Assembly (NCBI GenBank): GCA_949358305.1 | Contig: OX442314.1 | Span: 27,032,001-27,096,000 of the forward strand | Direction of reading: 5' to 3' | From: Strigamia acuminata | Taxonomy: Eukaryota | Length of the DNA: 64,000 bases | Shown: piece by piece, positions 1-64,000 of the stretch | Position numbering within the stretch: position 1 is the first letter of the stretch | Layout of the letters: each line of letters begins with the position of its first letter | The notes under the pieces: generated by a model | Database searches by the model: none | Told to the model about the DNA's origin: nothing | Seen by the model: the letters and a program-made list of their open reading frames with translations, nothing else | Made by a program: the position numbers and the translations under genes

Positions 1-590
1 TTGTCTAAATGTTTGTGCTTTTAATTTTTTTAAATTCACAATAATAAAGTTGCAGCATTGTATTAAAAAACAGGAATTCTCTATTTTTATGCAAATGAGA
101 CATTACTAGTTTCGGTAATCGCACGACATGTATGCGATGAACTCAAATTTTATAACTATAACTTCAAACTTCGACTGCAACCCACTTTTATCTTACACTA
201 AATATAGCGTAAAAAATGTCATAATTGTAAGGGGAAAGTACCTGCCGCAAACTGTGTATTGATACATTTACGATAGGTTAGAACAGGTTATAAGATAAAA
301 TCGTTTAACGGTTTGGCTTTTGGTTGAAACCAAATCTAAGTCGCAGCAGCGACTTCAAATATTATATTCTCGAAACTTATCTTAAAAAAACAGCGGATGC
401 AGTTACATTTACAAAAAGTACTACATTTTTATTCTTGTGCAGAACAATACAAAGAAGGAATTAAGTCCCCGTTTCTAGGAATTAACATAAATGGGTCACA
501 GGGATGATTTTACACCTGTGCCATAGTGGTCAAACATATAAACTAAATTGGTTTCTTTGGGTACCGTCAGTTTGCACAAAATCTTTCATT

Positions 591-3500
591 TTAGCGCTTT
601 GTTGCAGAAATTTTTTGAGGAACGGGCTGTACGATAATTCCAGATTGACATACAGTTGTTATTATCTGTTCGGAAGTAAATGAAAATTGTTGGAATAGAG
701 TGGTAAAATAAAGAAATAGTTGCATTCGGGCCAGTGGTTCTCCAATACATTGCCTCTTACCTGTATGAAAAAAAAACACTGCTCAGTAATAAAACAACTG
801 AGATTTGTAAATTATATTTGTTTACCAATGGAAAAAGGAATCAACTCCTCCACGTGTTTAACTTTGTTATCCTCACTAAGAAAGCGTTCTGGTTTGAAAA
901 GTTCGGGTTCTGGAAACAACTTTGGATCGTTATGAATTGACCATACATTGGCAAGTATAGTTGTCTTCTTTGGAACAAAATAACCAGCTAGAGTTGCATC
1001 TTCACTTGAACTAGAAATTAATATAGAATTCTATAGCAACATCTATTAAAAATTCAGAGGGGGCCAGTATGTGCCGCAACATAGAACTACCGGGTGGCCC
1101 ACATAAAAGAGGCCTGACAATGCGAGGAGGGTTACCACGGGAGTCTAAAGAAATGTATGTATTGTTCAATTAAATATATACAGACTATTAATCGTTAGTT
1201 GTGTGTAGTATTTGTTTCATTAAAGTTTCTGGTGCAGTTTTTACCGCTCTTTCGTTTGGTGTTTAGTTTTTGACGATCCGAGCCTGCGTTCTCGAGATAT
1301 TTGCGATTTTAATGAATTTGTGTCCCCATTCACCAGGTTTGATTGCACTAGTCATTCCTGAATTTCAGATTGTGGTACTTTTTGAATTTTTTCAGCTTGA
1401 CTTTGCAGGTTTTGTGCAATTTTGCTAGATTTTGTAAAAGTTTGCTAGATTATGTAAATTTTTGCAAAGTTTTGTAAAGTTTTGTTAGATTTTGTAAATT
1501 TTTGCTTGATTTTGTAAAATTTTGCTACATTTGAGAAATTTTATCTAAAGTAAAGTGGTATGGTACGAAAAGTACTGTATATCTGTACCAGTACCGCTGC
1601 AGAAATCCACACAATCTAAAATTCTGGTATGACTACAGTAGTGCAATCAAACTTGGCAAATTAGGACGAACATTTATTTAAAACGCAAATATCTTGAGAA
1701 TAAAGCTCGAATCGTTAAAAACTAAACACCAAACGAAAGAGCGGAAAAAACTGCACCAGAAACATTAATGAAACAATACTAACCGCCACTAATGATTAAT
1801 ATACAGTATATTTAATTGAACAATACATACATTTTTTTAGACTTCCGTGGTAACCCTCCTTGCATTGTCGGGTCGCTTTTATGTGGGCCACCCGGTACGT
1901 GGGGTGGGCGTTATTCATTCTGTTTTATTGTCATTTCAATTTCGACTTGTAATTAACTGTCACCAATTGGGACTGGCAAGAGCACAGGCAGGGAGTGTTG
2001 TTATTTTGAGTCACCTTGATCCGATAGGCCCCGGGGCCAAGATAATTCTCGATAATTCCACCGCTAGGTGGAGTTACGTAGGCTACCTTCGACCTGTATC
2101 CACTGTCTGATTCACCCATGCCGGGCATGCGTCGAGGCAGAGCGTAGAATAAAGGTTTTCACCATTCTACATCAACCAACCTCAGGGGTCGGCAACCTGC
2201 GGCTCTTTCGATGTCAAGATGCGGCTCTCTCAAGTTATGAGCCAGATTTAACCAAACTTTCAAAAGGCATGCAAGGCCAATGCTCCCATTGATGTAATTA
2301 ACTATTGTTCAATAATTATAGTTGTATTATTTTATTATTCCAGCAGAGCTAGCTAAAACACTTTAATATGTTTTGTGCGAAACATTTTTATGTTTTTATA
2401 TGAATAAATATTACTCCGTATTTCATATTTAAAGCTATTTATTTTAAATCAAAAATCAAATTTATATACCTAATCCTAATCAAATACCATAATATTGAAA
2501 CAAAAATGTTAGTGGCTCTTTAAAAACTGGGAAATTTTGTAAATTGTAACTTTTGGCTCTTCCGACCCCTGACATAACTCGTCCTTCTCCGTTGCGATTA
2601 TCCAACAGCGGGTTATTTCAGCACCATCTCTTGATGACAATTGTATTCCATCACGGCATTGTAAATTTCCAACAATTCGAATTGGTGCTGGTCACCATTA
2701 CCGTTTAGAAGATTGTCTTGTTAGACGTGGTTTTACGTCAAAAATATTTTTTATCAGAGGCGATGAGAGGGTGCCGAATCTGACTATGTTGAATAATTAA
2801 TATTGTTCAAGTCCAACATGGTTTAACTAGCCATTTGTTTAGCTATATTGTCTGTATTATTGCAACAACAGGTGGTGTCTAAATAGCGTTTGTTTTGAAC
2901 AAGTGAACAGTAGGTGCGTTCAATTTGCGAAAGGAAAGAAAAATCTTTCCTTTTCTTACTTTCGCAAAGGAAGAAAAAGTACTTTAGAATGAATGCACTT
3001 TTTTTGTTACTTTCTATTTGTTTGTCAATTCTAGTTTTAGCATGCTGTAATTCGATTTTAATCTGGTTTTTAGTAACTAACAAACGTTTTTTCGATTAAA
3101 ACGAATGTTTTTTCGGTAAAAACGAACATTTTTTGGTAAAAACTAACGTTTTTTCGATAAAAACGAACGTTTTTCCGGTAAAACGAACGTTTTTCCGGTA
3201 AAACGAACGTTTTTCCGGTAAAACGAACGTTTTTCTGGTAAAACGAACGTATTTCGTTAAAAACGAACGTTTTTTCGATAAAAACGAACGTTTTTTCAGT
3301 TATAACAATGTTTTATCATTACAACAAGTAATAAATCTTTACTTAATTGTTGGTTTGGCTAACAAATGACTAATGCGCATGCGCCGATCGCGAAAGTAAA
3401 ACTGAAAGGAAGAAAAGTAACCCAAACGCTACCTTTGGCTAAAGTGACTTTGGCCACTTTCCTTTCGGTAAAAATGACGTTTTTGACGTCACTTCCGGTG

Positions 3501-6500
3501 GCGAAAGTAACGAAAGGAAAGATTCTTCTTTCCTTTCGCAAATTGAACGCACCTAGTGTTTCTATGATGTTTAATCTACTATACTCACGTGTGAGGAGCA
3601 AGTAAAGGAAGTAGCCAGACCATTCTGCTTAGTTCCAGTAAAGTCGCTTCTGTATATGGCATTAACTTTTGATCTGACATTGATGGTTGTCTATCCGTTC
3701 CAATCACTTCGTCAATTTCCATTTGCACTTTTGCTTGCACGTGAGGGTATTTTACCATATACAATAGTAGGAATTCCAAACTCGTGCTTGTAGTGTCGCT
3801 TCCAGCAATAAACAATTCGCTCAATATTTTTGCCAGTTTCTTTTCTAGGAATGATAATAGATAAATAATAATACAGTTAGTTTCAATTTTAAAAAATTCT
3901 CAAATTCTCATATTCTCAAAAACTTCTCAAATTTGGATGAAAATTTAACTAAAAATTCCCAAATTTGGTGGTAATTCAACTATAAATTCTCAAATTTGGT
4001 GGTAATTCAACTATAAATTCTCAAATTTTGCTAGAAATTTAACTAAAAATTCTCAAATTTTATTTGAAATGTATAAAATAATTAGTTAAAATATTCCTTT
4101 GTAAATTTTGTGTCAAGGAACCTTTTGATGTGCTCGCTCTCAATTGAAAGTTTTGACGGGTTTTAACGGAATCGTAGGGTTTAATGAAGAAATGAACAAC
4201 TTTTTTGTCTGAGAGTAATTTGTAAATGTAGGAGTATTTACCATTAAAAATGGCGGTATTTGTATTCGGTTTCTCAGTTTCAGTTCTCCAAACATCAATA
4301 AAACTCTGTTGATTGTTTATGCCTTCGTGAATTTTGTCGTATTTTAGAACTTCGTCTAGGATCTTTCTGTACAGCAAAGCTCCTTTAACTCTGCACAAAT
4401 AAATGAAAAATGTCTTTAAAGTGCACTTAAGTTTAATGGCGTTTGGTACTGACGTCGGTTTTGTGATTCCAAGAAGTTTGACTATCCAGTCTGGCAGAAA
4501 TTCCGACCATTGGTCTATTCCTACCGAAGCTACAAGGTCATTGGATAACTGCATGAGTTGTTGAAAATCTTTATTCTCGTAGTCCATTCTTTCTCCGTAC
4601 ATGATTGTGCAAATTATATTAGTAATGCTTGTTCTAAGCATTTCTCGGAAGTAAGAAGGTTTTCCGTTCAAGCTTTTAATATTGTTTATTAAAAACTGTA
4701 ATTCATCCTAATAAAAGTAAAGAATAACTGTTGCAATTAATAAGATAATAAACTGGGCTTTGGGATTGTATTAATATACTTGAATTTTTGGTTCCAAACT
4801 TGCTTTACCCATCCCAAAGTTGCGCAGTGCAGTTAACGAGAAGCGTCGTAATTCTTGTCGAATCGCACCGCCACTTCCAAACATACCTGGAAAAAATTTA
4901 AAGCACTAGCAAAAATCACTAGTAAAAATCGTAGCAGGCGAATTCATAGTTATTTTGTGTAAACAACATTTTTAAACTGCTGTATGTAGGATTTGTTCTG
5001 AACTGACTTCAAACAATGGTGGTGGATTTAGTCTGTTTTAATTGCAGTGAGCATGCGCAAAACATTTAAACAACAAAAGATATTTAAATAAATGTTATTA
5101 CACATGCGTCTATGAATACGCTCAGTAAAAAATTAAATCACGAGTTGCATTCGAAAGCGTACTACCGGTAATATTCATCTCGATTTAATACATACCTTCT
5201 TGCGAGTCAAATGTCATAAGAATAGAAAAGTTGTGGGGTCTTTCTGTATAGTTGTCACTTAGTTGAAACATTTCTTTGATTAGTTTGAATGAGGATACAA
5301 CAACAACACGTTCATTTGCAATATAGATTCTGAAAACAGGGAAACGTACCCGATTATACATTTCAAAGCAGTTCCTTGTAGGACAACGAATTTACAATAG
5401 GATTCCAGTTCCAGGTTAGACAATTGAAACATGCCTGGACACTGGAGACCCAACAAAGTGTTGTATCGAACGCGAACTAATAGTTTGAGTTCGATACAAC
5501 ACTGCATACAACTCGAATTAAGTTCGTTAGTTCGCAAGCTAAGATCGCGAACTAGTTCACTTTTACAAGTGAATGCAAAAAACGAACTTAGTTCACTTTT
5601 AAGAGTGAACTTTAACGAAGTTTGCGTTCACCATGTTTGCAAAAACGTAACTTTTTCCATTGGTTTTAAACGTTTTGATGACATTTTCATCATCAAAACA
5701 TTCGTTTTGATTACTTTTTACAACGAAAAAGGCGAAATCAGCCGTTTTCGTCACTAAAATCAATGAAAACGACTGCTTTACTAAAAAAAAGTGTTTGTTT
5801 TTTTTCATCTGTAAACCACAAAACAAAAAAAAACATTTTAATTTTTTTAAAAAAAATTGGAAAAGTTGTCACGTTGTATTCGACTTTTTTAACAATGGTT
5901 TCGGAAATTTTGGGTTTCCAGGGATTGTAGTAATCATAAAATTGTGGTCCACAGACGCCGCACCTCTTAATACTTTGCCAGGGGTGGTAGCTAGGTAAAG
6001 ACAGCGTCTGTTTGTGAAATCTGTATTTATACAGCAAACCATCCCCAAACCATTTCCTGTATGTGTATCGGTCCACAACAATACATTAAAGGTTTCATGG
6101 ATCAATATACTTATCAAAAAGTATTGGAGGATTGTTATGCTTCCATTTGCAGATGATAAACTGCCTTTGACATGGATATTTCAGCAGGAAAATGATTCTA
6201 AACTTAAAGTCAAGTCATTTTCTCAGTTTTCCAAACCCATCACGTGTAGGTTTTGACTTGGCCTACACAATCACATACAAAATTTTGGTTATCCAACAAA
6301 ATATTGTAAAGTATTGTTCTTATAAACAATGATTTTCTGAAGAAACCGGTTTTTTGTGTGATTTTTTGGATGTGGTGCTAAGCTTTTTCTGCCGGCCCAA
6401 CTCACTTGAGGCAATTAGCGTGGTGGCCTAATACGAAGTGTGGGACTTGATCACTCCAGAATATTGTCAAGAACTAATAGAACCCATGCCAGACCATATT

Positions 6501-9261
6501 CAGGCAGTAATTAATGCTAAAGGAGGTGTTACAAAATATTAAAATGACGTGACCACTTTCACATGAGTCAAGTAGTGCAGTGACCACTTTCATTTGAGGC
6601 AAGTGACACAACTGAAATCAGTCATAACTTTTTTGTTTATTTGTTTATTTTGGTTTTTTTTTTTAATTAAAGTAAATTCAGTGTATTTTTCAACTCTCAT
6701 GTACAAATTTATTTATTTATTACACTAAACCTGAAAAACTTGAAATAAACATTTTGATTACACACTGAAAAGGTGTGACCACTTACACCTGGGTTTGAGT
6801 AGTATTCAATTTTAATTTAGGACATTTTGCTGTTATTCAATTTAATTACTTGGTATTTTGCTGTTACTCACTTAAATGAAAGCAATGATGATGTAGTCCA
6901 CCTCGGCCCGGCATGTGGGACACTGAGGGACAAATGCAGCGTTATTGCCTTCACCACGCATCAGAAGCTCGCTGCAACCACTGCAGCATTTCTGATGTTT
7001 GCACGGCATCAGAAGTGTATTCTGGTCTCTGTTAGGCAGATGATGCAAGTGTGGTCTTCCTGCACTACAATAGGTGCTGCAGCAACAAGGGGCGCTGCAG
7101 CTACAACAAATGGTGCACTATTGTTGTACTGCCTGACAGCCTGCTGTCTTCGCTGTTGCTTTGCCTGCTTTGCCTATACCTGGTGCAGGCACAACTTGCT
7201 GCCTGTTGTGTCCAAGTATGTTTTCAAAGTTTGGTCTTGCATGGATTAAACCAGACAGGAATTGAGAAATGGAAGTACATCATTCTTAAATCGTGCAACT
7301 ATATTGCAGATGCGGATGTCATTCCATGCATACTTTAAGACTCATGCGGTGCCGTGGTGGTTGGCCCTGTTGCAGCAGAGTGTAATCATGGTAGGACACA
7401 TGCTCCAACTTATGCAAATGGATAATGAATACCCAGATGTGGTCTCCATGATCAGCAAAGATTATTAGATGACTGACAGATTGTTTGATGACTGACAGTT
7501 TGTTAGATGACTGACAGATTGTGAGATGACACTAGCATTGGACATATACTGTATACTGCTATGTGAACGGCAAGTACATTGCGCGTTACATCAATTGTTG
7601 CGCACGTACATTACGCGTTACAGCAATTGTTGCGCACGTACATTGCGCGTTACTTCAATTGATGAATTCTTAATTTTTTGGTAGTTTAATTCGAATTTTG
7701 GGTTACTCTATTCTGATTTATGTTTATTTTGCGGTTAATCAATTCGCAATTCTTTTTATTTTGCGGTTAATCAATTAGGAATTCGGTGTTTTTGTGATTA
7801 ATCAATTCGGGATTCTGTGTTTTTGCGCTTATTCAATCTTTCCTTATTATAAATTTCGCAATTAATCAATTCAATTTACTCTACACATTTTGCGGTTATT
7901 CAACTTATTTCATTTATTACACACTTATTCAATGCGCGTATGCTCAATTGTTGCACTACGCTACAAATTCACGGTTACGTGGATTCACAAAGAGGACAAC
8001 GGTGCGCTTCCAGATGCTTGGAATATTTTTTTGGTTGAGGAAACTACGAGGTATCTCCCATTTTGGCTAGAACTGGGGGTGTGTGACAGCGTTTGGAAAT
8101 TCTAGGTTGACTCTGGCGTGGAGAGATCGTTAGTGACTTGGGGTTAGTTTCTGTTGCTCCCTGGGGTGGCGGGAGGGCGTTTTCCCACGCTGCGTAAAAT
8201 TGAGGTGCGCTCAAGGCCTACATGGGTGACTTTGCCGGTTAAGTACTGCGAGAAGCTAGAGCACCTGGAGAATGTAGAATTCGATGTACCAGTGGAGACG
8301 CCGAGACATAGGAAGGGTTCCAGAAAGCTGTTCGGATGGGAAGTTGAGGAAATTTAACATTGCTCTCGCAGCTGTCCGGATGAGCTCTGTTTGGTCCGTA
8401 CAGAGTACACTGTAATCAGATTTGATCAATTTCCTTGGTTATTCTTTTTGTTCTTTTCCTTCTAAAGGATGTTATCAAAAATTACATTTACAACTGCAGC
8501 TGAAAATGATTTATATATCTCTAGGTGCATTCTGTCTACAAGTATTAAATCAAAAGCATGTTCAACAAAATTTACAATGATTTAGATTCACAAGCCCAAA
8601 GTTTGGCCGTGTATCAGTTTTTGTGCTTTTATCATTGGTATCTTGTGACCGCTGATAATAGCCTATATCAGGGTTTCCCAAATGGTGAGGCGCGCCTCAC
8701 TGGTGGGGCGCGAGCTGATTATTGGTGGGGCGCACCCATCATACATGCCTAAATAAAATAAGCATATTTTGAAAACTTTTGTAAATTTTTAAGCAAAATT
8801 ATATAAAATTATACAAAAAATTATACAAAGTTTTATGAAAAATTATATAAAATTTCTTTTTTTCTTTTTAGTAGTATATTTCTTAAAAATTTAATGGACT
8901 GGTAGATGAAGTGGGGCGCAGAAGATCGCCTTGCTTAAAAAGTGGGGCGCGATGCTAAAAAGTTTGGGAACCCCTGGCCTATATCAAGAGGAAATTTAGA
9001 ATCTCGCCTGGGTGCTGGTATTAAATTAATTTAAATTTAATTTAGAAAGGGTTATACTTACGTATAAATTTCTCCATATTTCTCTCTAAGTTTGGTTAGC
9101 ACAAGATAAGGTTTTCTACCAAGAAATGGCAAATATCCCAATACTGGTATTCCTTTAGGTCCAGGTGGCAAATTTTTTGGAGATTTCATGTATTTCAAAG
9201 TTAGCCATAATACAATTGCGACGATTGCAAATCCGAATAGTGGAAAATCATTAGGAATCAT
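591..9261 (-). CDS. Cytochrome P450, CYP2-clan-like (gene 1), 8 exons, ~484 aa, apparently intact
   Basis: Hand-assembled GT-AG exons 9062-9261, 5196-5329, 4780-4886, 4454-4707, 4242-4390, 3589-3844, 826-1010, 591-760 sum to 1455 nt in one frame. Motifs: N-terminal TM + PPGP hinge, RRFSLTALRNFGMGK, I-helix AGSDTT, K-helix ELSR, FKPERF, heme motif FSIGKRQCIG. Confidence 0.9.
1090..1895. mobile_element. Foldback/MITE-like non-autonomous DNA transposon (Tc1/mariner-type ends) in P450 intron
   Basis: TA flanks both ends; ends CCGGGTGGCCCACATAAAAG / CTTTTATGTGGGCCACCCGG; imperfect inverted arms of roughly 290 bp around ~10-bp TTTTGTAAAG/TTTTGCTAGA repeats. Confidence 0.8.
2183..2571. mobile_element. 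hAT-like MITE (older)
   Basis: TIR CAGGGGTCGG...CCGACCCCTG; flanks ACCAACCT/ACATAACT match only 5/8, so the TSD is degenerate. Confidence 0.55.
2913..3553. mobile_element. MITE with 27-bp TIRs and internal minisatellite
   Basis: GGTGCGTTCAATTTGCGAAAGGAAAGA and its reverse complement at the ends, TA on both flanks. Confidence 0.8.
3080..3299. repeat. ~20-bp tandem repeat (AAAACGAACGTTTTTCCGGT)n inside the MITE
   Basis: About ten to eleven directly visible copies. Confidence 0.9.
3890..4062. repeat. Degenerate ~32-bp AT-rich intronic tandem repeat
   Basis: Repeated AAATTCTCAAATTTGGTGGTAATTCAACTAT-like units. Confidence 0.75.
5456..5620. mobile_element. Short deletion derivative of the hAT element at 9463
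   Basis: AGTGTTGTATCGAAC...GTTCGATACAACACTG (5457-5504) matches the TIR at 9463, followed by GTTCG/CGAAC subterminal motifs. Confidence 0.6.
6030..6542 (+). pseudogene. Decayed Tc1-family transposase C-terminus
   Basis: Frameshifted fragments IGP..IKGFMD, WIFQQEND, LTWPTQS, INAKGGVTKY* resemble Tc1 FQQDND, WPSQS and GGxTKY motifs; the MVWG motif is present but inverted. Confidence 0.75.
6872..7465 (-). pseudogene. Decayed RING-finger ORF preceded by a MULE-transposase-like C-terminal segment
   Basis: Minus strand reads CIIC [frameshift] LLMPCKHQKCCSGC...CPTCRAEV (C3HC4 RING). Upstream HIWVFI..L..LE...GQPPR...YAWNDIRI...FL resembles MULE transposase tails (recognition only). Confidence 0.5.
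7468..7905. repeat. Cluster of short tandem repeats
   Basis: GATGACTGACAGATTG x3-4; ACATTGCGCGTTACATCAATTGTTGCGCACGT x3; TTTTGCGGTTAATCAATT x5. Confidence 0.7.
8669..8976. mobile_element. hAT-type MITE with perfect 8-bp TSD
   Basis: TIR CAGGGTTTCCCAAA / TTTGGGAACCCCTG; TSD GCCTATAT at 8661-8668 and 8977-8984. Confidence 0.9.
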
Positions 9262-9462
9262 GTTTTTTTCCCCAGTACTTTTCAATGCTATAAATGGTAA
9301 CTGCACAAATTGTTTCCTTATATAATAAAGAATACAGATAATTTTACGAGATTGAAGTTACATAGAAACTGATATCAATGTAAATCTGACAACGACGGTA
9401 TTCAGAAGGTAACATACAGCATTTACTACACATCGGTATTCGATTTTTAATATACAGTATGA

Positions 9463-11316
9463 CAGTGTTGTATCGAACTAGAACTATTAGTTCGCGTTCG
9501 CGAACTTAGTTCTTAGTTCGCGAACTAAGAACGCGAACTAGTTCGCGATTCTTAAAGAACGAAAAAAACGAACGAAGTTCGTTTTTTGGACGCGAACTAC
9601 GTTCTAGTTCGTTAATTAGTTCGTTCCTCCAACGTTGTATTGCTCGGCCAATCATTGACGACTTCTGTAGTATAAGACTAGTGTAATTTCTGTAAATAAA
9701 ATAACTTGTGACATTCGACCCTGATAAGCTGTTGCGTATTTCATTGTTTAGTCGGATTTGGTGGATTTCCAACAATAGTCTACAATTCTATTTTGTTTCG
9801 TATTCGTTTTTTCCGAGGTCTGTGATCGTAATAATATGGAAGCTGAAGCTCAGAAGTTAATCGAAGCACGCAATAAACCCGTATACGACGGTAAGTTTTT
9901 TCAATGCATAAGTTTCAATGGGAAAAACTTTTCTGCAAAATGTGCTATTTGCGGATTGTCGATTTCGGTAGCAGCTGGAAGCACTGCTAATTTAAAACGG
10001 CATATCACAACAAAGCATGGGACTCTATTAGCGGAATTTATCGAACACACGAAATCAGCTACACCTGCGCGAAAACGAAAAGCAGTTGAAATTGATCCGG
10101 AATCGCACGGCAGCCAGAGAACTCTGAATTTCCCCATTTCAGATAGAATTTCCAGCAGTCAAAAGAATTGTGAAGAAGCTGTCATTCGTTTCATAATCAT
10201 GCGTTGGCAACCTTTGCGATTAGTTGAAGATGATGAGTTTCGACGACTTCTTAAAACATTTAATCCGACGTATAAACCAATGAATCGTGTAACACTTGTG
10301 AAACGAATTTCCGAAAAGTATGATCAAATATTTGACCAGTTGAAAATTAATCTCGAAGCGCAAGATTATGTATGTACGACAGCAGACATCTGGACCTCTC
10401 ATCGTAAAAGCTTTTTGGGGATGACCGTTCACTGGTTAAACGAAAATCTCGAAAGGAAATCGGCGGCAATTGCAGTTCAACGATTTACTGGATCACACAA
10501 CTACCTTGAAATAGCTAGAAAATTGGTTTCAATTCACAACAAATACGGCCTGGATCCATCGAAAGTTACAAAAACAATAACCGACAATGCCAGTAACTTT
10601 GTGAAGGCATTTAGGTTGTTTGAACACACCGAGTCCGATGCTGAAGCTGAAGAAATTGAAGATGAAGATGAACCGATAATTCTTCAATCGGTTGGAGATA
10701 TCTTGACTGGGCCAGAATCTATAACTGAAGTAGACAGTGAATTCGATTTCGATTTAGAATTACCATCGCATCTCCGATGCAGTGCACATTCGATTAACTT
10801 AATCGCTACAGCGGATGCTGCAACGGCCTTAAAAACGAACGTATACAAGAGGCGTTACAGCAGTGCAATGTCTAAATTCCAATCGATTTGCAACAAGATG
10901 AATCGTAGCGCACAGGTTGCAGAAAAACTACATGAAGTTTGTCATCGTTTCATTCCAACTCCTGGTATAACAAGATGGAATTCGTATTTCGACAGCATTT
11001 CTGTGCTGATCTCGCTGGAATCCAAGTTACCGAATATCTGTCAAATTACCAGTGTTGATGTTTTCACAAATCCTGAATTAGATTTTCTGAAAAGTTGGTT
11101 GCGAGTCATGCGTCCTGTTGCGACTGCGCTAGATCTAATGCAAGGGGAAAATGCGTATTTAGGAATGCTGTTGCCCACTTTAAAAGGCATCCAAGTTAAT
11201 CTTTCAAATTTGCAGAATTCTTTACATTCCAATGATGTAATTTTACATCTTGTTGCAGCTGTTTCGAAAGGACTGACTAAGCGAATATTCATCATACTGA
11301 GTATGATGAATATTCG
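9463..11316 (+). mobile_element. 3'-truncated hAT DNA transposon
   Basis: Left TIR CAGTGTTGTATCGAAC, dense GTTCG/CGAAC subterminal repeats to ~9625, transposase ORF; no right TIR seen. Confidence 0.8.
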
Positions 11317-11332
11317 GTATTCAGTGATTTGA
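9836..11332 (+). CDS. hAT transposase with BED zinc finger, C-terminally truncated
   Basis: BED finger CAIC...LKRHITTKH; TADIWTS, ITDNASN, RCSAH and TRWNS motifs. Similarity stops at ~11283; no catalytic-Glu/dimerisation region. Confidence 0.85.
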   Translation: MEAEAQKLIEARNKPVYDGKFFQCISFNGKNFSAKCAICGLSISVAAGSTANLKRHITTKHGTLLAEFIEHTKSATPARKRKAVEIDPESHGSQRTLNFPISDRISSSQKNCEEAVIRFIIMRWQPLRLVEDDEFRRLLKTFNPTYKPMNRVTLVKRISEKYDQIFDQLKINLEAQDYVCTTADIWTSHRKSFLGMTVHWLNENLERKSAAIAVQRFTGSHNYLEIARKLVSIHNKYGLDPSKVTKTITDNASNFVKAFRLFEHTESDAEAEEIEDEDEPIILQSVGDILTGPESITEVDSEFDFDLELPSHLRCSAHSINLIATADAATALKTNVYKRRYSSAMSKFQSICNKMNRSAQVAEKLHEVCHRFIPTPGITRWNSYFDSISVLISLESKLPNICQITSVDVFTNPELDFLKSWLRVMRPVATALDLMQGENAYLGMLLPTLKGIQVNLSNLQNSLHSNDVILHLVAAVSKGLTKRIFIILSMMNIRYSVI

Positions 11333-12078
11333 CAATAAAAGTGAATCATAGTTTCATGATGCTTGCAATTGAGTATTTATGACTAGAAATGCATTACAAT
11401 GTACAGACATTGTAATCGATTGCTTAGATAACAGCCAAAATTTCAAAATTGTTTGCTTTCCAGACAAAGCAACCAATAATCAGAACAAACATGAGTTTTA
11501 CATTTATATGTGCATAAAATTATATTTCTTAATGGAAATGACATTTTATAATAAAATACAATCAAAATTATATCAACTTAAATGGTAATAGTAATCACAA
11601 AACATAATAAAAATAAAAACTACTTCTCCTAGTGGTAGTAATACAGACTGGAGTTAGGAGTAATGCGGCTCGGCCAATGGGAAAAGGCCACCCTTTTGAG
11701 TCGGAACAAGAGATCCAAGATTGGTGTGAACACTGAACTCCGTGTGCCAAACAACTCCGTTCGTCAATCGAGTTCCCACAAATTGATTCGACGATTGGAT
11801 TCGGATTGGAATTCATTAAATAATGTTAGCAGTCTGTAGCATTCTATTGTTGCGCATTATTCGATAATAAAATGGTGTTTTTAAAACCTGTTGCTACTAA
11901 TATCCGGTTTGGTTTGATTGAATCACATTTTGGTGTCAAGTCAATATCGGAACTCTGTTCAGTTGGATCTGATCAGGCGAATCAGACCCAGCCAAACTCG
12001 ATCTGTTGGTGTGAACATGGTATTTAGGGGACAGGTTAGGTGGAATCATACCTTTGATTGATGCTAAATCTTTGGGTG

Positions 12079-12139
12079 TTAACGTTTTGTTGCACAAATA
12101 TTTTGAAGAACAGGTTTTAAAACAATCGAATAAATACAT
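12079..12139 (-). pseudogene. Detached 3' end of the last exon of P450 gene 2
   Basis: Reads CIYSIVLKPVLQNICATKR*, homologous to gene 1 CQSGIIVQPVPQKISATKR*; joins 54047 in frame once the insertion and one ACAT are removed. Confidence 0.85.
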
Positions 12140-13725
12140 TGTGACGATTGACTTGGCGAGATACAAATTGCTTAACAGTTAACGTAGGAACTCGTGTGAA
12201 AGTGTAAAAGTACGGAGGCTTGTGATTTCTCAAATCATATGACAGTTTATTACAAGTCGGGAATTATATAAAACCTATGCCTACAAATGGCTAAATAACT
12301 TAGGTTAAATATACAATGGGTTGGCAAAAGCCCTGAAATAATATCACTTGCGGTTTTCAGTCTCGTAATAAGAATGTGTAACTTTCTTATTACGGTGACG
12401 TAAAAGATGTCGTCTGAGTATGGTTCGAGCTTCCAAATGGTCCTGGATTGATTCTAAAATGGTGTGTAATGGTTAGGCTTGGGTGTGTTATATCCGAGAG
12501 GTGCGGTTGTCTTTGGCACAATCATCACACGTATAATTATTGTTAATAATTATACAGCGCGATCATAAGAATGATGAAACAATCGGAATAAATATTCATG
12601 TAAATTCCATTGAATTAAACATGAGTATTGTGTTCACAAAGCTGGATAAATAACTATAAAAATAAAGAAATAATTAAAATAGCGCCGAGCTATTTTTTGC
12701 CCCGAGTGCAATCAACATTTAAGTCAGACTTAAATGTTCCATCAAACCAACAACGAAATGAATCGAAGTATTTCGCAGGAAAGGTTATCCATCGCCGGGA
12801 AATTACTCCACTCGGTTCTGGCTGGCGGGAGAGTAACCGGGAAATTACTCCGCGTCGATTACTCTGATAATGCGTCTGTGAAATATAAATACTCCACTCT
12901 AGATTCTACATTACCAATGCGTCTGTGAATTTTACTCCACTCTAGATTCTACATTCTACAACGGAATGTTGGCATGAAGCTGGAGGGAGTGCGTCTGTGG
13001 GTTGTACCCCACTCTAGATACTACACTTAAATGTGTCTGTGAATTACTCACTCTAGTTACTACATTTCTACAACGGAATGTTGGCATGAAGAGGCGGGCA
13101 GTGTGTCTGTGAGTCTTCTACCCACTCTAGATACTTACACTAAATACAAAGTATTTCTACAACGGATTGTCGGAACGCAGAGAAGTATAATATGTGCTCA
13201 AGTAATATCAGTATCAAACAAAAACAGAACAAGAGCGAGCTATATCCGTTTTGCAGGGGGATATATACTCGGTGAGGAGAATAGCTGTTCAGTGATCCAA
13301 TGGGATCACTGGGCAGTCAAATCCATCCAATCCCAGATCATAGGAAGTGGATACTCAGGACATAGTCTTCTACTAGGTCCACTACAGGAACTGGATACGC
13401 AGGGCACACTTTGGATTAAGTCCCTTTGACTATAATCCAAAAGGAGTCCAACTCACAGTGGGTGATGAAGGGTGACTTCACCAGGTGTAAAGTTTGCACA
13501 TAATTCAATAGAATTATGTGACAAATAAATCAACTAGTATTTAAACATCCAAAAAGTATTCAAAAGTGTCCAAAGTTGCAGTGGAATAAAATATAAATAG
13601 TAATTTATATTTTATTCACTCAAAAATTGTCGAAATTTGAAATTACCGCTAAAACGCATCAGCGCCATCTATTGGTGAAATAATCGTCCTATATTATCAA
13701 AGTGTATGACAGTGTAACCGTCACA
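12140..13725 (-). repeat. 3' LTR of element A (1586 bp)
   Basis: Direct repeat of 38488-39132 + 53102-54042; adjacent PPT AAGGGGGACT on the minus strand. Confidence 0.95.
12868..13141 (-). repeat. Array of five bulged-hairpin units in the A/B LTR (also in the other three A/B LTR copies)
   Basis: Plus-strand units RTGYGTCTGTG-n7-14-CACTCTAGWTWCT(T)ACAY at ~12870, 12917, 12989, 13031, 13101. Confidence 0.8.
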
Positions 13726-14388
13726 AGTCCCCCTTAAATATATGTTAATTCCATTGAATTTACATACTATTTACTCATATCTTGAGGATCAAGATCACAC
13801 TGTCATCTAGGAAGTTCGAGCTGTAATCCTTGGTAAGTAAAAACCTTTATTTTATATCTTAATAGTATAAATAAAGAGTATTTCTTAATCAAATGCTTCA
13901 AAAAATATTTATTCGGGTTATAAAACTTCCAATTATCAATAATAACTTCCATCTCTCTTTACAGGTGGACTTACAACTGCATTAAGAAAAGGCGATAACT
14001 TAAACTAACATCAAACTCTTGTACCAAACAAATGATTAATAAAATTTAACAATTATTTTCACAAAACTTAACTTCTCACTGGAAATATAATGATTTGCAA
14101 AATAACACTTTACACGTTAAAATTCAAGTATTAAAATTAGTATTTTTATAAACAAACTCACATTGACTCGTAATCAAATTTTAACGAAATTGTTAATTTA
14201 AATATTAAAGATCTTTGAATCATTCACAAAAAACGGCATAAAATACACCTGAACCTGAACCTGACTCAATCTTTGTTTCATCTCGGGTTGGGAATGAAGA
14301 TGGAAGAATTGAACTCGCTACCTCTGGTCTTGCCCTTAAAAGGGGAAATGTTGGGAAAGTAGCGGATCCCGACATCGTTGACGCTTTT

Positions 14389-16044
14389 TTAGTCCAACTC
14401 TTCATCCTCAATGAATCCTTCCATGGACGTAACAACTTCCGAGGTGGCTGCGGGTGGAGAGTTAAGTTGAATAGTTACCAATTCCGGTACTTCGTCCGGT
14501 TCAACGTCATGGTTCAGTGGATCCAGGAGCATTCTGTGTTGCTCCTCGGTGAATACTTCCAGGGGATCAGGCCCTCCTAACGGAATGGTGTTAGCGCTGG
14601 TTGGCTCGGAAAAAACCAAGTGATGGTCGGGTAAGCCAGAGTGCCATCCCTCACGAATCAACGGGTGAGCTGCTGCTGAGACCTGCTGCAAAATCTTACA
14701 CCAAATAAAAGAGCGAGTTTGAAAAGATTCCGGCCGAGATGGATGAAAAATCCATTGGATCACGGCCAGCGGCACGCTTAAATCTGGAATTCGGTCATTC
14801 GAAATAGACACACTAATACGCTTAGCTGCTTCCAATAAAATTGGGAAATAATGTTCCACTTCCGCCTTAGTTTGTTCTGTGAGTGACATGCTTGGTCTCG
14901 GCATATATGGATGAACCAGTAAAATGACCGGTTCAGCAGCGTCGCTTACTTCTGGGAGCGGAATAGTCGCTACAATCATGTTGTTAGCCGATGTTCCCTC
15001 TGGAAAAGCGGCGGTTTGCAGACCAGAATCGGATGCCACCGGCGGAGAATCAGACGCAGTAACTGACGTTGGAAGGTTTTCCGCCGAGACAACTGGAATT
15101 CCATCAATCGCAGGGGTGGGAGTTTCCGGCTCGCGTTGTGGCTCCGTAAATCCTCCTCGTGGAGTCGAGGTGCTGGACATTTGCGCCGGGTCTACATAAA
15201 TAGCCTGCTCCGGGCCCTGATGGATGAGGCCACATTCGCGGCACATCGCCCAATTGCGTGCTGTTGGCGTACTTAGCCCTTTGACGATGAAAGGAAGAAT
15301 TTCCTCGTTCCACATGCTCGATATGGCAACGCGCTTACCACCGTGACAGTTCACGCAGACTACGGCGTGAATGCCGGACAGAAGGGAGGATAACCACCCG
15401 CATCCTGCGCATAAAGGGCAGAACATGAGCTTCGACTTCGGCATGATGTTGGTTCCCAAGGCGGCAGCTTCCATATCGCGAAATACATGTTCTCGCCGTT
15501 GCTTCCGATAACTCGGTAAGTTGAGCTCCGATAATGAGCGAGCTTGCGATGTTGGGCGGGTCAACGCTTCGGATGAAGATGCCAACGTGGACTTGGTGGG
15601 TCCCTTGGTTTTGCCTGTCTTGCCTCGACTAGCGGTATCGCGAGGATTTCGTGGTCGGGCAAACTGTCTGCTGGTAGTCTGAGGTGGGGCTTCTTCATAA
15701 GATTCTTCTTCTTGTGAGAAGTCGTCTTGGCGCCGTCTCCTTGAAGCAGAACGGGAGTATTGTGACGAGTCGTCAGAAAAATCCCAATTCGGAGTCTCGT
15801 GGGGCGCATCATAGGTTACGACACGCTGACTAGCTTGACGGCCTCTGGAAGGACGCGAGTCGGTCGGGCTAACACCCATGGCGGTCCTAATTCGTGGTGG
15901 TACGAGATCCGGATTATCTCGGGCCCAGTTGGCGACGAGCTCGGGGTCAGAGGAGGGATTAACAAAGCGATAATCCGTCTCTTCCGACTTTTCTGGATCC
16001 CAATGCACGTACTGTCGCTTGCTAGCACGACCTCGGCGACTCAT
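14389..16044 (-). CDS. Element A ORF3: 551-aa uncharacterised Cys/His-domain protein in the env position
   Basis: ATG at 16044, 5 nt after candidate acceptor TTTTCTTGAAG; homologous to ORF3 of B and C; no signal peptide or TM seen. Confidence 0.85.
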   Translation of the reverse strand: MSRRGRASKRQYVHWDPEKSEETDYRFVNPSSDPELVANWARDNPDLVPPRIRTAMGVSPTDSRPSRGRQASQRVVTYDAPHETPNWDFSDDSSQYSRSASRRRRQDDFSQEEESYEEAPPQTTSRQFARPRNPRDTASRGKTGKTKGPTKSTLASSSEALTRPTSQARSLSELNLPSYRKQRREHVFRDMEAAALGTNIMPKSKLMFCPLCAGCGWLSSLLSGIHAVVCVNCHGGKRVAISSMWNEEILPFIVKGLSTPTARNWAMCRECGLIHQGPEQAIYVDPAQMSSTSTPRGGFTEPQREPETPTPAIDGIPVVSAENLPTSVTASDSPPVASDSGLQTAAFPEGTSANNMIVATIPLPEVSDAAEPVILLVHPYMPRPSMSLTEQTKAEVEHYFPILLEAAKRISVSISNDRIPDLSVPLAVIQWIFHPSRPESFQTRSFIWCKILQQVSAAAHPLIREGWHSGLPDHHLVFSEPTSANTIPLGGPDPLEVFTEEQHRMLLDPLNHDVEPDEVPELVTIQLNSPPAATSEVVTSMEGFIEDEELD

Positions 16045-17155
16045 TGCATCTTCAAGAAAAATATAAATTTTATTTGAGAACATGAATCAAACCGTCGGTA
16101 ATTAATTTAATTTCAAATTAAATTAATTGTCGACCAACAACTGGATTAATTTCACAATTAATTCTTAAGTTCCTTTTGTTAGCGGGTTTCCTTCATTTGT
16201 TGAATAATTATTAAAATTAATAATTATTCTTGACTCGGTAGATAATTTCATCTTATCTTTTAAAACAATATCGTTGACAAAATATTCAAATTAGTGTTTA
16301 TTAAATAAAATAAACCTAATTTTTGCATCTAAACGACATAATAACTAAAAAACCTGTCAAAATATTGAAAAATATTTTTGCAATATTTTTAGTATCTGAC
16401 AATATACATGATTTTTAACTGTACGAATAACTCTATAATTTGTCCGAGTAAAAATCTATCACCGACATCTGGTGGCGTTTGTTATTATCATACACGTGAC
16501 TTGTTAACACCAATTTCAAAGGAATTTTAAGAGACATTTTATGTTCATAAAATAAACACTTACTAACTAGGTGGAGTCCTAGAAGGGTATATTTGGCTAG
16601 TTTAACGTCTAGCTTCACGTATTTGCGAGGGCTGCCCGATTCCGGCGACGTTGGCCGATAAAAACGTTGTGCGGCGCGTGCGAATTCTAAGTCTGCCGTA
16701 ATGAACGCTTAACCAAAATAAATGTTGTCAATTAATGTCAAAATATTATAAATTTTGACAAAATATTGCTTAAATATTTACCGGGAATTCACTTAGTGAG
16801 TTCGTGAAAGGCTTACTCGCGATTTGTCCACGAGATGGTTTCGATAATCAACGTCGTGTCGATAATTTCTGAATTTGAACTGATATTCGTCAAATGAAAA
16901 AATCAGTAAAATAAACGATAAGTGTTCAAAATCATCTAGATTTTAACTCACTAAATTTCAGCGAAAATCCGTTAAAGCGTCGAAGAGTTGAGAATAATCC
17001 TTGGTTTCAGTCCAGTGTAAAACTTGGTGAACAAGTGAGTGATAATCTCAGACCAGGGGTTAAGGGGAGTTTCGAGGAGTAATTTGATTGGTTTGTAATT
17101 ACTCATCTCGAAGTTTCTATTAACCCAAAGGGGGAAACATAGTTTCAAGTAAATG

Positions 17156-18745
17156 TGTGACGATTACCTTCTGGAGATAGCAATTGCTAAACTAAAGTGT
17201 GAACTATCTGTGTGAAAATGTAAAATATGCAAACCTGATGTTTTCTCAAAGCATATAACATTTATTCCGGTTTGAACCTTATATAAATACTATGCCTACA
17301 AGTGGCTAAAATGACGATAAGTTAAACTATACAGTTATTTGGCAAAAGCCCTGAAATAATATCATTTGAAGGCTTCAGTCATGCAATAAGAATTTGTAAC
17401 GGTCTTATTGCTGTGACGTAAAAGATGTCATCTATGAATGGCTTTGGCTTCTAAATGGTCCGGGGTTTGGTTCTAAAAGGCGTGTAAATGGTTAGGCTGG
17501 GTGGGTTATATCCGAGAGGTGCGGTTGACTTTTCTGTATCGTCACACACATCGCATCGCAGATAATTATTGTAATCAATAATTATTGCGAGATGTAACAA
17601 TGTGAGAATAAATATTCATATTAATTCTATGGAAGTAATCATGATATTTTAGAGTCACAAACTTAACTAAAACTATGAAAATAAGTAAAATATATTAAAA
17701 TAGCGCCGAGCTATTTTTTGCCCCGAGTGCAATCAACATCTAAGTTAGACTTAAATGTTCCGTCAAACCAATAACGAATTGAATCGAAATATCTCGCAGG
17801 AAAGGTTATCCATCGCCGGGAAATTACTCCACTCGGTCCTGGCTGGCGGGAGAGTAACCGGGAAATTACTCCGCGTCGATCACTCTGATAATGCGTCTGT
17901 GAAATATAAATACTCCACTCTAGATTCTACATTACCAATGCGTCTGTGAATTTTACTCCACTCTAGATTCTGCACTCTACAACGGAATGTTGGCATGAAG
18001 CTGGAGGGAGTGTGTCTGTGGGTTGTACCCCACTCTAGATACTACACTTAAATGTGTCTGTGAATTACTCACTCTAGTTACTACATTTCTACAACGGAAT
18101 GTTGGCATGAAGAGGCGGGCAGTGTGTCTGTGAGTCTTCTACCCACTCTAGATACTTACACTAAATACAAAGTATTTCTACAACGGATTGTCGGAACGCA
18201 GAGAAGTATAATATGTGCTCAAGTAATATCAGTATCAAACAAAAACAGAACAAGAGCGAGCTATATCCGTTTTACAGGGGGATATATACTCGGTGAGGAG
18301 AATAGCTGTTCAGTGATCCAATGGGATCACTGGGCAGTCAAATCCATCCAATCCCAGATCACAGGAAGTGGATACTCAGGACATAGTCTTCTACTAGGTC
18401 CACTACAGGAACTGGATACACAGGACACACTTTGGATTAAGTCCTTTTGACTATAATCCAAAAGGAGTCCAACTCACAGTGGGTGATGGGGGGTGACTTC
18501 ACCAGGTGTAGAGTTTGCACATAATTCAATAGAATTATGTGACAAATAAATCAACTAGTATTTAAACATCCAAAAGTATTTAAAAGTGTCTAAAGTTGCA
18601 GTGGAATAAAATATAAATAGTAATTTATATTTTATTCACTCAAAAATTGTCGAAATTTGAAATTACCGCTAAAACGTATCAGCGCCATCTATTGGTGAAG
18701 TAATCGTCCTATACTAACAAAGTGTATGACAGTGTAACCGTCACA
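17156..18745 (-). repeat. 3' LTR of element B
   Basis: Matches 29536-31125 with no difference noticed. Confidence 0.95.
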
Positions 18746-19402
18746 AGTCCCCCTTAAATATATGTTAATACCTGTATTAACATACTATTTATCCCGAATA
18801 TCTTGAGGATCAAGACCACACTGTCATCTATGGAACTGGAGCTGTAATCCTTGGTAAGTAAAAACCTTTATTTTATATCTTAATAGTATAAATAAAGCGT
18901 ATTTCTTAATCAAATGCTTCAAAAAATATTTATTAGGATTATAAAACTCTCAATTATTAATAATAATTCCAATCTCTCTTTACAGGTGGACTTACAACTG
19001 TATCAAGAAAAGGCGATAACTTAAACTAACATCAAACTCTTGTACCAAACAAATGATTAATAAAATTCAACAATTATTTTCACAAAACTTAACTTCTCAT
19101 TGGAAATATAATGATTTGCAAAATAACACTTTACACGTTAAAATTCAAGTATTAAAATTAGTATTCATACAAACAAACTCACATTGACTCGTAATCAAAT
19201 TTTAACAGAATTGTTAGTTTAAATATTAAAGATCTTTGAGATATTCACAAAAACGGCATAAAATACACCTGAACCTGACTAAATCTTTGTTTCATCTCGG
19301 GTCAAGAAAATGGAGATGGAGAAAATGGACTCGTTACTTCTGGTCTTGCCTTAAAAGGGAAGATATCGGGAAAGTAACGGATCCCGACATCGTTGACGCT
19401 TT

Positions 19403-21058
19403 CTAGTCCAACTCTTCATCCTCAATAAATCCTTCCATGGATGTGACAACTTCCGAGACGGCTGCGGGTGGAGAATTAAGTTGAATAGCTACCAATTCCG
19501 GTACTACATCGGGCTCAACGTCATGGGCCAGGGGATTCAGGAGCATTCTGTGTTGTTCCTCGGTGAATACTTCCAGGGGATCAGGCCCTCCTAACGGAAT
19601 GGTGTTAGCGCTGGTTGGCTCGGAGAAAACCAAGTGATGGTCGGGTAAGCCAGAGTGCCATCCCTCACGAATCAATGGGTGTGCTGCTGCTGAGACCTGT
19701 TGCAAAATCTTACACCAAATAAAAGAGCGGGTTTGAAAAGATTCCGGCCGGGATGGATGGAAAATCCATTGGATCACGGCCAGTGGCACGCTCAAATCTG
19801 GAATTCGGTCGTTTGAAATCGACACACTAATACGCTTAGCTGCTTCCAATAAAATTGGGAAATAATGTTCCACTTCCGCCTTAGTTTGCTCCGTGAGTGA
19901 CATGTCTGGTCTCGGCATATATGGGTGGACCAGTAAAATAACCGGTTCAGCAGCGTGGCTTACTTCTGGGAGCGGAATAGTCGCTACAATCATGTTGTTA
20001 GTCGATGTTCCCTCTGGAGAAGCGGCGGCTTGTGGACCAGAATCGGATGCAACCGGCGGAGAATCAGACGCAGTAACTGACGTTGGAAGGTTTTCCGCCG
20101 AGACAACTGGAGTTCCATCAATCGCAGGGGTGGGAGTTTCCGGCTCGCGTTGTGGCTCTGTAAATCCTCCTCGTGGAGTCGAGGTGCTGGACATTTGCGC
20201 CGGGTCTACATAAATAGCCTGCTCTGGGCCCTGGTGGATGAGGCCACATTCACGACACATCGCCCAATTGCGTGCTGTCGGCGTACTTAGCCCCTTGACG
20301 ATAAATGGAAGAATTTCTTCATTCCACATGCTGGATATGGCAACGCGCTTACCACCGTGACAGTTCACGCAGACTACGGCGTGAATGCCGGATAACAAGG
20401 ACGACAACCATCCGCATCCTGCGCATAATGGGCAGAACATAAGCTTCGATTTTGGCATGATGTTAGTGCCCAAGGCGGCAGCTTCCATATCTCGAAATAC
20501 ATGTTCTCTTCGCTGCTTACGGTAACTTGGCAAATTTAGCTCTGATATCGAGCGAGCCTGCGAGGTTGGGCGAGTCAACGCTTCGGATGAAGATGTCAGC
20601 GTGGACTTGGTGGGTCCTTTGGGCTTGCTGGTTTTGCCTCGACTAGCGGTATCGCGAGGATTTCGTGGTCGGGCAAACTGCCTGCTGGTGGTCTGAGGTG
20701 GAGCTTCTTCAACCGATTCTTCTTCTTGCGAGAAGTCATCTTGGCGCCGTCTCCGTGAAGCAGAACGGGAGTATTGTGACGAGTCGTCAGAAAAATCCCA
20801 ATTCGGAGTCTCGTGAGGCGCATCATAGGTTACGACGCGCTGACTAGCTTGACGGCCTCTGGAAGGACGCGAGTCGTTCGGACTAACGCCCATGGCGCTC
20901 CTAATTCGTGGCGGTACGAGATCCGGGTTATCACGGGCCCAGTTGGCGACGAGCTCGGGGTCAGAGGAGGGATTAACAAAGCGATAATCCGTCTCTTCCG
21001 ACTCTTCTGGATCCCAATGTACGTATTGTCGCTTGCTAGCACGACCTCGGCGACTCAT
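19403..21058 (-). CDS. Element B ORF3, 551 aa
   Basis: Nearly identical protein to A ORF3 despite many synonymous differences. Confidence 0.85.
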   Translation of the reverse strand: MSRRGRASKRQYVHWDPEESEETDYRFVNPSSDPELVANWARDNPDLVPPRIRSAMGVSPNDSRPSRGRQASQRVVTYDAPHETPNWDFSDDSSQYSRSASRRRRQDDFSQEEESVEEAPPQTTSRQFARPRNPRDTASRGKTSKPKGPTKSTLTSSSEALTRPTSQARSISELNLPSYRKQRREHVFRDMEAAALGTNIMPKSKLMFCPLCAGCGWLSSLLSGIHAVVCVNCHGGKRVAISSMWNEEILPFIVKGLSTPTARNWAMCRECGLIHQGPEQAIYVDPAQMSSTSTPRGGFTEPQREPETPTPAIDGTPVVSAENLPTSVTASDSPPVASDSGPQAAASPEGTSTNNMIVATIPLPEVSHAAEPVILLVHPYMPRPDMSLTEQTKAEVEHYFPILLEAAKRISVSISNDRIPDLSVPLAVIQWIFHPSRPESFQTRSFIWCKILQQVSAAAHPLIREGWHSGLPDHHLVFSEPTSANTIPLGGPDPLEVFTEEQHRMLLNPLAHDVEPDVVPELVAIQLNSPPAAVSEVVTSMEGFIEDEELD

Positions 21059-22361
21059 TGCATCTTCAAGAAAATATAAATTTTATTTGAGAACATGAAT
21101 CGAAACGTCGGCAACTAATTTAATTTAAATTAAACTAATTGTCGACCTAAAATCGGGTTAAATTCCATAATTAATTCTTAAGTTCCCTTTGTTAGCGTGT
21201 TTCCTTCATTTGTCGAATAATTATTAAAATTAATAATTATTCTTGACTTGGTAGATAATTTCATCTTATCCTTTAAAAACAATATTGTTGACAAAATATT
21301 CAATTTAGCGTTTATTAGATGAAATAAACCTAATTTTGGCACCTAAACGACATAATAACTAAAAAACCTGTCAAAATATTAAAAAATATTTTTGCAGGTT
21401 TTTAGTACCTGACAATAGTCACTTTTCATGATTTTAACTGTACGAATAATTCTATAATTCGTCCGAGTAAATAATCCATCACCGACATCTGGTGGCGTTT
21501 GTCACTATCATACACGTGACTTGTTAACACATGTATGCTCACCAATTTCCAAGGAACTTAAGAGATATTTTATCTTTCATAAAATAAACACTTACTAATT
21601 AGGTGCAGTCCTAAAAGGGTATATTTGGCTAGTTTAACGTCTAGCTTCACGTATTTGCGAGGGCTGCTCGGTTCCGGCGACGTTGGCCGATAAAAACGTT
21701 GTGCGGCGCGTGCGAACTCTAAGTCTGCCGTAATGGACGCTTAACCAAAATAAATGTCGTCAATTAATGTCAAAATATTATTAATTTTGACAAAATATTG
21801 CTTAAATATTTACCGGAAAATCACGTAGTGAATTCGCGGGAAGGTTCCTTGCGATTCTGCCACGAAATAGTTTCGATAATCAGCGTTGTGTCGATAATTT
21901 CTGAATTTGAACTGATATTCGTCAAATGAAAAAATCAGTAAAATAAACGATAAGTGTTCAAAATCATCTAGATTTTAACTCACTAAATTTCAGCGAAAAT
22001 CCGTTAAAGCGTCGAAGAGTCGAGAATAATCCTTGATTTCAGTCCAGTACAAAACTTGGCGAACAAGTGAGTGATAATCTCAAACCAGGGGTTAAGGGGA
22101 GTTTCGAGGAGTAATTTGATTGGTTTGTAATTACTCATCTCGAAGTTTCTATTAACCCAAAGGGGGAAACACAGTTTCAAGTAAATGTTTACACGTAGAT
22201 TAATTTAAATACGATCGGCCGTGTAAAAATAACTCAAACATTTGTTAAATTTTATTCACAAAAAAAAAAAAATGTTTTTAATTAATAAAATCTAACAATC
22301 CTTCGTGAATATGATTGGGAATATTTATTTTAAAATAAAATATTTTCAATATATTGTGTCT

Positions 22362-25300
22362 TTAACCCAACTTGACTTGTTTTAGACAATTTACGAGTTG
22401 TACAAAATCGGTCACGTATTTTGTGTTCGGCTTGGGTCTACGTTTAGACTGTCGAACGGGAGATGGAAATCTTTTCCTCTTTTTAGACGGATTTTGAGGA
22501 GTTTCGTCCTCTTTAGAAGAAATTTGAGAAGTTTCCTCCTCTTTCTCTTCAACTAAATTCTCTGTTTCCATGGATACAGGCTCATTTATTAATTCAGAAT
22601 TAATAACTTGATCCGCCATCCAATCTGGAGTCGGGTGTGACTCGTTGGTGCCGACTTTCTGGTCTAATGTCCATTCCTCAATCGGATAACTTGGGATATA
22701 AGGCATTAAATCCTGTATGTTGATCGCTTTTGCTTTCGTGTTATCGGAAAGCTTCCGTAGTGTGTAGGAACCTCCGCCGAGAACAGCCGTAATTTCCCAA
22801 GGTCCATCACGTTTCTCAGCGAATCCTGCCGAAATCCCTTTATCTTTATTCGATAAAATATGTGTGGCTTTCCACACGAGATCTCCTTTGGCGAATTGAC
22901 AAATATAATATTTGTCTTTATGTAGTCGATCATGCTTTTCGTAATTCGATTGAATTTTTCGATGCATTTCGCTGTGTGCACGTCTAATTACGTCTAAAAT
23001 ACTATAGACATAGGCTTCGGGGTTCTCTTTGTCGAATTTGATAGCGTGTTTAGTAATACGCGGGTCAAATGGCAAAGGAACGATTCTTCCGGTATTAAGA
23101 ATCATCGGAGAACAATTTGTTGCCTCGGACTTGGCGGTGCGCATTGCAAAGGCAAAAGAATTTAAATATTTTGGCCAGTGGGAGTGAATGTCCGAGTATA
23201 AAGCTAACATCATTTTTAAAGTCCTGTTAGCCCGCTCTGTAATATTAGCGGCAGCGTGATATGGACTAATGTGAGCAATATCTACGTGATTTTTTTGACA
23301 AAAATCATTAAATATTGTCGACACGAATTGTTTGCCGTTGTCGGAGATTATCTTTTTTGGATATCCCCAACGGTGGAAAACTTCGCTCATTTTATTAACG
23401 ATGCATTCACTTGATGCAGTCGCTAGTGGGAAGACTTCAATCCATTTTGTACAATTATCAATGATTACGAAAATCCATTTTAATTGTGAACGACCGGCTG
23501 GTTTTGGTCCCATCAGGTCAATGCTTACAGTCTCCCACGGGTTGGTCATGTTGTGGGGTGTATAGCTTGCCCGATGCTTTTGGTGTTGACTAGGTTTGTA
23601 TTGTTGGCAATGAGTGCAACTGCGAACGTAGTTTCGAGTGTCTTTGCTCATTCTAGGCCAGAAATACATCTTTTTTGCTCTATCTAGGGTTTTGCTCATG
23701 CCGGCATGTCCTGTAAGTGGGTGGCCATGGCATGCGAATAATGCACGTCTCACAAGAGAGCGTGGAATTACCGCCTTAAACCCGTTGCCGGAGTCGTTTA
23801 ACTCCTCCTCATCGGTCGGAGCAAAATAAATTAGCATAACACCTTTATTTTCTTCCGGTTCGTCGAGAGTGTAGCCACGAATCGCATTTAACCAATGTTT
23901 ATCCGTGATACGATTTTTTAATTTTTCGTCTCCTTTTAGGTAAACAAGGATTTTACTACATGCTGGATCTTTAAGCTGCGCTTCGATAATTTCGTCTCGC
24001 GTCGGCGGAACTACTTTTAGGATATCTGTTAGCGCAGTGTGTACATTTTCGTGATTACAATTGTGGACATCTATATGTCTGCAATTTTCTCTCGTACATC
24101 CTTCTTCCTCCCCCTTTTCTCCAGAATCATGAAATCTAACTGGATTATATGATTCTGAGAAAAAATCCAAACTAAGGCCAACATTTGTGAGAAAATGTTT
24201 GCGCTCAGTCTCCGTCACTTGTAAAGATGCACACCTGTTTCCATTCCAAGTTGGATAGAAATGGGTGATTTCCTCTGGTTCGATATAATCGTAATCCGGA
24301 GTGTCTAGTGCAGACAGTGGGGCGCGTGACAATGCGTCCGCTACTTGGTTCATTGCGCCGCGTCTAAAAATAATTTTAAACGCGCCACATTGTATTTTGA
24401 CGGCCCAACGACCAAACCTTCCCGATGGTTCCGGCGTACTCATCAACCAGCTAAGGGCCTTAGCATCGGACTCGAGAGTGAAAGTCGTGTATTCAATATA
24501 TGGGCGAAATCTTTCGATTGCCCATACAACAGCCAAACACTCCAATTCCGGCGTAGAATACCTTACTTCGGCCCCGTGTAACACTCGACTGGCGTACGCG
24601 ACTGCTTTCGGGACCATTATTAATTTCTGTTTCTTTTCACAGAATAATTCTACGTCTTGACAGAGTACTGCACCTAAACCTGAATGAGAAGCATCTGTCA
24701 AAATGACAAAAGGCTTATTCATATCTGGCATGTGGAGAAGGGCTTGGTCCTTGTCACACAAAATATCTTTGATAGTTTCGAATGCAGTTGTTTGTGGATC
24801 ATCCCACACAAACTTTGCTTGATCATGCATAATATTGGTCAATGGACGAGCAATATTTGCGATGTTAGGAATGAATTTTCGGAAAAAATTCGCAAGTCCT
24901 ACAAATCTTTGAATGTCTTTAGAACAAGTCGGTTTGGGAAAATTCCTTACAGCCGAGACTTTGTCAGGGTCTGGAAGAAGAGATCCCTCCGAAATTAAAT
25001 GGCCTAAAAATCGTAATGATGTTCGACCAAATTTTGACTTGTCTTTATTGATAGTTAGATTTGCGGCATCTAACTTCTCAAGTACGTCTTTAATATGTAA
25101 TAAATGATTTTCCCAGGTGTCGGAAAAAATAATTATATCGTCTAAGTAGACCAGAGCGTGTTTATATAAAGAGTCACCCAGTACGGTAGTCATGAGGTGT
25201 TGAAAAGAACTAGGTGCATTACAAAGACCAAATGGCAATCTCTTGAATTGAAATTTGCCTTTTGGGGTGTAAAAAGCAGTTTTGCTCTTATCCTCCTCCT

Positions 25301-26639
25301 CCATTTCCATTTGATGATAACCTTTAGTTAAATCAATGGACGTAAAGTACTTGGCCTGATTAGTATGGTGAATCAATAGGTCAATACTTGGCATTTGAAT
25401 TGCATCAACTTCTGTGATCGCATTCAACCAGCGGTAGTCGATACATAATCGATACTTCCCGCCGGGTTTAGCCACTATGACGGGGTGACTTATATAAGGG
25501 CCAGTGGCAGGTTCGATTAACCCATCAGCCTCTAACTCCTCGACCAATTCCGTCATAATGGCCTTCTTGGCCGGGTTGTACATTCTATACGGCTGGTGTT
25601 TCCAAGTAGCACCAGGTTTAAACTTGATGCTGTGCTTGGCCACCTTCGTGCAGCCCAATTGATCTCGAAATACGTTTTTTAATTTCAAAAGAACGTTTAC
25701 GAGTAATTGTTTTTCTTCCGCCGAGCTGTTGCAGCCTTCGACGAGTTTTTCTGCCCAGTCCGGTGAGGTGGGATTTCCTTCACCTTGGAGACCCAAAGTC
25801 TTAATGCTTGCTAAGCAACAGTTAAGTTCAGTGGTCTCGTACGGGGCTGTCCATCCGGGCATGTCATCACAGGTGAACACAGCCCGTCGGGGATTAGGGT
25901 TTATCCCCGTTCTACGCATAAAATTGTGACCCAAAATCAACCCACATACATTCTTGTGTAGAATTATGAAGGTCATAGGTGTAACTCTCCTTTTATCGGC
26001 CCATTTGACACAAAGACAAACTTGACCGATAGGTCGGTGATCTATTCCGACCGCGCAGACACGCATTCCCCGGGGACATTCTTGTATGAATTCCACCGGA
26101 ATTTCTGTGTTTGAGAGGAGTTGTACTCCAATAAAACATTGGGTGGCTCCAGAGTCCATTAGTGCGTTGTAATCCAAATCTCCAATTTGGACATTCATAC
26201 GCGGATCATCTTTGCCACCATTGATTAATTTGCTATTGCAAAGTTTGCCAAGCAATACTTTTCGTCCTTTCTTGTTCCATTTTTCAAGTTTAAGAAGTTT
26301 TCTTAACTTGAAAACTTTGGGTACAAGCGGTTTCTTGGGTGCATTCCAGCTTCCACTGAAAATACTCAAATTTTCTAGTTGGTTTGTCATGACTTTTAAA
26401 TTTTCATCGACACCGCCAGTAGAGCTGCTAGTCTTTCGACAGACAGGTACTGCTTCGTAAGAAATGACCAACGATGGTGGTTTATTCTTCGAATCGTCGA
26501 CATATGGCACTGTGAGGTGACTAGGCTTATGTCTTAATTTAAATTCATCTTTCCGTGAAAATAAATCATTTGACAATTCCGAGAGAGGAAACAATTCGTT
26601 AGGCGGGGGTTGGGCAATTTGAACAACCCCCTGAATCAG
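22362..26639 (-). CDS. pol: Element B Pol (PR-RT-RNaseH-IN), via -1 frameshift
   Basis: LMDSGA, YLDD, TDAS, HHCC, D..D..E and RDGPW motifs; frame open back to slippery A-AAA-AAC at 26639-26645. Confidence 0.95.
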   Translation of the reverse strand: MIQGVVQIAQPPPNELFPLSELSNDLFSRKDEFKLRHKPSHLTVPYVDDSKNKPPSLVISYEAVPVCRKTSSSTGGVDENLKVMTNQLENLSIFSGSWNAPKKPLVPKVFKLRKLLKLEKWNKKGRKVLLGKLCNSKLINGGKDDPRMNVQIGDLDYNALMDSGATQCFIGVQLLSNTEIPVEFIQECPRGMRVCAVGIDHRPIGQVCLCVKWADKRRVTPMTFIILHKNVCGLILGHNFMRRTGINPNPRRAVFTCDDMPGWTAPYETTELNCCLASIKTLGLQGEGNPTSPDWAEKLVEGCNSSAEEKQLLVNVLLKLKNVFRDQLGCTKVAKHSIKFKPGATWKHQPYRMYNPAKKAIMTELVEELEADGLIEPATGPYISHPVIVAKPGGKYRLCIDYRWLNAITEVDAIQMPSIDLLIHHTNQAKYFTSIDLTKGYHQMEMEEEDKSKTAFYTPKGKFQFKRLPFGLCNAPSSFQHLMTTVLGDSLYKHALVYLDDIIIFSDTWENHLLHIKDVLEKLDAANLTINKDKSKFGRTSLRFLGHLISEGSLLPDPDKVSAVRNFPKPTCSKDIQRFVGLANFFRKFIPNIANIARPLTNIMHDQAKFVWDDPQTTAFETIKDILCDKDQALLHMPDMNKPFVILTDASHSGLGAVLCQDVELFCEKKQKLIMVPKAVAYASRVLHGAEVRYSTPELECLAVVWAIERFRPYIEYTTFTLESDAKALSWLMSTPEPSGRFGRWAVKIQCGAFKIIFRRGAMNQVADALSRAPLSALDTPDYDYIEPEEITHFYPTWNGNRCASLQVTETERKHFLTNVGLSLDFFSESYNPVRFHDSGEKGEEEGCTRENCRHIDVHNCNHENVHTALTDILKVVPPTRDEIIEAQLKDPACSKILVYLKGDEKLKNRITDKHWLNAIRGYTLDEPEENKGVMLIYFAPTDEEELNDSGNGFKAVIPRSLVRRALFACHGHPLTGHAGMSKTLDRAKKMYFWPRMSKDTRNYVRSCTHCQQYKPSQHQKHRASYTPHNMTNPWETVSIDLMGPKPAGRSQLKWIFVIIDNCTKWIEVFPLATASSECIVNKMSEVFHRWGYPKKIISDNGKQFVSTIFNDFCQKNHVDIAHISPYHAAANITERANRTLKMMLALYSDIHSHWPKYLNSFAFAMRTAKSEATNCSPMILNTGRIVPLPFDPRITKHAIKFDKENPEAYVYSILDVIRRAHSEMHRKIQSNYEKHDRLHKDKYYICQFAKGDLVWKATHILSNKDKGISAGFAEKRDGPWEITAVLGGGSYTLRKLSDNTKAKAINIQDLMPYIPSYPIEEWTLDQKVGTNESHPTPDWMADQVINSELINEPVSMETENLVEEKEEETSQISSKEDETPQNPSKKRKRFPSPVRQSKRRPKPNTKYVTDFVQLVNCLKQVKLG

Positions 26640-28660
26640 TTTTTTGTCTCGTCGGGAGTGACTGAATCAGTGGCTGCTGGTAAATGCTTAATTAACAGGT
26701 CAACCATGTTTTTCTGGAAGTCAGTAAATTTGGAGTCTAAAGTCTCTGACGTAACCCAATTTTGTTTGGGTCGTTTAAACTCGGGGTTGGGAGCAGAGTG
26801 GTTAAATCTTTTATTTGAGTTTAACGAGTCTGCTTTCCCTGGTAATTTTTTGGCAAGAGCGGGACATTCTCTTTTAAAATGTCCAGGCTCGTGACAGAAA
26901 AAGCATTTTTCAGTAGTCTTTTCATACTGGGCGGCAAATAATCGCTCCATTGAACCATCGTCAGTTGAGTCGTCATTTTCCGACTCGTCTTCATTTTCAA
27001 CTTCATCTTGTGTTTGCGTTAAACGTAGTGAAGTTTTAGATGGAAAAATCTTAGATTTTTCGTGAAGTTTGGGAGTAGGATGATTCTCTCGATTATCGTA
27101 CTCCAATTTTGCTGCAAGTTGAGAACTTTCAAACTTAGAGCGATTTGCTCCTACATATTGTAGAATGTCATCTACTGTAAAGTTACCATACATTCCTTGT
27201 GTACATAACGCCGTGAAACTTTCTTGAGTTAAATTGTCGAATAATTGCGCACGTCCAGTTTTATCACCTGGCGGCACTTCACCTTGTTCTTGCGTATAAC
27301 GCAGAAGAAAACTATAAAGTGACTCGTCGGCTCGTTGTTTTACATTAAGAAGTCGCCTTTCTCTTGTAAGTGGAACGAGGTCGAAACAATCGAGGAAAGA
27401 GGCTTCGAAAGTTCGCCAACTGTTAAAGGTATGGCGTTGCTTATGGAACCAACGTTGTGCATGGCCTAATAGTCGTCCAGGTACAGCAGTGTGTACCATG
27501 TCGTCTAAAGGGATGCCTTTCCCGAGTGCGACAGCTTTGACGATTTCAAGGAATCGCGCAACCTCTGTCTCGATTCCTTTTCCAAAATTCTGACTGGGAG
27601 TACTCGGGCTTCGGATTTGACCTACTAAACCCTGAATAATTTGTTTTACATTTTCGTCCGACAAATTAGAAGCAGAGTTCGAATTGGGTGTAGACCGACT
27701 TTCTTGGTCTCTGGGTGGCGGATTTGGCTCTCCTTGAAAATTTTGATGTCTATCAGGTGGCGGTGGAGAACGCGAATTATTACGTCGGTGGAAATTATTG
27801 TTATAATTTCCCCCTCTACCAGCGTGAGATTCGTCACTACTCGAGTTAGGATCGGAGTCACGAGGATCACCAGGAGCTCCGGGAAATCGTTGATTTCTCG
27901 GCGGAGCTCGTCCACCTTGAGAGCGGGAATTTCTATAATTCCTAAAATCTCCATCAGACTGGGTGTGAGATTGAAAATTTTGATAATTTTCATTTCTCCC
28001 CCTTGGTTGGACCGACAGATTAGTTCGAGGCTGTGGAACTCTGAAAGAATCATTCAAATTCCCAGTGGGAGCGGGTAAATTATTATTTACTGCCGTCGCA
28101 CTTGGCAAATTTCGGGAAATTGGCGCAGAAATATTTCCTTGTCCGGAATTTCCCATTCTTTCGGCCGAATTCGATCGCCAAGAACTAGTTGGTAACTGAA
28201 TCGAAGGTTGAACAGATAGTGAAGAATTTAACTGCCCATTGTCGTCACGAGCAACATTCATTCGCCATCCAGGTAATTGCTGGTAGCGATATGTGGCCGG
28301 TGAACGAGGGCCAGTTCGATCTACAGAAACACTTTGTTCGTTGGTTACAACTACATCGGGAGTAATTACACGATTTCTCTCGTGATGATTATTCGCCGTG
28401 TATTGTTGAGCTTCACACAAAGAGGAAAACTGCGTCACTTCCAATTGGTAATGGCGACAGTAAACTTCTAAATCATGTGGGACTGATAGTGGATCCGTTC
28501 GAGAACTACCTGGGTTGGAAACGTCTCTAGGAACATTTTCTTCCCCCTGGCTTTCTAGATCAGACTCCACAATTCCTCTTGGTGTTTCACACATACCACC
28601 ACGTCGTCGTGCTCCACGATTTCCTCGTGTTCCACGAACTCTTACAGGTCTACGGGCCAT
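26636..28660 (-). CDS. gag: Element B Gag (8-aa internal deletion relative to A)
   Basis: ATG at 28660; capsid-like region AQRWF...FEASFL; CCHC knuckle CFFCHEPGHFKREC. Confidence 0.9.
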   Translation of the reverse strand: MARRPVRVRGTRGNRGARRRGGMCETPRGIVESDLESQGEENVPRDVSNPGSSRTDPLSVPHDLEVYCRHYQLEVTQFSSLCEAQQYTANNHHERNRVITPDVVVTNEQSVSVDRTGPRSPATYRYQQLPGWRMNVARDDNGQLNSSLSVQPSIQLPTSSWRSNSAERMGNSGQGNISAPISRNLPSATAVNNNLPAPTGNLNDSFRVPQPRTNLSVQPRGRNENYQNFQSHTQSDGDFRNYRNSRSQGGRAPPRNQRFPGAPGDPRDSDPNSSSDESHAGRGGNYNNNFHRRNNSRSPPPPDRHQNFQGEPNPPPRDQESRSTPNSNSASNLSDENVKQIIQGLVGQIRSPSTPSQNFGKGIETEVARFLEIVKAVALGKGIPLDDMVHTAVPGRLLGHAQRWFHKQRHTFNSWRTFEASFLDCFDLVPLTRERRLLNVKQRADESLYSFLLRYTQEQGEVPPGDKTGRAQLFDNLTQESFTALCTQGMYGNFTVDDILQYVGANRSKFESSQLAAKLEYDNRENHPTPKLHEKSKIFPSKTSLRLTQTQDEVENEDESENDDSTDDGSMERLFAAQYEKTTEKCFFCHEPGHFKRECPALAKKLPGKADSLNSNKRFNHSAPNPEFKRPKQNWVTSETLDSKFTDFQKNMVDLLIKHLPAATDSVTPDETKN

Positions 28661-29515
28661 AATACTCAAAGAAATACACGTACAACAAGAAAAAATAAGA
28701 TTTTAACTGAACTAGCGTAAATGTAACACGCTTAATATTAAACTAAGAAATAATTTGAAAAAATACAACCTTAGCTGCTGAAACTGAAGTGGCTTCGGGA
28801 AAAAACTGTCCTGTTGAGTGGTCAAGAATGGTCCAAACGGGCACTGGTCACAAGGCACAACTGGATGGTCGCACTGTCGAAAAGCAAGTGTGGCTGAATA
28901 TTGGTTGTCAAACTAGCTTCCGGAAAATCTCCTTTGTCAAGACAGTCTGCTGTGATTGGCGATGTTGAAAAATTTCTGATAATTTCTAATCCGAAATTCT
29001 CAACAATGTCACATCTGGATGACCTACTCCGAGCTGCATCGTGAGTGGCTCTCTTTGTCACATTCTTTACTTCGTCAAAGATAAAAATAATAATCCAAAA
29101 CGTTGAACAGAACAATGGAAACTTGGTCAAGTTTTTTAACCAGCAAAATAAAATGTTTTAACTTGTTATTTTTCAGTCAGCAGGATTTCTAGTCAAATTC
29201 GTTTTTTGATCGAAATTCAAGGTTTCGAAATTTTCCAGAATATAGTCGAATATTCTGGGAAACTCAACAAAATCAAAATAGATTTTTTTGTACGAAATTC
29301 GGATTTATAATGAGTTTTTCAAAATAATCCAAAAATTCGAATTCAGATATTTCCAAAAGATAATGAGAATTTTTTGAAAACAAATGGATATTTCACAGTA
29401 AGTTTATAGAAAAAAATCGGAAATTTCTAATTATAATATCTACATAAAATAATCAAGAAATTTATTTTTCAATTTTACACTTGATCACAGAGTTCACTTC
29501 AATAAAACGCAACCT

Positions 29516-29533
29516 ATCTCGGTGGGACCTCCA
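29516..29533 (-). promoter_or_regulatory. Primer binding site of B, tRNA-Gln type
   Basis: TGGAGGTCCCACCGAGAT, 2 nt inside the 5' LTR. Confidence 0.85.
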
Positions 29534-29535
29534 CG

Positions 29536-31125
29536 TGTGACGATTACCTTCTGGAGATAGCAATTGCTAAACTAAAGTGTGAACTATCTGTGTGAAAATG
29601 TAAAATATGCAAACCTGATGTTTTCTCAAAGCATATAACATTTATTCCGGTTTGAACCTTATATAAATACTATGCCTACAAGTGGCTAAAATGACGATAA
29701 GTTAAACTATACAGTTATTTGGCAAAAGCCCTGAAATAATATCATTTGAAGGCTTCAGTCATGCAATAAGAATTTGTAACGGTCTTATTGCTGTGACGTA
29801 AAAGATGTCATCTATGAATGGCTTTGGCTTCTAAATGGTCCGGGGTTTGGTTCTAAAAGGCGTGTAAATGGTTAGGCTGGGTGGGTTATATCCGAGAGGT
29901 GCGGTTGACTTTTCTGTATCGTCACACACATCGCATCGCAGATAATTATTGTAATCAATAATTATTGCGAGATGTAACAATGTGAGAATAAATATTCATA
30001 TTAATTCTATGGAAGTAATCATGATATTTTAGAGTCACAAACTTAACTAAAACTATGAAAATAAGTAAAATATATTAAAATAGCGCCGAGCTATTTTTTG
30101 CCCCGAGTGCAATCAACATCTAAGTTAGACTTAAATGTTCCGTCAAACCAATAACGAATTGAATCGAAATATCTCGCAGGAAAGGTTATCCATCGCCGGG
30201 AAATTACTCCACTCGGTCCTGGCTGGCGGGAGAGTAACCGGGAAATTACTCCGCGTCGATCACTCTGATAATGCGTCTGTGAAATATAAATACTCCACTC
30301 TAGATTCTACATTACCAATGCGTCTGTGAATTTTACTCCACTCTAGATTCTGCACTCTACAACGGAATGTTGGCATGAAGCTGGAGGGAGTGTGTCTGTG
30401 GGTTGTACCCCACTCTAGATACTACACTTAAATGTGTCTGTGAATTACTCACTCTAGTTACTACATTTCTACAACGGAATGTTGGCATGAAGAGGCGGGC
30501 AGTGTGTCTGTGAGTCTTCTACCCACTCTAGATACTTACACTAAATACAAAGTATTTCTACAACGGATTGTCGGAACGCAGAGAAGTATAATATGTGCTC
30601 AAGTAATATCAGTATCAAACAAAAACAGAACAAGAGCGAGCTATATCCGTTTTACAGGGGGATATATACTCGGTGAGGAGAATAGCTGTTCAGTGATCCA
30701 ATGGGATCACTGGGCAGTCAAATCCATCCAATCCCAGATCACAGGAAGTGGATACTCAGGACATAGTCTTCTACTAGGTCCACTACAGGAACTGGATACA
30801 CAGGACACACTTTGGATTAAGTCCTTTTGACTATAATCCAAAAGGAGTCCAACTCACAGTGGGTGATGGGGGGTGACTTCACCAGGTGTAGAGTTTGCAC
30901 ATAATTCAATAGAATTATGTGACAAATAAATCAACTAGTATTTAAACATCCAAAAGTATTTAAAAGTGTCTAAAGTTGCAGTGGAATAAAATATAAATAG
31001 TAATTTATATTTTATTCACTCAAAAATTGTCGAAATTTGAAATTACCGCTAAAACGTATCAGCGCCATCTATTGGTGAAGTAATCGTCCTATACTAACAA
31101 AGTGTATGACAGTGTAACCGTCACA
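29536..31125 (-). repeat. 5' LTR of element B
   Basis: Direct repeat of 17156-18745, adjacent to the PBS. Confidence 0.95.
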
Positions 31126-31303
31126 AATGTTTACACGTAGATTAATTTAAATACAATCGGCCGTGTAAAAATAACTCAAACATTTGTTAGATTTTATTCA
31201 CACCAAAAAAAAATGTTTTTAATTAATAAAATTTAACAATCCTTCGTGAATATGATTGGAAATATTTATTTTAAAATAAAATATTTTCAATATATTGTGT
31301 TTT

Positions 31304-34300
31304 TTAACCCAACTTGACTTGTTTTAAACAATTTATGAGTTGTACAAAATCGGTCACGTATTTTGTGTTCGGCTTGGGTCTACGTTTAGACTGTCGAACG
31401 GGAGATGGAAATCTTTTCCTCTTTTTAGATGGATTTTGAGGAGTTTCGTCCTCTTTAGAAGAAATCTGAGAAGTTTCCTCCTCTTTCTCTTCAACTAAAT
31501 CCTCTGTTTCCATGGATACAGGCTCATTTATTAATTCTGGAGAATTAATAACTTGATCCGCCATCCAATCTGGAGTCGGGTGTGACTCGTTGGTGCCGAC
31601 TTTCTGATCTAATGTCCATTCCTCAATCGGGTAACTTGGGATATAAGGCATTAAATCCTGTATGTTGATCGCTTTTGCTTTCGTGTTATCAGAAAGCTTA
31701 CGTAGTGTGTAGGAACCTCCGCCGAGAACAGCCGTAATTTCCCAAGGTCCATCACGTTTCTCAGCGAATCCTGCCGAAATCCCTTTATCTTTATTCGATA
31801 AAATATGTGTGGCTTTCCACACGAGATCTCCTTTGGCAAATTGACAAATATAATATTTGTCCTTATGTAGTCGATCATGCTTCTCGTAATTCGATTGAAT
31901 TTTTCGATGCATTTCGCTGTGAGCACGTCTAATTACGTCTAAAATACTATAGACATAAGCTTCGGGATTTTCTTTGTCGAATTTGATGGCGTGTTTAGTA
32001 ATACGCGGGTCAAATGGCAAAGGAACGATTCTTCCCGTATTAAGAATCATCGGAGAACAATTTGTTGCCTCGGACTTAGCGGTGCGCATCGCAAAGGCAA
32101 AAGAATTTAAATATTTTGGCCAGTGGGAGTGAATGTCCGAATATAAAGCTAACATCATCTTTAAAGTCCTGTTTGCTCGCTCTGTAATATTAGCGGCAGC
32201 GTGATATGGGCTAATGTGGGCAATATCTACGTGATTTTTTCGACAAAAATCATTAAATATTGTCGACACGAATTGTTTGCCGTTGTCGGAGATTATCTTT
32301 TTTGGATATCCCCAACGGTGGAAAACTTCGCTCATCTTATTAACAATGCATTCACTTGATGCGGTCGCTAGTGGAAAGACTTCAATCCATTTTGTACAAT
32401 TATCAATGATTACTAAAATCCATTTTAATTGTGAACGACCGGCTGGTTTTGGTCCCATCAGGTCAATGCTTATTGTCTCCCACGGGTTGGTCATGTTGTG
32501 GGGTGTATAGCTTGCCCGATGCTTTTGGTGTTGACTAGGTTTGTATTGCTGGCAATGAGTGCAACTGCGAACGTAGTTTCGAGTGTCTTTGCTCATTCTG
32601 GGCCAGAAATACATCTTCTTTGCTCTATCTAGGGTTTTGCTCATGCCGGCATGTCCTGTAAGTGGGTGGCCATGGCATGCGAATAATGCACGTCTCACAA
32701 GAGAGCGTGGAATTACCGCCTTAAACCCGTTGCCGGAGTCGTTTAACTCTTCCTCATCGGTCGGAGCAAAATAAATTAGCATAACACCTTTATTTTCTTC
32801 CGGTTCGTCGAGAGTGTAGCCACGAATCGCATTTAACCAATGTTTATCCGTGATACGATTTTTTAATTTTTCGTTTCCTTTTAGGTAAACAAGGATTTTA
32901 CTACATGCTGGATCTTTAAGCTGCGTTTCGATAATTTCGTCTCTAGTCGGCGGGACTATTTTGAGGATATCTGTTAGCGCAGTGTGTACATTTTCGTGAT
33001 TACAATTGTGGACATCTATATGTCTGCAATTTTCTCTCGTACATCCTTCTTCCTCCCCCTTTTCTCCAGAATCATGAAATCTAACTGGATTATATGATTC
33101 TGAGAAAAAATCTAAACTAAGGCCAACATTTGTAAGAAAATGTTTGTGTTCAGTTTCCGTCACTTGTAAAGATGCACACCTGTTTCCATTCCAAGTTGGA
33201 TAGAAATGTGTGATTTCCTCTGGTTCGATATAATCATAATCCGGAGTGTCTAGTGCAGACAGTGGAGCGCGTGATAATGCGTCCGCTACTTGGTTCATTG
33301 CGCCACGTCTAAAAATAATTTTAAACGCGCCACATTGTATTTTTACGGCCCAACGACCAAACCTTCCGGATGGTTCCGGCGTACTCATCAACCAGCTAAG
33401 GGCCTTAGCATCGGACTCGAGAGTGAAGGTCGTGTATTCAATATATGGGCGAAATCTTTCGATTGCCCATACAACGGCCAAACACTCCAATTCCGGCGTA
33501 GAATACCTTACTTCGGCCCCGTGTAACACTCGACTGGCGTACGCGACTGCTTTCGGGACCATGATTAATTTCTGTTTCTTTTCACAGAATAACTCGACAT
33601 CTTGGCAGAGTACTGCACCCAAGCCTGAATGAGAAGCATCTGTCAAAATGACAAAAGGCTTATTCATATCTGGCATGTGGAGAAGGGCTTGGTCCTTGTC
33701 ACACAAAATATCTTTGATAGTTTCGAATGCAGTTGTTTGTGGATCATCCCACACAAACTTTGCTTGATCATGCATAATATTGGTCAATGGACGAGCAATA
33801 TTGGTGATGTTAGGAATGAATTTTCGGAAAAAATTCGCAAGTCCTACAAATCTTTGAATGTCTTTAGAACAAGTCGGTTTGGGAAAATTCCTTACAGCCG
33901 AGACTTTGTCAGGGTCTGGAAGAAGAGATCCCTCCGAAATTAAATGGCCTAAAAATCGTAATGATGTTCGACCAAATTTTGACTTGTCTTTATTGATAGT
34001 TAGATTTGCGGCATCTAACTTCTCAAGTACGTCTTTAATATGTAATAAATGATTTTCCCAAGTGTCGGAAAAAATAATTATATCGTCTAAGTAGACCAGA
34101 GCGTGTTTATATAAAGAGTCACCCAATACGGTAGTCATGAGGTGTTGAAAAGAGCTAGGTGCATTACAAAGACCAAATGGCAATCTCTTGAATTGAAATT
34201 TGCCTTTTGGGGTGTAAAAAGCAGTTTTGCTCTTATCCTCCTCCTCCATTTCCATTTGATGATAACCTTTAGTTAAATCAATGGACGTAAAGTACTTGGC

Positions 34301-35584
34301 CTGATTAGTATGATGAATTAACAGGTCAATACTTGGCATTTGAATTGCATCAACTTCTGTGATTGCATTCAACCAGCGGTAGTCGATACATAATCGATAC
34401 TTCCCGCCGGGTTTAGCCACTATGACGGGGTGACTTATATAGGGGCCGGTGGCAGGTTCGATTAACCCATCGGCCTCCAATTCCTCGACCAATTCCGTCA
34501 TAATGGCCTTCTTGGCCGGATTGTACATTCTATATGGCTGGTGTTTCCAAGTAGCACCAGGTTTAAACTTGATGCTGTGCTTGGCCACCTTCGTACAGCC
34601 CAATTGGTCTCGAAATACGTTTTTTAATTTCACAAGAACGTTTACGAGTAACCGTTTTTCTTCCGCCGAGCTGTTGCAGCCTTCGACGAGTTTTTCTGCC
34701 CAGTCAGGTGAAGTGGGAGTTCCTTCACCCTGGAGACCCAAAGTCCTAATGCTTGCTAAGCAACAGTTAAGTTCAGTGGTCTCGTATGGTGCTGTCCATC
34801 CGGGCATGTCATCACAGGTGAACACAGCCCGTCGGGGATTAGGGTTTATCCCCGTTCTACGCATAAAATTGTGACCCAAAATCAACCCACATACATTCTT
34901 GTGTAGAATTATGAAGGTCATAGGTGTAATTCTCCTTTTATCTGCCCATTTGACACAAAGACAAACTTGACCGATAGGTCGGTGATCTATTCCGACCGCG
35001 CAGACACGCATTCCCCGAGGACATTCTTGTATGAATTCCACCGGAATTTCTGTGTTTGAAAGGAGTTGTACTCCAATAAAACATTGGGTGGCTCCAGAGT
35101 CCATTAGTGCGTTGTAATCCAAACCTCCAATTTGGACATTCATACGCGGATCATCTTTGCCACCATTAATTAATTTGCTATTGCAAAGTTTGCCAAGAAA
35201 TACTTTACGTTCTTTCTTGTTCCATTTTTCAAGTTTAAGAAGTTTTCTTAACTTGAAAACCTTAGGTACAAGTGGTTTTTTCGGTGCATTCCAACTTCCA
35301 CTGAAAATACTCAAATTTTCTAGTTGGTCTGTCATGATTTTTAAATTCTCATCGACACCACCAGTGGAACTACTCGCTTTCCGACAGACAGGTACTGCTT
35401 CGTAAGAAATGACCAATGAGGGTGGTTTATTCTTCGAATCGTCAACATAGGGCACTGTGAGATGACTAGGCTTATGTCTTATTTTAATTTCTTTTTTATG
35501 AAAAAATAAATCATTGGACAATTCCGAGAGAGGAAACAACTCTTTAGGCGGGGGTTGGGCAACTTGAACAACCCCCTGAATCAG
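31304..35584 (-). CDS. pol: Element A Pol (PR-RT-RNaseH-IN), via -1 frameshift
   Basis: Same motifs as B pol; slippery site at 35584-35590. Confidence 0.95.
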   Translation of the reverse strand: MIQGVVQVAQPPPKELFPLSELSNDLFFHKKEIKIRHKPSHLTVPYVDDSKNKPPSLVISYEAVPVCRKASSSTGGVDENLKIMTDQLENLSIFSGSWNAPKKPLVPKVFKLRKLLKLEKWNKKERKVFLGKLCNSKLINGGKDDPRMNVQIGGLDYNALMDSGATQCFIGVQLLSNTEIPVEFIQECPRGMRVCAVGIDHRPIGQVCLCVKWADKRRITPMTFIILHKNVCGLILGHNFMRRTGINPNPRRAVFTCDDMPGWTAPYETTELNCCLASIRTLGLQGEGTPTSPDWAEKLVEGCNSSAEEKRLLVNVLVKLKNVFRDQLGCTKVAKHSIKFKPGATWKHQPYRMYNPAKKAIMTELVEELEADGLIEPATGPYISHPVIVAKPGGKYRLCIDYRWLNAITEVDAIQMPSIDLLIHHTNQAKYFTSIDLTKGYHQMEMEEEDKSKTAFYTPKGKFQFKRLPFGLCNAPSSFQHLMTTVLGDSLYKHALVYLDDIIIFSDTWENHLLHIKDVLEKLDAANLTINKDKSKFGRTSLRFLGHLISEGSLLPDPDKVSAVRNFPKPTCSKDIQRFVGLANFFRKFIPNITNIARPLTNIMHDQAKFVWDDPQTTAFETIKDILCDKDQALLHMPDMNKPFVILTDASHSGLGAVLCQDVELFCEKKQKLIMVPKAVAYASRVLHGAEVRYSTPELECLAVVWAIERFRPYIEYTTFTLESDAKALSWLMSTPEPSGRFGRWAVKIQCGAFKIIFRRGAMNQVADALSRAPLSALDTPDYDYIEPEEITHFYPTWNGNRCASLQVTETEHKHFLTNVGLSLDFFSESYNPVRFHDSGEKGEEEGCTRENCRHIDVHNCNHENVHTALTDILKIVPPTRDEIIETQLKDPACSKILVYLKGNEKLKNRITDKHWLNAIRGYTLDEPEENKGVMLIYFAPTDEEELNDSGNGFKAVIPRSLVRRALFACHGHPLTGHAGMSKTLDRAKKMYFWPRMSKDTRNYVRSCTHCQQYKPSQHQKHRASYTPHNMTNPWETISIDLMGPKPAGRSQLKWILVIIDNCTKWIEVFPLATASSECIVNKMSEVFHRWGYPKKIISDNGKQFVSTIFNDFCRKNHVDIAHISPYHAAANITERANRTLKMMLALYSDIHSHWPKYLNSFAFAMRTAKSEATNCSPMILNTGRIVPLPFDPRITKHAIKFDKENPEAYVYSILDVIRRAHSEMHRKIQSNYEKHDRLHKDKYYICQFAKGDLVWKATHILSNKDKGISAGFAEKRDGPWEITAVLGGGSYTLRKLSDNTKAKAINIQDLMPYIPSYPIEEWTLDQKVGTNESHPTPDWMADQVINSPELINEPVSMETEDLVEEKEEETSQISSKEDETPQNPSKKRKRFPSPVRQSKRRPKPNTKYVTDFVQLINCLKQVKLG

Positions 35585-37632
35585 TTTTTTGTCTCGTCGG
35601 GAGTGACTGAATCAGTGGCTGCTGGTAAATGCTTAATTAACAGGTCAACCATGTTTTTCTGGAAGTCAGTAAATTTGGAGTCGAAAGTTTCCGTCGTAAC
35701 CCAATTTTGTTTGGGTCGTTTAAACTCGGGGTTGGGAGCAGAGTGGTTAAATCTTTTATTTGAATTTAACGAGTCTGTTTTCCCTGCTAATTTTTTGGCA
35801 AGAGCGGGACATTCTCTTTTAAAATGTCCAGGCTCGTGACAGAAAAAGCATTTTCCAGTAGTCTTTTCATACTGGGCGGCAAATAATCGCTCCATTGAAC
35901 CATCGTCAGTTGAGTCGTCATTTTCCGACTCGTCTTCATCTTCAACCTCATCTTGTGTTTGCGTTAAACGTAGTGAAGTTTTAGATGGAAAAATCTTAGA
36001 TTTTTCGTGAATTTTTGGAGTAGGATGATTCTCTCGATTATCGTACTCCAATTTTGCTGCAAGTTGAGCAGAACTTTCAAACTTAGAGCGATTTGCTCCT
36101 ACATATTGTAGAATGTCATCTACTGTAAAGTCACCATACATCCCTTGTGTACATAACGCCGTGAAACTTTCTTGGGTTAAATTGTCGAATAATTGCGCAC
36201 GTCCAGTTTTATCGCCTGGCGGCACTTCACCTTGTTCTTGCGTATAACGCAGAAGAAAACTATAAAGTGACTCGTCGGCTCGTTGTTTTACATTAAGAAG
36301 TCGCCTTTCTCTTGTAAGTGGAACGAGATCGAAACAATCGAGGAAAGAGGCTTCGAAAGTTCGCCAACTGTTAAAGGTATGGCGTTGCTTATGGAACCAA
36401 CGTTGTGCATGGCCTAATAGTCGTCCAGGTACAGCAGTGTGTACCATGTTGTCTAAAGGGATGCCTTTCCCGAGTGCGACAGCTTTGACGATTTCAAGGA
36501 ATCGCGCAACCTCTGTCTGTTTCCCGTCAAAAATAGGAATCTCGATTCCTTTTCCAAAATTCTGACTGGAATTACTCGGGCTTCGGATTTGACCAACTAA
36601 ACCCTGAATAATTTGTTTTACATTTTCGTCTGACAAATTAGAAGCAGCGTTCGAGTTGGGTGTAGACCGACTTTCTTGGTCTCGGGGTGGCGGATTTGGT
36701 TCTCCTCGAAAATTTTGCTGTCTATCAGGTGGCGGTGGAGAACGCGAATTATTTCGTTGGTGGAAATTATTGTTATAATTTCCCCCTCCACCAGCGTGAG
36801 ATTCGTCACTACTCGAGTTAGGATCGGAGTCACGAGGATCACCAGGAGCTCCGGGAAATCGTTGATTTCTCGGCGGAGCTCGTCCACCTTGAGAGCGGGA
36901 ATTTCTATAATTCCTAAAATCTCCATCAGATTGGGCGTGAGATTGAAAATTTTGATAATTTTCATTTCTCCCCCTTGGTTGGACCGACAGATTAGTTCGA
37001 GGCTGTGGAACTCTGAAAGAATCATTCAAATTCCCAGTGGAAGCGGGTAAATTATTATTTACTGCCGTCGCACTTGGCAAATTTCGGGAAATTGGCGCAG
37101 AAATATTTCCTTGTCCGGAATTTCCCATTCTTTCGGCCGAATTCGATCGCCAAGAACTAGCTGGTAACTGAATCGAAGGTTGAACAGATAGTGAAGAATT
37201 TAACTGCCCATTGTCGTCACGAGCAACATTCATTCGCCATCCAGGTAATTGCTGGTAGCGATATGTGGCCGGTGAACGAGGGCCAGTTCGATCTACAGAA
37301 ACACTTTGTTCGTTGGTTACAACTACATCGGGAGTAATTACACGATTTCTCTCGTGATGATTATTCGCCGTGTATTGTTGAGCTTCACACAAAGAGGAAA
37401 ACTGCGTCACTTCCAATTGGTAATGGCGACAGTAAACTTCTAAATCATGCGGGACTGATAGTGGATCTGTTCGAGAACTGCTTGGGTTGGAAACGTCTCT
37501 AGGAACATTTTCTTCCCCCTGGCTTTCTAAATCAGACTCCACAGTTCCTCTTGGTGTTTCACACATACCACCACGTCGTCGTGCTCCACGATTTCCTCGT
37601 GTTCCACGAACTCTTACAGGTCTACGGGCCAT
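35581..37632 (-). CDS. gag: Element A Gag
   Basis: ATG at 37632; IPIFDG capsid-start motif; CCHC knuckle. Confidence 0.92.
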   Translation of the reverse strand: MARRPVRVRGTRGNRGARRRGGMCETPRGTVESDLESQGEENVPRDVSNPSSSRTDPLSVPHDLEVYCRHYQLEVTQFSSLCEAQQYTANNHHERNRVITPDVVVTNEQSVSVDRTGPRSPATYRYQQLPGWRMNVARDDNGQLNSSLSVQPSIQLPASSWRSNSAERMGNSGQGNISAPISRNLPSATAVNNNLPASTGNLNDSFRVPQPRTNLSVQPRGRNENYQNFQSHAQSDGDFRNYRNSRSQGGRAPPRNQRFPGAPGDPRDSDPNSSSDESHAGGGGNYNNNFHQRNNSRSPPPPDRQQNFRGEPNPPPRDQESRSTPNSNAASNLSDENVKQIIQGLVGQIRSPSNSSQNFGKGIEIPIFDGKQTEVARFLEIVKAVALGKGIPLDNMVHTAVPGRLLGHAQRWFHKQRHTFNSWRTFEASFLDCFDLVPLTRERRLLNVKQRADESLYSFLLRYTQEQGEVPPGDKTGRAQLFDNLTQESFTALCTQGMYGDFTVDDILQYVGANRSKFESSAQLAAKLEYDNRENHPTPKIHEKSKIFPSKTSLRLTQTQDEVEDEDESENDDSTDDGSMERLFAAQYEKTTGKCFFCHEPGHFKRECPALAKKLAGKTDSLNSNKRFNHSAPNPEFKRPKQNWVTTETFDSKFTDFQKNMVDLLIKHLPAATDSVTPDETKN

Positions 37633-38467
37633 AATACTCAAAAGGAATACACGTACAAAACAATAATAAAATTTAAATGAAACTAGCGTAAACGAAACAC
37701 GCTTAATATTAAACTAAAAATGAATTGAAAAAATACAACCTTAGCTGCTGAAACTGAAGTGGCTTCGGGAAAGGACTGTCCTGTTGCGTGGTCAAGAATG
37801 GTCCAAACGGGCACTGGTCACAAAGGCACAACTGGATGGTCGCACTGTCGAAAAGCAAGTGTGGCAGAATATTGGTTGTCAAACTAGCTTCCGGAAAACC
37901 TCCTTTGTCAAGACAGTCTGCTGTGATTGGTGATGTTGAAAAATTCCTGATAATTTCTAATCCGAAATTCTCAACAATGTCACATCTGGATGACCTACTC
38001 CGAGCTGCATCGTGAGTGGCTCTCTTTGGCACATTCTTTACCTTGTCAAGGATTAAGAATAATAATCCAGAACTAGTCAAGTTGTCAACCAGTAAAAAAA
38101 ATATTTTAACTTTTTATTTTTTAGTCAGCAGAATTTCTAGTCAAATTCGTTTTTTGATCGAATTTCAAGGTTTCGAAATTTTTTCCAGAATATAGCCGAA
38201 TATTCTGGGAAACTCAATAAACTCAAAATAGATTTTTCGTAAGAGATTCGGAATTATAATGAGTTTTTTCAAAATAATCCAAAAATTCGAATTCAGATAT
38301 TTCCAAAAGATAATGAGAATTTTTTGAAAACAAATGAATATTTCACAGTAAATTTATAGAGAAAAAATCGGAAATTTTCTAATTATAATATCTACATAAA
38401 ATAATCAAAAAATTCATTTTTCAATTTTACACTTGATCACAGAGTTCACTTCAATAAAATGCAACCT

Positions 38468-38485
38468 ATCTCGGTGGGACCTCCA
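38468..38485 (-). promoter_or_regulatory. Primer binding site of A, tRNA-Gln type
   Basis: TGGAGGTCCCACCGAGAT next to the 5' LTR. Confidence 0.85.
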
Positions 38486-38487
38486 CG

Positions 38488-39132
38488 TGTGACGATTGAC
38501 TTGGCGAGATACAAATTGCTTAACAGTTAACGTAGGAACTCGTGTGAAAGTGTAAAAGTACGGAGGCTTGTGATTTCTCAAATCATATGACAGTTTATTA
38601 CAAGTCGGGAATTATATAAAACCTATGCCTACAAATGGCTAAATAACTTAGGTTAAATATACAATGGGTTGGCAAAAGCCCTGAAATAATATCACTTGCG
38701 GTTTTCAGTCTCGTAATAAGAATGTGTAACTTTCTTATTACGGTGACGTAAAAGATGTCGTCTGAGTATGGTTCGAGCTTCCAAATGGTCCTGGATTGAT
38801 TCTAAAATGGTGTGTAATGGTTAGGCTTGGGTGTGTTATATCCGAGAGGTGCGGTTGTCTTTGGCACAATCATCACACGTATAATTATTGTTAATAATTA
38901 TACAGCGCGATCATAAGAATGATGAAACAATCGGAATAAATATTCATGTAAATTCCATTGAATTAAACATGAGTATTGTGTTCACAAAGCTGGATAAATA
39001 ACTATAAAAATAAAGAAATAATTAAAATAGCGCCGAGCTATTTTTTGCCCCGAGTGCAATCAACATTTAAGTCAGACTTAAATGTTCCATCAAACCAACA
39101 ACGAAATGAATCGAAGTATTTCGCAGGAAAGG
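38488..39132 (-). repeat. 5' LTR of element A, first part (split by C)
   Basis: Matches 12140-12784. Confidence 0.95.
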
Positions 39133-40888
39133 TGTGACGGTGACGACCACAACTCCCATTTAACAATGGTACCGGGAAGAGATCGCAATAAATAAACAGT
39201 GAATACAATACGAGATAAATACAAGACAGTTTATTGTTGGCAAACAATATGGATGAGCTAAATTATACATAGGACTAATGCCGACATTTGGCAAGTTAAC
39301 TGACTATTAAACTATACAAAGCATAGGCCAATTGGTCCTAAAATAATATCATTACGTGTCTGGGATAAGGGAGCGGTTTCCCCATCGCTCGACCTGGTTT
39401 ACAGATGTCATCTAAGTCGGATGGCTGTGTCCTGGAGTCCGATATGGCTTCGCTGGTTTCCTTGGTTCGCTGTGTAAATTATCGCACGTCGATAAATCGA
39501 ATGATCTGAGCATTGCGGTTGACTTTGTCTGCACCGCCACAACTTTGGGAGGATATTGGTGTAAGTAAATGTATTCATTTTACTTATCAATATTCCGCTT
39601 ATGAATTATATTTAATTCATATCGTTGTGAATTCTTATTTAGATATTTTTGTGGATAAGTTGTCATCAACTTATCAGTTACATTTGCGTCTTTGATGTAA
39701 TCGTGATCGTAATTAAGTCTTCTGACTTGGTTAATCAACTTGTCGCCAAGTTAATATTTAGCTGTTATAAATAAAATGAAGATTAGGCTTCCCGTCGCAA
39801 CACACAATTGCCGTCGAAAGAAAATATACGCCTTGCAATGCAGAACGGTATCAAGCGTCCCCTGCGTCGCGACACGGTCGTTCGTCTGGCGATTGACGGT
39901 ATCACGTACACAGGAGTCGATAGCTCGCGGCTCCGCACAGCAGTATAATCTCTCGCGGTACTAATAATAGACCGACTACTTTGGCATCGAATACCATGAG
40001 AATCAGCTTGCCAAACACTTGGTGCTACTCGTGGTTACTGTAAAACAGACTGCTTTGGCACCATCCGGTGAAGGAACTAATTCTCAACAGCAACGATGCT
40101 ACTTGCGGTAACGGAATACGTTCATACCGAGAAAGACCACATGGTCCTGTCCGGAGGATACTGAATTGCACAACGGCGGGTTCTCCTTCGGCGTCGCAAC
40201 CGTAAACTGTAACATTTATGCAACATAATGATCCCAGCACTTCGACTTCAATTGCCGGCGGTGGCATGATTCTGTAGAATCATGCAACGGTTCTTTGTGA
40301 ATAAATCAACAAAGAACCAAAAGGTTTTTTTACGTGAACAACGAATCATATTTCTTAAGTAACAATACCAAACAGAAAATAATCAAACAGAGCTGCCGGA
40401 TGGCCGGTTGTTTGGGTTTATATAACCTGACTGGATTAGAGATTAATCCAATCAACCAATTGGAACATGGGTTCCACGAATCCCTCCAATCCCGTATCGC
40501 CGGAAGTGGATACGGAGGAGCAATATGCTAATTCACACCACAACCGGAACTGGATACCCAGGACCGGAAATGGATCCACCAATCACATCGATCGGTTGAT
40601 CGATGGATTATCAAATCTCCATTTCTGCTGAACTAGAGATTCCCATCACTTAGTGTGAACAATAATTATTAATATATATTTATATTAATCCTAATAAAGT
40701 GTCGTTTCATACAAATAAATATATTCTTATATTTATTTACCAGTTTTCTTAACTCGCAATTCGAATTTACCGCTGAATTATAATCGCGCCATCTAGTGGC
40801 GACTCGGAGCATTGACAAATGCGGGTTTCGCAAAAAACACTTAAAATTCGGCCGTGTTATTAATAAATAGCACTTATAAACCGTCATA
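39133..40888 (-). repeat. 3' LTR of element C
   Basis: Repeat of 51342-53097; one substitution noticed (39484 G vs A). Confidence 0.95.
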
Positions 40889-41395
40889 CATCCCCCTTAA
40901 TTACTCAACTTATAAATTTTATTCATAAGTTTATGTTATTCTTGCGAAATGATTTTATTAATATCTCAAAACAGGACTTTTTTCATCCCGAACAGCTGAG
41001 TGCGTATGCGGGTGACTCAAAATAAATTTCATATTTCTGATGTGCGCAACAATTCTTTTTTAATGAATTATCAAGAATAAAATATTATTTGGTTACAATA
41101 AAACAAACTTGGAACTTTACAACACTTAGCCTCATTTCTTCACACAATTATTATTTCAAATAACGGGAATCTTAACATAATTTTTTGGTAAATTATTTCT
41201 TTTTAGCTTAACAATTATTAAAAGATTTCTTTTGATTTATAGGATTATCTCTCGATTTTCCTTTTTTTTAAAAATAACATGACTTTTGCATATCACAACC
41301 GCTTATTAAATACTAAACAGAATACTTTTGAGTTTTTCGTTAATTCTAACATTTTTTCCTTAAATTCTATTAAATTCGAAAATTAACTCCGCGAG

Positions 41396-43072
41396 TCACT
41401 TGACTTCTTCTTCATCAGACTCCGATCCTTCACTCTCTTTCTTAAGAGTCTCACTGGACTCACCGACTTCGGACTTTTCTAGGGGAAGAAATTCCGCTGG
41501 TCTTCGGTCGATGACGAAATTGGGTTCTTCACCTATATCTTCTGCGGGTGGAGATTTCGGCGCGTACTCCGGAGACCTTGGTTCATATTCTGGAGTTTTC
41601 TCAACTAACTCATAACTTTCTTCAATAGCCTTCTTCGAAGCGTCGTATATCTCCGCAATGCAGGGGAGTCCGTAGAACCATGAAGGGTTTATTAATCCTT
41701 TTCCGTCGGTGTTGACTCTGTCAATTAACAGTGTCCATATGTGCTCCAGCACAGCAAAAGATTCGCCTCGATTGGCGTTAAATATCAATTTCATCACATG
41801 GACAGCATAATTGATATTCGAGGGATCGGTAGAGTCTGAGCGCATTTGTTCCGTGATTTTCTCGGCAATTCTAAAAAGCGTCGGAAAATAGTAGCTCACC
41901 TCGTATTCGAATAGATGCGCTATTTTCGCTCCTGGTGGAGGGAAAAAGGGTTCCACAAGAAGTTCATTTTCGGCTTCTTTTTCGTTCTCCTTGGATACCG
42001 TTTGACATCCTTTATCGATGACTGTCGTACTCTGTGGTTTTCGGGAACTCTCTAGAGCTTCTGGCGGAATTCTCAGATCTTGCATTTCCCTTCCTAGTGG
42101 AGTGGTTATGGCGTTCAAGAACTCCGGGCTGATGTACGGCGATCTTCCGTCACTGGAGAGGACAATTTTACACTCCGGGCAAGTTGCCCACAACCTGGCC
42201 GGGGGAGGGTGAATTCCCATGACCACAAACGGCAGAAAGCTGGGGCGCCAAGGTTGGCCTTTGGGCCGCTTCTTTGTGCCCTCGCAATTGGAACATTGCG
42301 CCAGGTGGCCTCCGGTTCCCGATCCCGAGACCCACCCGACGGCGGAACAAAAAGGACATGGCACTTCGTCCTTCGAGAGTACCATATCATCATGTGGTTT
42401 TCCGTTCTCTTTATCTTGTTTACACTGTTCTCGTCTTTTCTGGATCTGACGAACTTTATTTGCCAACTTTTGGCGATCTGACCATGCGCTGGTATTTGAC
42501 CTATTCCTAGGTTGGTCGGACCTTCGGTAGGAGGAATACGACCTTTTTTCCCGGTCTCGGTCTGGTGAATCGTTAAATCTAACGTATTCTCTTTTTGGAC
42601 GCTCTTGGCCAGTACAAGAGGAAGGTGTAGCGTCTTCCGAATTTCGGCGGCGTTTAGCTTCCATTGGTGGGGATTTCCTTCTTCGTTCGGGCGACTTGAC
42701 TCGGTTGTACACAATTTCCACCTTTCGCGGTTTACTGGTACTTGGCTGGTTTTTTGCAATTGGCGGATTATTTCTGGCGAAATCATCCGCTTTTATCTTT
42801 GGAATAACAAATGGCTTCGCCGTTGATTCTTTTTTGGCCGGTTCCTCCTGTAACGTGGGGGTTCCGGGTGGACCAAGCTCAGCGGGGAGCAATTCGGGAT
42901 GTTGGCGAGCCCAACTCAAAATATCCCAGCCTCTGGCGTTGATAATCACGGGTGTTTTGGGACACCCTTCTACGAATACGGCAGCGGCCGAAGGAGGTGC
43001 CGTTACTTCTTCATCGGAGGAAGAGGATTCGACCAACACGTATTTTCTCTTTTTTTCGATCTTTTTTCCCAT
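41396..43072 (-). CDS. Element C ORF3, 558 aa, divergent homolog of A/B ORF3
   Basis: ATG at 43072, 5 nt after candidate acceptor TTTTCTCTAG; shares WARxxPxLxP, the Cys/His block and the EVxxYFP...GLP block with A/B. Confidence 0.85.
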   Translation of the reverse strand: MGKKIEKKRKYVLVESSSSDEEVTAPPSAAAVFVEGCPKTPVIINARGWDILSWARQHPELLPAELGPPGTPTLQEEPAKKESTAKPFVIPKIKADDFARNNPPIAKNQPSTSKPRKVEIVYNRVKSPERRRKSPPMEAKRRRNSEDATPSSCTGQERPKREYVRFNDSPDRDREKRSYSSYRRSDQPRNRSNTSAWSDRQKLANKVRQIQKRREQCKQDKENGKPHDDMVLSKDEVPCPFCSAVGWVSGSGTGGHLAQCSNCEGTKKRPKGQPWRPSFLPFVVMGIHPPPARLWATCPECKIVLSSDGRSPYISPEFLNAITTPLGREMQDLRIPPEALESSRKPQSTTVIDKGCQTVSKENEKEAENELLVEPFFPPPGAKIAHLFEYEVSYYFPTLFRIAEKITEQMRSDSTDPSNINYAVHVMKLIFNANRGESFAVLEHIWTLLIDRVNTDGKGLINPSWFYGLPCIAEIYDASKKAIEESYELVEKTPEYEPRSPEYAPKSPPAEDIGEEPNFVIDRRPAEFLPLEKSEVGESSETLKKESEGSESDEEEVK

Positions 43073-43883
43073 TTTTTCTAGAGAAAATAATATAGAGAAT
43101 CTTATCAATACGATTTATTTAACAAAATTTATACCGCCATCTATCGTGAAAATTTATCAACTTTATCGATGGTTTCGATATATTTTTATATCGGGATTTT
43201 ACGTGCGGCTTTTTTACTATTCGTAATATTCGATAGAATTATCTTTAGAATACTTACACTAGGAATCTCCGGAATCCACTTAAGTATTCAAAATGATGTG
43301 GTGCCGATTTTCTAATTGACAAAACTCGTTGTTTTTAGCGAAGGTGTTCTCCGCCAACGTAGAAATCCTAATTTTATATATAAAATAGCCGTGAATATCT
43401 CTTGATATATTAAATTTATCATTACTTACACGTAACACTCTAGTAAACGTTGAACTGTCGTGATGATATTTCGAATTTTCTCGAAGGAGAAATTTTCTTC
43501 TTCACGCCGAGGTCACGTGTTCGTCTCTTTCAGACGAAATTAATCACCGAAGTTTTCTCTCGTCCTTTTCTATCATGAAAGGATTATAACATTAAGTCCT
43601 GACACATAATTTCCGAGTTTACTGGTAATACATGAGTCTTACCACGAATCTCGAGGTTTTTCTTGAAAGAAATCGCGACGAACTTTTCTATCGACGCAGG
43701 TGTCAAAGTTGACTCGCACATGTGTGTGAAGCTTGTGAGAGAACAAATCCTCTACTCTCTACCCGGGGTATTTTCACCCTATTCTCCTATAGGTTTATGA
43801 TTTAACCATGACTAATTTGTGGGTCAAAAAGTGACCCGATTTTTTATCTTTTTTAAATTTTTATTTAAAAAAATACGCTATCA

Positions 43884-46800
43884 CTAGCGGCGATCTTGAA
43901 TCAGATGTATAAAATCTGTTGTGCATTCTTGATCTGTCGTAGAAATTCGCTTCGTACGAGGTTGCAGTTGTGAAAGTTCACAACTTCTTTTCCTTTTCCT
44001 AAGGTTATAATCATGTTTTGGATTATTAACTACGATGTCGCTTTCTTTTGAAGCGGGTGTTGTAACTTCTTCGGGATCTAATTCCATATTAGCAGAATTA
44101 TTTCCTAATTCTTGATTATTTAATTCACTTGAATTATTTACGGTTGAACTTTCGTTCATCCAATCAGGGTTTGGGTGATTCTCTACTCTTCCACTCTTTT
44201 GGTCGAGTGTCCAAGTCTCAATCGGGTAAGATGGGATATAAGGTGAGAGATCATCAGTATTTATGGATGGTTCTATTGATCCATCAACTAATTTTCTCAA
44301 CTTATAAGCACCTCCAGGTAAAACTTCCGTAATTTCCCACGGTCCATCTCGTTTCTCGGCGAAACCTTTAGTAATTCCTTTCTCTTTATTTGAAAGGATG
44401 TGAGTGGCTTTCCATACCAAATCACCGACAGTATATTCACAAATGTGAAATTTATTTCTGTGAATCTTGTCGTGTCTCTCATAATTTGCTTGAATACGCA
44501 AATGCATCTCTTGATGTGCTCGACGTAAAATTCCAAGTAAATTATATACGTATTCTTCCGGGTTATTCTTGTCAAATGCATTTGCATGTTGAATGATCCG
44601 AGGATCAAAGGGAAGAGGTACATTTCTTCCTGTGTTCAATAAGAATGGCGTTGCGCCTGTAGCTTCTGATTTAGCCGTTCTCGAGGCAAATGCAAATTCG
44701 TTTAAGAATCTCGGCCAATGGGAGTGAATGTCTGAATAAAGAGCCAGCATTATTTTGATGTCTCTATTGGCCCTTTCCGTAGGATTGGCCTGAGCGTGAT
44801 ATGGACTCACATGAGCCATTCTGATGTTGTGTTTTTTACAAAACTCTTCATAAATCGTGGATATGAATTGGCTCCCGTTATCACTAACAATTTTCTTTGG
44901 GTATCCCCATCTATGAATCACTTCTCCTAACCTATTCACAATAGATTCACTAGATGCCTTACTTAAAGGGAATAATTCTACCCATTTAGTACATTGATCT
45001 ATAATTACTAATACAAATCTGTATTGGCTTCTTCCTGTCGGTTTGGGACCCATTAAATCAATGCAGATTACTTCCCACGGGTAAGACATGTTATGAGGAG
45101 TGTAACTCGCTCTATGCTTTTTATGTTGACAGGGCTTGTATTGCTGGCAATGAATACAACTTCGGACGTAATTGCGAGTATCTTTATTCATCTTCGGCCA
45201 GTAATATATAAGTTTTGCTCGTTCGAGCGTCTTACTCATCCCTGCATGTCCACTTAATGGATGTCCGTGACAGGCAAACAGTACTCTTCGTACTAATGAC
45301 GGTGGAATGACAGCTTTAAATCCGTTTCCAGAGTCATTCAATTCCTCTTCAAACGTTGGTTTGAAATAAATCAGCATTTCATTACCATTTTCTTCTTGAA
45401 AATCTAATTGGTAACCTTGGACTGCTTTCATCCATTCTTTAGTTTTCTTAAACTTTCTTTGTTCGATTTCATCTCGTTTCAGATGATCGATTATTATTCT
45501 ACACTCTTTGTCGGCTAGTTGAGCTTTTATAATTTCTTCTCGAGTCGGTGGAACTTCCTTTAAAACTTCAGTTAAAGCACTAAATAGTGTTTCTTCTGTA
45601 GCTTCATCCATCTTCTCCCCCTTTTCCAAAGTATTGTATAATAATTTGGAATAATCGAAATGAAGCTGCACATTCGTGAGAAATTGGCAATCTTCTCTAT
45701 TATTCCTTCGAATAATTTCTCGATTTCCGTCCCATTCCGGCCAGAATTGAGTAATCTCGATTGGCTCACAATAATCATTCTCTGGAATGTCTTCGATCTC
45801 CAAAGGCGCTCTCGAGAAGGCGTCGGCAACTTGGTTCTGGGTACCTCGTCGATATTTAATCTTAAAGGCGCCACATTGAAGTTTAATTGCCCAACGACCA
45901 AATCGTCCCGATGGTTCTGGTGTTCCCATCAGCCATTTTAATGCTTCGGCGTCTGATTCCAAAGTAAAAGTCGTATATTCGATATACGGTCGGAATTTGT
46001 CGACTGCCCATACTACTGCTAAACACTCGAGTTCGGGTGTTGAGTAGCGTACTTCTGCCCCTCGTAAGACTCGACTAGCATAAGCTACGGGTCTAGGAGT
46101 CATGATCATTTCTCTTTTTCCTTCATCGAAGAATTCTACATCTTGGCATAACACACTACCAAGTCCATCATGCGATGCGTCTGTCAAGATTACGAATGGT
46201 TTCATCATATCTGGCATTAACAAAACCTGTGTTTCGTCACATAAAATATTTTTTATTGTTTCAAAAGCTTTCTCTTGTTCTTCTCCCCATTCGAACACTG
46301 CTTTATCATGCATCATGCTAGTTAGAGGCCTAGCAATTTTTGCATGTTCGGGAATAAATTTCCGGAAGAAATTTGACAAGCCATGAAATCGTTGAATATC
46401 CTTGGAATTCTTAGGAGTTGGATATTTCCTAACGGATACTATCTTGTCTGGGTCAGGTGCTAATCCGGTTGGAGTTATCAAATGACCCAAAAATTTGAGT
46501 GTAGTTTTTCCAAATTTTGATTTTTCCTTATTTACTGATAAGTTGGCCTTATCTAGTCTTTCCAACACATCTTTGATATGTTCAAGATGTTTCTCCCAAG
46601 TGGTGGAGAAGATTATCACGTCGTCCAAATAGACTAACGCGTGTTTGTATAATGCTTCGCCCATCACTCGTTCCATTAAGAACTGAAATGTACACGGCGC
46701 ATTGCAAAGACCAAAAGGCATGCGGACAAATTGGTAATTGCCTTTCGGAGTATAAAAGGCTGTTTTCTGTCTATCTTCCTCGTCCATCTCGACCTGATAA

Positions 46801-48179
46801 TAACCTTTGGTAAGGTCAAGAGACGTGAAATATTTTGCCTGATTTGTATTGTGGAGTAACAAATCAATACTTGGCATTTGTATGGCGTTAATTTCGGTGA
46901 TTGCATTCAACCACCGATAATCGATACATAAACGATAAGTACCATTTGGTTTGGCTACGATCACTGGATGACTTATGTAAGGTCCAGTAGCTCTTTCGAT
47001 CAAATTATCCGCTTCTAATTCTTCTACTAATTTAGTCATAATGGCTATTTTAGCAGGGTTATACATTCGAAATGGTTGTTTTTTCCACGTTACATCCTTT
47101 TTAAAGGTGATCTTATGCTTTATTATGTTAGTACATCCGACTTTATCTCTAAAGACGTTCTTAACACTAGCAATTACTTCGCGTAATTTACTTTTTTCCT
47201 CATCTGAACAGTCACAATCCTTTACCAGCAATTCTTCCCAATTATCTGGCGTGTGTGTGGCTGTTGCGTTGTCAGTCAACACTTGTACTCGAGCTAAATT
47301 ACAATTTAACTCGTCAGTTTCGTAGGGTGCAGTCCAGTCGGACTTGCTGTCGCAAGTAAATACAGCTCGTGCTGGATTTAAATTAATTTTGGTTCGGCGC
47401 ATAAAATTATGTCCGATAATTAATCCACACACATTATTATCCAAAATGATAAAATTTATTGGTGTGAATTCTGCTCCATCTGCCCATTGTACACACAAAG
47501 TAATTTGTCCTAGTGGAATATGAGTAACTCCAACTGCACAAACTCTCATGTGTTTTGGACAATCTTGTATGAAATCGGGAGATGCACAAGTTTTACTTAG
47601 TAATTGCAACCCAATAAAACACTGTGTGGCTCCTGAGTCCATCAAAGCATTGTAGGTGAGTCCACCTATTGTAATTTTCATTCGGGGGTCGTCGATGTGA
47701 TTTCCCAATTTATTAATTCGTTCGATGCCATCTTTTCGTTTTAACTGATTCTCGTTAATGTAAGATTTTAATCTCGCAAATCTGGAGGATTTGGAGTCGG
47801 GATTCAAATTATCAATCATTGATTGTAAATTCTCGAATACTCCTCCACTAGAACTGGTGGATTCATCACGAATATTAAGGTTGGATGTATCTTGTATCAA
47901 TCTAGCTAAAGATTCGTCCCCCTTATCTAGAGAAAACAGGTCGTCGTGAAAATTCAAGAACGGGTTTGCTGTCTCCTCTGCCGAAAAGGGCGTATTTGAC
48001 GCGATTTTAAACTTATAATTCCAGTTCCTTTTCCGTGTCTTCCGGTTAGGACGAGCACGCTTAATTTCTTTATCTTGAATAGTTAAATTATCCAAAGTTT
48101 CGGAAAGTGCTTGTTCCAAGTCTGGTGGTAAAATTCCTTCGGAATTATTAATAGGGGGCTCGAGGACCCCCGCCACTAG
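43884..48179 (-). CDS. pol: Element C Pol (PR-RT-RNaseH-IN), via -1 frameshift
   Basis: LMDSGA, YLDD, TDAS, HHCC, DDE, RDGPW; slippery site at 48179-48185. Confidence 0.95.
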   Translation of the reverse strand, partial: LVAGVLEPPINNSEGILPPDLEQALSETLDNLTIQDKEIKRARPNRKTRKRNWNYKFKIASNTPFSAEETANPFLNFHDDLFSLDKGDESLARLIQDTSNLNIRDESTSSSGGVFENLQSMIDNLNPDSKSSRFARLKSYINENQLKRKDGIERINKLGNHIDDPRMKITIGGLTYNALMDSGATQCFIGLQLLSKTCASPDFIQDCPKHMRVCAVGVTHIPLGQITLCVQWADGAEFTPINFIILDNNVCGLIIGHNFMRRTKINLNPARAVFTCDSKSDWTAPYETDELNCNLARVQVLTDNATATHTPDNWEELLVKDCDCSDEEKSKLREVIASVKNVFRDKVGCTNIIKHKITFKKDVTWKKQPFRMYNPAKIAIMTKLVEELEADNLIERATGPYISHPVIVAKPNGTYRLCIDYRWLNAITEINAIQMPSIDLLLHNTNQAKYFTSLDLTKGYYQVEMDEEDRQKTAFYTPKGNYQFVRMPFGLCNAPCTFQFLMERVMGEALYKHALVYLDDVIIFSTTWEKHLEHIKDVLERLDKANLSVNKEKSKFGKTTLKFLGHLITPTGLAPDPDKIVSVRKYPTPKNSKDIQRFHGLSNFFRKFIPEHAKIARPLTSMMHDKAVFEWGEEQEKAFETIKNILCDETQVLLMPDMMKPFVILTDASHDGLGSVLCQDVEFFDEGKREMIMTPRPVAYASRVLRGAEVRYSTPELECLAVVWAVDKFRPYIEYTTFTLESDAEALKWLMGTPEPSGRFGRWAIKLQCGAFKIKYRRGTQNQVADAFSRAPLEIEDIPENDYCEPIEITQFWPEWDGNREIIRRNNREDCQFLTNVQLHFDYSKLLYNTLEKGEKMDEATEETLFSALTEVLKEVPPTREEIIKAQLADKECRIIIDHLKRDEIEQRKFKKTKEWMKAVQGYQLDFQEENGNEMLIYFKPTFEEELNDSGNGFKAVIPPSLVRRVLFACHGHPLSGHAGMSKTLERAKLIYYWPKMNKDTRNYVRSCIHCQQYKPCQHKKHRASYTPHNMSYPWEVICIDLMGPKPTGRSQYRFVLVIIDQCTKWVELFPLSKASSESIVNRLGEVIHRWGYPKKIVSDNGSQFISTIYEEFCKKHNIRMAHVSPYHAQANPTERANRDIKIMLALYSDIHSHWPRFLNEFAFASRTAKSEATGATPFLLNTGRNVPLPFDPRIIQHANAFDKNNPEEYVYNLLGILRRAHQEMHLRIQANYERHDKIHRNKFHICEYTVGDLVWKATHILSNKEKGITKGFAEKRDGPWEITEVLPGGAYKLRKLVDGSIEPSINTDDLSPYIPSYPIETWTLDQKSGRVENHPNPDWMNESSTVNNSSELNNQELGNNSANMELDPEEVTTPASKESDIVVNNPKHDYNLRKRKRSCELSQLQPRTKRISTTDQECTTDFIHLIQDRR

Positions 48180-50512
48180 TTTTTTGGAACCGGTGGGGTT
48201 TCAGTAATTGGTGCCGTAGTAGCGTTCTTCGGGTCTAAGAATTTACTAAATAAATCCGACACTGTCTTACTTATCGTTGTTTGCATACTGTTATTCATAT
48301 CAGTTTTTAACTCTTCCATTTTTTGATCAATAGCTTCGGCAGTTACCCAATTTTGGCGTGGTCGCTTAAATTCGTTCGGCTGCTGATTAGCGCTATTGTT
48401 ATTGGAATTATTATTTCCAGGGAAATTATTGCTAAATTTTCGCTTTGGAAGCAGAGGACATTCTCTTTTGAAATGACCTGGTTGTTTACAATGAAAACAT
48501 TTCCCTGTCTGATTTTCCGACATGGCACATAATAAATTATCCATTGATACATTATTCTCTGTCAACTCATTGACTTCCATTATTTCTTCTTCCGGCTCTA
48601 TTTCCATCATTTGAGTGGATCGAGCCGAAGGTCTCATATTTTTGGTATCTTTAGAATACTTCTGGTTGTTAGATACCACTTTATCAATTTCCTTGGAATT
48701 CTCTGTACGGATTCTTTGGGGTTCAAAGAGTGCTCTATTCGTTCGTACGAATTGAAAGATTTTGTCTACTGACTCGCTCCTGTACAGATTTCGATCGATT
48801 AATCTATTGTAACTCGTCCAATTCAGGTTGTCGAAAAGTGTGGCAACATTTCCTCTTTCGGAATACGATCCTTGGGCTTTAGTGAATCTGACTAGAAATT
48901 CATATAAAGGTTCATCGTCTCCTTGGATTACTTTTCGTAAATTTCGGAGTCGAGTAGTTGGAATCATGTCGAATTCTTCACGAAATAATTCTACGAAGGT
49001 TTCCCAGTTGGTAAACTTGGTTTTATTCTCGTCATACCATTGTTGGGCTAATCCGGACAAATAGGTGGGAATACCTTGATTAACCATTTCGTCCAGAGTT
49101 AATCCCTTTGAAATAGCTACAGTTTTAGCTACTGATAAAAATTTATCTATATCCTCCTGTTTTCCATCGAAAACTGGAAGGTCTTGTCCTTTGAAAAAGA
49201 CTTTACTGGGTCCTGGATTATTAGATCGTTGCGGCCCAGTTGTTTGTTGAGTTTGAACGAATGTATCTATTCGACTATCCAATTGTTTTTGGAATTGGGC
49301 GGCCATATTTTGTTGCATTTTCAAAATATAGTCAAATGAAATATTAGTTCCGTCAGAGGGAAGTCTAGTTTCTGTAGAACTTTCTGCCGAGAAATGTGAG
49401 CTTGGAATGTCATCGGTAGATGCACGTGACGGATTTGTCTGGTCTCGGGGTTCACTACCATGGCTAGCCCGAGTGGACGCCGCGAGATTTAGCCGGATGC
49501 TTTCCTGTAAGGTTTTCTCCCGCTTGCGTTGATTGTCTTCAATTCTGTTCACTTCCGCCCACTTCTTATTGTATTGATCTTGTTGCTTTTGGAACTTTTC
49601 ATCGTGTTCCTGTCGCCATTGAGCCCGTAATTGATTAATTAGAATTTTATCGTTTTTGTCTATCGACTTACGAACTTCGTTTTGATTGACAACTTCTCCT
49701 TCAAGTTTATCTTGGCGAATCTTTTCGTCGTTAATCTGTTTTTGATTAATTGCTTCCAGCCTAATTCGTTCCTTTTCCACTTCGTCTAATCTCAATTGTT
49801 CTTGTCGAGTTTGAGGTAAGACTGGAGATGGTAGTGGAGATAATTTCCGTCGAATGGCGGATTTATTGCCTCGCCCTCTAGGGGTTTGTTTGGCAAAATG
49901 TCTCGTCCCATTCTCCGTATAAATATGTGGATTGGGTTGCTTTTTAGCATTTTCAGGTTGAAAAGTTGAAAAATTGGATCCTCCTACCTCCGAAATACTT
50001 GGAGTATTGTGGTAACTGGCGTTGCGGGAGTGAGGAGTTCTATTTCCTAAACTGGACTGATCAAGCGATTCCTTGCTTGATGTTCGAAATAATTCTCGAA
50101 TATCTTGGTTACGAACCGACGGAGTTTTAATTCTTGCTTGATCCCCCAACTTACGTTGTGGAGTTTTAGATCGTGATCGGTTTTCTTCAGACAGATCTCT
50201 TGGCGACGGGATTGGGTCCTTTCCAGAATTATGGTTCGCCGAACTCTCCTTCGAAAGTTCTGCTCGTTTTTCCGGAGTTGGATTAATACGTATGTTACGT
50301 AACGCCCGCTTCGTCACAAATTCAGAAGCTTCGATTATGGTTTTGAACTGAGTTCTATCTAGTTCGTAATGCGTACAAAACTGTGTGAGTTCATCGGGAA
50401 TCATTTCCGTTTGGTCACAAAGTTTTACATAACTTGAATCCAAGCTAACTATTTCTTCTACGGCCTTTTCTTCAGCCACTTTTTCTTCGTTAGGAAGATT
50501 GTTTGGATCCAT
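48176..50512 (-). CDS. gag: Element C Gag, 778 aa
   Basis: LPVFDG, AQQWY, CCHC knuckle CFHCKQPGHFKREC. Confidence 0.92.
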   Translation of the reverse strand: MDPNNLPNEEKVAEEKAVEEIVSLDSSYVKLCDQTEMIPDELTQFCTHYELDRTQFKTIIEASEFVTKRALRNIRINPTPEKRAELSKESSANHNSGKDPIPSPRDLSEENRSRSKTPQRKLGDQARIKTPSVRNQDIRELFRTSSKESLDQSSLGNRTPHSRNASYHNTPSISEVGGSNFSTFQPENAKKQPNPHIYTENGTRHFAKQTPRGRGNKSAIRRKLSPLPSPVLPQTRQEQLRLDEVEKERIRLEAINQKQINDEKIRQDKLEGEVVNQNEVRKSIDKNDKILINQLRAQWRQEHDEKFQKQQDQYNKKWAEVNRIEDNQRKREKTLQESIRLNLAASTRASHGSEPRDQTNPSRASTDDIPSSHFSAESSTETRLPSDGTNISFDYILKMQQNMAAQFQKQLDSRIDTFVQTQQTTGPQRSNNPGPSKVFFKGQDLPVFDGKQEDIDKFLSVAKTVAISKGLTLDEMVNQGIPTYLSGLAQQWYDENKTKFTNWETFVELFREEFDMIPTTRLRNLRKVIQGDDEPLYEFLVRFTKAQGSYSERGNVATLFDNLNWTSYNRLIDRNLYRSESVDKIFQFVRTNRALFEPQRIRTENSKEIDKVVSNNQKYSKDTKNMRPSARSTQMMEIEPEEEIMEVNELTENNVSMDNLLCAMSENQTGKCFHCKQPGHFKRECPLLPKRKFSNNFPGNNNSNNNSANQQPNEFKRPRQNWVTAEAIDQKMEELKTDMNNSMQTTISKTVSDLFSKFLDPKNATTAPITETPPVPKN

Positions 50513-51321
50513 TTTATAAAAATATAATTGAATCGGTCTTTTTTACTATTTTAGCGGTGGAAAACTTCGAATCGTAACTAGAATCGGATGGCGCAGTCAG
50601 GATGGTTACTGAAACACGTCTGCTGGTCTGGTCTGGAAGCGAATGATCTCAATCTGATCTGGCTCTCCTTTAATAGCAAGGGGCTGGGGATCCTTAGATC
50701 ACCTAGTTCCTGATTGGCTGGTTCGTTATCAACTGATTGTATAACGAACGTATCATTTTCGTCATCAGTTCTCTACTAAGTCCGTTCTTTTCGACTTTTA
50801 GTCTTTACCGATAAAATAAAATTCCTTCGAGAGATTATTTGTAAATATTCCCAAAATTATATATTTCATAAAAATAAAATAAATTCACTTTCAACCTTTG
50901 TCAATTGTTTCCAATTATTATATCTTCTCCTTAATACTGGATTTTACTTTGAAGTTCCATATTCTGCAAGTTTTCTTTGTCTTGCGATTCGTTAAACATG
51001 TTTAAACTTGTCTTACTTTTACTTTTTCACGGAAAAATAAAGTAAATATCAAAATATAACTATTCTGTGTTTTATATCCATCAAATTCTCCGAAGCTTTA
51101 GTTTTTAAATACTTCGATTAAATCTATCTCAACCATCGTGTGATAGATTTAGAATTCCTGGTTGCAATTCCTTCGTCCAGAATTGTATTATTCATTTTCT
51201 TCGAGAAAACAGAATGTACTTTCTAAAACTGCAATTTGTAAAATTTATTTACAAAATTTTTTAGCCTTATTTATCTCAAAAAAATTCACTTTTACAATTC
51301 AATCGAATTAATTGCAACCTA

Positions 51322-51339
51322 ATCTCGGTGGGACCTCCA
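51322..51339 (-). promoter_or_regulatory. Primer binding site of C, tRNA-Gln type
   Basis: Same 18-mer as in A and B. Confidence 0.85.
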
Positions 51340-51341
51340 CG

Positions 51342-53097
51342 TGTGACGGTGACGACCACAACTCCCATTTAACAATGGTACCGGGAAGAGATCGCAATAA
51401 ATAAACAGTGAATACAATACGAGATAAATACAAGACAGTTTATTGTTGGCAAACAATATGGATGAGCTAAATTATACATAGGACTAATGCCGACATTTGG
51501 CAAGTTAACTGACTATTAAACTATACAAAGCATAGGCCAATTGGTCCTAAAATAATATCATTACGTGTCTGGGATAAGGGAGCGGTTTCCCCATCGCTCG
51601 ACCTGGTTTACAGATGTCATCTAAGTCGGATGGCTGTGTCCTGGAGTCCGATATGGCTTCGCTGGTTTCCTTGGTTCGCTGTGTAAATTATCACACGTCG
51701 ATAAATCGAATGATCTGAGCATTGCGGTTGACTTTGTCTGCACCGCCACAACTTTGGGAGGATATTGGTGTAAGTAAATGTATTCATTTTACTTATCAAT
51801 ATTCCGCTTATGAATTATATTTAATTCATATCGTTGTGAATTCTTATTTAGATATTTTTGTGGATAAGTTGTCATCAACTTATCAGTTACATTTGCGTCT
51901 TTGATGTAATCGTGATCGTAATTAAGTCTTCTGACTTGGTTAATCAACTTGTCGCCAAGTTAATATTTAGCTGTTATAAATAAAATGAAGATTAGGCTTC
52001 CCGTCGCAACACACAATTGCCGTCGAAAGAAAATATACGCCTTGCAATGCAGAACGGTATCAAGCGTCCCCTGCGTCGCGACACGGTCGTTCGTCTGGCG
52101 ATTGACGGTATCACGTACACAGGAGTCGATAGCTCGCGGCTCCGCACAGCAGTATAATCTCTCGCGGTACTAATAATAGACCGACTACTTTGGCATCGAA
52201 TACCATGAGAATCAGCTTGCCAAACACTTGGTGCTACTCGTGGTTACTGTAAAACAGACTGCTTTGGCACCATCCGGTGAAGGAACTAATTCTCAACAGC
52301 AACGATGCTACTTGCGGTAACGGAATACGTTCATACCGAGAAAGACCACATGGTCCTGTCCGGAGGATACTGAATTGCACAACGGCGGGTTCTCCTTCGG
52401 CGTCGCAACCGTAAACTGTAACATTTATGCAACATAATGATCCCAGCACTTCGACTTCAATTGCCGGCGGTGGCATGATTCTGTAGAATCATGCAACGGT
52501 TCTTTGTGAATAAATCAACAAAGAACCAAAAGGTTTTTTTACGTGAACAACGAATCATATTTCTTAAGTAACAATACCAAACAGAAAATAATCAAACAGA
52601 GCTGCCGGATGGCCGGTTGTTTGGGTTTATATAACCTGACTGGATTAGAGATTAATCCAATCAACCAATTGGAACATGGGTTCCACGAATCCCTCCAATC
52701 CCGTATCGCCGGAAGTGGATACGGAGGAGCAATATGCTAATTCACACCACAACCGGAACTGGATACCCAGGACCGGAAATGGATCCACCAATCACATCGA
52801 TCGGTTGATCGATGGATTATCAAATCTCCATTTCTGCTGAACTAGAGATTCCCATCACTTAGTGTGAACAATAATTATTAATATATATTTATATTAATCC
52901 TAATAAAGTGTCGTTTCATACAAATAAATATATTCTTATATTTATTTACCAGTTTTCTTAACTCGCAATTCGAATTTACCGCTGAATTATAATCGCGCCA
53001 TCTAGTGGCGACTCGGAGCATTGACAAATGCGGGTTTCGCAAAAAACACTTAAAATTCGGCCGTGTTATTAATAAATAGCACTTATAAACCGTCATA
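51342..53097 (-). repeat. 5' LTR of element C
   Basis: Direct repeat of 39133-40888. Confidence 0.95.
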
Positions 53098-53101
53098 AAG
53101 G

Positions 53102-54042
53102 TTATCCATCGCCGGGAAATTACTCCACTCGGTTCTGGCTGGCGGGAGAGTAACCGGGAAATTACTCCGCGTCGATTACTCTGATAATGCGTCTGTGAAA
53201 TATAAATACTCCACTCTAGATTCTACATTACCAATGCGTCTGTGAATTTTACTCCACTCTAGATTCTACATTCTACAACGGAATGTTGGCATGAAGCTGG
53301 AGGGAGTGCGTCTGTGGGTTGTACCCCACTCTAGATACTACACTTAAATGTGTCTGTGAATTACTCACTCTAGTTACTACATTTCTACAACGGAATGTTG
53401 GCATGAAGAGGCGGGCAGTGTGTCTGTGAGTCTTCTACCCACTCTAGATACTTACACTAAATACAAAGTATTTCTACAACGGATTGTCGGAACGCAGAGA
53501 AGTATAATATGTGCTCAAGTAATATCAGTATCAAACAAAAACAGAACAAGAGCGAGCTATATCCGTTTTGCAGGGGGATATATACTCGGTGAGGAGAATA
53601 GCTGTTCAGTGATCCAATGGGATCACTGGGCAGTCAAATCCATCCAATCCCAGATCATAGGAAGTGGATACTCAGGACATAGTCTTCTACTAGGTCCACT
53701 ACAGGAACTGGATACGCAGGGCACACTTTGGATTAAGTCCCTTTGACTATAATCCAAAAGGAGTCCAACTCACAGTGGGTGATGAAGGGTGACTTCACCA
53801 GGTGTAAAGTTTGCACATAATTCAATAGAATTATGTGACAAATAAATCAACTAGTATTTAAACATCCAAAAAGTATTCAAAAGTGTCCAAAGTTGCAGTG
53901 GAATAAAATATAAATAGTAATTTATATTTTATTCACTCAAAAATTGTCGAAATTTGAAATTACCGCTAAAACGCATCAGCGCCATCTATTGGTGAAATAA
54001 TCGTCCTATATTATCAAAGTGTATGACAGTGTAACCGTCACA
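53102..54042 (-). repeat. 5' LTR of element A, second part
   Basis: Matches 12785-13725. Confidence 0.95.
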
Positions 54043-55627
54043 ACATTCTATTGTTACTGTCGCTTTAGAAGTAAATGAATATTGTTGTAACAGAGTTGTT
54101 AAATAAAGAAACATTTCCATTCGGGTCAGTGCCGCTCCAATGCATTGCCGCTTACCTACATAAATAAAATTGTGGTCACAGATAATACAACTGTAATTTG
54201 GAAGTTATGTTAGCTTACCTATGGAAAATGGAATCAACTCTTCCATGTATTTAACTTTATAATCTTCAGTAAGAAAGCGTTCTGGTTTGAAACACTCTGG
54301 TTCTGGAAACAAGTTTGGATCGTTGTGAACTGCATATGCATTGCCGTATATGGTTGTCGCCTTTGAAATAAAATACCCAGCTAGTGTTGCATCTTCACTT
54401 GCACTACAGAAAATTACAGCTTATTGAAAGAATTCAACTTGACGTTTACGAATGTAAAGTTTGTTTCAGTGTAAGTACGGCACTCCTCCTATTGGCATAT
54501 GGGGTATACAGCATAACAATATTATAACCTAGGTATAACTCTGAGAACTATACTCTGGCTCATCGTAAGAAGCAGACCAGTTCCTATTGGCCGAGCCTAT
54601 TCACTGGTGTAGGGCTACATAAAAGTAGGCCAAACAGCAAACGTTCGAGTTACGGGAAGCCATTTTGTGTCCAGACGAAACAATCAAACATAACCAATGG
54701 GGATGTTCTATATCCCACTAGCCCGTAGAAGGTGTGCCATACTTACAATAAAACAGACTTTAGGTGTATTTATTAAGTCTTTGTATGAAAGCGACTATAC
54801 TCACGTGTGAGGAGAGAGTAAAGGTACGAGCGAGATCATCCTGCTTATTTCCAGTAAGGTCGCTTGAGTGTACGGCATTAACCTTTGATCTGACATTGAT
54901 GGTTGTCTATCCTTTCCAATCACTTCGTCAATTTCCGTTTGCACTTTTGCTTGCACATGAGGGTACTTTGTCATATACAAAATAGCCCATTCCATACTAG
55001 TGCTTGATGTGTCACTTCCAGCAATAAACAATTCGCTCAAAACCTTTGCCAGTTTTTTTTCTAGAAATGGTAATGGATAAATAATACTGTATGCTCAGTT
55101 TCAAATAGTCAACTTGGATTGCATGTTCTCTGATTAGTGGATTCTTTGAGTGAATATAGTTTAATTTATACAAGTAACCGCATGAATGTTTACCATTAAA
55201 GTTGGCTGGATTTGTATTCAGTTTCTTAGCTTCAGCTCTCCAAACATCAATAAAACTTTGTTGGTTGTTTATGCCTTTGTGAATTTGGTCGTATTTTTGA
55301 ACTTCATCTAGGATCTTTCTGTACAGCAAAGTTCCTTTATCTCTGTAGAAATAAATTTTAGAAAAAAATCTTTAAAGTGCAGTTAAGTTTAATGGCGTTT
55401 GGCACTGACACTGGTTTAGCGATTCCAAGAGCATTGACTATCCATTGTGGCAGAAATTGCGACCATTGATCTATTCCTATCGAATTTATAAATTCGTCGG
55501 ATAACTTTAAGAGTTGTTGAAAATCTTTATTCTCGTAGTCCATTCTTTCTCCATACATGATGGTGCAACTGACATTAGTAATACTTTTTTTAAGCATTTC
55601 TCGGAAGTAAGATGGTTTTCCGTCCAA
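54043..55627 (-). pseudogene. Cytochrome P450 gene 2 (paralog of gene 1), exons 4(part)-8(part), disrupted by LTR insertions
   Basis: Exons 55410-55627 (cut by D), 55194-55342, 54805-55060, 54219-54403, 54043-54155 (cut by A). Exons 5-7 have the same lengths as in gene 1; AGSDTS, EISR, FKPERF, FSIGKRQCIG present. Confidence 0.9.
54470..54747. mobile_element. Possible small MITE in the intron of P450 gene 2
   Basis: 14-bp imperfect inverted ends TGTAAGTACGGCAC / GTGCCATACTTACA; no clear TSD. Confidence 0.4.
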
Positions 55628-56705
55628 TGTGTGGTGACCTCAAATATTCCTAGTTGAGTGCGCACCATATTTCCAAATTGTCTTATAAACATATTCAACA
55701 AGCTTATATGTTTTGTTTCAATGTAAATTGAAATAAAACATACATTAATAAAATATAAAACAAGACACAATATTACCCAAATAATATTGTGTTTTGCAGC
55801 AAGTTTTGGCCCAGCAACAGCGTCAACCAATCGCGCTGCAGCGTGCATTGCTTTGATGATGCTGCTAGGCGTGTGCCTGGGCGGAGCATCCCTTCCCCTC
55901 GCGCGTGCCCGGCTCAATTGTTGCACACGACCCAAAGGCGGCCGTGTGTGATCTTTGTGCAACTCGTCATCTGCGCAGCTTTTCTGAGCAGATTTAGAAG
56001 TGAGCCAAACGGTTTTGGCCCACTCTTCCCGCATTCTTGATTCTGCTTCCAAACCATTCACATCTGTGTCAAACTTATGCCAACCATTGCTAAGTGTGAT
56101 CTGTGATATCTGGAAGAGTTGAGATTCATTGCTGGTCTGTACCAACTGTACAGAATAGCGCCCTTCTGTTTGAATTACTACACGTAATTTAAGCCATTTC
56201 TGTGTGTGAATTGACATTGAGCTTGCTCTGTCAATTTGAAGGCTTTGTGTCGAGTTTAACTCCGCAAAGCGAACTGTGTTAAGACGGATTGTTACGTCGA
56301 GCTTGCTCCGTAATAATCAAACCGCTGTGTGCAAGACGTGTTCTCGTGTTGAGCTTGCTCCGCGAGGATTTTGGTATATTTTAGCAACGTATTTTAGCGT
56401 CGAGTTTACTCCGCTAAAATCCCGCGCTCACACGACGCCATCGACGCCATTTTGGAGCCAACGGTCAACTGTGAGTGTCCAAGTACGAAGAGAAACCAGA
56501 TCGACCCAGTCATTACACTTATTATTTCGCATTATATTCGGGTGTATTTAAAACGATTAAAACAATCTAATTTTTCCTTTACTCTGTGTAAAATCATTCC
56601 CCTAGACAACCATTTGGCCACAGAGTAGAAGTCCTGTACGGCATCTCACCGACGATTGCTTATTAAATTTATATAATTTAATAAGTAAAAACCCGGATCG
56701 CCGCA
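55628..56705 (+). repeat. Inferred 5' LTR of element D (~1.08 kb)
   Basis: Bounded by the insertion point and the PBS; the second LTR is outside the window, so boundaries are unverified. Confidence 0.75.
56209..56420 (+). repeat. Array of five bulged stem-loops in the D LTR
   Basis: Units 56209-56236, 56242-56270, 56287-56318, 56341-56368, 56391-56420: variable complementary arms around TY-GAG(CTTG/TTTA/TTTAA)CTC. Confidence 0.85.
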
Positions 56706-56707
56706 CT

Positions 56708-56725
56708 TGGGGGCCCGTCCGGGAT
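56708..56725 (+). promoter_or_regulatory. Primer binding site of D, tRNA-Pro type
   Basis: TGGGGGCCCGTCCGGGAT, one mismatch from the classical tRNA-Pro PBS TGGGGGCTCGTCCGGGAT. Confidence 0.85.
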
Positions 56726-56797
56726 TGTTTTGATTGTTAAAATCCGATTTTTGCGAAAAAATCCTTTATTTCCATTGTTCTTTTTCAATTTGACAAA

Positions 56798-59692
56798 ATG
56801 GCGACGCCAATGCAAATTGTAAAACGACAGCGAGGTCGACCAAGCACTCAGAAACGAGCAGCGACGGTTTTGCCGGCTCTCGAGCCTGAAATGCTTGAGG
56901 AGAAAATTATTTCCGAGGAAATAACACCAGTTCCAGATCCGAAACAACTTAAGGATGCTGAAAATGAAGTTGCTAGAGCATTAAGCGCTTCAAGTGCGAG
57001 TTCTAACGACCAAGAACTCCCGCCACTTCCACTGGAGGAAGTGGAAAATACGTTACGTGAAATGGAAAGTGAATCGTCTCACGAATCACCTCCTCGCATG
57101 ACCATGTTGGATGCTTTGAGAAATCAAGCACGCCAGGATGGCGCCCAAATAACGGACGACATGACGGTGGAAGAGATTCATCGCGCCATGATACGACTTC
57201 ACACTGATCGTGCCGTTTCAAATTTACAATTTGAAATGGAACGAAAAGAAGCTGAGCTTCAACAACAAAAAGCGGAGGTTGAGCTCCAACACATGGAACT
57301 CAATCGACAAAATGAGGAATTTCTAGCCCAAAAAGCTAGAGAATACAGATTAAAAGGTGAAGTGGAAGATCTTTCTAAAATGAATACTAGGAATGAACTT
57401 TCAATTCGCTCACACCAAGAGGCGCGAAGACAGCTCGAGCTTACCAAAAGTAAGCTGGAGCAGAAAAATAAAGAACTGATTGATTTGGCAGACCACTACC
57501 AACGCAATCATAATCAACTAGTGAGATATGCTGCTGAATTAGACACACGTGCTAAAACAGAGCGTACTCGCGAAAGCAAAATAGCTAAGCGCGAAGATGA
57601 GATTTTCCACTCGCTGGATCAACCCAGTACGAGCGGACAAGTCAAGTCTAGCGGCCCTGCTAAGCGATTACAACCAGAAGAATCGCAAAATCAAATAAAT
57701 GAGAATGAAATTCTCCGAGCTGATTTGTTGCGCGCTCAAGAAGAGCTTGCAGAAATGAAAGATCGTTTGCAAGCAAGGAATTATACTGACCAATTGGTGC
57801 AACCAGAAATGGCTGCGCCAACTGTCCCTATTTTGACTCCCGAAACAATAACAATTTCCGTTGTTTCAGAGTTAAGTAGCCAATCTGGATTATCGAGTGA
57901 TGACGACCAACGTTCGCGTCGCCGCCATCGCTCAAAAAGAAAACGTCCTTCAGATTCCGAGGAACGGAGAGCTGATCGCAATCCGCTCCCAGGTAATCGA
58001 AATCCTATTTTTCACAACAGTGACCGACTGTTGGGAATGGTAGATGATCGAAATAGGCGGCATGAAACTGGTATTCATGTTACTCGAACGATACCACTGG
58101 CTCAACAGCAAGACTCGTCGAAAAGAAGTCGACGAGACACGAATCCAGCACGCGAACCACCCGACGGACATGAAAGCCCGCCAGGTGGGGGTCAGTATAG
58201 AAGAAATCCACCAGATGGAGGAAATTCAGATGGACATGGAGATGGACCACCTGGAGGTGGACGTCGACCGCCAGACGATGACGGCGACCCACCCGACCCA
58301 CCTGAAACACCACATTTTAACACGCCTTCAAATTCACAATCTGATTCAAGGTCGGATTCTGATGTGAATGCGCAACAAGAACGCGATAATCGACATCGAT
58401 CTCATCGACGTCGACATCGAGGCCATTCTTCTCGGCGTAATACTCATTATTAGACTGCTGAAGAAATTGATCGATTATTAGCTGATCGTCGATCTTCCGA
58501 TCGATCTGACGCTACTGCCGATAATGCTGACATCGCATTACGACAGAAAATTGCCCAATATACTGCAATCAACTGGACACACGATCTAGTTGACGAAAGA
58601 ACTATTAGATGGGATCACATCAAACCCGCTTTATTCGATGGGGAATGGGAAGCTGGATCCACTCTTTTAGATGAAGTTTTACGAATTTCAAGGTTGAATG
58701 GCATTGCATGTCACACTGCTTTGAAAAGAGTAGTACCAAAAGCTCTTATAGACCGAGCTGAGAAATGGTTTTATTCAAAACAATTTCAAAATTGGAATCA
58801 CTTTGTAGAAGAATTCATGACTGAGTATGGAGAGTCAAGTGAAGACTTATTACAAATGTGGGATAATCTTTCTCAAAATAAAGGCGAAAGTCTTCGCTCT
58901 TATTTAAGAAGGACTGAGGATTTATTGGTCACTCTCCCTTATACGACGGGAGATGCAGCCATTGATCGTCAATTCCGACGTGGATTGACAGATTATTCAA
59001 AAAATGTTCTACTTTCAGTACGAGCACCTTATCCGGGTGGTTTCGCTGAATTAGCCAAATTTATGCGAGCCAATCAAATAAGGATTGACGAAAATTATAA
59101 AGCTTATCTACCAGCTGATGAAAAAGTTGCGTACGCTAAGCGACAGCAACGGAGAAAGGAATTAGCTAAAGATACACGTTTTGCTAATACCCCTCTTTTG
59201 CAACCCCCAAAACGAGGAGATTTTTTGGCAGAGACTGCTAAAGAATCAAAAAAGGGATCGGATGGAAAAAATCCTCATCCAACCCCTAAAGCTCACTTAG
59301 CCGAAGTGACAGAAATGGAAACTGCTTCTGAACCAGAGAAATCTGACTCGGAACCAGAAAGTGAAGCTGCAGCTGCTTTATTAGCCCGTAATAACGCAGT
59401 AGCTCGAAAATTTGGACCAAAGATGGCACCTAAAAACGTTACTTTTGGTTCACCAAAGACAGACGCGCTCAGTAGATCGAAGTCGCCGACCCCTAAAAAG
59501 GACGAAGCCAAACGTTCAAGTTCGCCTTCGCCAAAAGTCGCAAAATCGCCTGCTACTGACCCGTGTAATATTTGTAAGAAATTGGGACATTGGGCTAAAG
59601 AATGTCCTGACAGAAAATCGAGCAAAGACAAGATTATAGAAGAGTTCGAGAAATCGATGAAATCAATCGGCGAACTTCTAAAAAACTTGTAA
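56798..59692 (+). CDS. gag: Element D Gag (964 codons) with one in-frame TAG at 58451-58453
   Basis: ORFs 56798-58453 and 58694-59692 share a frame and the gap is open; PALFDG, AEKWF, CCHC knuckle CNICKKLGHWAKEC. Confidence 0.85.
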
Positions 59693-62600
59693 GCGCGCAT
59701 CCAGACGGTCTAGTGGATGCGACGCCTACCGCCTCGGAAAACGAACTAACACCATCTCAAATTTTAGATGAATTTTTAAATAAACAGATTAAATTAGAAT
59801 TAGAAAATAATTTAATATTTCCAAAAATTGATATTTCCAGTTTAAGGCTTGTGCTAAAAAATGAAAACATCACTGAGGAATTTTTTAAAGAAAAAGTTCA
59901 ACAAATAAAAGTTGATTGGGAATCTAAAATAAAAGATGCTGTTACTTTACTAGATGGAAAAGCTAGGCCCACACCTGAAATCACTGAAGGATCAGATAAA
60001 ATTGATTTACCTGGTCTTGATGAATGTATTGAAAAATTACTGGCTACAACATTAGTCACTAATGATTTATTGGACGAATTACCATTGGATCCGCCGATAG
60101 AAATTAAGCCACCGCGACGTTTTAAATGCAAGTACGCGGACATACCAAACAGCAATGATTTGCCGACGATTCGATTGCAGACGGCAAACGGTATGATAAC
60201 AGGGATGTTAGACTCTGGAGCTAATCGAAGCTTCATGGCCTACTCCGTAGTAATTTCACTGAAGATGGAAGACGAAATTCGACCAATTGGACCGGATGTG
60301 AGAGTTACGACTGCTTCAGAAGATGTAGTCCCTGAAGGAACTCTCCTACTTTCTTTTGCGTGGACTCACGGGATGTTAAGTCATCCATTCATAATTTTAA
60401 GAAATAAATATCCTATTGTTTTATTAGGATGTGATTTTATGAATCGACTCAACATACAACCAAATCCTAAGACAATGTCTTGGAATTTTGTCAAGTCTTT
60501 GAAAGAAGATTTACCTTTTGTTCCTCAAGCGATTCTTGATCGTTATCAAGAGTTTCTTGATCCACCCGAAGAAATCATGAAACGCGACTTTATTAAAGCA
60601 AATCACATGAAAGCTGGTTCCGCCACTGCATGTCAAGCTAAAGTTGCCGATGAAGAAAACATAGTACAAAGACTTGTTAGCGACGCTAATTTGTCAATGG
60701 AAAATAGTTTAATGCTTGAAAAAGTATTAAAGAAACATGAAAAGATTTTATCACGCCGACCAGGTAGAACACACCTCGTTAGGCATGAAATTAAACTGGA
60801 CACTAAAGTTCCAATTAGAGTTCCGTTTAAAAGCGTAAATCCACAGAAACGTGAAATTATCCGTCAAATCTGTCAAGATATGTTGGATAATGGGTACGTC
60901 GAACAAGCCACTGGAGACTATGGAATGCGAATAGTTCTAGTGATGCGTCCGGACTGTGATCCGAGACTATGCATTGATTTTAGACCACTCAATGCACATA
61001 CATTATACGATCCTCCTCAAATGCCGAGCATTGAGGAAATCTTGCGAGAACTCGGAAGGTTTGAATGGGTCACAACAATAGATTTGTCAAAAGGCTATTG
61101 GCAAATAGAGGTTCATCCGAACGACCGTGCTAAAACTGCGTTTTGGAGCCCTTTGAGTCGACTACAATTTCGAGTCATGCCCTTTGGTCTCGTAAATGCG
61201 CCGTCAACTTTCCAAAAGTTGATAGAAAAGATTTTGGGGGACGCCTATCGAAAATTCGCATGGGCATATCTCGATGATATAATTATAATATCAAAAAATT
61301 TTGAAGAACACATGATGCATCTGGAAGAAATTCTGAGTAAACTTGAAAATGCAAATCTTCATGTTCATCCAGAAAAATCAAAATTTGGCAGAAAAGAATT
61401 AACTTTTCTTGGTTACAAGTTAAGTGTTCAAGGAGTTAGTGTCGACCCTAAAAAAGTCGCCGCCATTAAAGAAATGCCAGCTCCTTCAAATTTGAAAGAG
61501 TTGCAAAGATTTTTGGGAATGGTGAACTTTTTTCACAGATTACTCAAGAATCTAGCAGTCATGACAGAACCTCTACGTCCTTTACTCAAAAAGGATGTGG
61601 AATTTATTTGGTCAGAAATTCATCAAGAAGCTTTTGATCAAATAAAAGATGCTTTGACGAATGCAGAAACAATGGCCATGCCTGATTTGACAGAACCATT
61701 TATTGTGCATACCGACGCCAGCAGAAAAGGACTTGGCGCCGCGCTTATGCAAATGAGGGAAATCGATGATCAAAATATAGAAGTGCCTTGTGTTTATGCC
61801 AGCAGAAGTTTGCAACCTGCTGAGATAAATTACAGCGCCACAGAATTGGAGTGCCTAGCGGTAATCTGGGCATTACGTAAATTTCGACATTACTTGGAAT
61901 TTACAACATTCATAGTAAGGACTGACCATCAAGCACTAAAATGGTTGATGCAGTTAGACGAACCTGCCGGAAGGTTAGCGCGTTGGCAAATGGAGCTAAT
62001 GCGCTACTCTTTCGAAATACAATATATTAAAGGTCCACTAAATGTTTTAGCGGATGCTTTATCCAGATCACCGATTGATAAACCGGAAAATCCTGAAGAT
62101 GATGGAGATAATGATGAATTATTATCTTACTGTCCATCACCACAACGAAATTGGAAAATGGGAAAATTTCATGAGCTTCCTGTCTCCACGCTGGAGGAAA
62201 AGGAAGATCACGAATTCGTCAACTATTGGACTAAAATTTATGACCCCTCTGAGGAATCAGATGACGTCATAAGAGCGCAAATTTCAAGGAAATTCCAAGT
62301 TCCTTCGTCAAATGTTTTAATAAAAGCATTTGTCGCCAAAATTGTAGAGCGTCTTGATTGTGAACCCCCCACAAGGGAAGACATAATCAAGGCCCAAAAA
62401 GAAGATAAAGTTTGCCAATTGATGCGTAATTTTTTAAATTGTAATCAATTTCCGCCTGACGTCACAACGCGACTCCAGAGGAAACAATATAGAAAACACG
62501 CAACCACCTTCTTAATTGAAGATGACTTATTAATGCAATTTCATCCCACAATGTCTGATGAATTGGGGGAGGATGGGAGAGCACTCAAAGTTTTTGTACC

Positions 62601-64000
62601 TCAGACATTGAAGTATAAAATTATTTGGCTAATGCATGGCCACCCACTTTCTGGCCACCCAGGAATTGCAAGGACTCTTTATCGAGCACGCCGAATTTAT
62701 ACCTGGAAAGGCATGAAATCGGACATTACGAGATTCATTCGACATTGTGAGCGTTGCCAAGCTTGCAAACCTCGAACGAAAGGACAAATTGAAGCAGCGC
62801 AAATGGGTCCTTACAGCCCATTTGACTGCCTAAGTGTTGATTTGACCGGCCCGAAACCTCGGACGCGCAAAAACAACACACATATTTTAGTCATACTTGA
62901 CGTGGCAACTCATTGGCCAGAATTATATCCAATGTGTAACCCCACTGCTGGAAAAGTAGCAAATTGCATTTATCACCTTTCCATGAGCATGGGATTCCCT
63001 CGTAAAATTATTTCTGACAACGGCCCGCAATTTCGTGCCCAAGTCTTTAAAAAATTTTGTGAAAAGTTCAAGATGGTTCCAACACCAACTTCAACGTATC
63101 ACCCACAAGCTAACCCGGTTGAAAGGGTTAACCGTGACATCAAATATTTGGTTGCAATTTATTCATCGGTTCATTCCAAATGGGACGAATATTTGCGTGA
63201 ATTTGCATTTAGTTTGAGAACTACGGTGACGAGAGGAAGAGACTTCTCTCCCGCATTTCTTAACTTTTTTCGCGAACTCAGAGTACCTTGGGATCCAAGA
63301 ATACCTGAAGGAATTTTGGTCGTAGATCCAAAAAACCCACATTTATACGTGCAAAAATTAGAAGCCGTTATCGCCGAAACATATCAGCACATGATGTCAC
63401 ACGTGTTAGATTTGCGTAGACGAGTTAATCTTAAAAAAGAAGGTGAGAAGTTCTCCAATTTTAAATTAAACGATTTAGTTTGGAGAGATTCTCATGTTTT
63501 GTCGAGCGCTGCCCGCGGCATTGCAGCTGGCATCGCTGATAAAAGAACAGGACCATATGTAATAACCAAAGTATTACAGGGAGGATCCGTAGAATTGAGA
63601 AAGCTAGAAAATAACGAAATATTTCCAGCTGTCCATTCGTCTGAATTAACTCCGTATTTCCCGAGTTTCGATCAGGAAGTATGGTTAGAAGGCGAAGAAG
63701 TCGGTCAAAAGACTGAAAATATAATTAATACGTTAGATGACGATGAATTAAAGAAAATACCTGTCGATAATTCATCCAAACCACAAATGGAGTCAGACCT
63801 CGTGAATAACGACGTTGAACTTCGTGACAATTTCAAAAAGCTTGAAATTGCTAAAAAATTAAATAAAAAGGTGTTTTTAGAAAAGAAACAAAAAACATCT
63901 GAAATAAAAGACTCATCTGACTCAGTCTCCGATGACAATGAAGACGGCGATTTAAATACAATAAATCCCTCGCCGACAAAGAGATATAATCTTCGGACTC
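59680..64000 (+). CDS. pol: Element D Pol (PR-RT-RNaseH-IN), open to the window end and absent from the ORF track
   Basis: Frame +1: MLDSGA ~60205, YLDD ~61267, HTDAS ~61708, HGHPLSGH..CERC, SDNGPQF, NPVER, GPY; begins at slippery A-AAA-AAC 59680-59686. Confidence 0.92.

What the first reader, a model, noticed from the sequence alone, without database searches (positions are those of the whole stretch)
12868..13141. Five covarying purine-bulged hairpins in the A/B LTR
Seen on the sense strand: RUGU-AGWA-UCU-AGA-GUG-[RGUA-containing loop]-CAC-AGA-C-RCAY, five times with small variations. Outer pairs covary: units 1, 2 and 4 are ATG...CAT and units 3 and 5 are GTG...CAC. C/A mismatches on the plus strand become G-U pairs only on the minus (sense) strand. 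The array lies downstream of a candidate TATA (~13260) and is interleaved with CTACAACGGA repeats. Inference: an RNA response element, with the same copy number as the unrelated array in D.
Basis: partly seen in the sequence, partly recalled or inferred. Interest (0 to 1): 0.75.

Follow-up and report, generated by a model that had tools for sequence, protein, structure and literature searches.

The report
Retrotransposon LTR five-hairpin RNA array
A young jumping gene, likely from a centipede-like animal, carries five repeated bulged hairpin motifs in its terminal repeat; their base pairs are kept through mutation, and they likely form an RNA landing pad for the element's own extra cysteine-rich protein, as the HIV Rev system does, though no binding or RNA data show this yet.

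Summary
Five units sit at 12870-13140 on the minus (sense) strand and recur in all four A/B LTR copies (20 of 20 model hits). Stems keep pairing in 96 of 97 cells, three pairs change on both sides, the AGA and C bulges never vary, and loops run 7-14 nt. The element is a young ~14-kb Ty3/gypsy retrotransposon. By promoter and poly(A) motifs shared with sister family D, the array lies about 100-370 nt into a predicted ~1-kb R region. ORF3 is not Env. It is a conserved basic-helix/Cys6 protein under purifying selection, with homologues found only in centipede (Strigamia) gene models. Best reading (0.4): a Rev/Rex/CERV-like response element for ORF3. Against it: no RNA data, no binding test, the five-hairpin fold lies 22 kcal/mol above the predicted minimum, the covariation rests on few events, and A/B ORF3 has no export-signal match. 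The claimed copy-number match with D was not found, and a three-unit variant exists as DNA. Verdict: new variant of a known kind, with a testable cis-element candidate.

The parts
12140..13725 (-). 3' LTR of element A (TGT..ACA, 4-bp target duplication ACAT); identical to the split 5' LTR at 53098-54042 plus 38488-39132
13101..13140 (-). hairpin unit h1; its foot overlaps the best 5' splice-site-like sequence
13031..13065 (-). hairpin unit h2 (7-nt loop region; one A-A mismatch)
12989..13026 (-). hairpin unit h3 (most stable alone, -12.0 kcal/mol)
12917..12954 (-). hairpin unit h4
12870..12911 (-). hairpin unit h5 (best populated in transcript context, inner pairs 0.85-0.96)
13131..13141 (-). 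5' splice-site-like AGT|GTAAGTAT, highest score of 111 GT sites between predicted start and gag ATG (scored on the B copy, 30539); use not shown
13160..13172 (-). CTACAACGGA repeat 1: on the sense strand a possible 4-bp hairpin with one G-U (by eye; not the predicted minimum); also a Myb-like YAACKG site (motif recalled)
13071..13083 (-). CTACAACGGA repeat 2: small 4-bp hairpin / Myb-like site
12959..12971 (-). CTACAACGGA repeat 3: small 4-bp hairpin / Myb-like site
13083..13100 (-). pyrimidine-rich spacer 1, predicted to pair with the 5' arm of h1 and displace it
12972..12988 (-). pyrimidine-rich spacer 2, predicted to pair with the 5' arm of h4
12830..12865 (-). downstream hairpin topped by GGAG-UAAU-UUCC; the A/B difference at 12860 gives a G-U pair; a second GGAGTAATTTCC copy at 12809-12798
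13260..13267 (-). TATA-like box, aligned to TATATAAA of D; start predicted near 13236
12246..12251 (-). AATAAA about 100 nt from the LTR end, present at the same place in A, B and D; predicts R of about 1 kb
14389..16044 (-). ORF3 of A (551 aa; basic N-terminus, basic helix plus six cysteines, helical domain, acidic tail); candidate ligand
17891..18161 (-). array copy in B 3' LTR
30271..30541 (-). array copy in B 5' LTR
53187..53457 (-). array copy in A 5' LTR
19403..21058 (-). ORF3 of B (96% identical to A)
41396..43072 (-). ORF3 of D (28% identical to A; same cysteines); the D LTR lacks this array

Best explanation
The array is five copies of a bulged hairpin motif in the LTR of a Ty3/gypsy element, predicted to lie in the transcribed R region, and it likely acts as a multi-site RNA element bound by the element's ORF3 protein to protect and export unspliced genomic RNA, as Rev/Rex and Cer1 CERV do. 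Shown: the five units, pair-preserving variation, fixed bulges, strong A/B conservation, and an intact ORF3 under purifying selection. Inferred: that the units are transcribed (motifs only); that they fold as drawn (probably needing a protein to beat the competing spacer pairings); that ORF3 is the ligand through its basic helix and Cys6 domain; that the outcome is export or splicing inhibition. One concrete route, also inferred: binding to h1 would mask the splice-donor-like site at 13138, whose use with the acceptor-like sequence before the gag ATG would remove the primer-binding site.
For: Pairing kept in 96 of 97 cells; 3 pairs change on both sides; slid controls pair 19-60%. 8 G-U and no A-C among 63 modelled sense-strand pairs. 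All 3 A/B differences inside the array fall in the outer stem and keep pairing; chance 0.017 that three random transitions all land in stems and keep pairing. Spacing between GTG and CAC varies 7-14 nt, which suits an RNA loop better than two DNA half-sites. The three 200-nt windows from 13382 to 12783 are 98-99.5% identical between A and B, against 75-85% for the rest of the LTR downstream and 85.5-96% for ORF3. A and D LTRs align over promoter and pre-poly(A) blocks but not between them, and D has a 28%-identical ORF3 and no such unit, which fits family-specific protein/RNA pairs. ORF3: 86 synonymous against 20 non-synonymous codon differences in 551 codons; no hydrophobic stretch above 1.55 on a 19-residue window; invariant RR, four cysteines invariant in 6 of 6 and two more in the 5 sequences that reach them. 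[quoted passage not shown] RexRE lies in the LTR (PMC12789967).
Against: Start and poly(A) sites rest on motifs alone. Enforcing all five hairpins costs 22 kcal/mol (-49.8 against -71.8); over 12 folding settings h1 has probability 0.00, h4 inner pairs 0.00-0.25, and the h3 outer stem 0.00. Single units fold little better than shuffles (z +0.13 to -1.99), and the array windows (z -2.85 to +0.42) are less stable than many other LTR windows (to -4.1, both strands). The changes are few events among duplicated units; given that a transition hits a stem, three keeping pairs has chance 0.18, and three random transitions break no pair half the time (0.51). The A/B identity step could be recombination, not selection. 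No NES-like match in A or B ORF3 (4 in D). ORF3 matches no family above cut-off and its models are poor (pLDDT 40.9 and 37.6). The D LTR has no GTRAG donor and no AG before its gag ATG, so the donor-masking route is not general. An element in R would be on spliced and unspliced RNAs alike.
Confidence: 0.4

Rival explanations
1. An RNA array bound by host factors (CTE-like export, or U1/splicing and poly(A) control needed because the 5' LTR also carries AATAAA about 1 kb after the start); ORF3 does something else.
For: Same RNA evidence. The best donor-like site of 111 is in h1 and a GTGAGT is in h2. CTE binds host NXF1 with no viral protein (PMC12789967).
Against: A host ligand should favour a motif shared with D; the model finds none there. 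No Rfam family reached its gathering score (6 weak matches).
Confidence: 0.2
2. A Gag nucleocapsid site for packaging or dimerisation, or an aid to strand transfer across the long R; the UCUAGA palindrome in 4 of 5 units could pair between genomes.
For: Gag has a CCHC knuckle; purine-rich unpaired bases; palindrome seen directly.
Against: In R it would also be on any 3'-coterminal RNA, a poor packaging label (inference); the palindrome is A/U-rich and broken in h2.
Confidence: 0.12
3. A TAR-like element: ORF3 binds the nascent hairpins and boosts transcription elongation from the LTR.
For: Promoter-proximal, sense-specific, in predicted R, where lentiviral TAR lies (PMC12789967).
Against: The first unit starts about 97 nt after the predicted start and the array runs to about +367; TAR is a single cap-proximal hairpin (recalled).
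Confidence: 0.1
4. DNA repeats: a downstream enhancer (three Myb-like CAACGG sites, two kB-like sites) or a VANC-type target array for a DNA-binding ORF3.
For: Three same-orientation YAACKG sites lie after the TATA box in both A and D. VANC targets form tandem repeats that differ between related elements (PMC5735166 abstract). Sirevirus LTRs hold symmetric repeats (PMC2829016 abstract).
Against: Does not explain pair-preserving changes, G-U on one strand only, or 7-14 nt spacing. It may still hold for the CAACGG repeats alone.
Confidence: 0.1
5. No function: one chance hairpin amplified by template slippage in an LTR that is rich in inverted repeats.
For: 112-nt and 43-nt tandem periods; variants with fewer units; many perfect inverted repeats elsewhere in the LTR.
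Against: Loops have diverged in length and sequence while bulges and pairing have not; highest A/B conservation of the LTR.
Confidence: 0.07

Closest known systems
Cer1 / CERV of C. elegans (PMC10309623; abstract, passages, section 15 read)
   Same: [quoted passage not shown]
   Different: No Caenorhabditis protein among the 4 profile hits (whether CERV is in that library was not checked). CERV is made by splicing and shares its start with Gag; ORF3 here has its own ATG behind an acceptor-like sequence. The passages read name no cis-element for CERV ('response element', 'stem-loop', 'cis-acting': 0 occurrences).
HTLV-1 Rex/RexRE, MMTV Rem/RmRE, HIV Rev/RRE (PMC12789967; passages and section 23 part 1 of 2 read)
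   Same: Structured RNA in or by the LTR paired with an element-encoded basic protein; multiple docking sites.
   Different: Those are Retroviridae and single folded domains; this is a Metaviridae-type element with five separate repeated hairpins and a 551-aa Cys6 protein; binding, export signal and CRM1 use untested or unmatched.
MPMV constitutive transport element (same review)
   Same: Structured RNA near the LTR on all viral RNAs.
   Different: One 234-nt stem-loop that binds host NXF1; no Rfam match here.
VANDAL/VANC anti-silencing arrays (PMC5735166; abstract read)
   Same: Element-encoded extra protein with family-specific tandem target repeats.
   Different: DNA transposons, DNA targets; here the repeats show RNA-type pairing.
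Sirevirus LTR repeated motifs (PMC2829016; abstract read)
   Same: Symmetric repeats in a long LTR.
   Different: Copia, plants, upstream of the promoter, CpG-rich; here downstream of the TATA box with fixed bulges.

Membership tests
Ty3/gypsy (Metaviridae) LTR retrotransposon | pol order protease-RT-RNase H-integrase | tested here: met
   in all three pol ORFs scanned
Ty3/gypsy (Metaviridae) LTR retrotransposon | TG..CA LTRs, primer-binding site, polypurine tract, target duplication | tested here: met
   4-bp duplications; PBS identity as tRNA-Gln is recalled
Errantivirus-like (env-bearing) | ORF3 with signal peptide and membrane anchor | tested here: not met
   basic N-terminus, top hydropathy 1.55 and 0.95, no Pfam Env match
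Rev/Rex-type response element | structured on the sense RNA | tested here: inconclusive
   pair conservation for; competing folds against
Rev/Rex-type response element | lies within the transcript | tested here: inconclusive
   downstream of a TATA box shared with D; ends not mapped
Rev/Rex-type response element | bound specifically by an element-encoded protein | not testable with these tools
   no protein-RNA tool
Rev/Rex-type response element | partner has an arginine-rich motif | tested here: inconclusive
   invariant RR in a predicted helix; no 12-residue window with 6 or more K/R in A or B
Rev/Rex-type response element | partner has a leucine-rich export signal | tested here: inconclusive
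   simple pattern: 0 matches in A and B, 4 in D
Rev/Rex-type response element | needed for export of unspliced RNA | not testable with these tools
   bench test
CERV family | sequence or fold homology to CERV | tested here: inconclusive
   profile search gave 4 hits, none from Caenorhabditis; no direct comparison; models too poor
Any Rfam family | score at gathering threshold | tested here: not met
   0 of 6 matches reach it; best E 0.038 is Ocean-VII over h1 at 17.6 of 53.5 bits
Standard kink-turn (consensus recalled) | 3-nt bulge followed by tandem G-A, A-G pairs | tested here: not met
   by eye on the units: the AGA bulge is followed by G-C, U-A pairs

The most novel reading that the evidence does not exclude
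A myriapod Ty3/gypsy lineage has independently built a complex-retrovirus control system: a previously undescribed Cys6 accessory protein and a modular, copy-number-variable RNA response element in a ~1-kb R region, switched by competing spacer pairings and diverging family by family (A/B versus D) with its protein. It would be a defined cis-element for a Rev-like protein outside the Retroviridae.
Probability: 0.3. Interest if true: 0.82.

Novelty: new variant of a known kind. Interest (0 to 1): 0.6.

Why it matters
Most extra ORFs of LTR retrotransposons have no known function (stated in PMC10309623), and for the one shown to drive genomic RNA export, CERV, the passages read name no RNA target. 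Here a 35-42 nt unit with fixed bulges and swappable stems sits in the same element as a candidate partner, and a sister family with a different LTR block and a 28%-identical partner gives a built-in specificity control. That makes the question directly testable, and a cognate pair would be a new compact protein-RNA tag. If it fails, the array is still a clear case of repeated structured RNA in a very long R region.

Tried and rejected
Expression: no RNA holder listed (2 runs, neither on record as RNA); this is no evidence either way. The drop in X2 depth over 12935-13093 was not used. Variant-by-variant pairing across family copies could not be obtained; one search lists only 40 of 175 differences over the LTR, 7 of them in the array, 5 of these from one contig in X2 (one breaks an outer pair of h2). 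No host genome is held. Relatives' DNA: none by pol or ORF3 in viral contigs or by ORF3 in metagenomes; 7 PBS-pattern loci and 5 unit-pattern loci had no tblastn match to the element's proteins and only 3 short LTR matches (E 0.02-0.96). ORF3: single-sequence search 0 hits among 7994 candidates; atlas hits under 0.9; fold searches uninformative (best Z 6.9, rmsd 3.5, 91 aligned, helical; no viral match at E 0.001); solved-structure search best E 0.22; P0123 dropped as a repeat-protein false hit. A homo-oligomer prediction was not run (no verdict). The sigma-70 scan does not apply to an animal promoter. D array: seeded repeats, self-BLAST, k-mer counts and the covariance model found only short degenerate motifs in 4-6 copies and a two-copy 74-nt period. 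Rejected: ORF3 as Env; kink-turn; miRNA precursors (units of 35-42 nt are too short; from general knowledge); Troyka (3-bp duplications and CG ends, abstract). Earlier findings: three look-ups returned nothing. No supplements were read.

Full report
Context. The window holds nested Ty3/gypsy elements on the minus strand. Element B sits inside A between pol and ORF3, with identical LTRs at 31125-29536 and 18745-17156. All three have 4-bp target duplications, gag with a CCHC knuckle, an overlapping pol in the order protease-RT-RNase H-integrase, and a third ORF of about 550 aa without a Pfam family above cut-off. The D LTRs differ at 1 of 1756 sites. The elements are young. Very high summed contig depth in two DNA runs suggests a repeated family, but depth is no copy number.

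The observation. Five units occur in each of the four A/B LTR copies, and a covariance model built from seven distinct units hits those 20 and nothing else with E below 2 in the window (the 20 match by construction). Each unit has a continuous 3' strand and a 5' strand with purine-rich insertions, closed by a loop region of 7-14 nt. On the seven units 96 of 97 cells pair, 3 of 14 pairs change on both sides, 8 never vary, and slid controls pair 19-60%. RNAalifold gives the same fold. Eight of 63 modelled pairs in A are G-U and none is A-C. A and B differ at 7 of 501 sites from the TATA region to 12770; 3 lie in the array, all in outer stems and all pair-keeping, and a fourth gives a G-U pair in the hairpin at 12830-12865. 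The caveat is independence: the array grew by 112-nt and 43-nt duplications, so the ATG/GTG pattern is roughly one event, and the chance figures run from 0.017 to 0.51 depending on the null.

Folding is the weak point. Alone, h1 and h3 fold as drawn, h4 and h5 give the inner stems, and h2 lacks the middle stem; z-scores are +0.13 to -1.99. The whole array scores z -2.15 on the sense strand and -0.82 on the other, but through different pairings: two pyrimidine-rich spacers capture the 5' arms of h1 and h4. Enforcing five hairpins costs 22 kcal/mol, and over 12 settings only h5 (in transcript context) and the inner stems of h2 and h3 are well populated. Other LTR windows fold better than the array, on both strands. 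Either a protein or non-canonical pairs stabilise the units, or the spacers make a switch, or the fold is less real than the alignment suggests.

Position. A and D LTRs align over a CTCF-like site, two ETS-like sites (motif names recalled), the TATA box and about 80 nt beyond, and again before an AATAAA about 100 nt from the end; between these blocks they do not align. This predicts a start near 13236 and an R region of about 1 kb, with the array at about +97 to +367. This is motif inference only. The best donor-like site of 111 GT sites between that start and the gag ATG is at the foot of h1, and the gag ATG of A and B follows a pyrimidine tract and AG; D shows neither. The promoter-plus-array block is 98-99.5% identical between A and B, while the LTR downstream of it is 75-85%; selection and recombination both could give this step.

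Copy number. Contigs of both DNA runs (at most 2 samples, 1 study) join 12975 to 13089, and one 284-nt contig carries both sides (138 and 108 places), a three-unit form. Joins from about 12910 to 13064 give a two-unit form with shorter support (29-49 letters on the short side) (laid at 80% likeness). In D, I found only short degenerate motifs and a two-copy 74-nt period.

ORF3. A and B differ at 86 synonymous and 20 non-synonymous codons of 551; D is 28% identical. There is no membrane anchor. A profile search of 1.84 billion representatives gave 4 hits: three Strigamia maritima gene models and one false repeat hit; a further search added a fourth Strigamia model, P0125. In three of these models the domain follows pol sequence, and P0125 matches D ORF3 over 266 residues at 30%. 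The shared core is a basic helix with invariant RR followed by CxxC pairs. The host is therefore likely a myriapod or other arthropod (inference; not determined). Structure models were poor and fold searches uninformative.

Mechanism. Repeated hairpins with fixed bulges, exchangeable stems and free loops are what a protein-binding RNA array looks like (general knowledge). The block is family-specific, as ORF3 is, which points to an element-encoded ligand rather than a host one. The closest functional precedent is CERV of the gypsy element Cer1, whose cysteines and an arginine are needed for genomic RNA export (PMC10309623: abstract, passages and section 15 read). RexRE shows that an LTR-borne element can serve this role (PMC12789967: passages and section 23 part 1 read). 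I give this 0.4; host-factor RNA element 0.2; Gag site 0.12; TAR-like 0.1; DNA array 0.1; neutral 0.07. That the units act as RNA at all I put near 0.8.

Novelty. No Rfam family reaches threshold. Searches of the held library for such an array or such an element (listings only unless named) showed no description, but most subscription journals and repeat databases are outside that library, and no supplements were read. Abstracts only were read for PMC5735166, PMC2829016, PMC8579622 and PMC12440569, and abstract with opening text for PMC6673714 (a Strigamia Copia family with a captured domain, a different case). It works like a Rev/Rex-type element if the inference holds; membership is untested on binding and export. 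Verdict: real feature, new variant of a known kind, interest 0.6.

Noticed in passing
window 13584-13617 and 40713-40738 (minus): Both families have a second AATAAA in U3 buried in a perfect 11-15 bp hairpin, which could hide it during read-through of the 3' LTR.
   Followed up: partly
window 13662-13675, 40786-40799, 16462-16475, 21482-21495, 43134-43147 (minus): CTCF-like motifs (consensus recalled) near the 5' end of each LTR and again upstream of each ORF3, hinting at insulators or an internal promoter; donor-like and acceptor-like sites flank the ORF3 leaders.
   Followed up: partly
window 12140-12780 versus 17156-17800: A and B LTRs drop from about 98% to about 75-85% identity in their 3' third, possibly a recombination point within the long R.
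   Followed up: partly
window 39133-53097: Element D starts TA rather than TG at the 5' end of its LTR and is inserted in A's 5' LTR just 3' of the array; its post-TATA block holds many different hairpins, one at -32 kcal/mol (39858-39916).
   Followed up: partly
window 56290-64000 (plus): A fourth gypsy element with a short LTR-like start, a different PBS (tRNA-Pro-like, recalled), and a gag region split by an in-frame stop at 58451-58453 between 570-aa and 412-aa frames: read-through or a break.
   Followed up: no
window 4060-4707 and 54043-55630: Cytochrome P450-like exon fragments occur at several places (648-1013, 3555-3870, 4237-4671 match 54043-55627), so the nest sits in or near a P450 gene cluster.
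   Followed up: no
window 9779-11332 (plus); 1088-1897; 2906-3560: A BED zinc-finger transposase-like ORF, and two fold-back elements with long terminal inverted repeats and internal 20-nt tandem arrays.
   Followed up: no

What the first reader, a model, noticed from the sequence alone, without database searches (positions are those of the whole stretch)
12140..56705. Hypothesis: 'complex' gypsy elements with a trans-regulator plus LTR RNA response array
Combines three observations: an apparently spliced Cys-rich and Arg-rich accessory ORF, very long (1.1-1.8 kb) hairpin-rich LTRs, and tandem bulged hairpins in the presumed R region. Known: complex retroviruses use spliced accessory proteins with RNA elements (Tat/TAR, Rev/RRE, Rex/RxRE); I do not know of this in Ty3/gypsy elements. 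Caveats: no interaction is shown, C has ORF3 but no equally clear array, and D's post-pol region is outside the window.
Basis: inference. Interest (0 to 1): 0.82.

Follow-up and report, generated by a model that had tools for sequence, protein, structure and literature searches.

The report
Gypsy third gene and LTR hairpins
Young jumping genes nested here carry an extra, strongly conserved gene for a non-envelope, likely zinc-binding protein and rows of RNA hairpins in their end repeats, which together would resemble the control switches of complex retroviruses, but no link between the protein and the hairpins has been shown.

Summary
The parts are real; the link is unshown. Three complete young Ty3/gypsy elements (A, B, C) each carry an intact third ORF of 551-558 aa after pol. 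It is under strong purifying selection (A/B dN/dS 0.079, like pol at 0.074), has six conserved cysteines and no signal or membrane segment. Its only relatives found are three centipede (Strigamia) gene models. Splicing is only predicted: no RNA run is listed. A/B LTRs hold five covarying two-bulge hairpins (89 of 90 cells paired). The LTR of a fourth, distant element D holds five different hairpins (59 of 60 cells paired, 0 of 500 shuffles as high) with a U-pyrimidine bulge laid out like the TAR arginine pocket. Against the pairing: C has ORF3 but neither array; D has the best array but is 34% identical in Pol and its post-pol region is off-window; the ORF3 families share a U3 DNA motif pair instead. 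The claimed lack of precedent is wrong: CERV of C. elegans Cer1 is a spliced Cys-rich gypsy export protein. Best reading: a likely nuclear self-regulator, CERV/Rex-like (0.33). New variant of a known kind.

The parts
12140..13726 (-). Element A, 3' LTR (1587 nt)
   Evidence: Self-BLAST: 100% identical to the two halves of A's 5' LTR; 4-bp target duplication
12867..13143 (-). A/B-type array of five two-bulge hairpins (A 3' LTR copy)
   Evidence: Covariance model hits; pair counts; genomic variants
14389..16044 (-). ORF3 of A, 551 aa: basic N-terminal half, Cys core, helical domain, acidic tail
17155..18746 (-). Element B, 3' LTR (1592 nt); hairpin array at 17888-18164
   Evidence: 100% identical to 29535-31126
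19403..21058 (-). ORF3 of B, 551 aa, 96% identical to A's
22362..28660 (-). gag and pol of B
   Evidence: Pfam: gag, zinc knuckle, protease, RT, RNase H, integrase in gypsy order
29535..31126 (-). Element B, 5' LTR; hairpin array at 30268-30544. B is inserted in A's pol-ORF3 spacer
31304..37632 (-). gag and pol of A
   Evidence: A gag scanned; A pol is 98% identical to B pol
38488..39133 (-). Element A, 5' LTR, downstream part (split by insertion of C)
39132..40888 (-). Element C, 3' LTR (1757 nt)
   Evidence: 99.94% identical to 51341-53097
41396..43072 (-). ORF3 of C, 558 aa, 28% identical to A's by alignment
   Evidence: (E 2e-33)
43884..50512 (-). gag and pol of C (Pol 63% identical to A/B)
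51341..53097 (-). Element C, 5' LTR
51990..52415 (-). Predicted long branched RNA rod in C's presumed R region (no covariation test possible)
   Evidence: z -4.1 sense, -2.0 antisense; window chosen after seeing the fold
52711..52766 (-). U3 pair of 12-nt motifs, 44 nt apart, shared by A, B and C LTRs at the same place (C 5' copy shown)
   Evidence: 12 of 12 window matches lie in the six A/B/C LTR copies, none in D; 73% identity over 85 nt between A and C
53097..54043 (-). Element A, 5' LTR, upstream part; hairpin array at 53184-53460
55630..56705 (+). Element D, 5' LTR (1076 nt; ends read from terminal repeats and the primer site, second LTR off-window)
   Evidence: Sequence
56207..56420 (+). 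D-type array of five hairpins: variable 8-10 bp lower stem, 2-nt U-pyrimidine bulge, invariant GAG/CUC upper stem, 4-5 nt loop
56798..64000 (+). gag (in-frame TAG at 58451-58453) and pol of D, running off the window

Best explanation
These are young Ty3/gypsy elements whose conserved third gene encodes a non-envelope, likely zinc-binding protein that likely acts in the nucleus to raise the output of its own family's full-length RNA, likely by recognising family-specific RNA structure in the long presumed R region, in the manner of CERV or Rex. Shown: the ORF, its purifying selection, its lack of envelope features, and selection on the hairpin structures of A/B and D. Inferred: expression from a spliced mRNA (acceptor-like AG just before the ATG), an R region of about 1 kb (TATA-like box and AATAAA positions), nuclear location (basic clusters), and zinc binding (CxxC pairs). 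Untested: any binding of ORF3 to RNA, and any effect on splicing, 3'-end choice or export.
For: dN/dS A versus B is 0.079 over 551 codons, 0.008 in the Cys core and 0.032 in the helical domain, against 0.074 for pol; 6 of the 7 listed C-ORF3 variants are synonymous (these 7 come from the 40 rows shown, 179 more were not shown). No membrane segment is conserved and no Pfam family passes its cut-off. A basic helix with an invariant Arg-Arg precedes the first four cysteines in 6 of 6 aligned sequences. The acceptor-like AG sits 5 nt before the ATG in A, B and C and is the best of 48 (A, part of spacer) and of 50 (C) spacer AGs. All three ORF3 elements have structured RNA downstream of the TATA-like box: the array in A/B, the predicted rod in C. 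The array is the best-kept part of the LTR between A and B (97-100% at LTR positions 401-900, against 72-82% from 1001 on). Precedent in the same superfamily, with its C-terminal ORF at the same genome position: CERV.
Against: The A/B hairpin is absent from C (0 hits outside the four A/B LTRs at E below 0.9) although the ORF3 core is conserved. The strongest array is in D, which is 34% identical in Pol and has no known ORF3. What A/B and C share in the LTR is DNA-like: a U3 motif pair and a CTCF-like box. There is no conserved export-signal pattern (0 matches in A, 3 in C) and no clear arginine-rich motif; Gag of A and ORF1 of D are more Arg-rich. In B the acceptor is weaker (88th percentile) and not among the top six; the spacers also hold strong donors and C has a TATA-like box about 60 nt before the ATG, so an internal promoter is possible. 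The whole A array region is not more stable than shuffles (z -0.89) and only part of its hairpins form in the MFE. CERV's cysteine spacing differs, so the precedent is an analogy only.
Confidence: 0.33

Rival explanations
1. The hairpins dock Gag or a host protein (packaging, translation control, export or localisation), and ORF3 does an unrelated job such as countering a host defence.
For: Arrays do not track ORF3 across the four elements. Gag of A begins with 7 Arg in 15 residues and D's ORF1 has 7 Arg in 15. The 5' leaders are about 2 kb with 19 (B) and 30 (C) ATGs before gag, so some RNA-based translation control is likely needed. Host-bound export elements exist in simple retroviruses (PMC10309623 section 15).
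Against: An element in R would also sit on any spliced ORF3 mRNA, which fits a packaging signal poorly (general knowledge). C's Gag is not Arg-rich (4 in 15). No binding data either way.
Confidence: 0.3
2. ORF3 is a DNA-level activator or anti-silencing factor acting on U3, like foamy virus Tas, HTLV Tax or plant VANC; the shared 12-nt motif pair is its target.
For: The motif pair occurs twice in each of the six A/B/C LTR copies, 44 nt apart and at the same distance from the TATA-like box, nowhere else in the window and not in D. ORF3 ends in an acidic tail (net -16 and -10 over the last 60 residues), the usual make-up of an activation domain (recalled). Strigamia methylates transposons (PMC6673714 passages). 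VANC targets form tandem repeats that vary between related elements (PMC5735166 abstract).
Against: Only two families, related by descent; the motif resembles a host ETS site (recalled), so a host factor may explain it. No CpG depletion (observed/expected 0.89-1.29 in the elements) and no excess of CpG transitions between A and B, which gives no sign of methylation pressure. This reading leaves the covarying hairpins unexplained.
Confidence: 0.27
3. The arrays are neutral tandem duplications of a self-complementary unit, and ORF3 is captured cargo.
For: Array unit number varies among genomic copies (joints skipping 75, 113 and 153 nt). Units are related by duplication, which inflates covariation scores, and G-U pairs tolerate transitions by default.
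Against: D's five lower stems share only 1-5 of 8 letters pairwise yet all pair, 6 of 12 pairs change on both sides, and wobble pairs fall on the sense strand only (6 G-U and 0 A-C cells in D; 8 and 0 in A/B). ORF3 is under selection as strong as pol's.
Confidence: 0.05

Closest known systems
CERV of C. elegans Cer1 (Ty3/gypsy; PMC10309623: abstract, passages, sections 9 and 15 read)
   Same: [quoted passage not shown]
   Different: CERV shares exons with gag, has closely spaced Cys (193, 195, 200, 269) and a G-protein-like domain, and is said to lack homologues outside nematodes. ORF3 has three CxxC pairs and its own ATG. No RNA response element is named for CERV in the parts read ('response element' occurs 0 times).
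HIV-1 Tat/TAR and 7SK arginine-sandwich motifs (PMC6189040: passages read)
   Same: D's hairpins have a bulged U followed by G-C and A-U pairs, the layout that allows the U23:A27-U38 triple and Arg contact with G26 in TAR; 7SK uses 2-nt pyrimidine bulges for the same motif.
   Different: Five tandem copies several hundred nt into the LTR rather than one hairpin at the 5' end; 4-5 nt loop rather than the hexaloop; no Rfam match; no cognate protein known for D; ORF3 has no Tat-like arginine-rich motif.
HTLV Rex/RxRE and HIV Rev/RRE (recalled; Rev summarised)
   Same: Structured RNA in a long R region plus a subgenomic regulator; C's predicted branched rod is RRE-like in shape.
   Different: ORF3 is about five times larger, has no conserved export-signal pattern, and nothing shows binding.
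Plant Retand elements with TRP28 ORFs (PMC11963269: abstract read)
   Same: [quoted passage not shown]
   Different: [quoted passage not shown]
Strigamia maritima gene models T1IMA5, T1IH97, T1IU31
   Same: Same ORF3 core (E 8e-27, 3e-24, 5e-6); two are joined to gypsy pol pieces 40-63% identical to C Pol.
   Different: Unannotated as an accessory gene; their LTRs could not be fetched.

Membership tests
Ty3/gypsy LTR retrotransposon | gag, then protease-RT-RNase H-integrase order, LTRs, primer site, polypurine tract, target duplication | tested here: met
   (A, B, C complete; D 5' part only)
Envelope-bearing gypsy (errantivirus-type) | ORF3 with signal peptide, membrane anchor and fusion-protein homology | tested here: not met
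   Basic N-terminus, acidic C-terminus, highest hydropathy window 1.55 (A, in the Cys core) and 0.95 (C); no env family
CERV family | Sequence homology: shared gag exons, closely spaced Cys loop, G-like domain | tested here: inconclusive
   CERV sequence was not on hand; cysteine spacing from the paper differs; the profile search returned no nematode protein among 4 hits
CERV/Rev/Rex-type regulator | Made from a spliced mRNA | tested here: inconclusive
   Acceptor-like AG 5 nt before ATG in 3 of 3; no RNA holder listed; no matching joint in the two contig sets, which behave as DNA
CERV/Rev/Rex-type regulator | Arginine-rich RNA-binding motif and leucine-rich export signal (Rev/Rex) | tested here: not met
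   At most 5-6 Arg per 15 residues; export-signal pattern in C only
CERV/Rev/Rex-type regulator | Binds a structured element of its own RNA and is needed for export of unspliced RNA | not testable with these tools
   Needs experiment
TAR-type element (D array) | Pyrimidine bulge after a Watson-Crick pair, followed by G-C and A-U pairs | tested here: met
   5 of 5 hairpins; definition from PMC6189040. Secondary-structure level only
TAR-type element (D array) | Single hairpin at the 5' end of the transcript with a hexaloop | tested here: not met
   Five copies at LTR positions 578-791 with 4-5 nt loops; start site unmapped; no Rfam TAR-type hit
TAR-type element (A/B array) | U bulge followed by G-C, A-U on the sense strand | tested here: not met
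   0 sense-strand matches at stem length 7 or more; bulges are purine-rich
DnaJ/Anti-TRAP-type zinc finger | Paired CxxCxGxG-type motifs folding round zinc | tested here: inconclusive
   Anti-TRAP matches 3 of 6 members, best E 0.019, below cut-off; Atlas neighbours at 0.87, lead only; models too poor
VANC/Tas/Tax-type DNA-level factor | Acts through repeated DNA motifs of its own element | not testable with these tools
   Candidate motif pair found; binding needs experiment

The most novel reading that the evidence does not exclude
Arthropod gypsy elements evolved protein-plus-RNA switches independently of retroviruses: each family pairs its own third-gene regulator with its own structured R element, and family D has arrived at a five-fold repeated TAR-like arginine pocket, read by an accessory protein encoded beyond the window.
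Probability: 0.2. Interest if true: 0.87.

Novelty: new variant of a known kind. Interest (0 to 1): 0.62.

Why it matters
ORF3 is a protein family with no curated match that is kept as strictly as the polymerase, so these elements need a function beyond Gag and Pol. The covarying LTR hairpin arrays, above all D's TAR-like set, give a defined RNA target where the one well-studied gypsy regulator (CERV) has none named in the parts I read. If protein and RNA work as a pair, the logic of complex retroviruses arose again in an arthropod retrotransposon and can be tested with small reporters. If not, there remain a new accessory protein family and a new class of LTR RNA element.

Tried and rejected
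No genome is held for this window, so D could not be extended and co-occurrence could not be tested. No RNA holder listed; the two listed runs (1 study, possibly the source of the window) are contig sets with even cover across C and no joint at the predicted acceptor: no evidence on expression or splicing. Word-based protein searches with ORF3 found nothing (0 of 7994 candidates; 0 of 4116). Locus searches found no relative: viral contigs, metagenome contigs. The fourth profile hit (P0007) is an unrelated repeat protein and was dropped. PDB sequence search: one chance-level hit, E 0.43. Atlas search with C residues 240-500: no usable hit. AlphaFold models were poor (mean pLDDT 34 and 39) and fold searches gave no match at E 0.001 or better; this says nothing about the fold. 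The wide structural search did not run, so that route is open. Rfam: nothing near a gathering score in the A LTR or in 51300-56800. D's ORF1 is not related to ORF3 (best E 0.21). The RT tree is a quick tree of 45 of 124 matched rows; A, B, C group with one unnamed protein (support 97), D is a long branch of unsure place, and no named clade could be assigned. Rejected: ORF3 as envelope; one shared hairpin type across families; CpG-decay evidence for methylation. The shuffle null for the D motif is biased because the motif was written from the units; I rely instead. Splice scores use approximate recalled frequencies, not ones trained on this host. No complex prediction was run.
Full report
Anatomy. 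Self-comparison and ORF listing show a nest of LTR retrotransposons. Element A (minus strand, 54043-12140) carries B (31126-17155) in its pol-ORF3 spacer and C (53097-39132) in its 5' LTR; each has a 4-bp target duplication. LTR pairs are 100% (A, B) and 99.94% (C) identical, so all three are young. D starts at 55630 on the plus strand and runs off the window. Domain order is gypsy-type. Pol identity is 98% for A/B, 63% for A/C and 34% for D against the others. The host is not given; the nearest named relatives are from the centipede Strigamia maritima, so a myriapod host is an inference.

The third gene. A, B and C each have an open ORF3 of 551, 551 and 558 aa. A and C align at E 2e-33, with conservation in a Cys core (three CxxC pairs) and a helical domain. 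Between A and B, dN/dS is 0.079 overall, 0.008 in the core, 0.032 in the helical domain and 1.1 in a 70-codon linker; pol is 0.074 and gag 0.32. There is no conserved membrane segment and no signal-like start, so it is not an envelope gene. No Pfam family passes its cut-off. A profile search of 1.84 billion representatives gave 4 hits; 3 are Strigamia gene models, 2 of them joined to gypsy pol pieces, and 1 is an unrelated repeat protein. The first four cysteines and a preceding Arg-Arg are invariant in 6 of 6 aligned rows. They resemble DnaJ/Anti-TRAP zinc fingers at lead level only. Structure prediction failed. The protein is basic in its first half and acidic at its end, but not especially Arg-rich.

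Splicing. An AG lies 5 nt before the ATG in all three. With approximate recalled matrices it scores at the 96th percentile of 3565 minus-strand AGs in A and C and the 88th in B; it is the best of 48 and of 50 spacer AGs in A and C but not among the top six in B. The spacers also contain strong donors, and C has a TATA-like box about 60 nt upstream. No RNA holder is listed. Splicing is therefore plausible and unshown.

The LTRs. In A, B and C a TATA-like box lies at LTR position 459-465 and the only AATAAA downstream of it lies about 105-110 nt before the LTR end, which implies an R region near 1 kb (inference). A and C share three short blocks: a box near the 5' end that looks like a CTCF site (name recalled), a U3 block of 85 nt at 73% identity, and a block before the AATAAA. 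The U3 block holds a 12-nt motif twice, 44 nt apart; all 12 window matches are in the six A/B/C LTR copies.

A/B array. Five units per LTR form a three-helix hairpin with two purine-rich bulges. Over 7 distinct units, 89 of 90 cells pair, 3 of 13 pairs change on both sides, and 2 of 500 shuffles reach the covariation score (related units inflate this). Of the variants among genomic copies that I mapped by hand, three fall in stems (12873, 12881, 12992) and all three keep the pair; they are transitions at G-U pairs, which keep pairing by default, so this is weak. Two fall in an inner loop, and four indels fall in the apical loop of the last unit; I did not map the other 11 of 16 substitutions or 7 of 11 indels, many of which come from one gapped contig. 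Unit number varies between copies. The region as a whole is no more stable than shuffles (z -0.89). A model of the unit finds 20 hits, 5 in each of the four A/B LTRs, and none in C or D.

D array. Five hairpins at 56207-56420 have lower stems of 8-10 bp that share only 1-5 of 8 letters pairwise, then a two-base U-pyrimidine bulge, an invariant GAG/CUC stem and a short loop. 59 of 60 cells pair, 6 of 12 pairs change on both sides, and 0 of 500 shuffles reach the covariation score; slid registers pair at 43-51%. All five form in the minimum-energy fold of the sense strand (z -2.5), and not all on the other strand. A model finds only these five as strong hits. Variable stems with a fixed bulge and upper stem are what a protein-docking RNA looks like. 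The bulged U followed by G-C and A-U matches the arginine-sandwich layout of TAR and 7SK as defined in PMC6189040 (passages). Position, copy number and loop differ from TAR, and Rfam has no match.

C. Neither model hits C. Its presumed R region folds into one long branched rod (z -4.1 sense, -2.0 antisense) that includes a degenerate 74-nt duplication. The window was chosen after seeing the fold and I could not test covariation.

Does ORF3 go with the arrays? The table is: A/B, ORF3 and array type 1; C, ORF3 and no array but a predicted rod; D, array type 2 and ORF3 unknown. No further loci could be fetched. A conserved protein core with unrelated RNA targets is possible if the variable basic half sets specificity, but nothing here shows it. 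The LTR feature that tracks ORF3 is the U3 motif pair, on two families only.

Mechanism. I commit, at 0.33, to a nuclear regulator made from a subgenomic mRNA that favours full-length RNA of its own family through R-region structure. It is close to two rivals: hairpins read by Gag or a host protein with ORF3 doing something else (0.30), and a DNA-level activator or anti-silencing factor on U3 (0.27). A neutral origin is unlikely (0.05).

Prior knowledge. CERV of C. elegans Cer1 is one: a spliced, Cys-rich nuclear protein needed for export of genomic RNA (PMC10309623; abstract, passages, sections 9 and 15; its supplementary alignments are images and were not seen, and they bear on the homology question). 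Plant Retand elements carry a conserved extra ORF of proposed regulatory role with tandem arrays (PMC11963269, abstract). Extra ORFs in LTR elements are reviewed in PMC7264820 (search listing only). VANC is the DNA-level precedent (PMC5735166, abstract). Strigamia methylates transposons and has a copia family with a captured methyl-binding domain (PMC6673714, passages). A recent survey of envelope-bearing gypsy elements does not mention centipedes or zinc fingers (PMC13524379, term search). I saw no report of this ORF3 family or of covarying LTR hairpin arrays in the listings; the library lacks most subscription papers and repeat databases were not searchable. Earlier scan notes show other gypsy third ORFs in other genomes (unchecked) and none on this one.

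Verdict. Observation partly confirmed, interpretation partly supported. New variant of a known kind, interest 0.62. The most surprising piece is D's covarying TAR-like array, which is also the piece that cannot yet be tied to any accessory protein.

Noticed in passing
window 39132-40888 and 51341-53097: Both LTRs of C begin with TA rather than TG; a plant precedent appears in a search listing (PMC3701649).
   Followed up: no
window 58451-58453 (+): D's gag is split by an in-frame TAG just after an Arg/His-rich stretch; it may be a broken copy or a read-through site.
   Followed up: no
gag ends of A (about 35581), C (about 48176) and D (about 59692): All three end gag on an A-AAA-AAC heptamer overlapping pol, a classic -1 frameshift site (name recalled).
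   Followed up: no
window 38470-38487, 29517-29534, 51323-51340 (-); 56708-56725 (+): A, B and C share one primer-binding site and D has another; from recall they fit tRNA-Gln and tRNA-Pro. No tRNA gene is in the window.
   Followed up: partly
LTRs of A and B, from LTR position about 1000: A and B LTRs are 94-100% identical in the first 1000 nt but 72-82% after, while coding regions are 94-98%: a likely recombinant LTR.
   Followed up: partly
window 53987, 53003, 43142 and LTR copies (-): A CTCF/YY1-like motif (names recalled) lies near the 5' end of A, B and C LTRs and once more 70 nt before C's ORF3 start.
   Followed up: no
window 13138 and 13051 (-), and the same places in the other A/B LTRs: The first two A/B hairpins contain two of the best splice-donor-like sites of the LTR, partly inside stems; the structure could mask a donor.
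   Followed up: partly
window 13165, 13076, 12964 (-); C LTR positions 599, 713, 775: A short motif resembling a Myb site (recalled) recurs three times downstream of the TATA-like box in both A and C; it is also common elsewhere in the window.
   Followed up: partly
window 40513-40756: Genomic copies of C differ in this U3 stretch (six joints skipping 108-202 nt), which suggests subfamily-specific enhancers.
   Followed up: no
window 40300-51400: LTR bins show 10-25 times the summed contig depth of internal bins, consistent with many solo LTRs, though summed depth is not a copy number.
   Followed up: no
window 9779-11332 (+): A 517-codon ORF with a BED zinc finger, likely a hAT-type transposase.
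   Followed up: no
window 648-4707 and 54043-55627: Cytochrome P450-like exon pieces flank the nest on both sides at 80-87% identity, so the elements sit in a tandem P450 cluster; 1088-1897 is a long inverted repeat.
   Followed up: no

Follow-up and report, generated by a model that had tools for sequence, protein, structure and literature searches.

Three nested Ty3/gypsy elements

The window analyzed here, a 64,000-nucleotide stretch of the Strigamia acuminata genome, contains three nested Ty3/gypsy elements of about 14 kb each (A, B, and C), which were resolved by self-BLAST of the window and all lie on the minus strand. Element A (12140-17156, 31125-39133, and 53097-54043) is interrupted by both of the others. 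Element B (17155-31126; TSD CATT) was inserted into the spacer that separates pol from the third open reading frame (ORF3) of A, and element C (39132-53097; TSD CCTT) was inserted into the 5' LTR of A, which is split into two parts (38488-39133 and 53097-54043). The 3' LTR of A (12140-13726) is 100% identical to the 5' LTR, and the element has the TSD ATGT. The LTRs of B (17155-18746 and 29535-31126) are also 100% identical, and those of C (39132-40888 and 51341-53097) are 99.94% identical. In addition to LTR pairs of 99.9 to 100% identity and a 4-bp TSD each, the elements have a common PBS and a purine tract 5' of the 3' LTR. A, B, and C are young LTR retrotransposon insertions.

The gag and pol genes of A (35581-37632 and 31304-35611, minus strand) have been cut off from ORF3 of the same element by the insertion of B, which encodes its own gag (26636-28660) and pol (22362-26666), as does C (48176-50512 and 43884-48200). 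The pol domains identified with Pfam are in the order protease-RT-RNaseH-integrase, the gags contain a zinc knuckle, and the closest PDB match to pol is Ty3 Gag-Pol (E value of 1e-104). A and B belong to one family, with nucleotide identities of 97% in pol and 93% in ORF3, and C represents a second family, with 65% amino acid identity to A/B in pol. The LTR of A/B contains a 112-bp tandem repeat; none was reported in the C LTR by TRF.

A conserved non-envelope gene between pol and the 3' LTR

All three elements contain an open ORF3 in the sense orientation relative to gag-pol, located between pol and the purine tract and 3' LTR and starting 0.8 to 1.3 kb beyond the pol stop. ORF3-B (19403-21058, minus strand) encodes 551 amino acids, and ORF3-C (41396-43072, minus strand) encodes 558. 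ORF3-A (14389-16044, minus strand) also encodes 551 amino acids when read from the ATG that is common to B, and an upstream ATG at 16083, in frame in A alone, would extend it to 564 (14389-16083). The first-pass annotation had described a sense ORF of about 550 amino acids in the place of env in each element, which is borne out; the start that it gave for ORF3-A, at 16051, misses the ATG by several nucleotides. The proteins of A and B are 96% identical and those of A and C 28% identical, with a range of 24 to 30% between families.

Hydropathy analysis detected neither a TM-like stretch nor a hydrophobic N terminus in ORF3-A, -B, or -C, in agreement with the earlier impression that signal peptides and TM helices are absent. 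The maximum 19-residue Kyte-Doolittle value was 1.55 in A and B, where the peak falls within the Cys block described below, and 0.95 in C. None of the three proteins matched an env family in Pfam at E values of up to 1, and they contain 0 (A), 1 (B), and 3 (C) NxS/T sites. In these elements, ORF3 represents an accessory gene that is conserved and does not encode an envelope protein. Host domestication was rejected as an explanation for it, since the ORFs sit inside elements with identical LTRs and TSDs. An overlapping 223-amino-acid frame at 42115-42786, which has no Pfam match, was regarded as a shadow frame and dismissed.

The ORF3 proteins are organized as a basic N-terminal half, a Cys module, a predicted helical domain, and an acidic tail. 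The N-terminal 205 residues have a net charge of +7 to +16 and contain K/R clusters, and the C-terminal 80 residues have a net charge of -13 to -18 and contain 9 to 12 W/F/Y/L residues. The Cys block (15232-15420 in A, 20246-20434 in B, and 42170-42358 in C, all on the minus strand) includes three CxxC pairs and follows the pattern C-x2-C-x3-GW-x6-G-x-H-x3-C-x2-C-x-G-x-K-x7-W-x4-LPF-x-V-x-G-x3-P-x-AR-x-WA-x-C-x-EC in A, B, and C, letter for letter and gap-free as first described. The second domain (14629-14922 in A, 19643-19936 in B, and 41663-41962 in C, all on the minus strand) contains the common block LLVxP..P...EVxxYFP...IF...RxESF...IW...LI...W..GLP and is helical by prediction (model of ORF3-B, pLDDT of about 50 to 63). 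Both this block and the acidic tail had been noted at the outset, together with KRxYV and WARxxPxLxP motifs, and all of them were recovered in A, B, and C.

Neither the complete ORF3 proteins nor either of the two domains had an above-cutoff match in Pfam, which in particular returned no J-domain, no GDSL or DEDD profile, and no enzyme or known suppressor family, and a sequence search of PDB gave no match to ORF3 below an E value of 0.1. The AlphaFold models were of low confidence (mean pLDDT of 36.5 and 46.5); with these models, the top hits of one fold search (Z score of 6.0) were assorted helical proteins, a second fold search reached a Z score of 2.4, and BFVD contained no fold match at E values of up to 0.001, results that neither assign a fold to ORF3 nor argue against one. 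The initial failure to recognize the family thus persists at the level of Pfam, PDB, and fold comparison of low-confidence models.

Purifying selection and persistence among copies

Comparison of ORF3 between A and B identified 88 synonymous changes at 405 sites and 25 nonsynonymous changes at 1248 sites (Fisher P value for the synonymous excess, 2e-35), giving a dN/dS ratio of 0.079. Values near 1, which had been named as evidence against selection on ORF3, are thus far from what is observed, and the excess of silent changes reported for the Cys block amounts to 23 synonymous versus 1 nonsynonymous. By region, dN/dS was 0.01 in the Cys block, 0.03 in the second domain, 0.07 in the basic low-complexity tract, 0.19 in the acidic tail, and 0.76 in the linker; the values for pol and gag of the same elements were 0.074 and 0.32. 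Selection on ORF3 in A/B is strong and purifying rather than diversifying, and the gene is about as constrained as pol.

Two public sequencing runs yielded thousands of variant contigs for the internal region of B and hundreds for the C stretch, with reads covering all 30 bins in both runs, at depths that do not represent copy number. Of the 17 variant sites listed in ORF3-C (40 of 54 variant rows), 14 were synonymous, and the sole indel in the coding part, judged from the full indel table, falls in the A-run at the start codon. Four variant sites were listed in ORF3-B, one synonymous and three nonsynonymous (40 of 275 variant rows), and all three nonsynonymous variants yield the residue found in A; among the 12 of 39 indel rows listed, two fall in ORF3-B, and these cancel each other. 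These variant contigs give no indication that ORF3 is missing from most copies, an outcome that had been raised as a challenge to its importance. One contig joint bypasses most of ORF3-C (depth of 118 in X1 and 40 in X2); with a side of 35 nucleotides it was too weak for an ORF3-less subfamily of C to be called.

Relatives of ORF3 in Strigamia maritima

A profile of the ORF3 core, searched against 1.84 billion protein representatives at E values of up to 0.001, gave four matches: P0121 (7e-27), P0122 (8e-25), P0124 (4e-6), and P0123. The last is a Cys-rich HYR-repeat protein and was dropped as a false positive, and a second search (3 matches among 7995 candidates) contributed P0129. The four real relatives are all UniProt gene models of the centipede Strigamia maritima, and no others were found among the 1.84 billion proteins. 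A word-indexed search with the three full ORF3 proteins matched 0 of 7994 candidates, which is attributed to a lack of sensitivity because the profile search returned four matches. No relatives were found in viral (0 of 79) or metagenome (0 of 468) contig stretches. Scans with pol recovered distant gypsy loci alone (9 of at least 597, with 31 to 41% identity; 0 of 66 in another scan), and none of the nine encodes either ORF3 domain.

In three of the four S. maritima models, fragments of pol are fused to an ORF3 that follows them, and in UniProt the relatives are concealed in gene models labeled as polymerase or retropepsin proteins. P0121 is 30% identical to ORF3-C over 310 amino acids that span both domains, and P0129 contains the complete second domain; the acidic tail is not visible in these gene models. 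Of 107 integrase rows with an aligned length of 250 amino acids or more, the 40 that scored best were placed in a midpoint-rooted tree, for which P0121 and P0122 lacked sufficient length. In this tree, A, B, C, and P0129 together make up one side of a branch with support of 100/99. Of the other rows, P0005 and element D lie nearest. Given the pol-ORF3 gene models and this integrase grouping, ORF3 is, as far as sequence comparison can tell, a gene inherited with pol in one gypsy lineage, which has two or more hosts. The assignment of ORF3 to two gypsy families in the first-pass annotation is correct for A/B and C and too narrow overall, since one or more additional species also have members of the protein family. 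Being constrained like pol and persisting in a second species, ORF3 is a gene on which the lineage appears to depend.

A six-Cys domain loosely resembling zinc ribbons

All seven sequences have Cys1 to Cys4, the GW motif, an RR upstream, and a W downstream, and Cys5 and Cys6 are kept in all six sequences that are long enough to cover them. The His of the Cys block is present in A, B, C, and one of the four Strigamia relatives and is replaced by Asp in the other three. The domain had been characterized as having six Cys and one His; because of these replacements its core is redefined as the six Cys alone.

Cys1 to Cys4 resemble two CxxCxGxG repeats, most clearly in P0124, with the Gly pattern partly kept, and the third CxxC lies 31 residues beyond them. 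CxxC pairs are typical of intracellular metal sites. Cys1 to Cys4 would make up one C4 zinc ribbon, and the third CxxC would need two more ligands; the helix region before the block retains one Cys and one His in C and the Strigamia relatives that A/B lack. Below threshold, the domain matched anti-TRAP, GRXCR, ZNF512, and other zinc ribbons. The anti-TRAP match was seen in four of six members (best E value of 0.019), and the best zinc ribbon score was 15.4 bits, compared with a Pfam cutoff of 32. In PHROGs, weak zinc ribbon matches were the only ones obtained, with a best E value of 5e-4 to an unnamed family. The Atlas neighbors of the poor P0121 model were DnaJ/anti-TRAP proteins, with TM scores of about 0.3, and an Atlas feature search with the Cys domain gave a single match (0.75). 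The likeness to the DnaJ Cys-rich domain and anti-TRAP (PF00684 and PF15777) lies in the approximate repeats of Cys1 to Cys4; all matches are subthreshold, however, the Gly residues are only partly kept, and ORF3 has a third CxxC and no J-domain match. From its composition and zinc ribbon-like motif, ORF3 may bind nucleic acid. The ligand of DnaJ-type zinc ribbons is often protein rather than nucleic acid.

CpG-rich spacers and candidate expression signals

Since ORF3 starts 0.8 to 1.3 kb past the pol stop, it would need a separate mRNA. The pol-ORF3 spacers (minus strand) are enriched in CpG, with observed/expected ratios of 1.58 in the 3' part retained next to ORF3-A (16045-17154), 1.70 in B (21059-22361), and 1.79 in C (43073-43883), values reached by 0 to 1 of 2000 shuffles; the ratios of leaders and 3' UTRs (0.90 to 1.45) are not significant. 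A pyrimidine tract AG resembling a splice acceptor lies exactly 5 nucleotides 5' of the ORF3 ATG in A, B, and C, and the B and C spacers are otherwise unalignable with each other. A pyrimidine tract filter, set after the sites had been seen, retained 2 of the 46 spacer AGs in A, 2 of the 55 in B, and 3 of the 50 in C, and in each element one of those retained is at -5. Donor-like sites are present in the spacers of B (GTAAGT at 21595) and C (three sites), and such words also occur in the B LTR. These signals suggest that ORF3 is made from its own spliced transcript, and the spacers of B and C are candidate internal promoters; the acceptor at -5 fits an LTR-driven spliced mRNA equally well.

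ORF3 compared with other accessory genes of retrotransposons

LTR retrotransposons are usually viewed as encoding gag and pol, with at most an additional env. Extra non-env genes between pol and the 3' LTR have been described in bdelloid rotifers, where the ORF3s are GDSL esterases or DEDDy nucleases (PMC5408684), and in plants, where gene23 of the maize element Grande has its own promoter and a nuclear product (PMC7264820). The rotifer proteins differ in being enzymatic, whereas ORF3 has no GDSL or DEDD match, and the non-env additional ORFs discussed for plant gypsy elements are antisense (PMC7264820), whereas ORF3 is sense. CERV, a 517-amino-acid nuclear protein of the C. elegans LTR element Cer1, is similar in size, combines a Cys finger with structured domains joined by flexible linkers, and is made from a spliced mRNA, as is proposed here for ORF3; it is needed for genomic RNA to be exported from the nucleus (PMC10309623). 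In contrast to CERV, ORF3 stands alone as a gene 3' of pol, the two having been compared by description. By the tests run, ORF3 is a member of none of the rotifer, plant, or CERV kinds.

In the main text of a survey of env-containing metazoan retrotransposons (PMC13524379), the words Strigamia, centipede, myriapod, and zinc do not appear, and the available text of an ostracod retrotransposon survey (PMC7998251) includes nothing similar to ORF3. No published description was found in the literature searched, which extended to sources other than subscription journals, supplements, and Repbase, Dfam, and GyDB. Judged by sequence, ORF3 is a new two-domain protein family in an already known arrangement, that of a non-env third ORF, and it offers two domains of no recognized family for structural study. 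Regulatory accessory proteins of animal elements with a tested function are rare, with CERV being the clear case found.

Possible functions of ORF3

The layout of ORF3 (basic half, zinc module, helical domain, and acidic tail), combined with a probable dedicated promoter, suggests a nuclear protein that regulates the element itself, and we consider that ORF3 probably acts in trans on its own element, at the level of either DNA or RNA. More specifically, and with the odds somewhat against it, ORF3 may be a trans-activator or antisilencer analogous to Tas of foamy viruses. Its transcript would begin in the CpG-rich spacer, at an internal promoter, and carry a spliced leader; the basic N-terminal clusters would direct nuclear import; the six-Cys domain, predicted to bind zinc, would contact element DNA; and the helical domain or acidic tail would recruit a coactivator, such that LTR transcription would be switched on or desilenced by ORF3. 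Tas/Bel1 is likewise the product of an accessory gene with an internal promoter, as is proposed for ORF3 (PMC517496 and PMC13220597), and is reported to act on internal and LTR promoters alike by binding both (PMC517496). The basic-plus-acidic layout suits a trans-activator, and Grande gene23 and VANC serve as further analogies. However, no sequence homolog of Tas/Bel1 was found in Pfam or in the profile search of 1.84 billion proteins, and the carrier of ORF3 is a gypsy element without env. Counting against the trans-activator reading, selection on the acidic tail is weaker than on the other end of the protein (dN/dS of 0.19), the tail is not visible in the Strigamia gene models, and three of the four variants listed in ORF3-B are nonsynonymous. 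The LTR and spacer have two 9-mers in common, compared with a shuffle mean of 0.47; because this number was reached in 7 of 60 shuffles and is not significant, a Tas-type response element is not demonstrated.

The main rival, which we regard as unlikely while giving it real weight, is that ORF3 acts in the manner of Rev or CERV, with the protein made from spliced mRNA binding unspliced genomic RNA and licensing its export or stability. The genomic RNA would still contain the spacer donors as well as the acceptor at -5, and the Arg-rich N-terminal half and the invariant RR ahead of the Cys block would suit such a role, for which the Cys finger protein CERV provides a precedent (PMC10309623). 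The Cys loop of CERV (C193, C195, C200, and C269) is spaced differently, however, and CERV has a G-protein-like domain and shares exons with gag (PMC10309623), whereas ORF3 is unlike the gag of its own element. A simple NES pattern also had no match at a position common to A/B and C. ORF3 might instead antagonize host defense through protein contacts, by inhibiting small RNAs or a restriction factor or by serving as a ubiquitin ligase adaptor of the kind represented by Vif and Vpx. A zinc module and a small helical domain joined by predicted disordered tracts would be suitable for this purpose, and ORF3 has diverged quickly (24 to 30% identity between families, compared with 65% in pol), but the purifying selection between A and B is not of the diversifying kind and Pfam reveals no enzyme or known suppressor family, making this explanation quite improbable.

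Still less probable is that ORF3 serves as a particle cofactor or targets integration by anchoring the integration complex on chromatin, perhaps that of its own element kind. B and C did land in A while the LTRs of A were still identical, and an MBD acquired by Strigamia Copia elements has been proposed to direct their integration; known domains of this type (MBD and chromodomain) nevertheless lie within the element coding sequence (PMC6673714). ORF3 is a separate gene 0.8 to 1.3 kb past the pol stop, and a single locus cannot reveal insertion bias. The env position and the acceptor-like site just upstream would fit an atypical env, or a movement protein, serving spread between cells, but we hold this reading to be very improbable, given that ORF3 lacks a hydrophobic N terminus and TM-like segment, has few or no NxS/T sites (0, 1, and 3), matches no env family in Pfam, and has CxxC pairs that suit intracellular metal sites.

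If the trans-activator reading is extended to the lineage as a whole, env would have been replaced in a myriapod-associated gypsy lineage by a zinc protein that has two domains, belongs to a new family, is driven by an internal promoter, and trans-activates or desilences the LTR of its own element, a composite scenario that we consider possible and rather unlikely in its entirety. Strigamia TEs are methylated (PMC6673714), and ORF3 is a candidate for how elements remain active in transposon-methylating arthropods. The available text of a 2019 review describes TE-encoded antisilencing factors from plants alone (PMC6719617). VANC of the Arabidopsis VANDAL elements, which removes DNA methylation from its own family by way of a tandem motif, is, like ORF3, a transposon accessory protein in a host group that methylates TEs (PMC6719617), and the 112-bp tandem repeat, absent from the C LTR by TRF, adds to the likeness in the case of the A/B LTR; VANC belongs to a plant DNA transposon, however, and homology to ORF3 was not found. 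Were the replacement of env and self-activation true, ORF3 would be the animal LTR retrotransposon counterpart of Tas and VANC.

Nested insertion of the three related elements

The three minus-strand Ty3/gypsy elements A, B and C constitute a triple nesting within one clade, and this nesting is very recent. Over window positions 12140 to 54043, the LTRs of A were still identical when both B and C had inserted into it. The insertion points of B (in the spacer between pol and ORF3, the accessory gene preceding the 3' LTR) and of C (in the 5' LTR) are both noncoding, and the landing of both elements in A possibly reflects a preference for insertion site. The primer binding sites of A, B and C (window positions 29521, 38473 and 51327) are identical and presumably match a tRNA-Gln primer.

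A and B belong to one family, and their synonymous divergence is uneven along window positions 14389 to 37632 (dS of 0.04 in gag, 0.12 in pol and 0.26 in ORF3), which suggests recombination between subfamilies.

Shared sequence elements in LTRs and at the gag-pol junction

One block of 87 nt, located about 320 to 410 nt from the LTR 5' end, is common to the LTRs of B (29535 to 31126) and C (51341 to 53097; a second family), with an identity of 75% and an E value of 7e-10; elsewhere these LTRs are divergent. The block carries the motif GTATCCA(C/G)TTCC in duplicate and is a candidate response element or host factor site. The A and B LTRs contain a 112-bp tandem repeat (2.2 copies; 12890 to 13145, plus copies), TRF reported no tandem repeat in the LTR of C, and the latter begins with TA, not TG. 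The word AGATG(G/T)CG, which we take to be similar to the CTCF core, occurs in identical orientation in both families, close to the LTR start and in the spacers (13663, 16463, 18683, 21483, 40787 and 43135, plus LTR copies); a shuffle test gave no significance.

In B and C, pol lies in the -1 frame relative to gag, and AAAAAAC is found immediately 5' of the gag stop, with a G-run after it (regions of 26636 and 48176); this is likely a ribosomal frameshift signal.

Other features of the window

A fourth gypsy element, D (56798 to 63999, plus strand), is related to A, B and C by its integrase and continues past the window edge; an in-frame TAG (58451 to 58453) separates a 551-amino-acid frame from its gag core. 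The window also holds a plus-strand BED-finger transposase open reading frame (9836 to 11332), presumably hAT-like as judged from its motifs, and a minus-strand cytochrome P450 fragment (4060 to 4641). Self-BLAST of the window identified 54776 to 55627 as an 85 to 87% copy of flanking sequence at 3555 to 4671.

Follow-up and report, generated by a model that had tools for sequence, protein, structure and literature searches.

The 64,000-nt stretch of Strigamia acuminata DNA analysed here (the window) contains, in the 5' LTR of a Ty3/gypsy retrotransposon (element D), five small hairpins that carry the same kind of bulge. This raises the question of whether the hairpins are maintained as RNA structures and, if so, what would bind them. 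We addressed it by folding the array, by comparing its units with each other and with other copies of the family, and by comparing the element with its neighbours and with known RNA elements.

An array of five bulged hairpins in the LTR of element D

A preliminary description, made from the sequence alone, had proposed five tandem hairpins in this LTR, and we find all of them at the places given there, between positions 56209 and 56420 of the forward strand (Table 1). The array lies 580-791 nt into the 1076-bp LTR and consists of five separate units, all in the same orientation and spread over 212 nt. Each unit is built of 8-10 lower pairs (10, 8, 10, 9, and 9 from H1 to H5), a bulge of the form U-Y after a purine, an upper stem GAG/CUC, and a loop of the form Y..R. 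When 56200-56430 (+) is folded, all five appear in the MFE structure and in the centroid structure alike, and the fold reaches -71.3 kcal/mol (z -2.9; 2 of 200 shuffles were equally good); the antisense fold of the same segment has a z of -2.0. When the whole LTR is folded, the pair probabilities are 0.84-1.00 for H1-H3, 0.17-0.49 for H4, and 0.36-0.67 for H5, and the antisense fold is slightly better than the sense fold for H5 and equal to it for H1. The sliding-window z is about -1.7 to -2.9 over H1-H3 and near zero over H4-H5. The folding strength of the array is modest. The best-folding part of the LTR is an AT-rich inverted repeat at 55707-55790 (z -6.4).

Table 1. Features of element D and of the neighbouring family A LTR, with positions in the window
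Feature	Positions	Strand	Description	Evidence
Hairpin H1	56209-56236	+	A before UU bulge, GAG/CUC, CUUG loop	Folding, descriptor scan, covariation, whole-LTR fold
Hairpin H2	56242-56270	+	UC bulge, 5-nt loop UUUAA	Folding, descriptor scan, covariation, whole-LTR fold
Hairpin H3	56287-56318	+	UC bulge, CUUG loop	Folding, descriptor scan, covariation, whole-LTR fold, family variants
Hairpin H4	56340-56369	+	UU bulge, CUUG loop	Folding, descriptor scan, covariation; weaker in whole-LTR fold
Hairpin H5	56391-56420	+	UC bulge, UUUA loop	Folding, descriptor scan, covariation, whole-LTR fold
5' LTR of element D	55630-56705	+	About 1076 bp, TG...CA, imperfect terminal inverted repeat; Ty3/gypsy	
Primer-binding site, tRNA-Pro type	56708-56725	+		8/9 first letters match the Cer1 tRNA-Pro site, as given in the available text of PMC10309623
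ORF1, 551 aa	56798-58453	+	Ends at in-frame TAG; candidate binder	No Pfam family
Capsid and zinc-knuckle part of gag	58454-59692	+	In frame after TAG	Retrotrans_gag E 2.9e-9, zf-CCHC
pol (RT, RNase H, integrase, gypsy order)	59611-64000	+	-1 frame; open at window end	
Family A LTR	29535-31126	-		

We scanned both strands of the window with a descriptor (a stem of at least 8 pairs, a 2-nt bulge, 3-4 pairs, and a loop). Six of the 18 resulting rows correspond to these five units, and the array is the sole cluster in the window. With a covariance model of the five units, which themselves score 38.5-43.2 bits, the next-best place in the window reaches 14.3 bits. The model thus identified neither a further copy nor any such hairpin in the internal region of D, as far as the element lies within the window. 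Packaging signals of retroelements usually sit in the internal region. A motif CUGUG(U/G) is repeated in the spacers ahead of H1, H3, and H4 (at 56200, 56274, and 56325; span 56200-56331, +). Few of the listed variants of the family fall within this motif and many alongside it, and from its sequence it is possibly part of the repeat unit.

The element that carries the array

The edges of the LTR are indicated by the likeness to a P450 paralogue, which stops at 55627, and by the contigs of the family, which begin at 55630-55631, one of them ending at 56705. Element D is inserted in a cytochrome P450 exon and runs past the window end, its 3' LTR lying beyond. A search with the exon gave one uninformative plant match. 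Within the window the element has the Ty3/gypsy layout, with LTR, primer-binding site, gag, and pol in the order RT-RNase H-integrase. The capsid part yielded no relatives in a protein search, and the RT yielded none in viral contigs; among the matches listed, which are cluster representatives, the best identity to the RT is 44%. The phage collection gave no match, and no close relative of element D outside its own organism was found in the collections searched.

The first open reading frame, ORF1, has two Arg-rich patches, aa 372-386 and 534-548, in each of which 7 of the 15 residues are Arg. Such Arg-rich patches also occur in the Gag of the neighbouring family A and are common in Gag proteins. 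The N-terminus carries an RGRP motif, which we take to be AT-hook-like. Searches with ORF1 gave no usable Atlas match, inspection of its sequence revealed no Cys-rich domain, and one simple pattern for an NES found nothing similar in it. The in-frame TAG at 58451-58453, between ORF1 and the capsid part of gag, has a predicted hairpin behind it and may be a programmed readthrough signal or a break specific to this copy. At the overlap of gag and pol, an A_AAA_AAC slippery site (59680-59686) with a GC-rich hairpin behind it (59680-59720) is likely to be a -1 frameshift signal.

Evidence for selection on the RNA structure

The preliminary description stated that the lower stems differ in sequence and yet all pair, and the comparison of the units bears this out. 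Only 1-5 of 8 letters are common to the 5' arms of any two units, and each 5' arm pairs 8/8 solely with its own 3' arm, the match to the arms of other units being 3-7/8. Across the five units, 66 of 70 cells are paired, whereas slid controls are 37-44% paired, and 8 of the 14 pairs have changed on both sides. The covariation score was reached by 0 of 500 shuffles, in a test that has five units and a structure derived from these same sequences. G-U wobbles on one strand are A-C mismatches on the opposite strand, and the five non-Watson-Crick pairs of the array are all G-U on the sense strand, none A-C. The earlier claim of G-U-only mismatches on that strand thus holds for all five wobbles of this copy, with the qualification that two of them (56264 and 56340) are minority states in the family, most copies having A-U there.

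Long lower stems do not simply accompany this core. Scanning public sequences for two core patterns gave 32 loci, of which 9 are viral, 14 come from metagenomes, and 9 are prokaryotic; they served as a negative control only. All 112 cores at these loci have 0-4 lower pairs, versus 8-10 in the array. Long lower stems are absent at all 32, several of which are simple tandem repeats, and the best covariance-model score among the first 23 is 20 bits. Random LTR flanks attain 8 lower pairs with P = 0.0006.

The family can be followed in three public runs (one organism, two studies), from which 385, 160, and 59 contigs were aligned to 237 bases. These represent many diverged copies of the LTR region of D, visible as short contigs only, and we did not take contig depth as copy number. 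The runs richest in such copies may derive from the very sample behind the window. Covariation across genomic copies had been put forward as a check of the hairpins, and the outcome is a depletion of variants in the stems: of the 25 variant places listed, 6 fall in the stems (118 places) and 14 in the spacers (88 places; Fisher p 0.016). Taken alone, this test on listed contig variants is weak. Five of the six stem variants keep the pair by exchanging G-U and Watson-Crick states, and one breaks a terminal pair; that all five transitions are pair-keeping has P = 0.054, since 56% of possible transitions would keep a pair. The remaining listed variants comprise three in loops and two at the second bulge letter (C<->U only), and there are none at the 30 positions of GAG/CUC or at the five bulge U. 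The pyrimidine bulge and the GAG/CUC stem, described beforehand as invariant, are present in 5/5 units, and this C<->U exchange is the one change in them among the listed family variants. In H2 the variants retain pairing, and the loop changes, each listed from one X3 contig, would yield CUUG. Neither H1 nor H5 has a listed variant, and detection may be poor in these two units.

Overall, an RNA structure kept by selection through pairing-preserving changes is well supported. Two other readings were weighed against these data. In the first, the array is a neutral by-product of the tandem duplication of one hairpin, with template switching keeping the arms complementary. The spacers ahead of H3 and H4 do bear traces of duplication, and the number of units is labile, because a variant in the family contigs joins H1 directly to H4, skipping 104 bases. 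However, the stems have diverged to 1-5 of 8 shared letters in their 5' arms and the core has not, and both the strand-asymmetric wobble and the depletion of stem variants argue for selection, which makes a neutral origin highly improbable. In the second, the role is at the level of DNA or of replication: the near-palindromic core would be a transcription-factor site in U3, or the hairpins would aid strand transfer during reverse transcription. As DNA the core is indeed an imperfect palindrome, and palindrome arrays that differ among families are known from the cis-regulatory region of LTRs (available text of PMC4728375). Yet a duplex site needs neither covarying lower stems, nor a one-sided 2-nt bulge, nor G-U without A-C; the single orientation of the five units also speaks against a duplex site. 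We regard a role at this level as very unlikely.

The core and the arginine sandwich motif of TAR and 7SK

In the arginine sandwich, as the available text of PMC6189040 describes it, a bulge pyrimidine forms a cap, a triple is made to the second pair (U23 with A27-U38 in TAR), and a paired base precedes the bulge. The same text reports that G26 and G28 of TAR contact arginines and that the 7SK ASM3 bulge, which is used by HEXIM, has the same secondary structure as the TAR bulge. All five units of the array read purine-U-Y-G-A-G opposite C-U-C-Y, and the secondary-structure rules for the cap, the triple, and the base hold in 5/5. The likeness to the TAR bulge noted in the preliminary description is an exact match by this definition (PMC6189040, available text). 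One unit, H1, has the A-UU-GA arrangement of 7SK ASM3. In its letters, the core obeys the rules of the arginine sandwich motif known from TAR and 7SK. This match fixes just about 9 bits of sequence, and, given many comparable hairpin arrays, the resemblance to TAR may have arisen by chance; TAR-like arginine binders also arise in in-vitro selection.

The loops give a different picture from the one first drawn. A stable CUUG tetraloop had been part of the original argument, and CUUG occurs in just 3/5 loops, the other two being UUUA and UUUAA. We therefore rejected it as the key feature. The first and last loop letters covary across the units as C..G or U..A. This hints at a fourth pair, which TAR also has, and at a loop that is not fixed. 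The HIV cyclin T1 hexaloop is absent from all five units; bovine TAR does without this hexaloop. In HIV, according to the available text of PMC10970485, cyclin T1 binds the apical loop of TAR, TAR occupies +1 to +59, and HIV-2 TAR is a multi-hairpin structure of 123 nt. No Rfam TAR family was matched up to E 10, and the weak Rfam matches that were returned (7 and 3) all lie far below the gathering score. With no HIV loop, no Rfam match, and no Tat-like protein found in the window, we rejected filing the array as a TAR. By analogy, the array would work like the TAR bulge without being a demonstrated TAR.

Hairpin motifs of neighbouring LTR families

Two other LTR families in the window, A and C, allow the position of the array to be compared. 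At 30271-30541 (-), the family A LTR has an array of five hairpins of another type, with two purine-rich bulges and a GUG/CAC upper stem, and copies of this array are also found at 12870-13140, 17891-18161, and 53187-53457. In the family A array 76 of 77 cells are paired, with weak covariation (20 of 500 shuffles reach the score). It starts at LTR position 586, compared with 580 for D, and hence occupies the same LTR zone. A TATA box (LTR position 459) precedes it by about 125 nt, and an AATAAA follows well behind it, about 110 nt short of the LTR end. In D, the TATA box that A and C have at this place is missing; going by the layout of family A, the array of D would span about +90 to +300 and probably belongs to a long R region. 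In the LTR of family C, the loop motif C(CRCRA)G occurs four times at 52133-52316 (-), in some cases folding as a pentaloop hairpin. Different motifs in different families fit recognition by each family's own protein.

Families A and C also have a third ORF of about 565-572 aa (14389-16086 and 41396-43114, -, and also 19403-21082). In family C it sits behind pol, which matches its position in the family A-type LTR units. The third ORFs of A and C are 27% alike over 296 aa, basic, and furnished with Arg-rich patches and CxxC motifs, features that make them candidate accessory RNA-binding proteins. A protein search found no homologue of the family A third ORF, and that of family C had no Atlas match. 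The pol of D is just 34% identical to those of A and C.

Some further features of these elements were recorded. Near the LTR start, all three families have strong AT-rich inverted repeats with AATAAA in or beside them (for A and C, 30975-31020 and 52920-52955, -). The primer sites of A and C (29518-29535 and 51322-51340, -) differ from the tRNA-Pro type of D and are presumably of the tRNA-Gln type. Between 12140 and 54043, gypsy elements that share LTRs stand in tandem or nested in one another, all within a P450 gene cluster. Several of their LTR parts are 100%-identical or chimeric, which points to recent activity and to recombination of the LTRs. At 9779-11332, an ORF that contains a BED zinc finger is probably a DNA transposon remnant.

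Candidate binders of the array

If the array is an RNA element, its binder could be a transactivator, a host protein, or a protein of the element that acts later. In the first case, a protein of the element would bind the bulges on nascent RNA and recruit P-TEFb, making transcription of the family self-feeding, as with Tat and TAR. The exact TAR bulge geometry is in line with this, as is the confinement of the array to the LTR, with no occurrence elsewhere in the part of the element within the window. HIV-2 TAR is likewise multi-hairpin (PMC10970485, available text), and in the third ORFs of the neighbouring families Cys-rich and Arg-rich parts occur together, a combination also seen in Tat. 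On the other hand, the array, placed from family A at about +90 to +300, would lie downstream of the +1 to +59 given for TAR in the available text of PMC10970485, the loop for cyclin T1 is missing and the loop letters vary, and ORF1 has no Cys-rich domain. A switch of this kind is unlikely. Its boldest form would be a Tat/TAR-type circuit that arose independently of lentiviruses, in which the five pockets recruit the element's own basic protein or titrate HEXIM, thereby releasing P-TEFb, and in which each family has its own hairpin code and a matching accessory protein; this we consider doubtful. The preliminary description also took a position upstream of the start site to speak against the array as such, which is too strong. 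An LTR array upstream of the start site is in U3 and hence still in the 3' end of the genomic RNA, so that this position counts against a Tat-like mechanism and not against an RNA element.

In the second case, the array is a landing site for a host factor, either by mimicry of 7SK, with binding of HEXIM freeing P-TEFb, or through another host RNA-binding protein acting in export, localisation, or translation. The 7SK ASM3 bulge used by HEXIM shares the secondary structure of the TAR bulge (PMC6189040, available text), H1 has its A-UU-GA arrangement, and a host protein might recognise the UG-rich motif of the spacers. One host factor would nevertheless poorly explain why different families in the same genome have different motifs in the same zone, and the GAUC/GAUC context, a feature of 7SK, is absent. 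We find this quite unlikely.

We tentatively favour the third case, which we put at somewhat short of an even chance: the array would be a multivalent docking site, specific to the family, for an arginine-rich protein that the element itself encodes, and would thereby mark the RNA for export and assembly. The starting point is the set of stems that pair, differ, and covary around a fixed R-U-Y-GAG/CUC-Y core. From the LTR layout, the array would belong to the transcribed R region and hence lie early on each transcript. Each unit is predicted to form a U.A-U triple with an arginine pocket, like TAR and 7SK. The binder would be the Arg-rich N-terminal part of ORF1/Gag or an accessory ORF behind pol, beyond the window. 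Several bound copies would then single out the RNA of the family for export from the nucleus and assembly into particles, much as with Rex/Rec or the CERV of Cer1, rather than switch on elongation. A precedent is CERV itself, an RNA export factor that a gypsy element encodes (PMC10309623, available text). Of the multimeric protein-binding RNA element first proposed, the selected RNA structure stands and the protein binding remains a prediction.

Comparison with known systems

The array shares with HIV-1 and HIV-2 TAR and with 7SK ASM3 a paired purine, a U-led pyrimidine bulge, the pairs G-C, A-U, and G-C, and a possible fourth Y-R pair. With HIV TAR it further shares the location in the LTR and, as in HIV-2, the presence of more than one hairpin. 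In contrast to TAR, it has five units over 212 nt and loops of 4-5 nt in place of the cyclin T1 hexaloop, and its carrier is not a lentivirus but a gypsy retrotransposon in a genome of invertebrate type. The response elements of Rex, Rec, and Rev and the CERV system of Cer1 are similar in being structured LTR or genomic RNA for which binding by a multimerising element protein is proposed, as predicted here for D. RxRE and RcRE are located in the LTR. The Rex, Rec, and Rev response elements are single large folds, whereas the D array is made of five small, equal hairpins. Cer1 is also a gypsy element with a tRNA-Pro primer site (PMC10309623, available text).

The palindrome arrays in the LTRs of Sireviruses (copia) are also composed of a few hairpin-forming units that vary among families and loci (PMC4728375, available text). 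According to the same text, they lie in the cis-regulatory region and their sequence is not conserved, whereas D has a fixed bulged core and G-U-only wobble, which point to a defined RNA shape. Our literature search, over titles and abstract openings and with most subscription journals outside its coverage, found no paper describing such a hairpin array in a retrotransposon. Multi-copy packaging signals of RNA viruses consist of several small hairpins that present one fixed recognition motif on variable stems. The hairpins of D differ from these in that they are confined to a cluster in the LTR, with none in the coding region, and in having a bulge pocket as the fixed part instead of the loop.

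The RNA-level self-recognition and nuclear exit of animal LTR retrotransposons are poorly defined, and the array offers a small, synthesizable candidate that is replicated five-fold; natural variation already points to its critical nucleotides. Should the arginine pocket prove real, nature would have converged on the TAR/7SK motif in a setting other than retroviruses and 7SK. If the array also acts on elongation, RNA-targeted transactivation would not be confined to lentiviruses.
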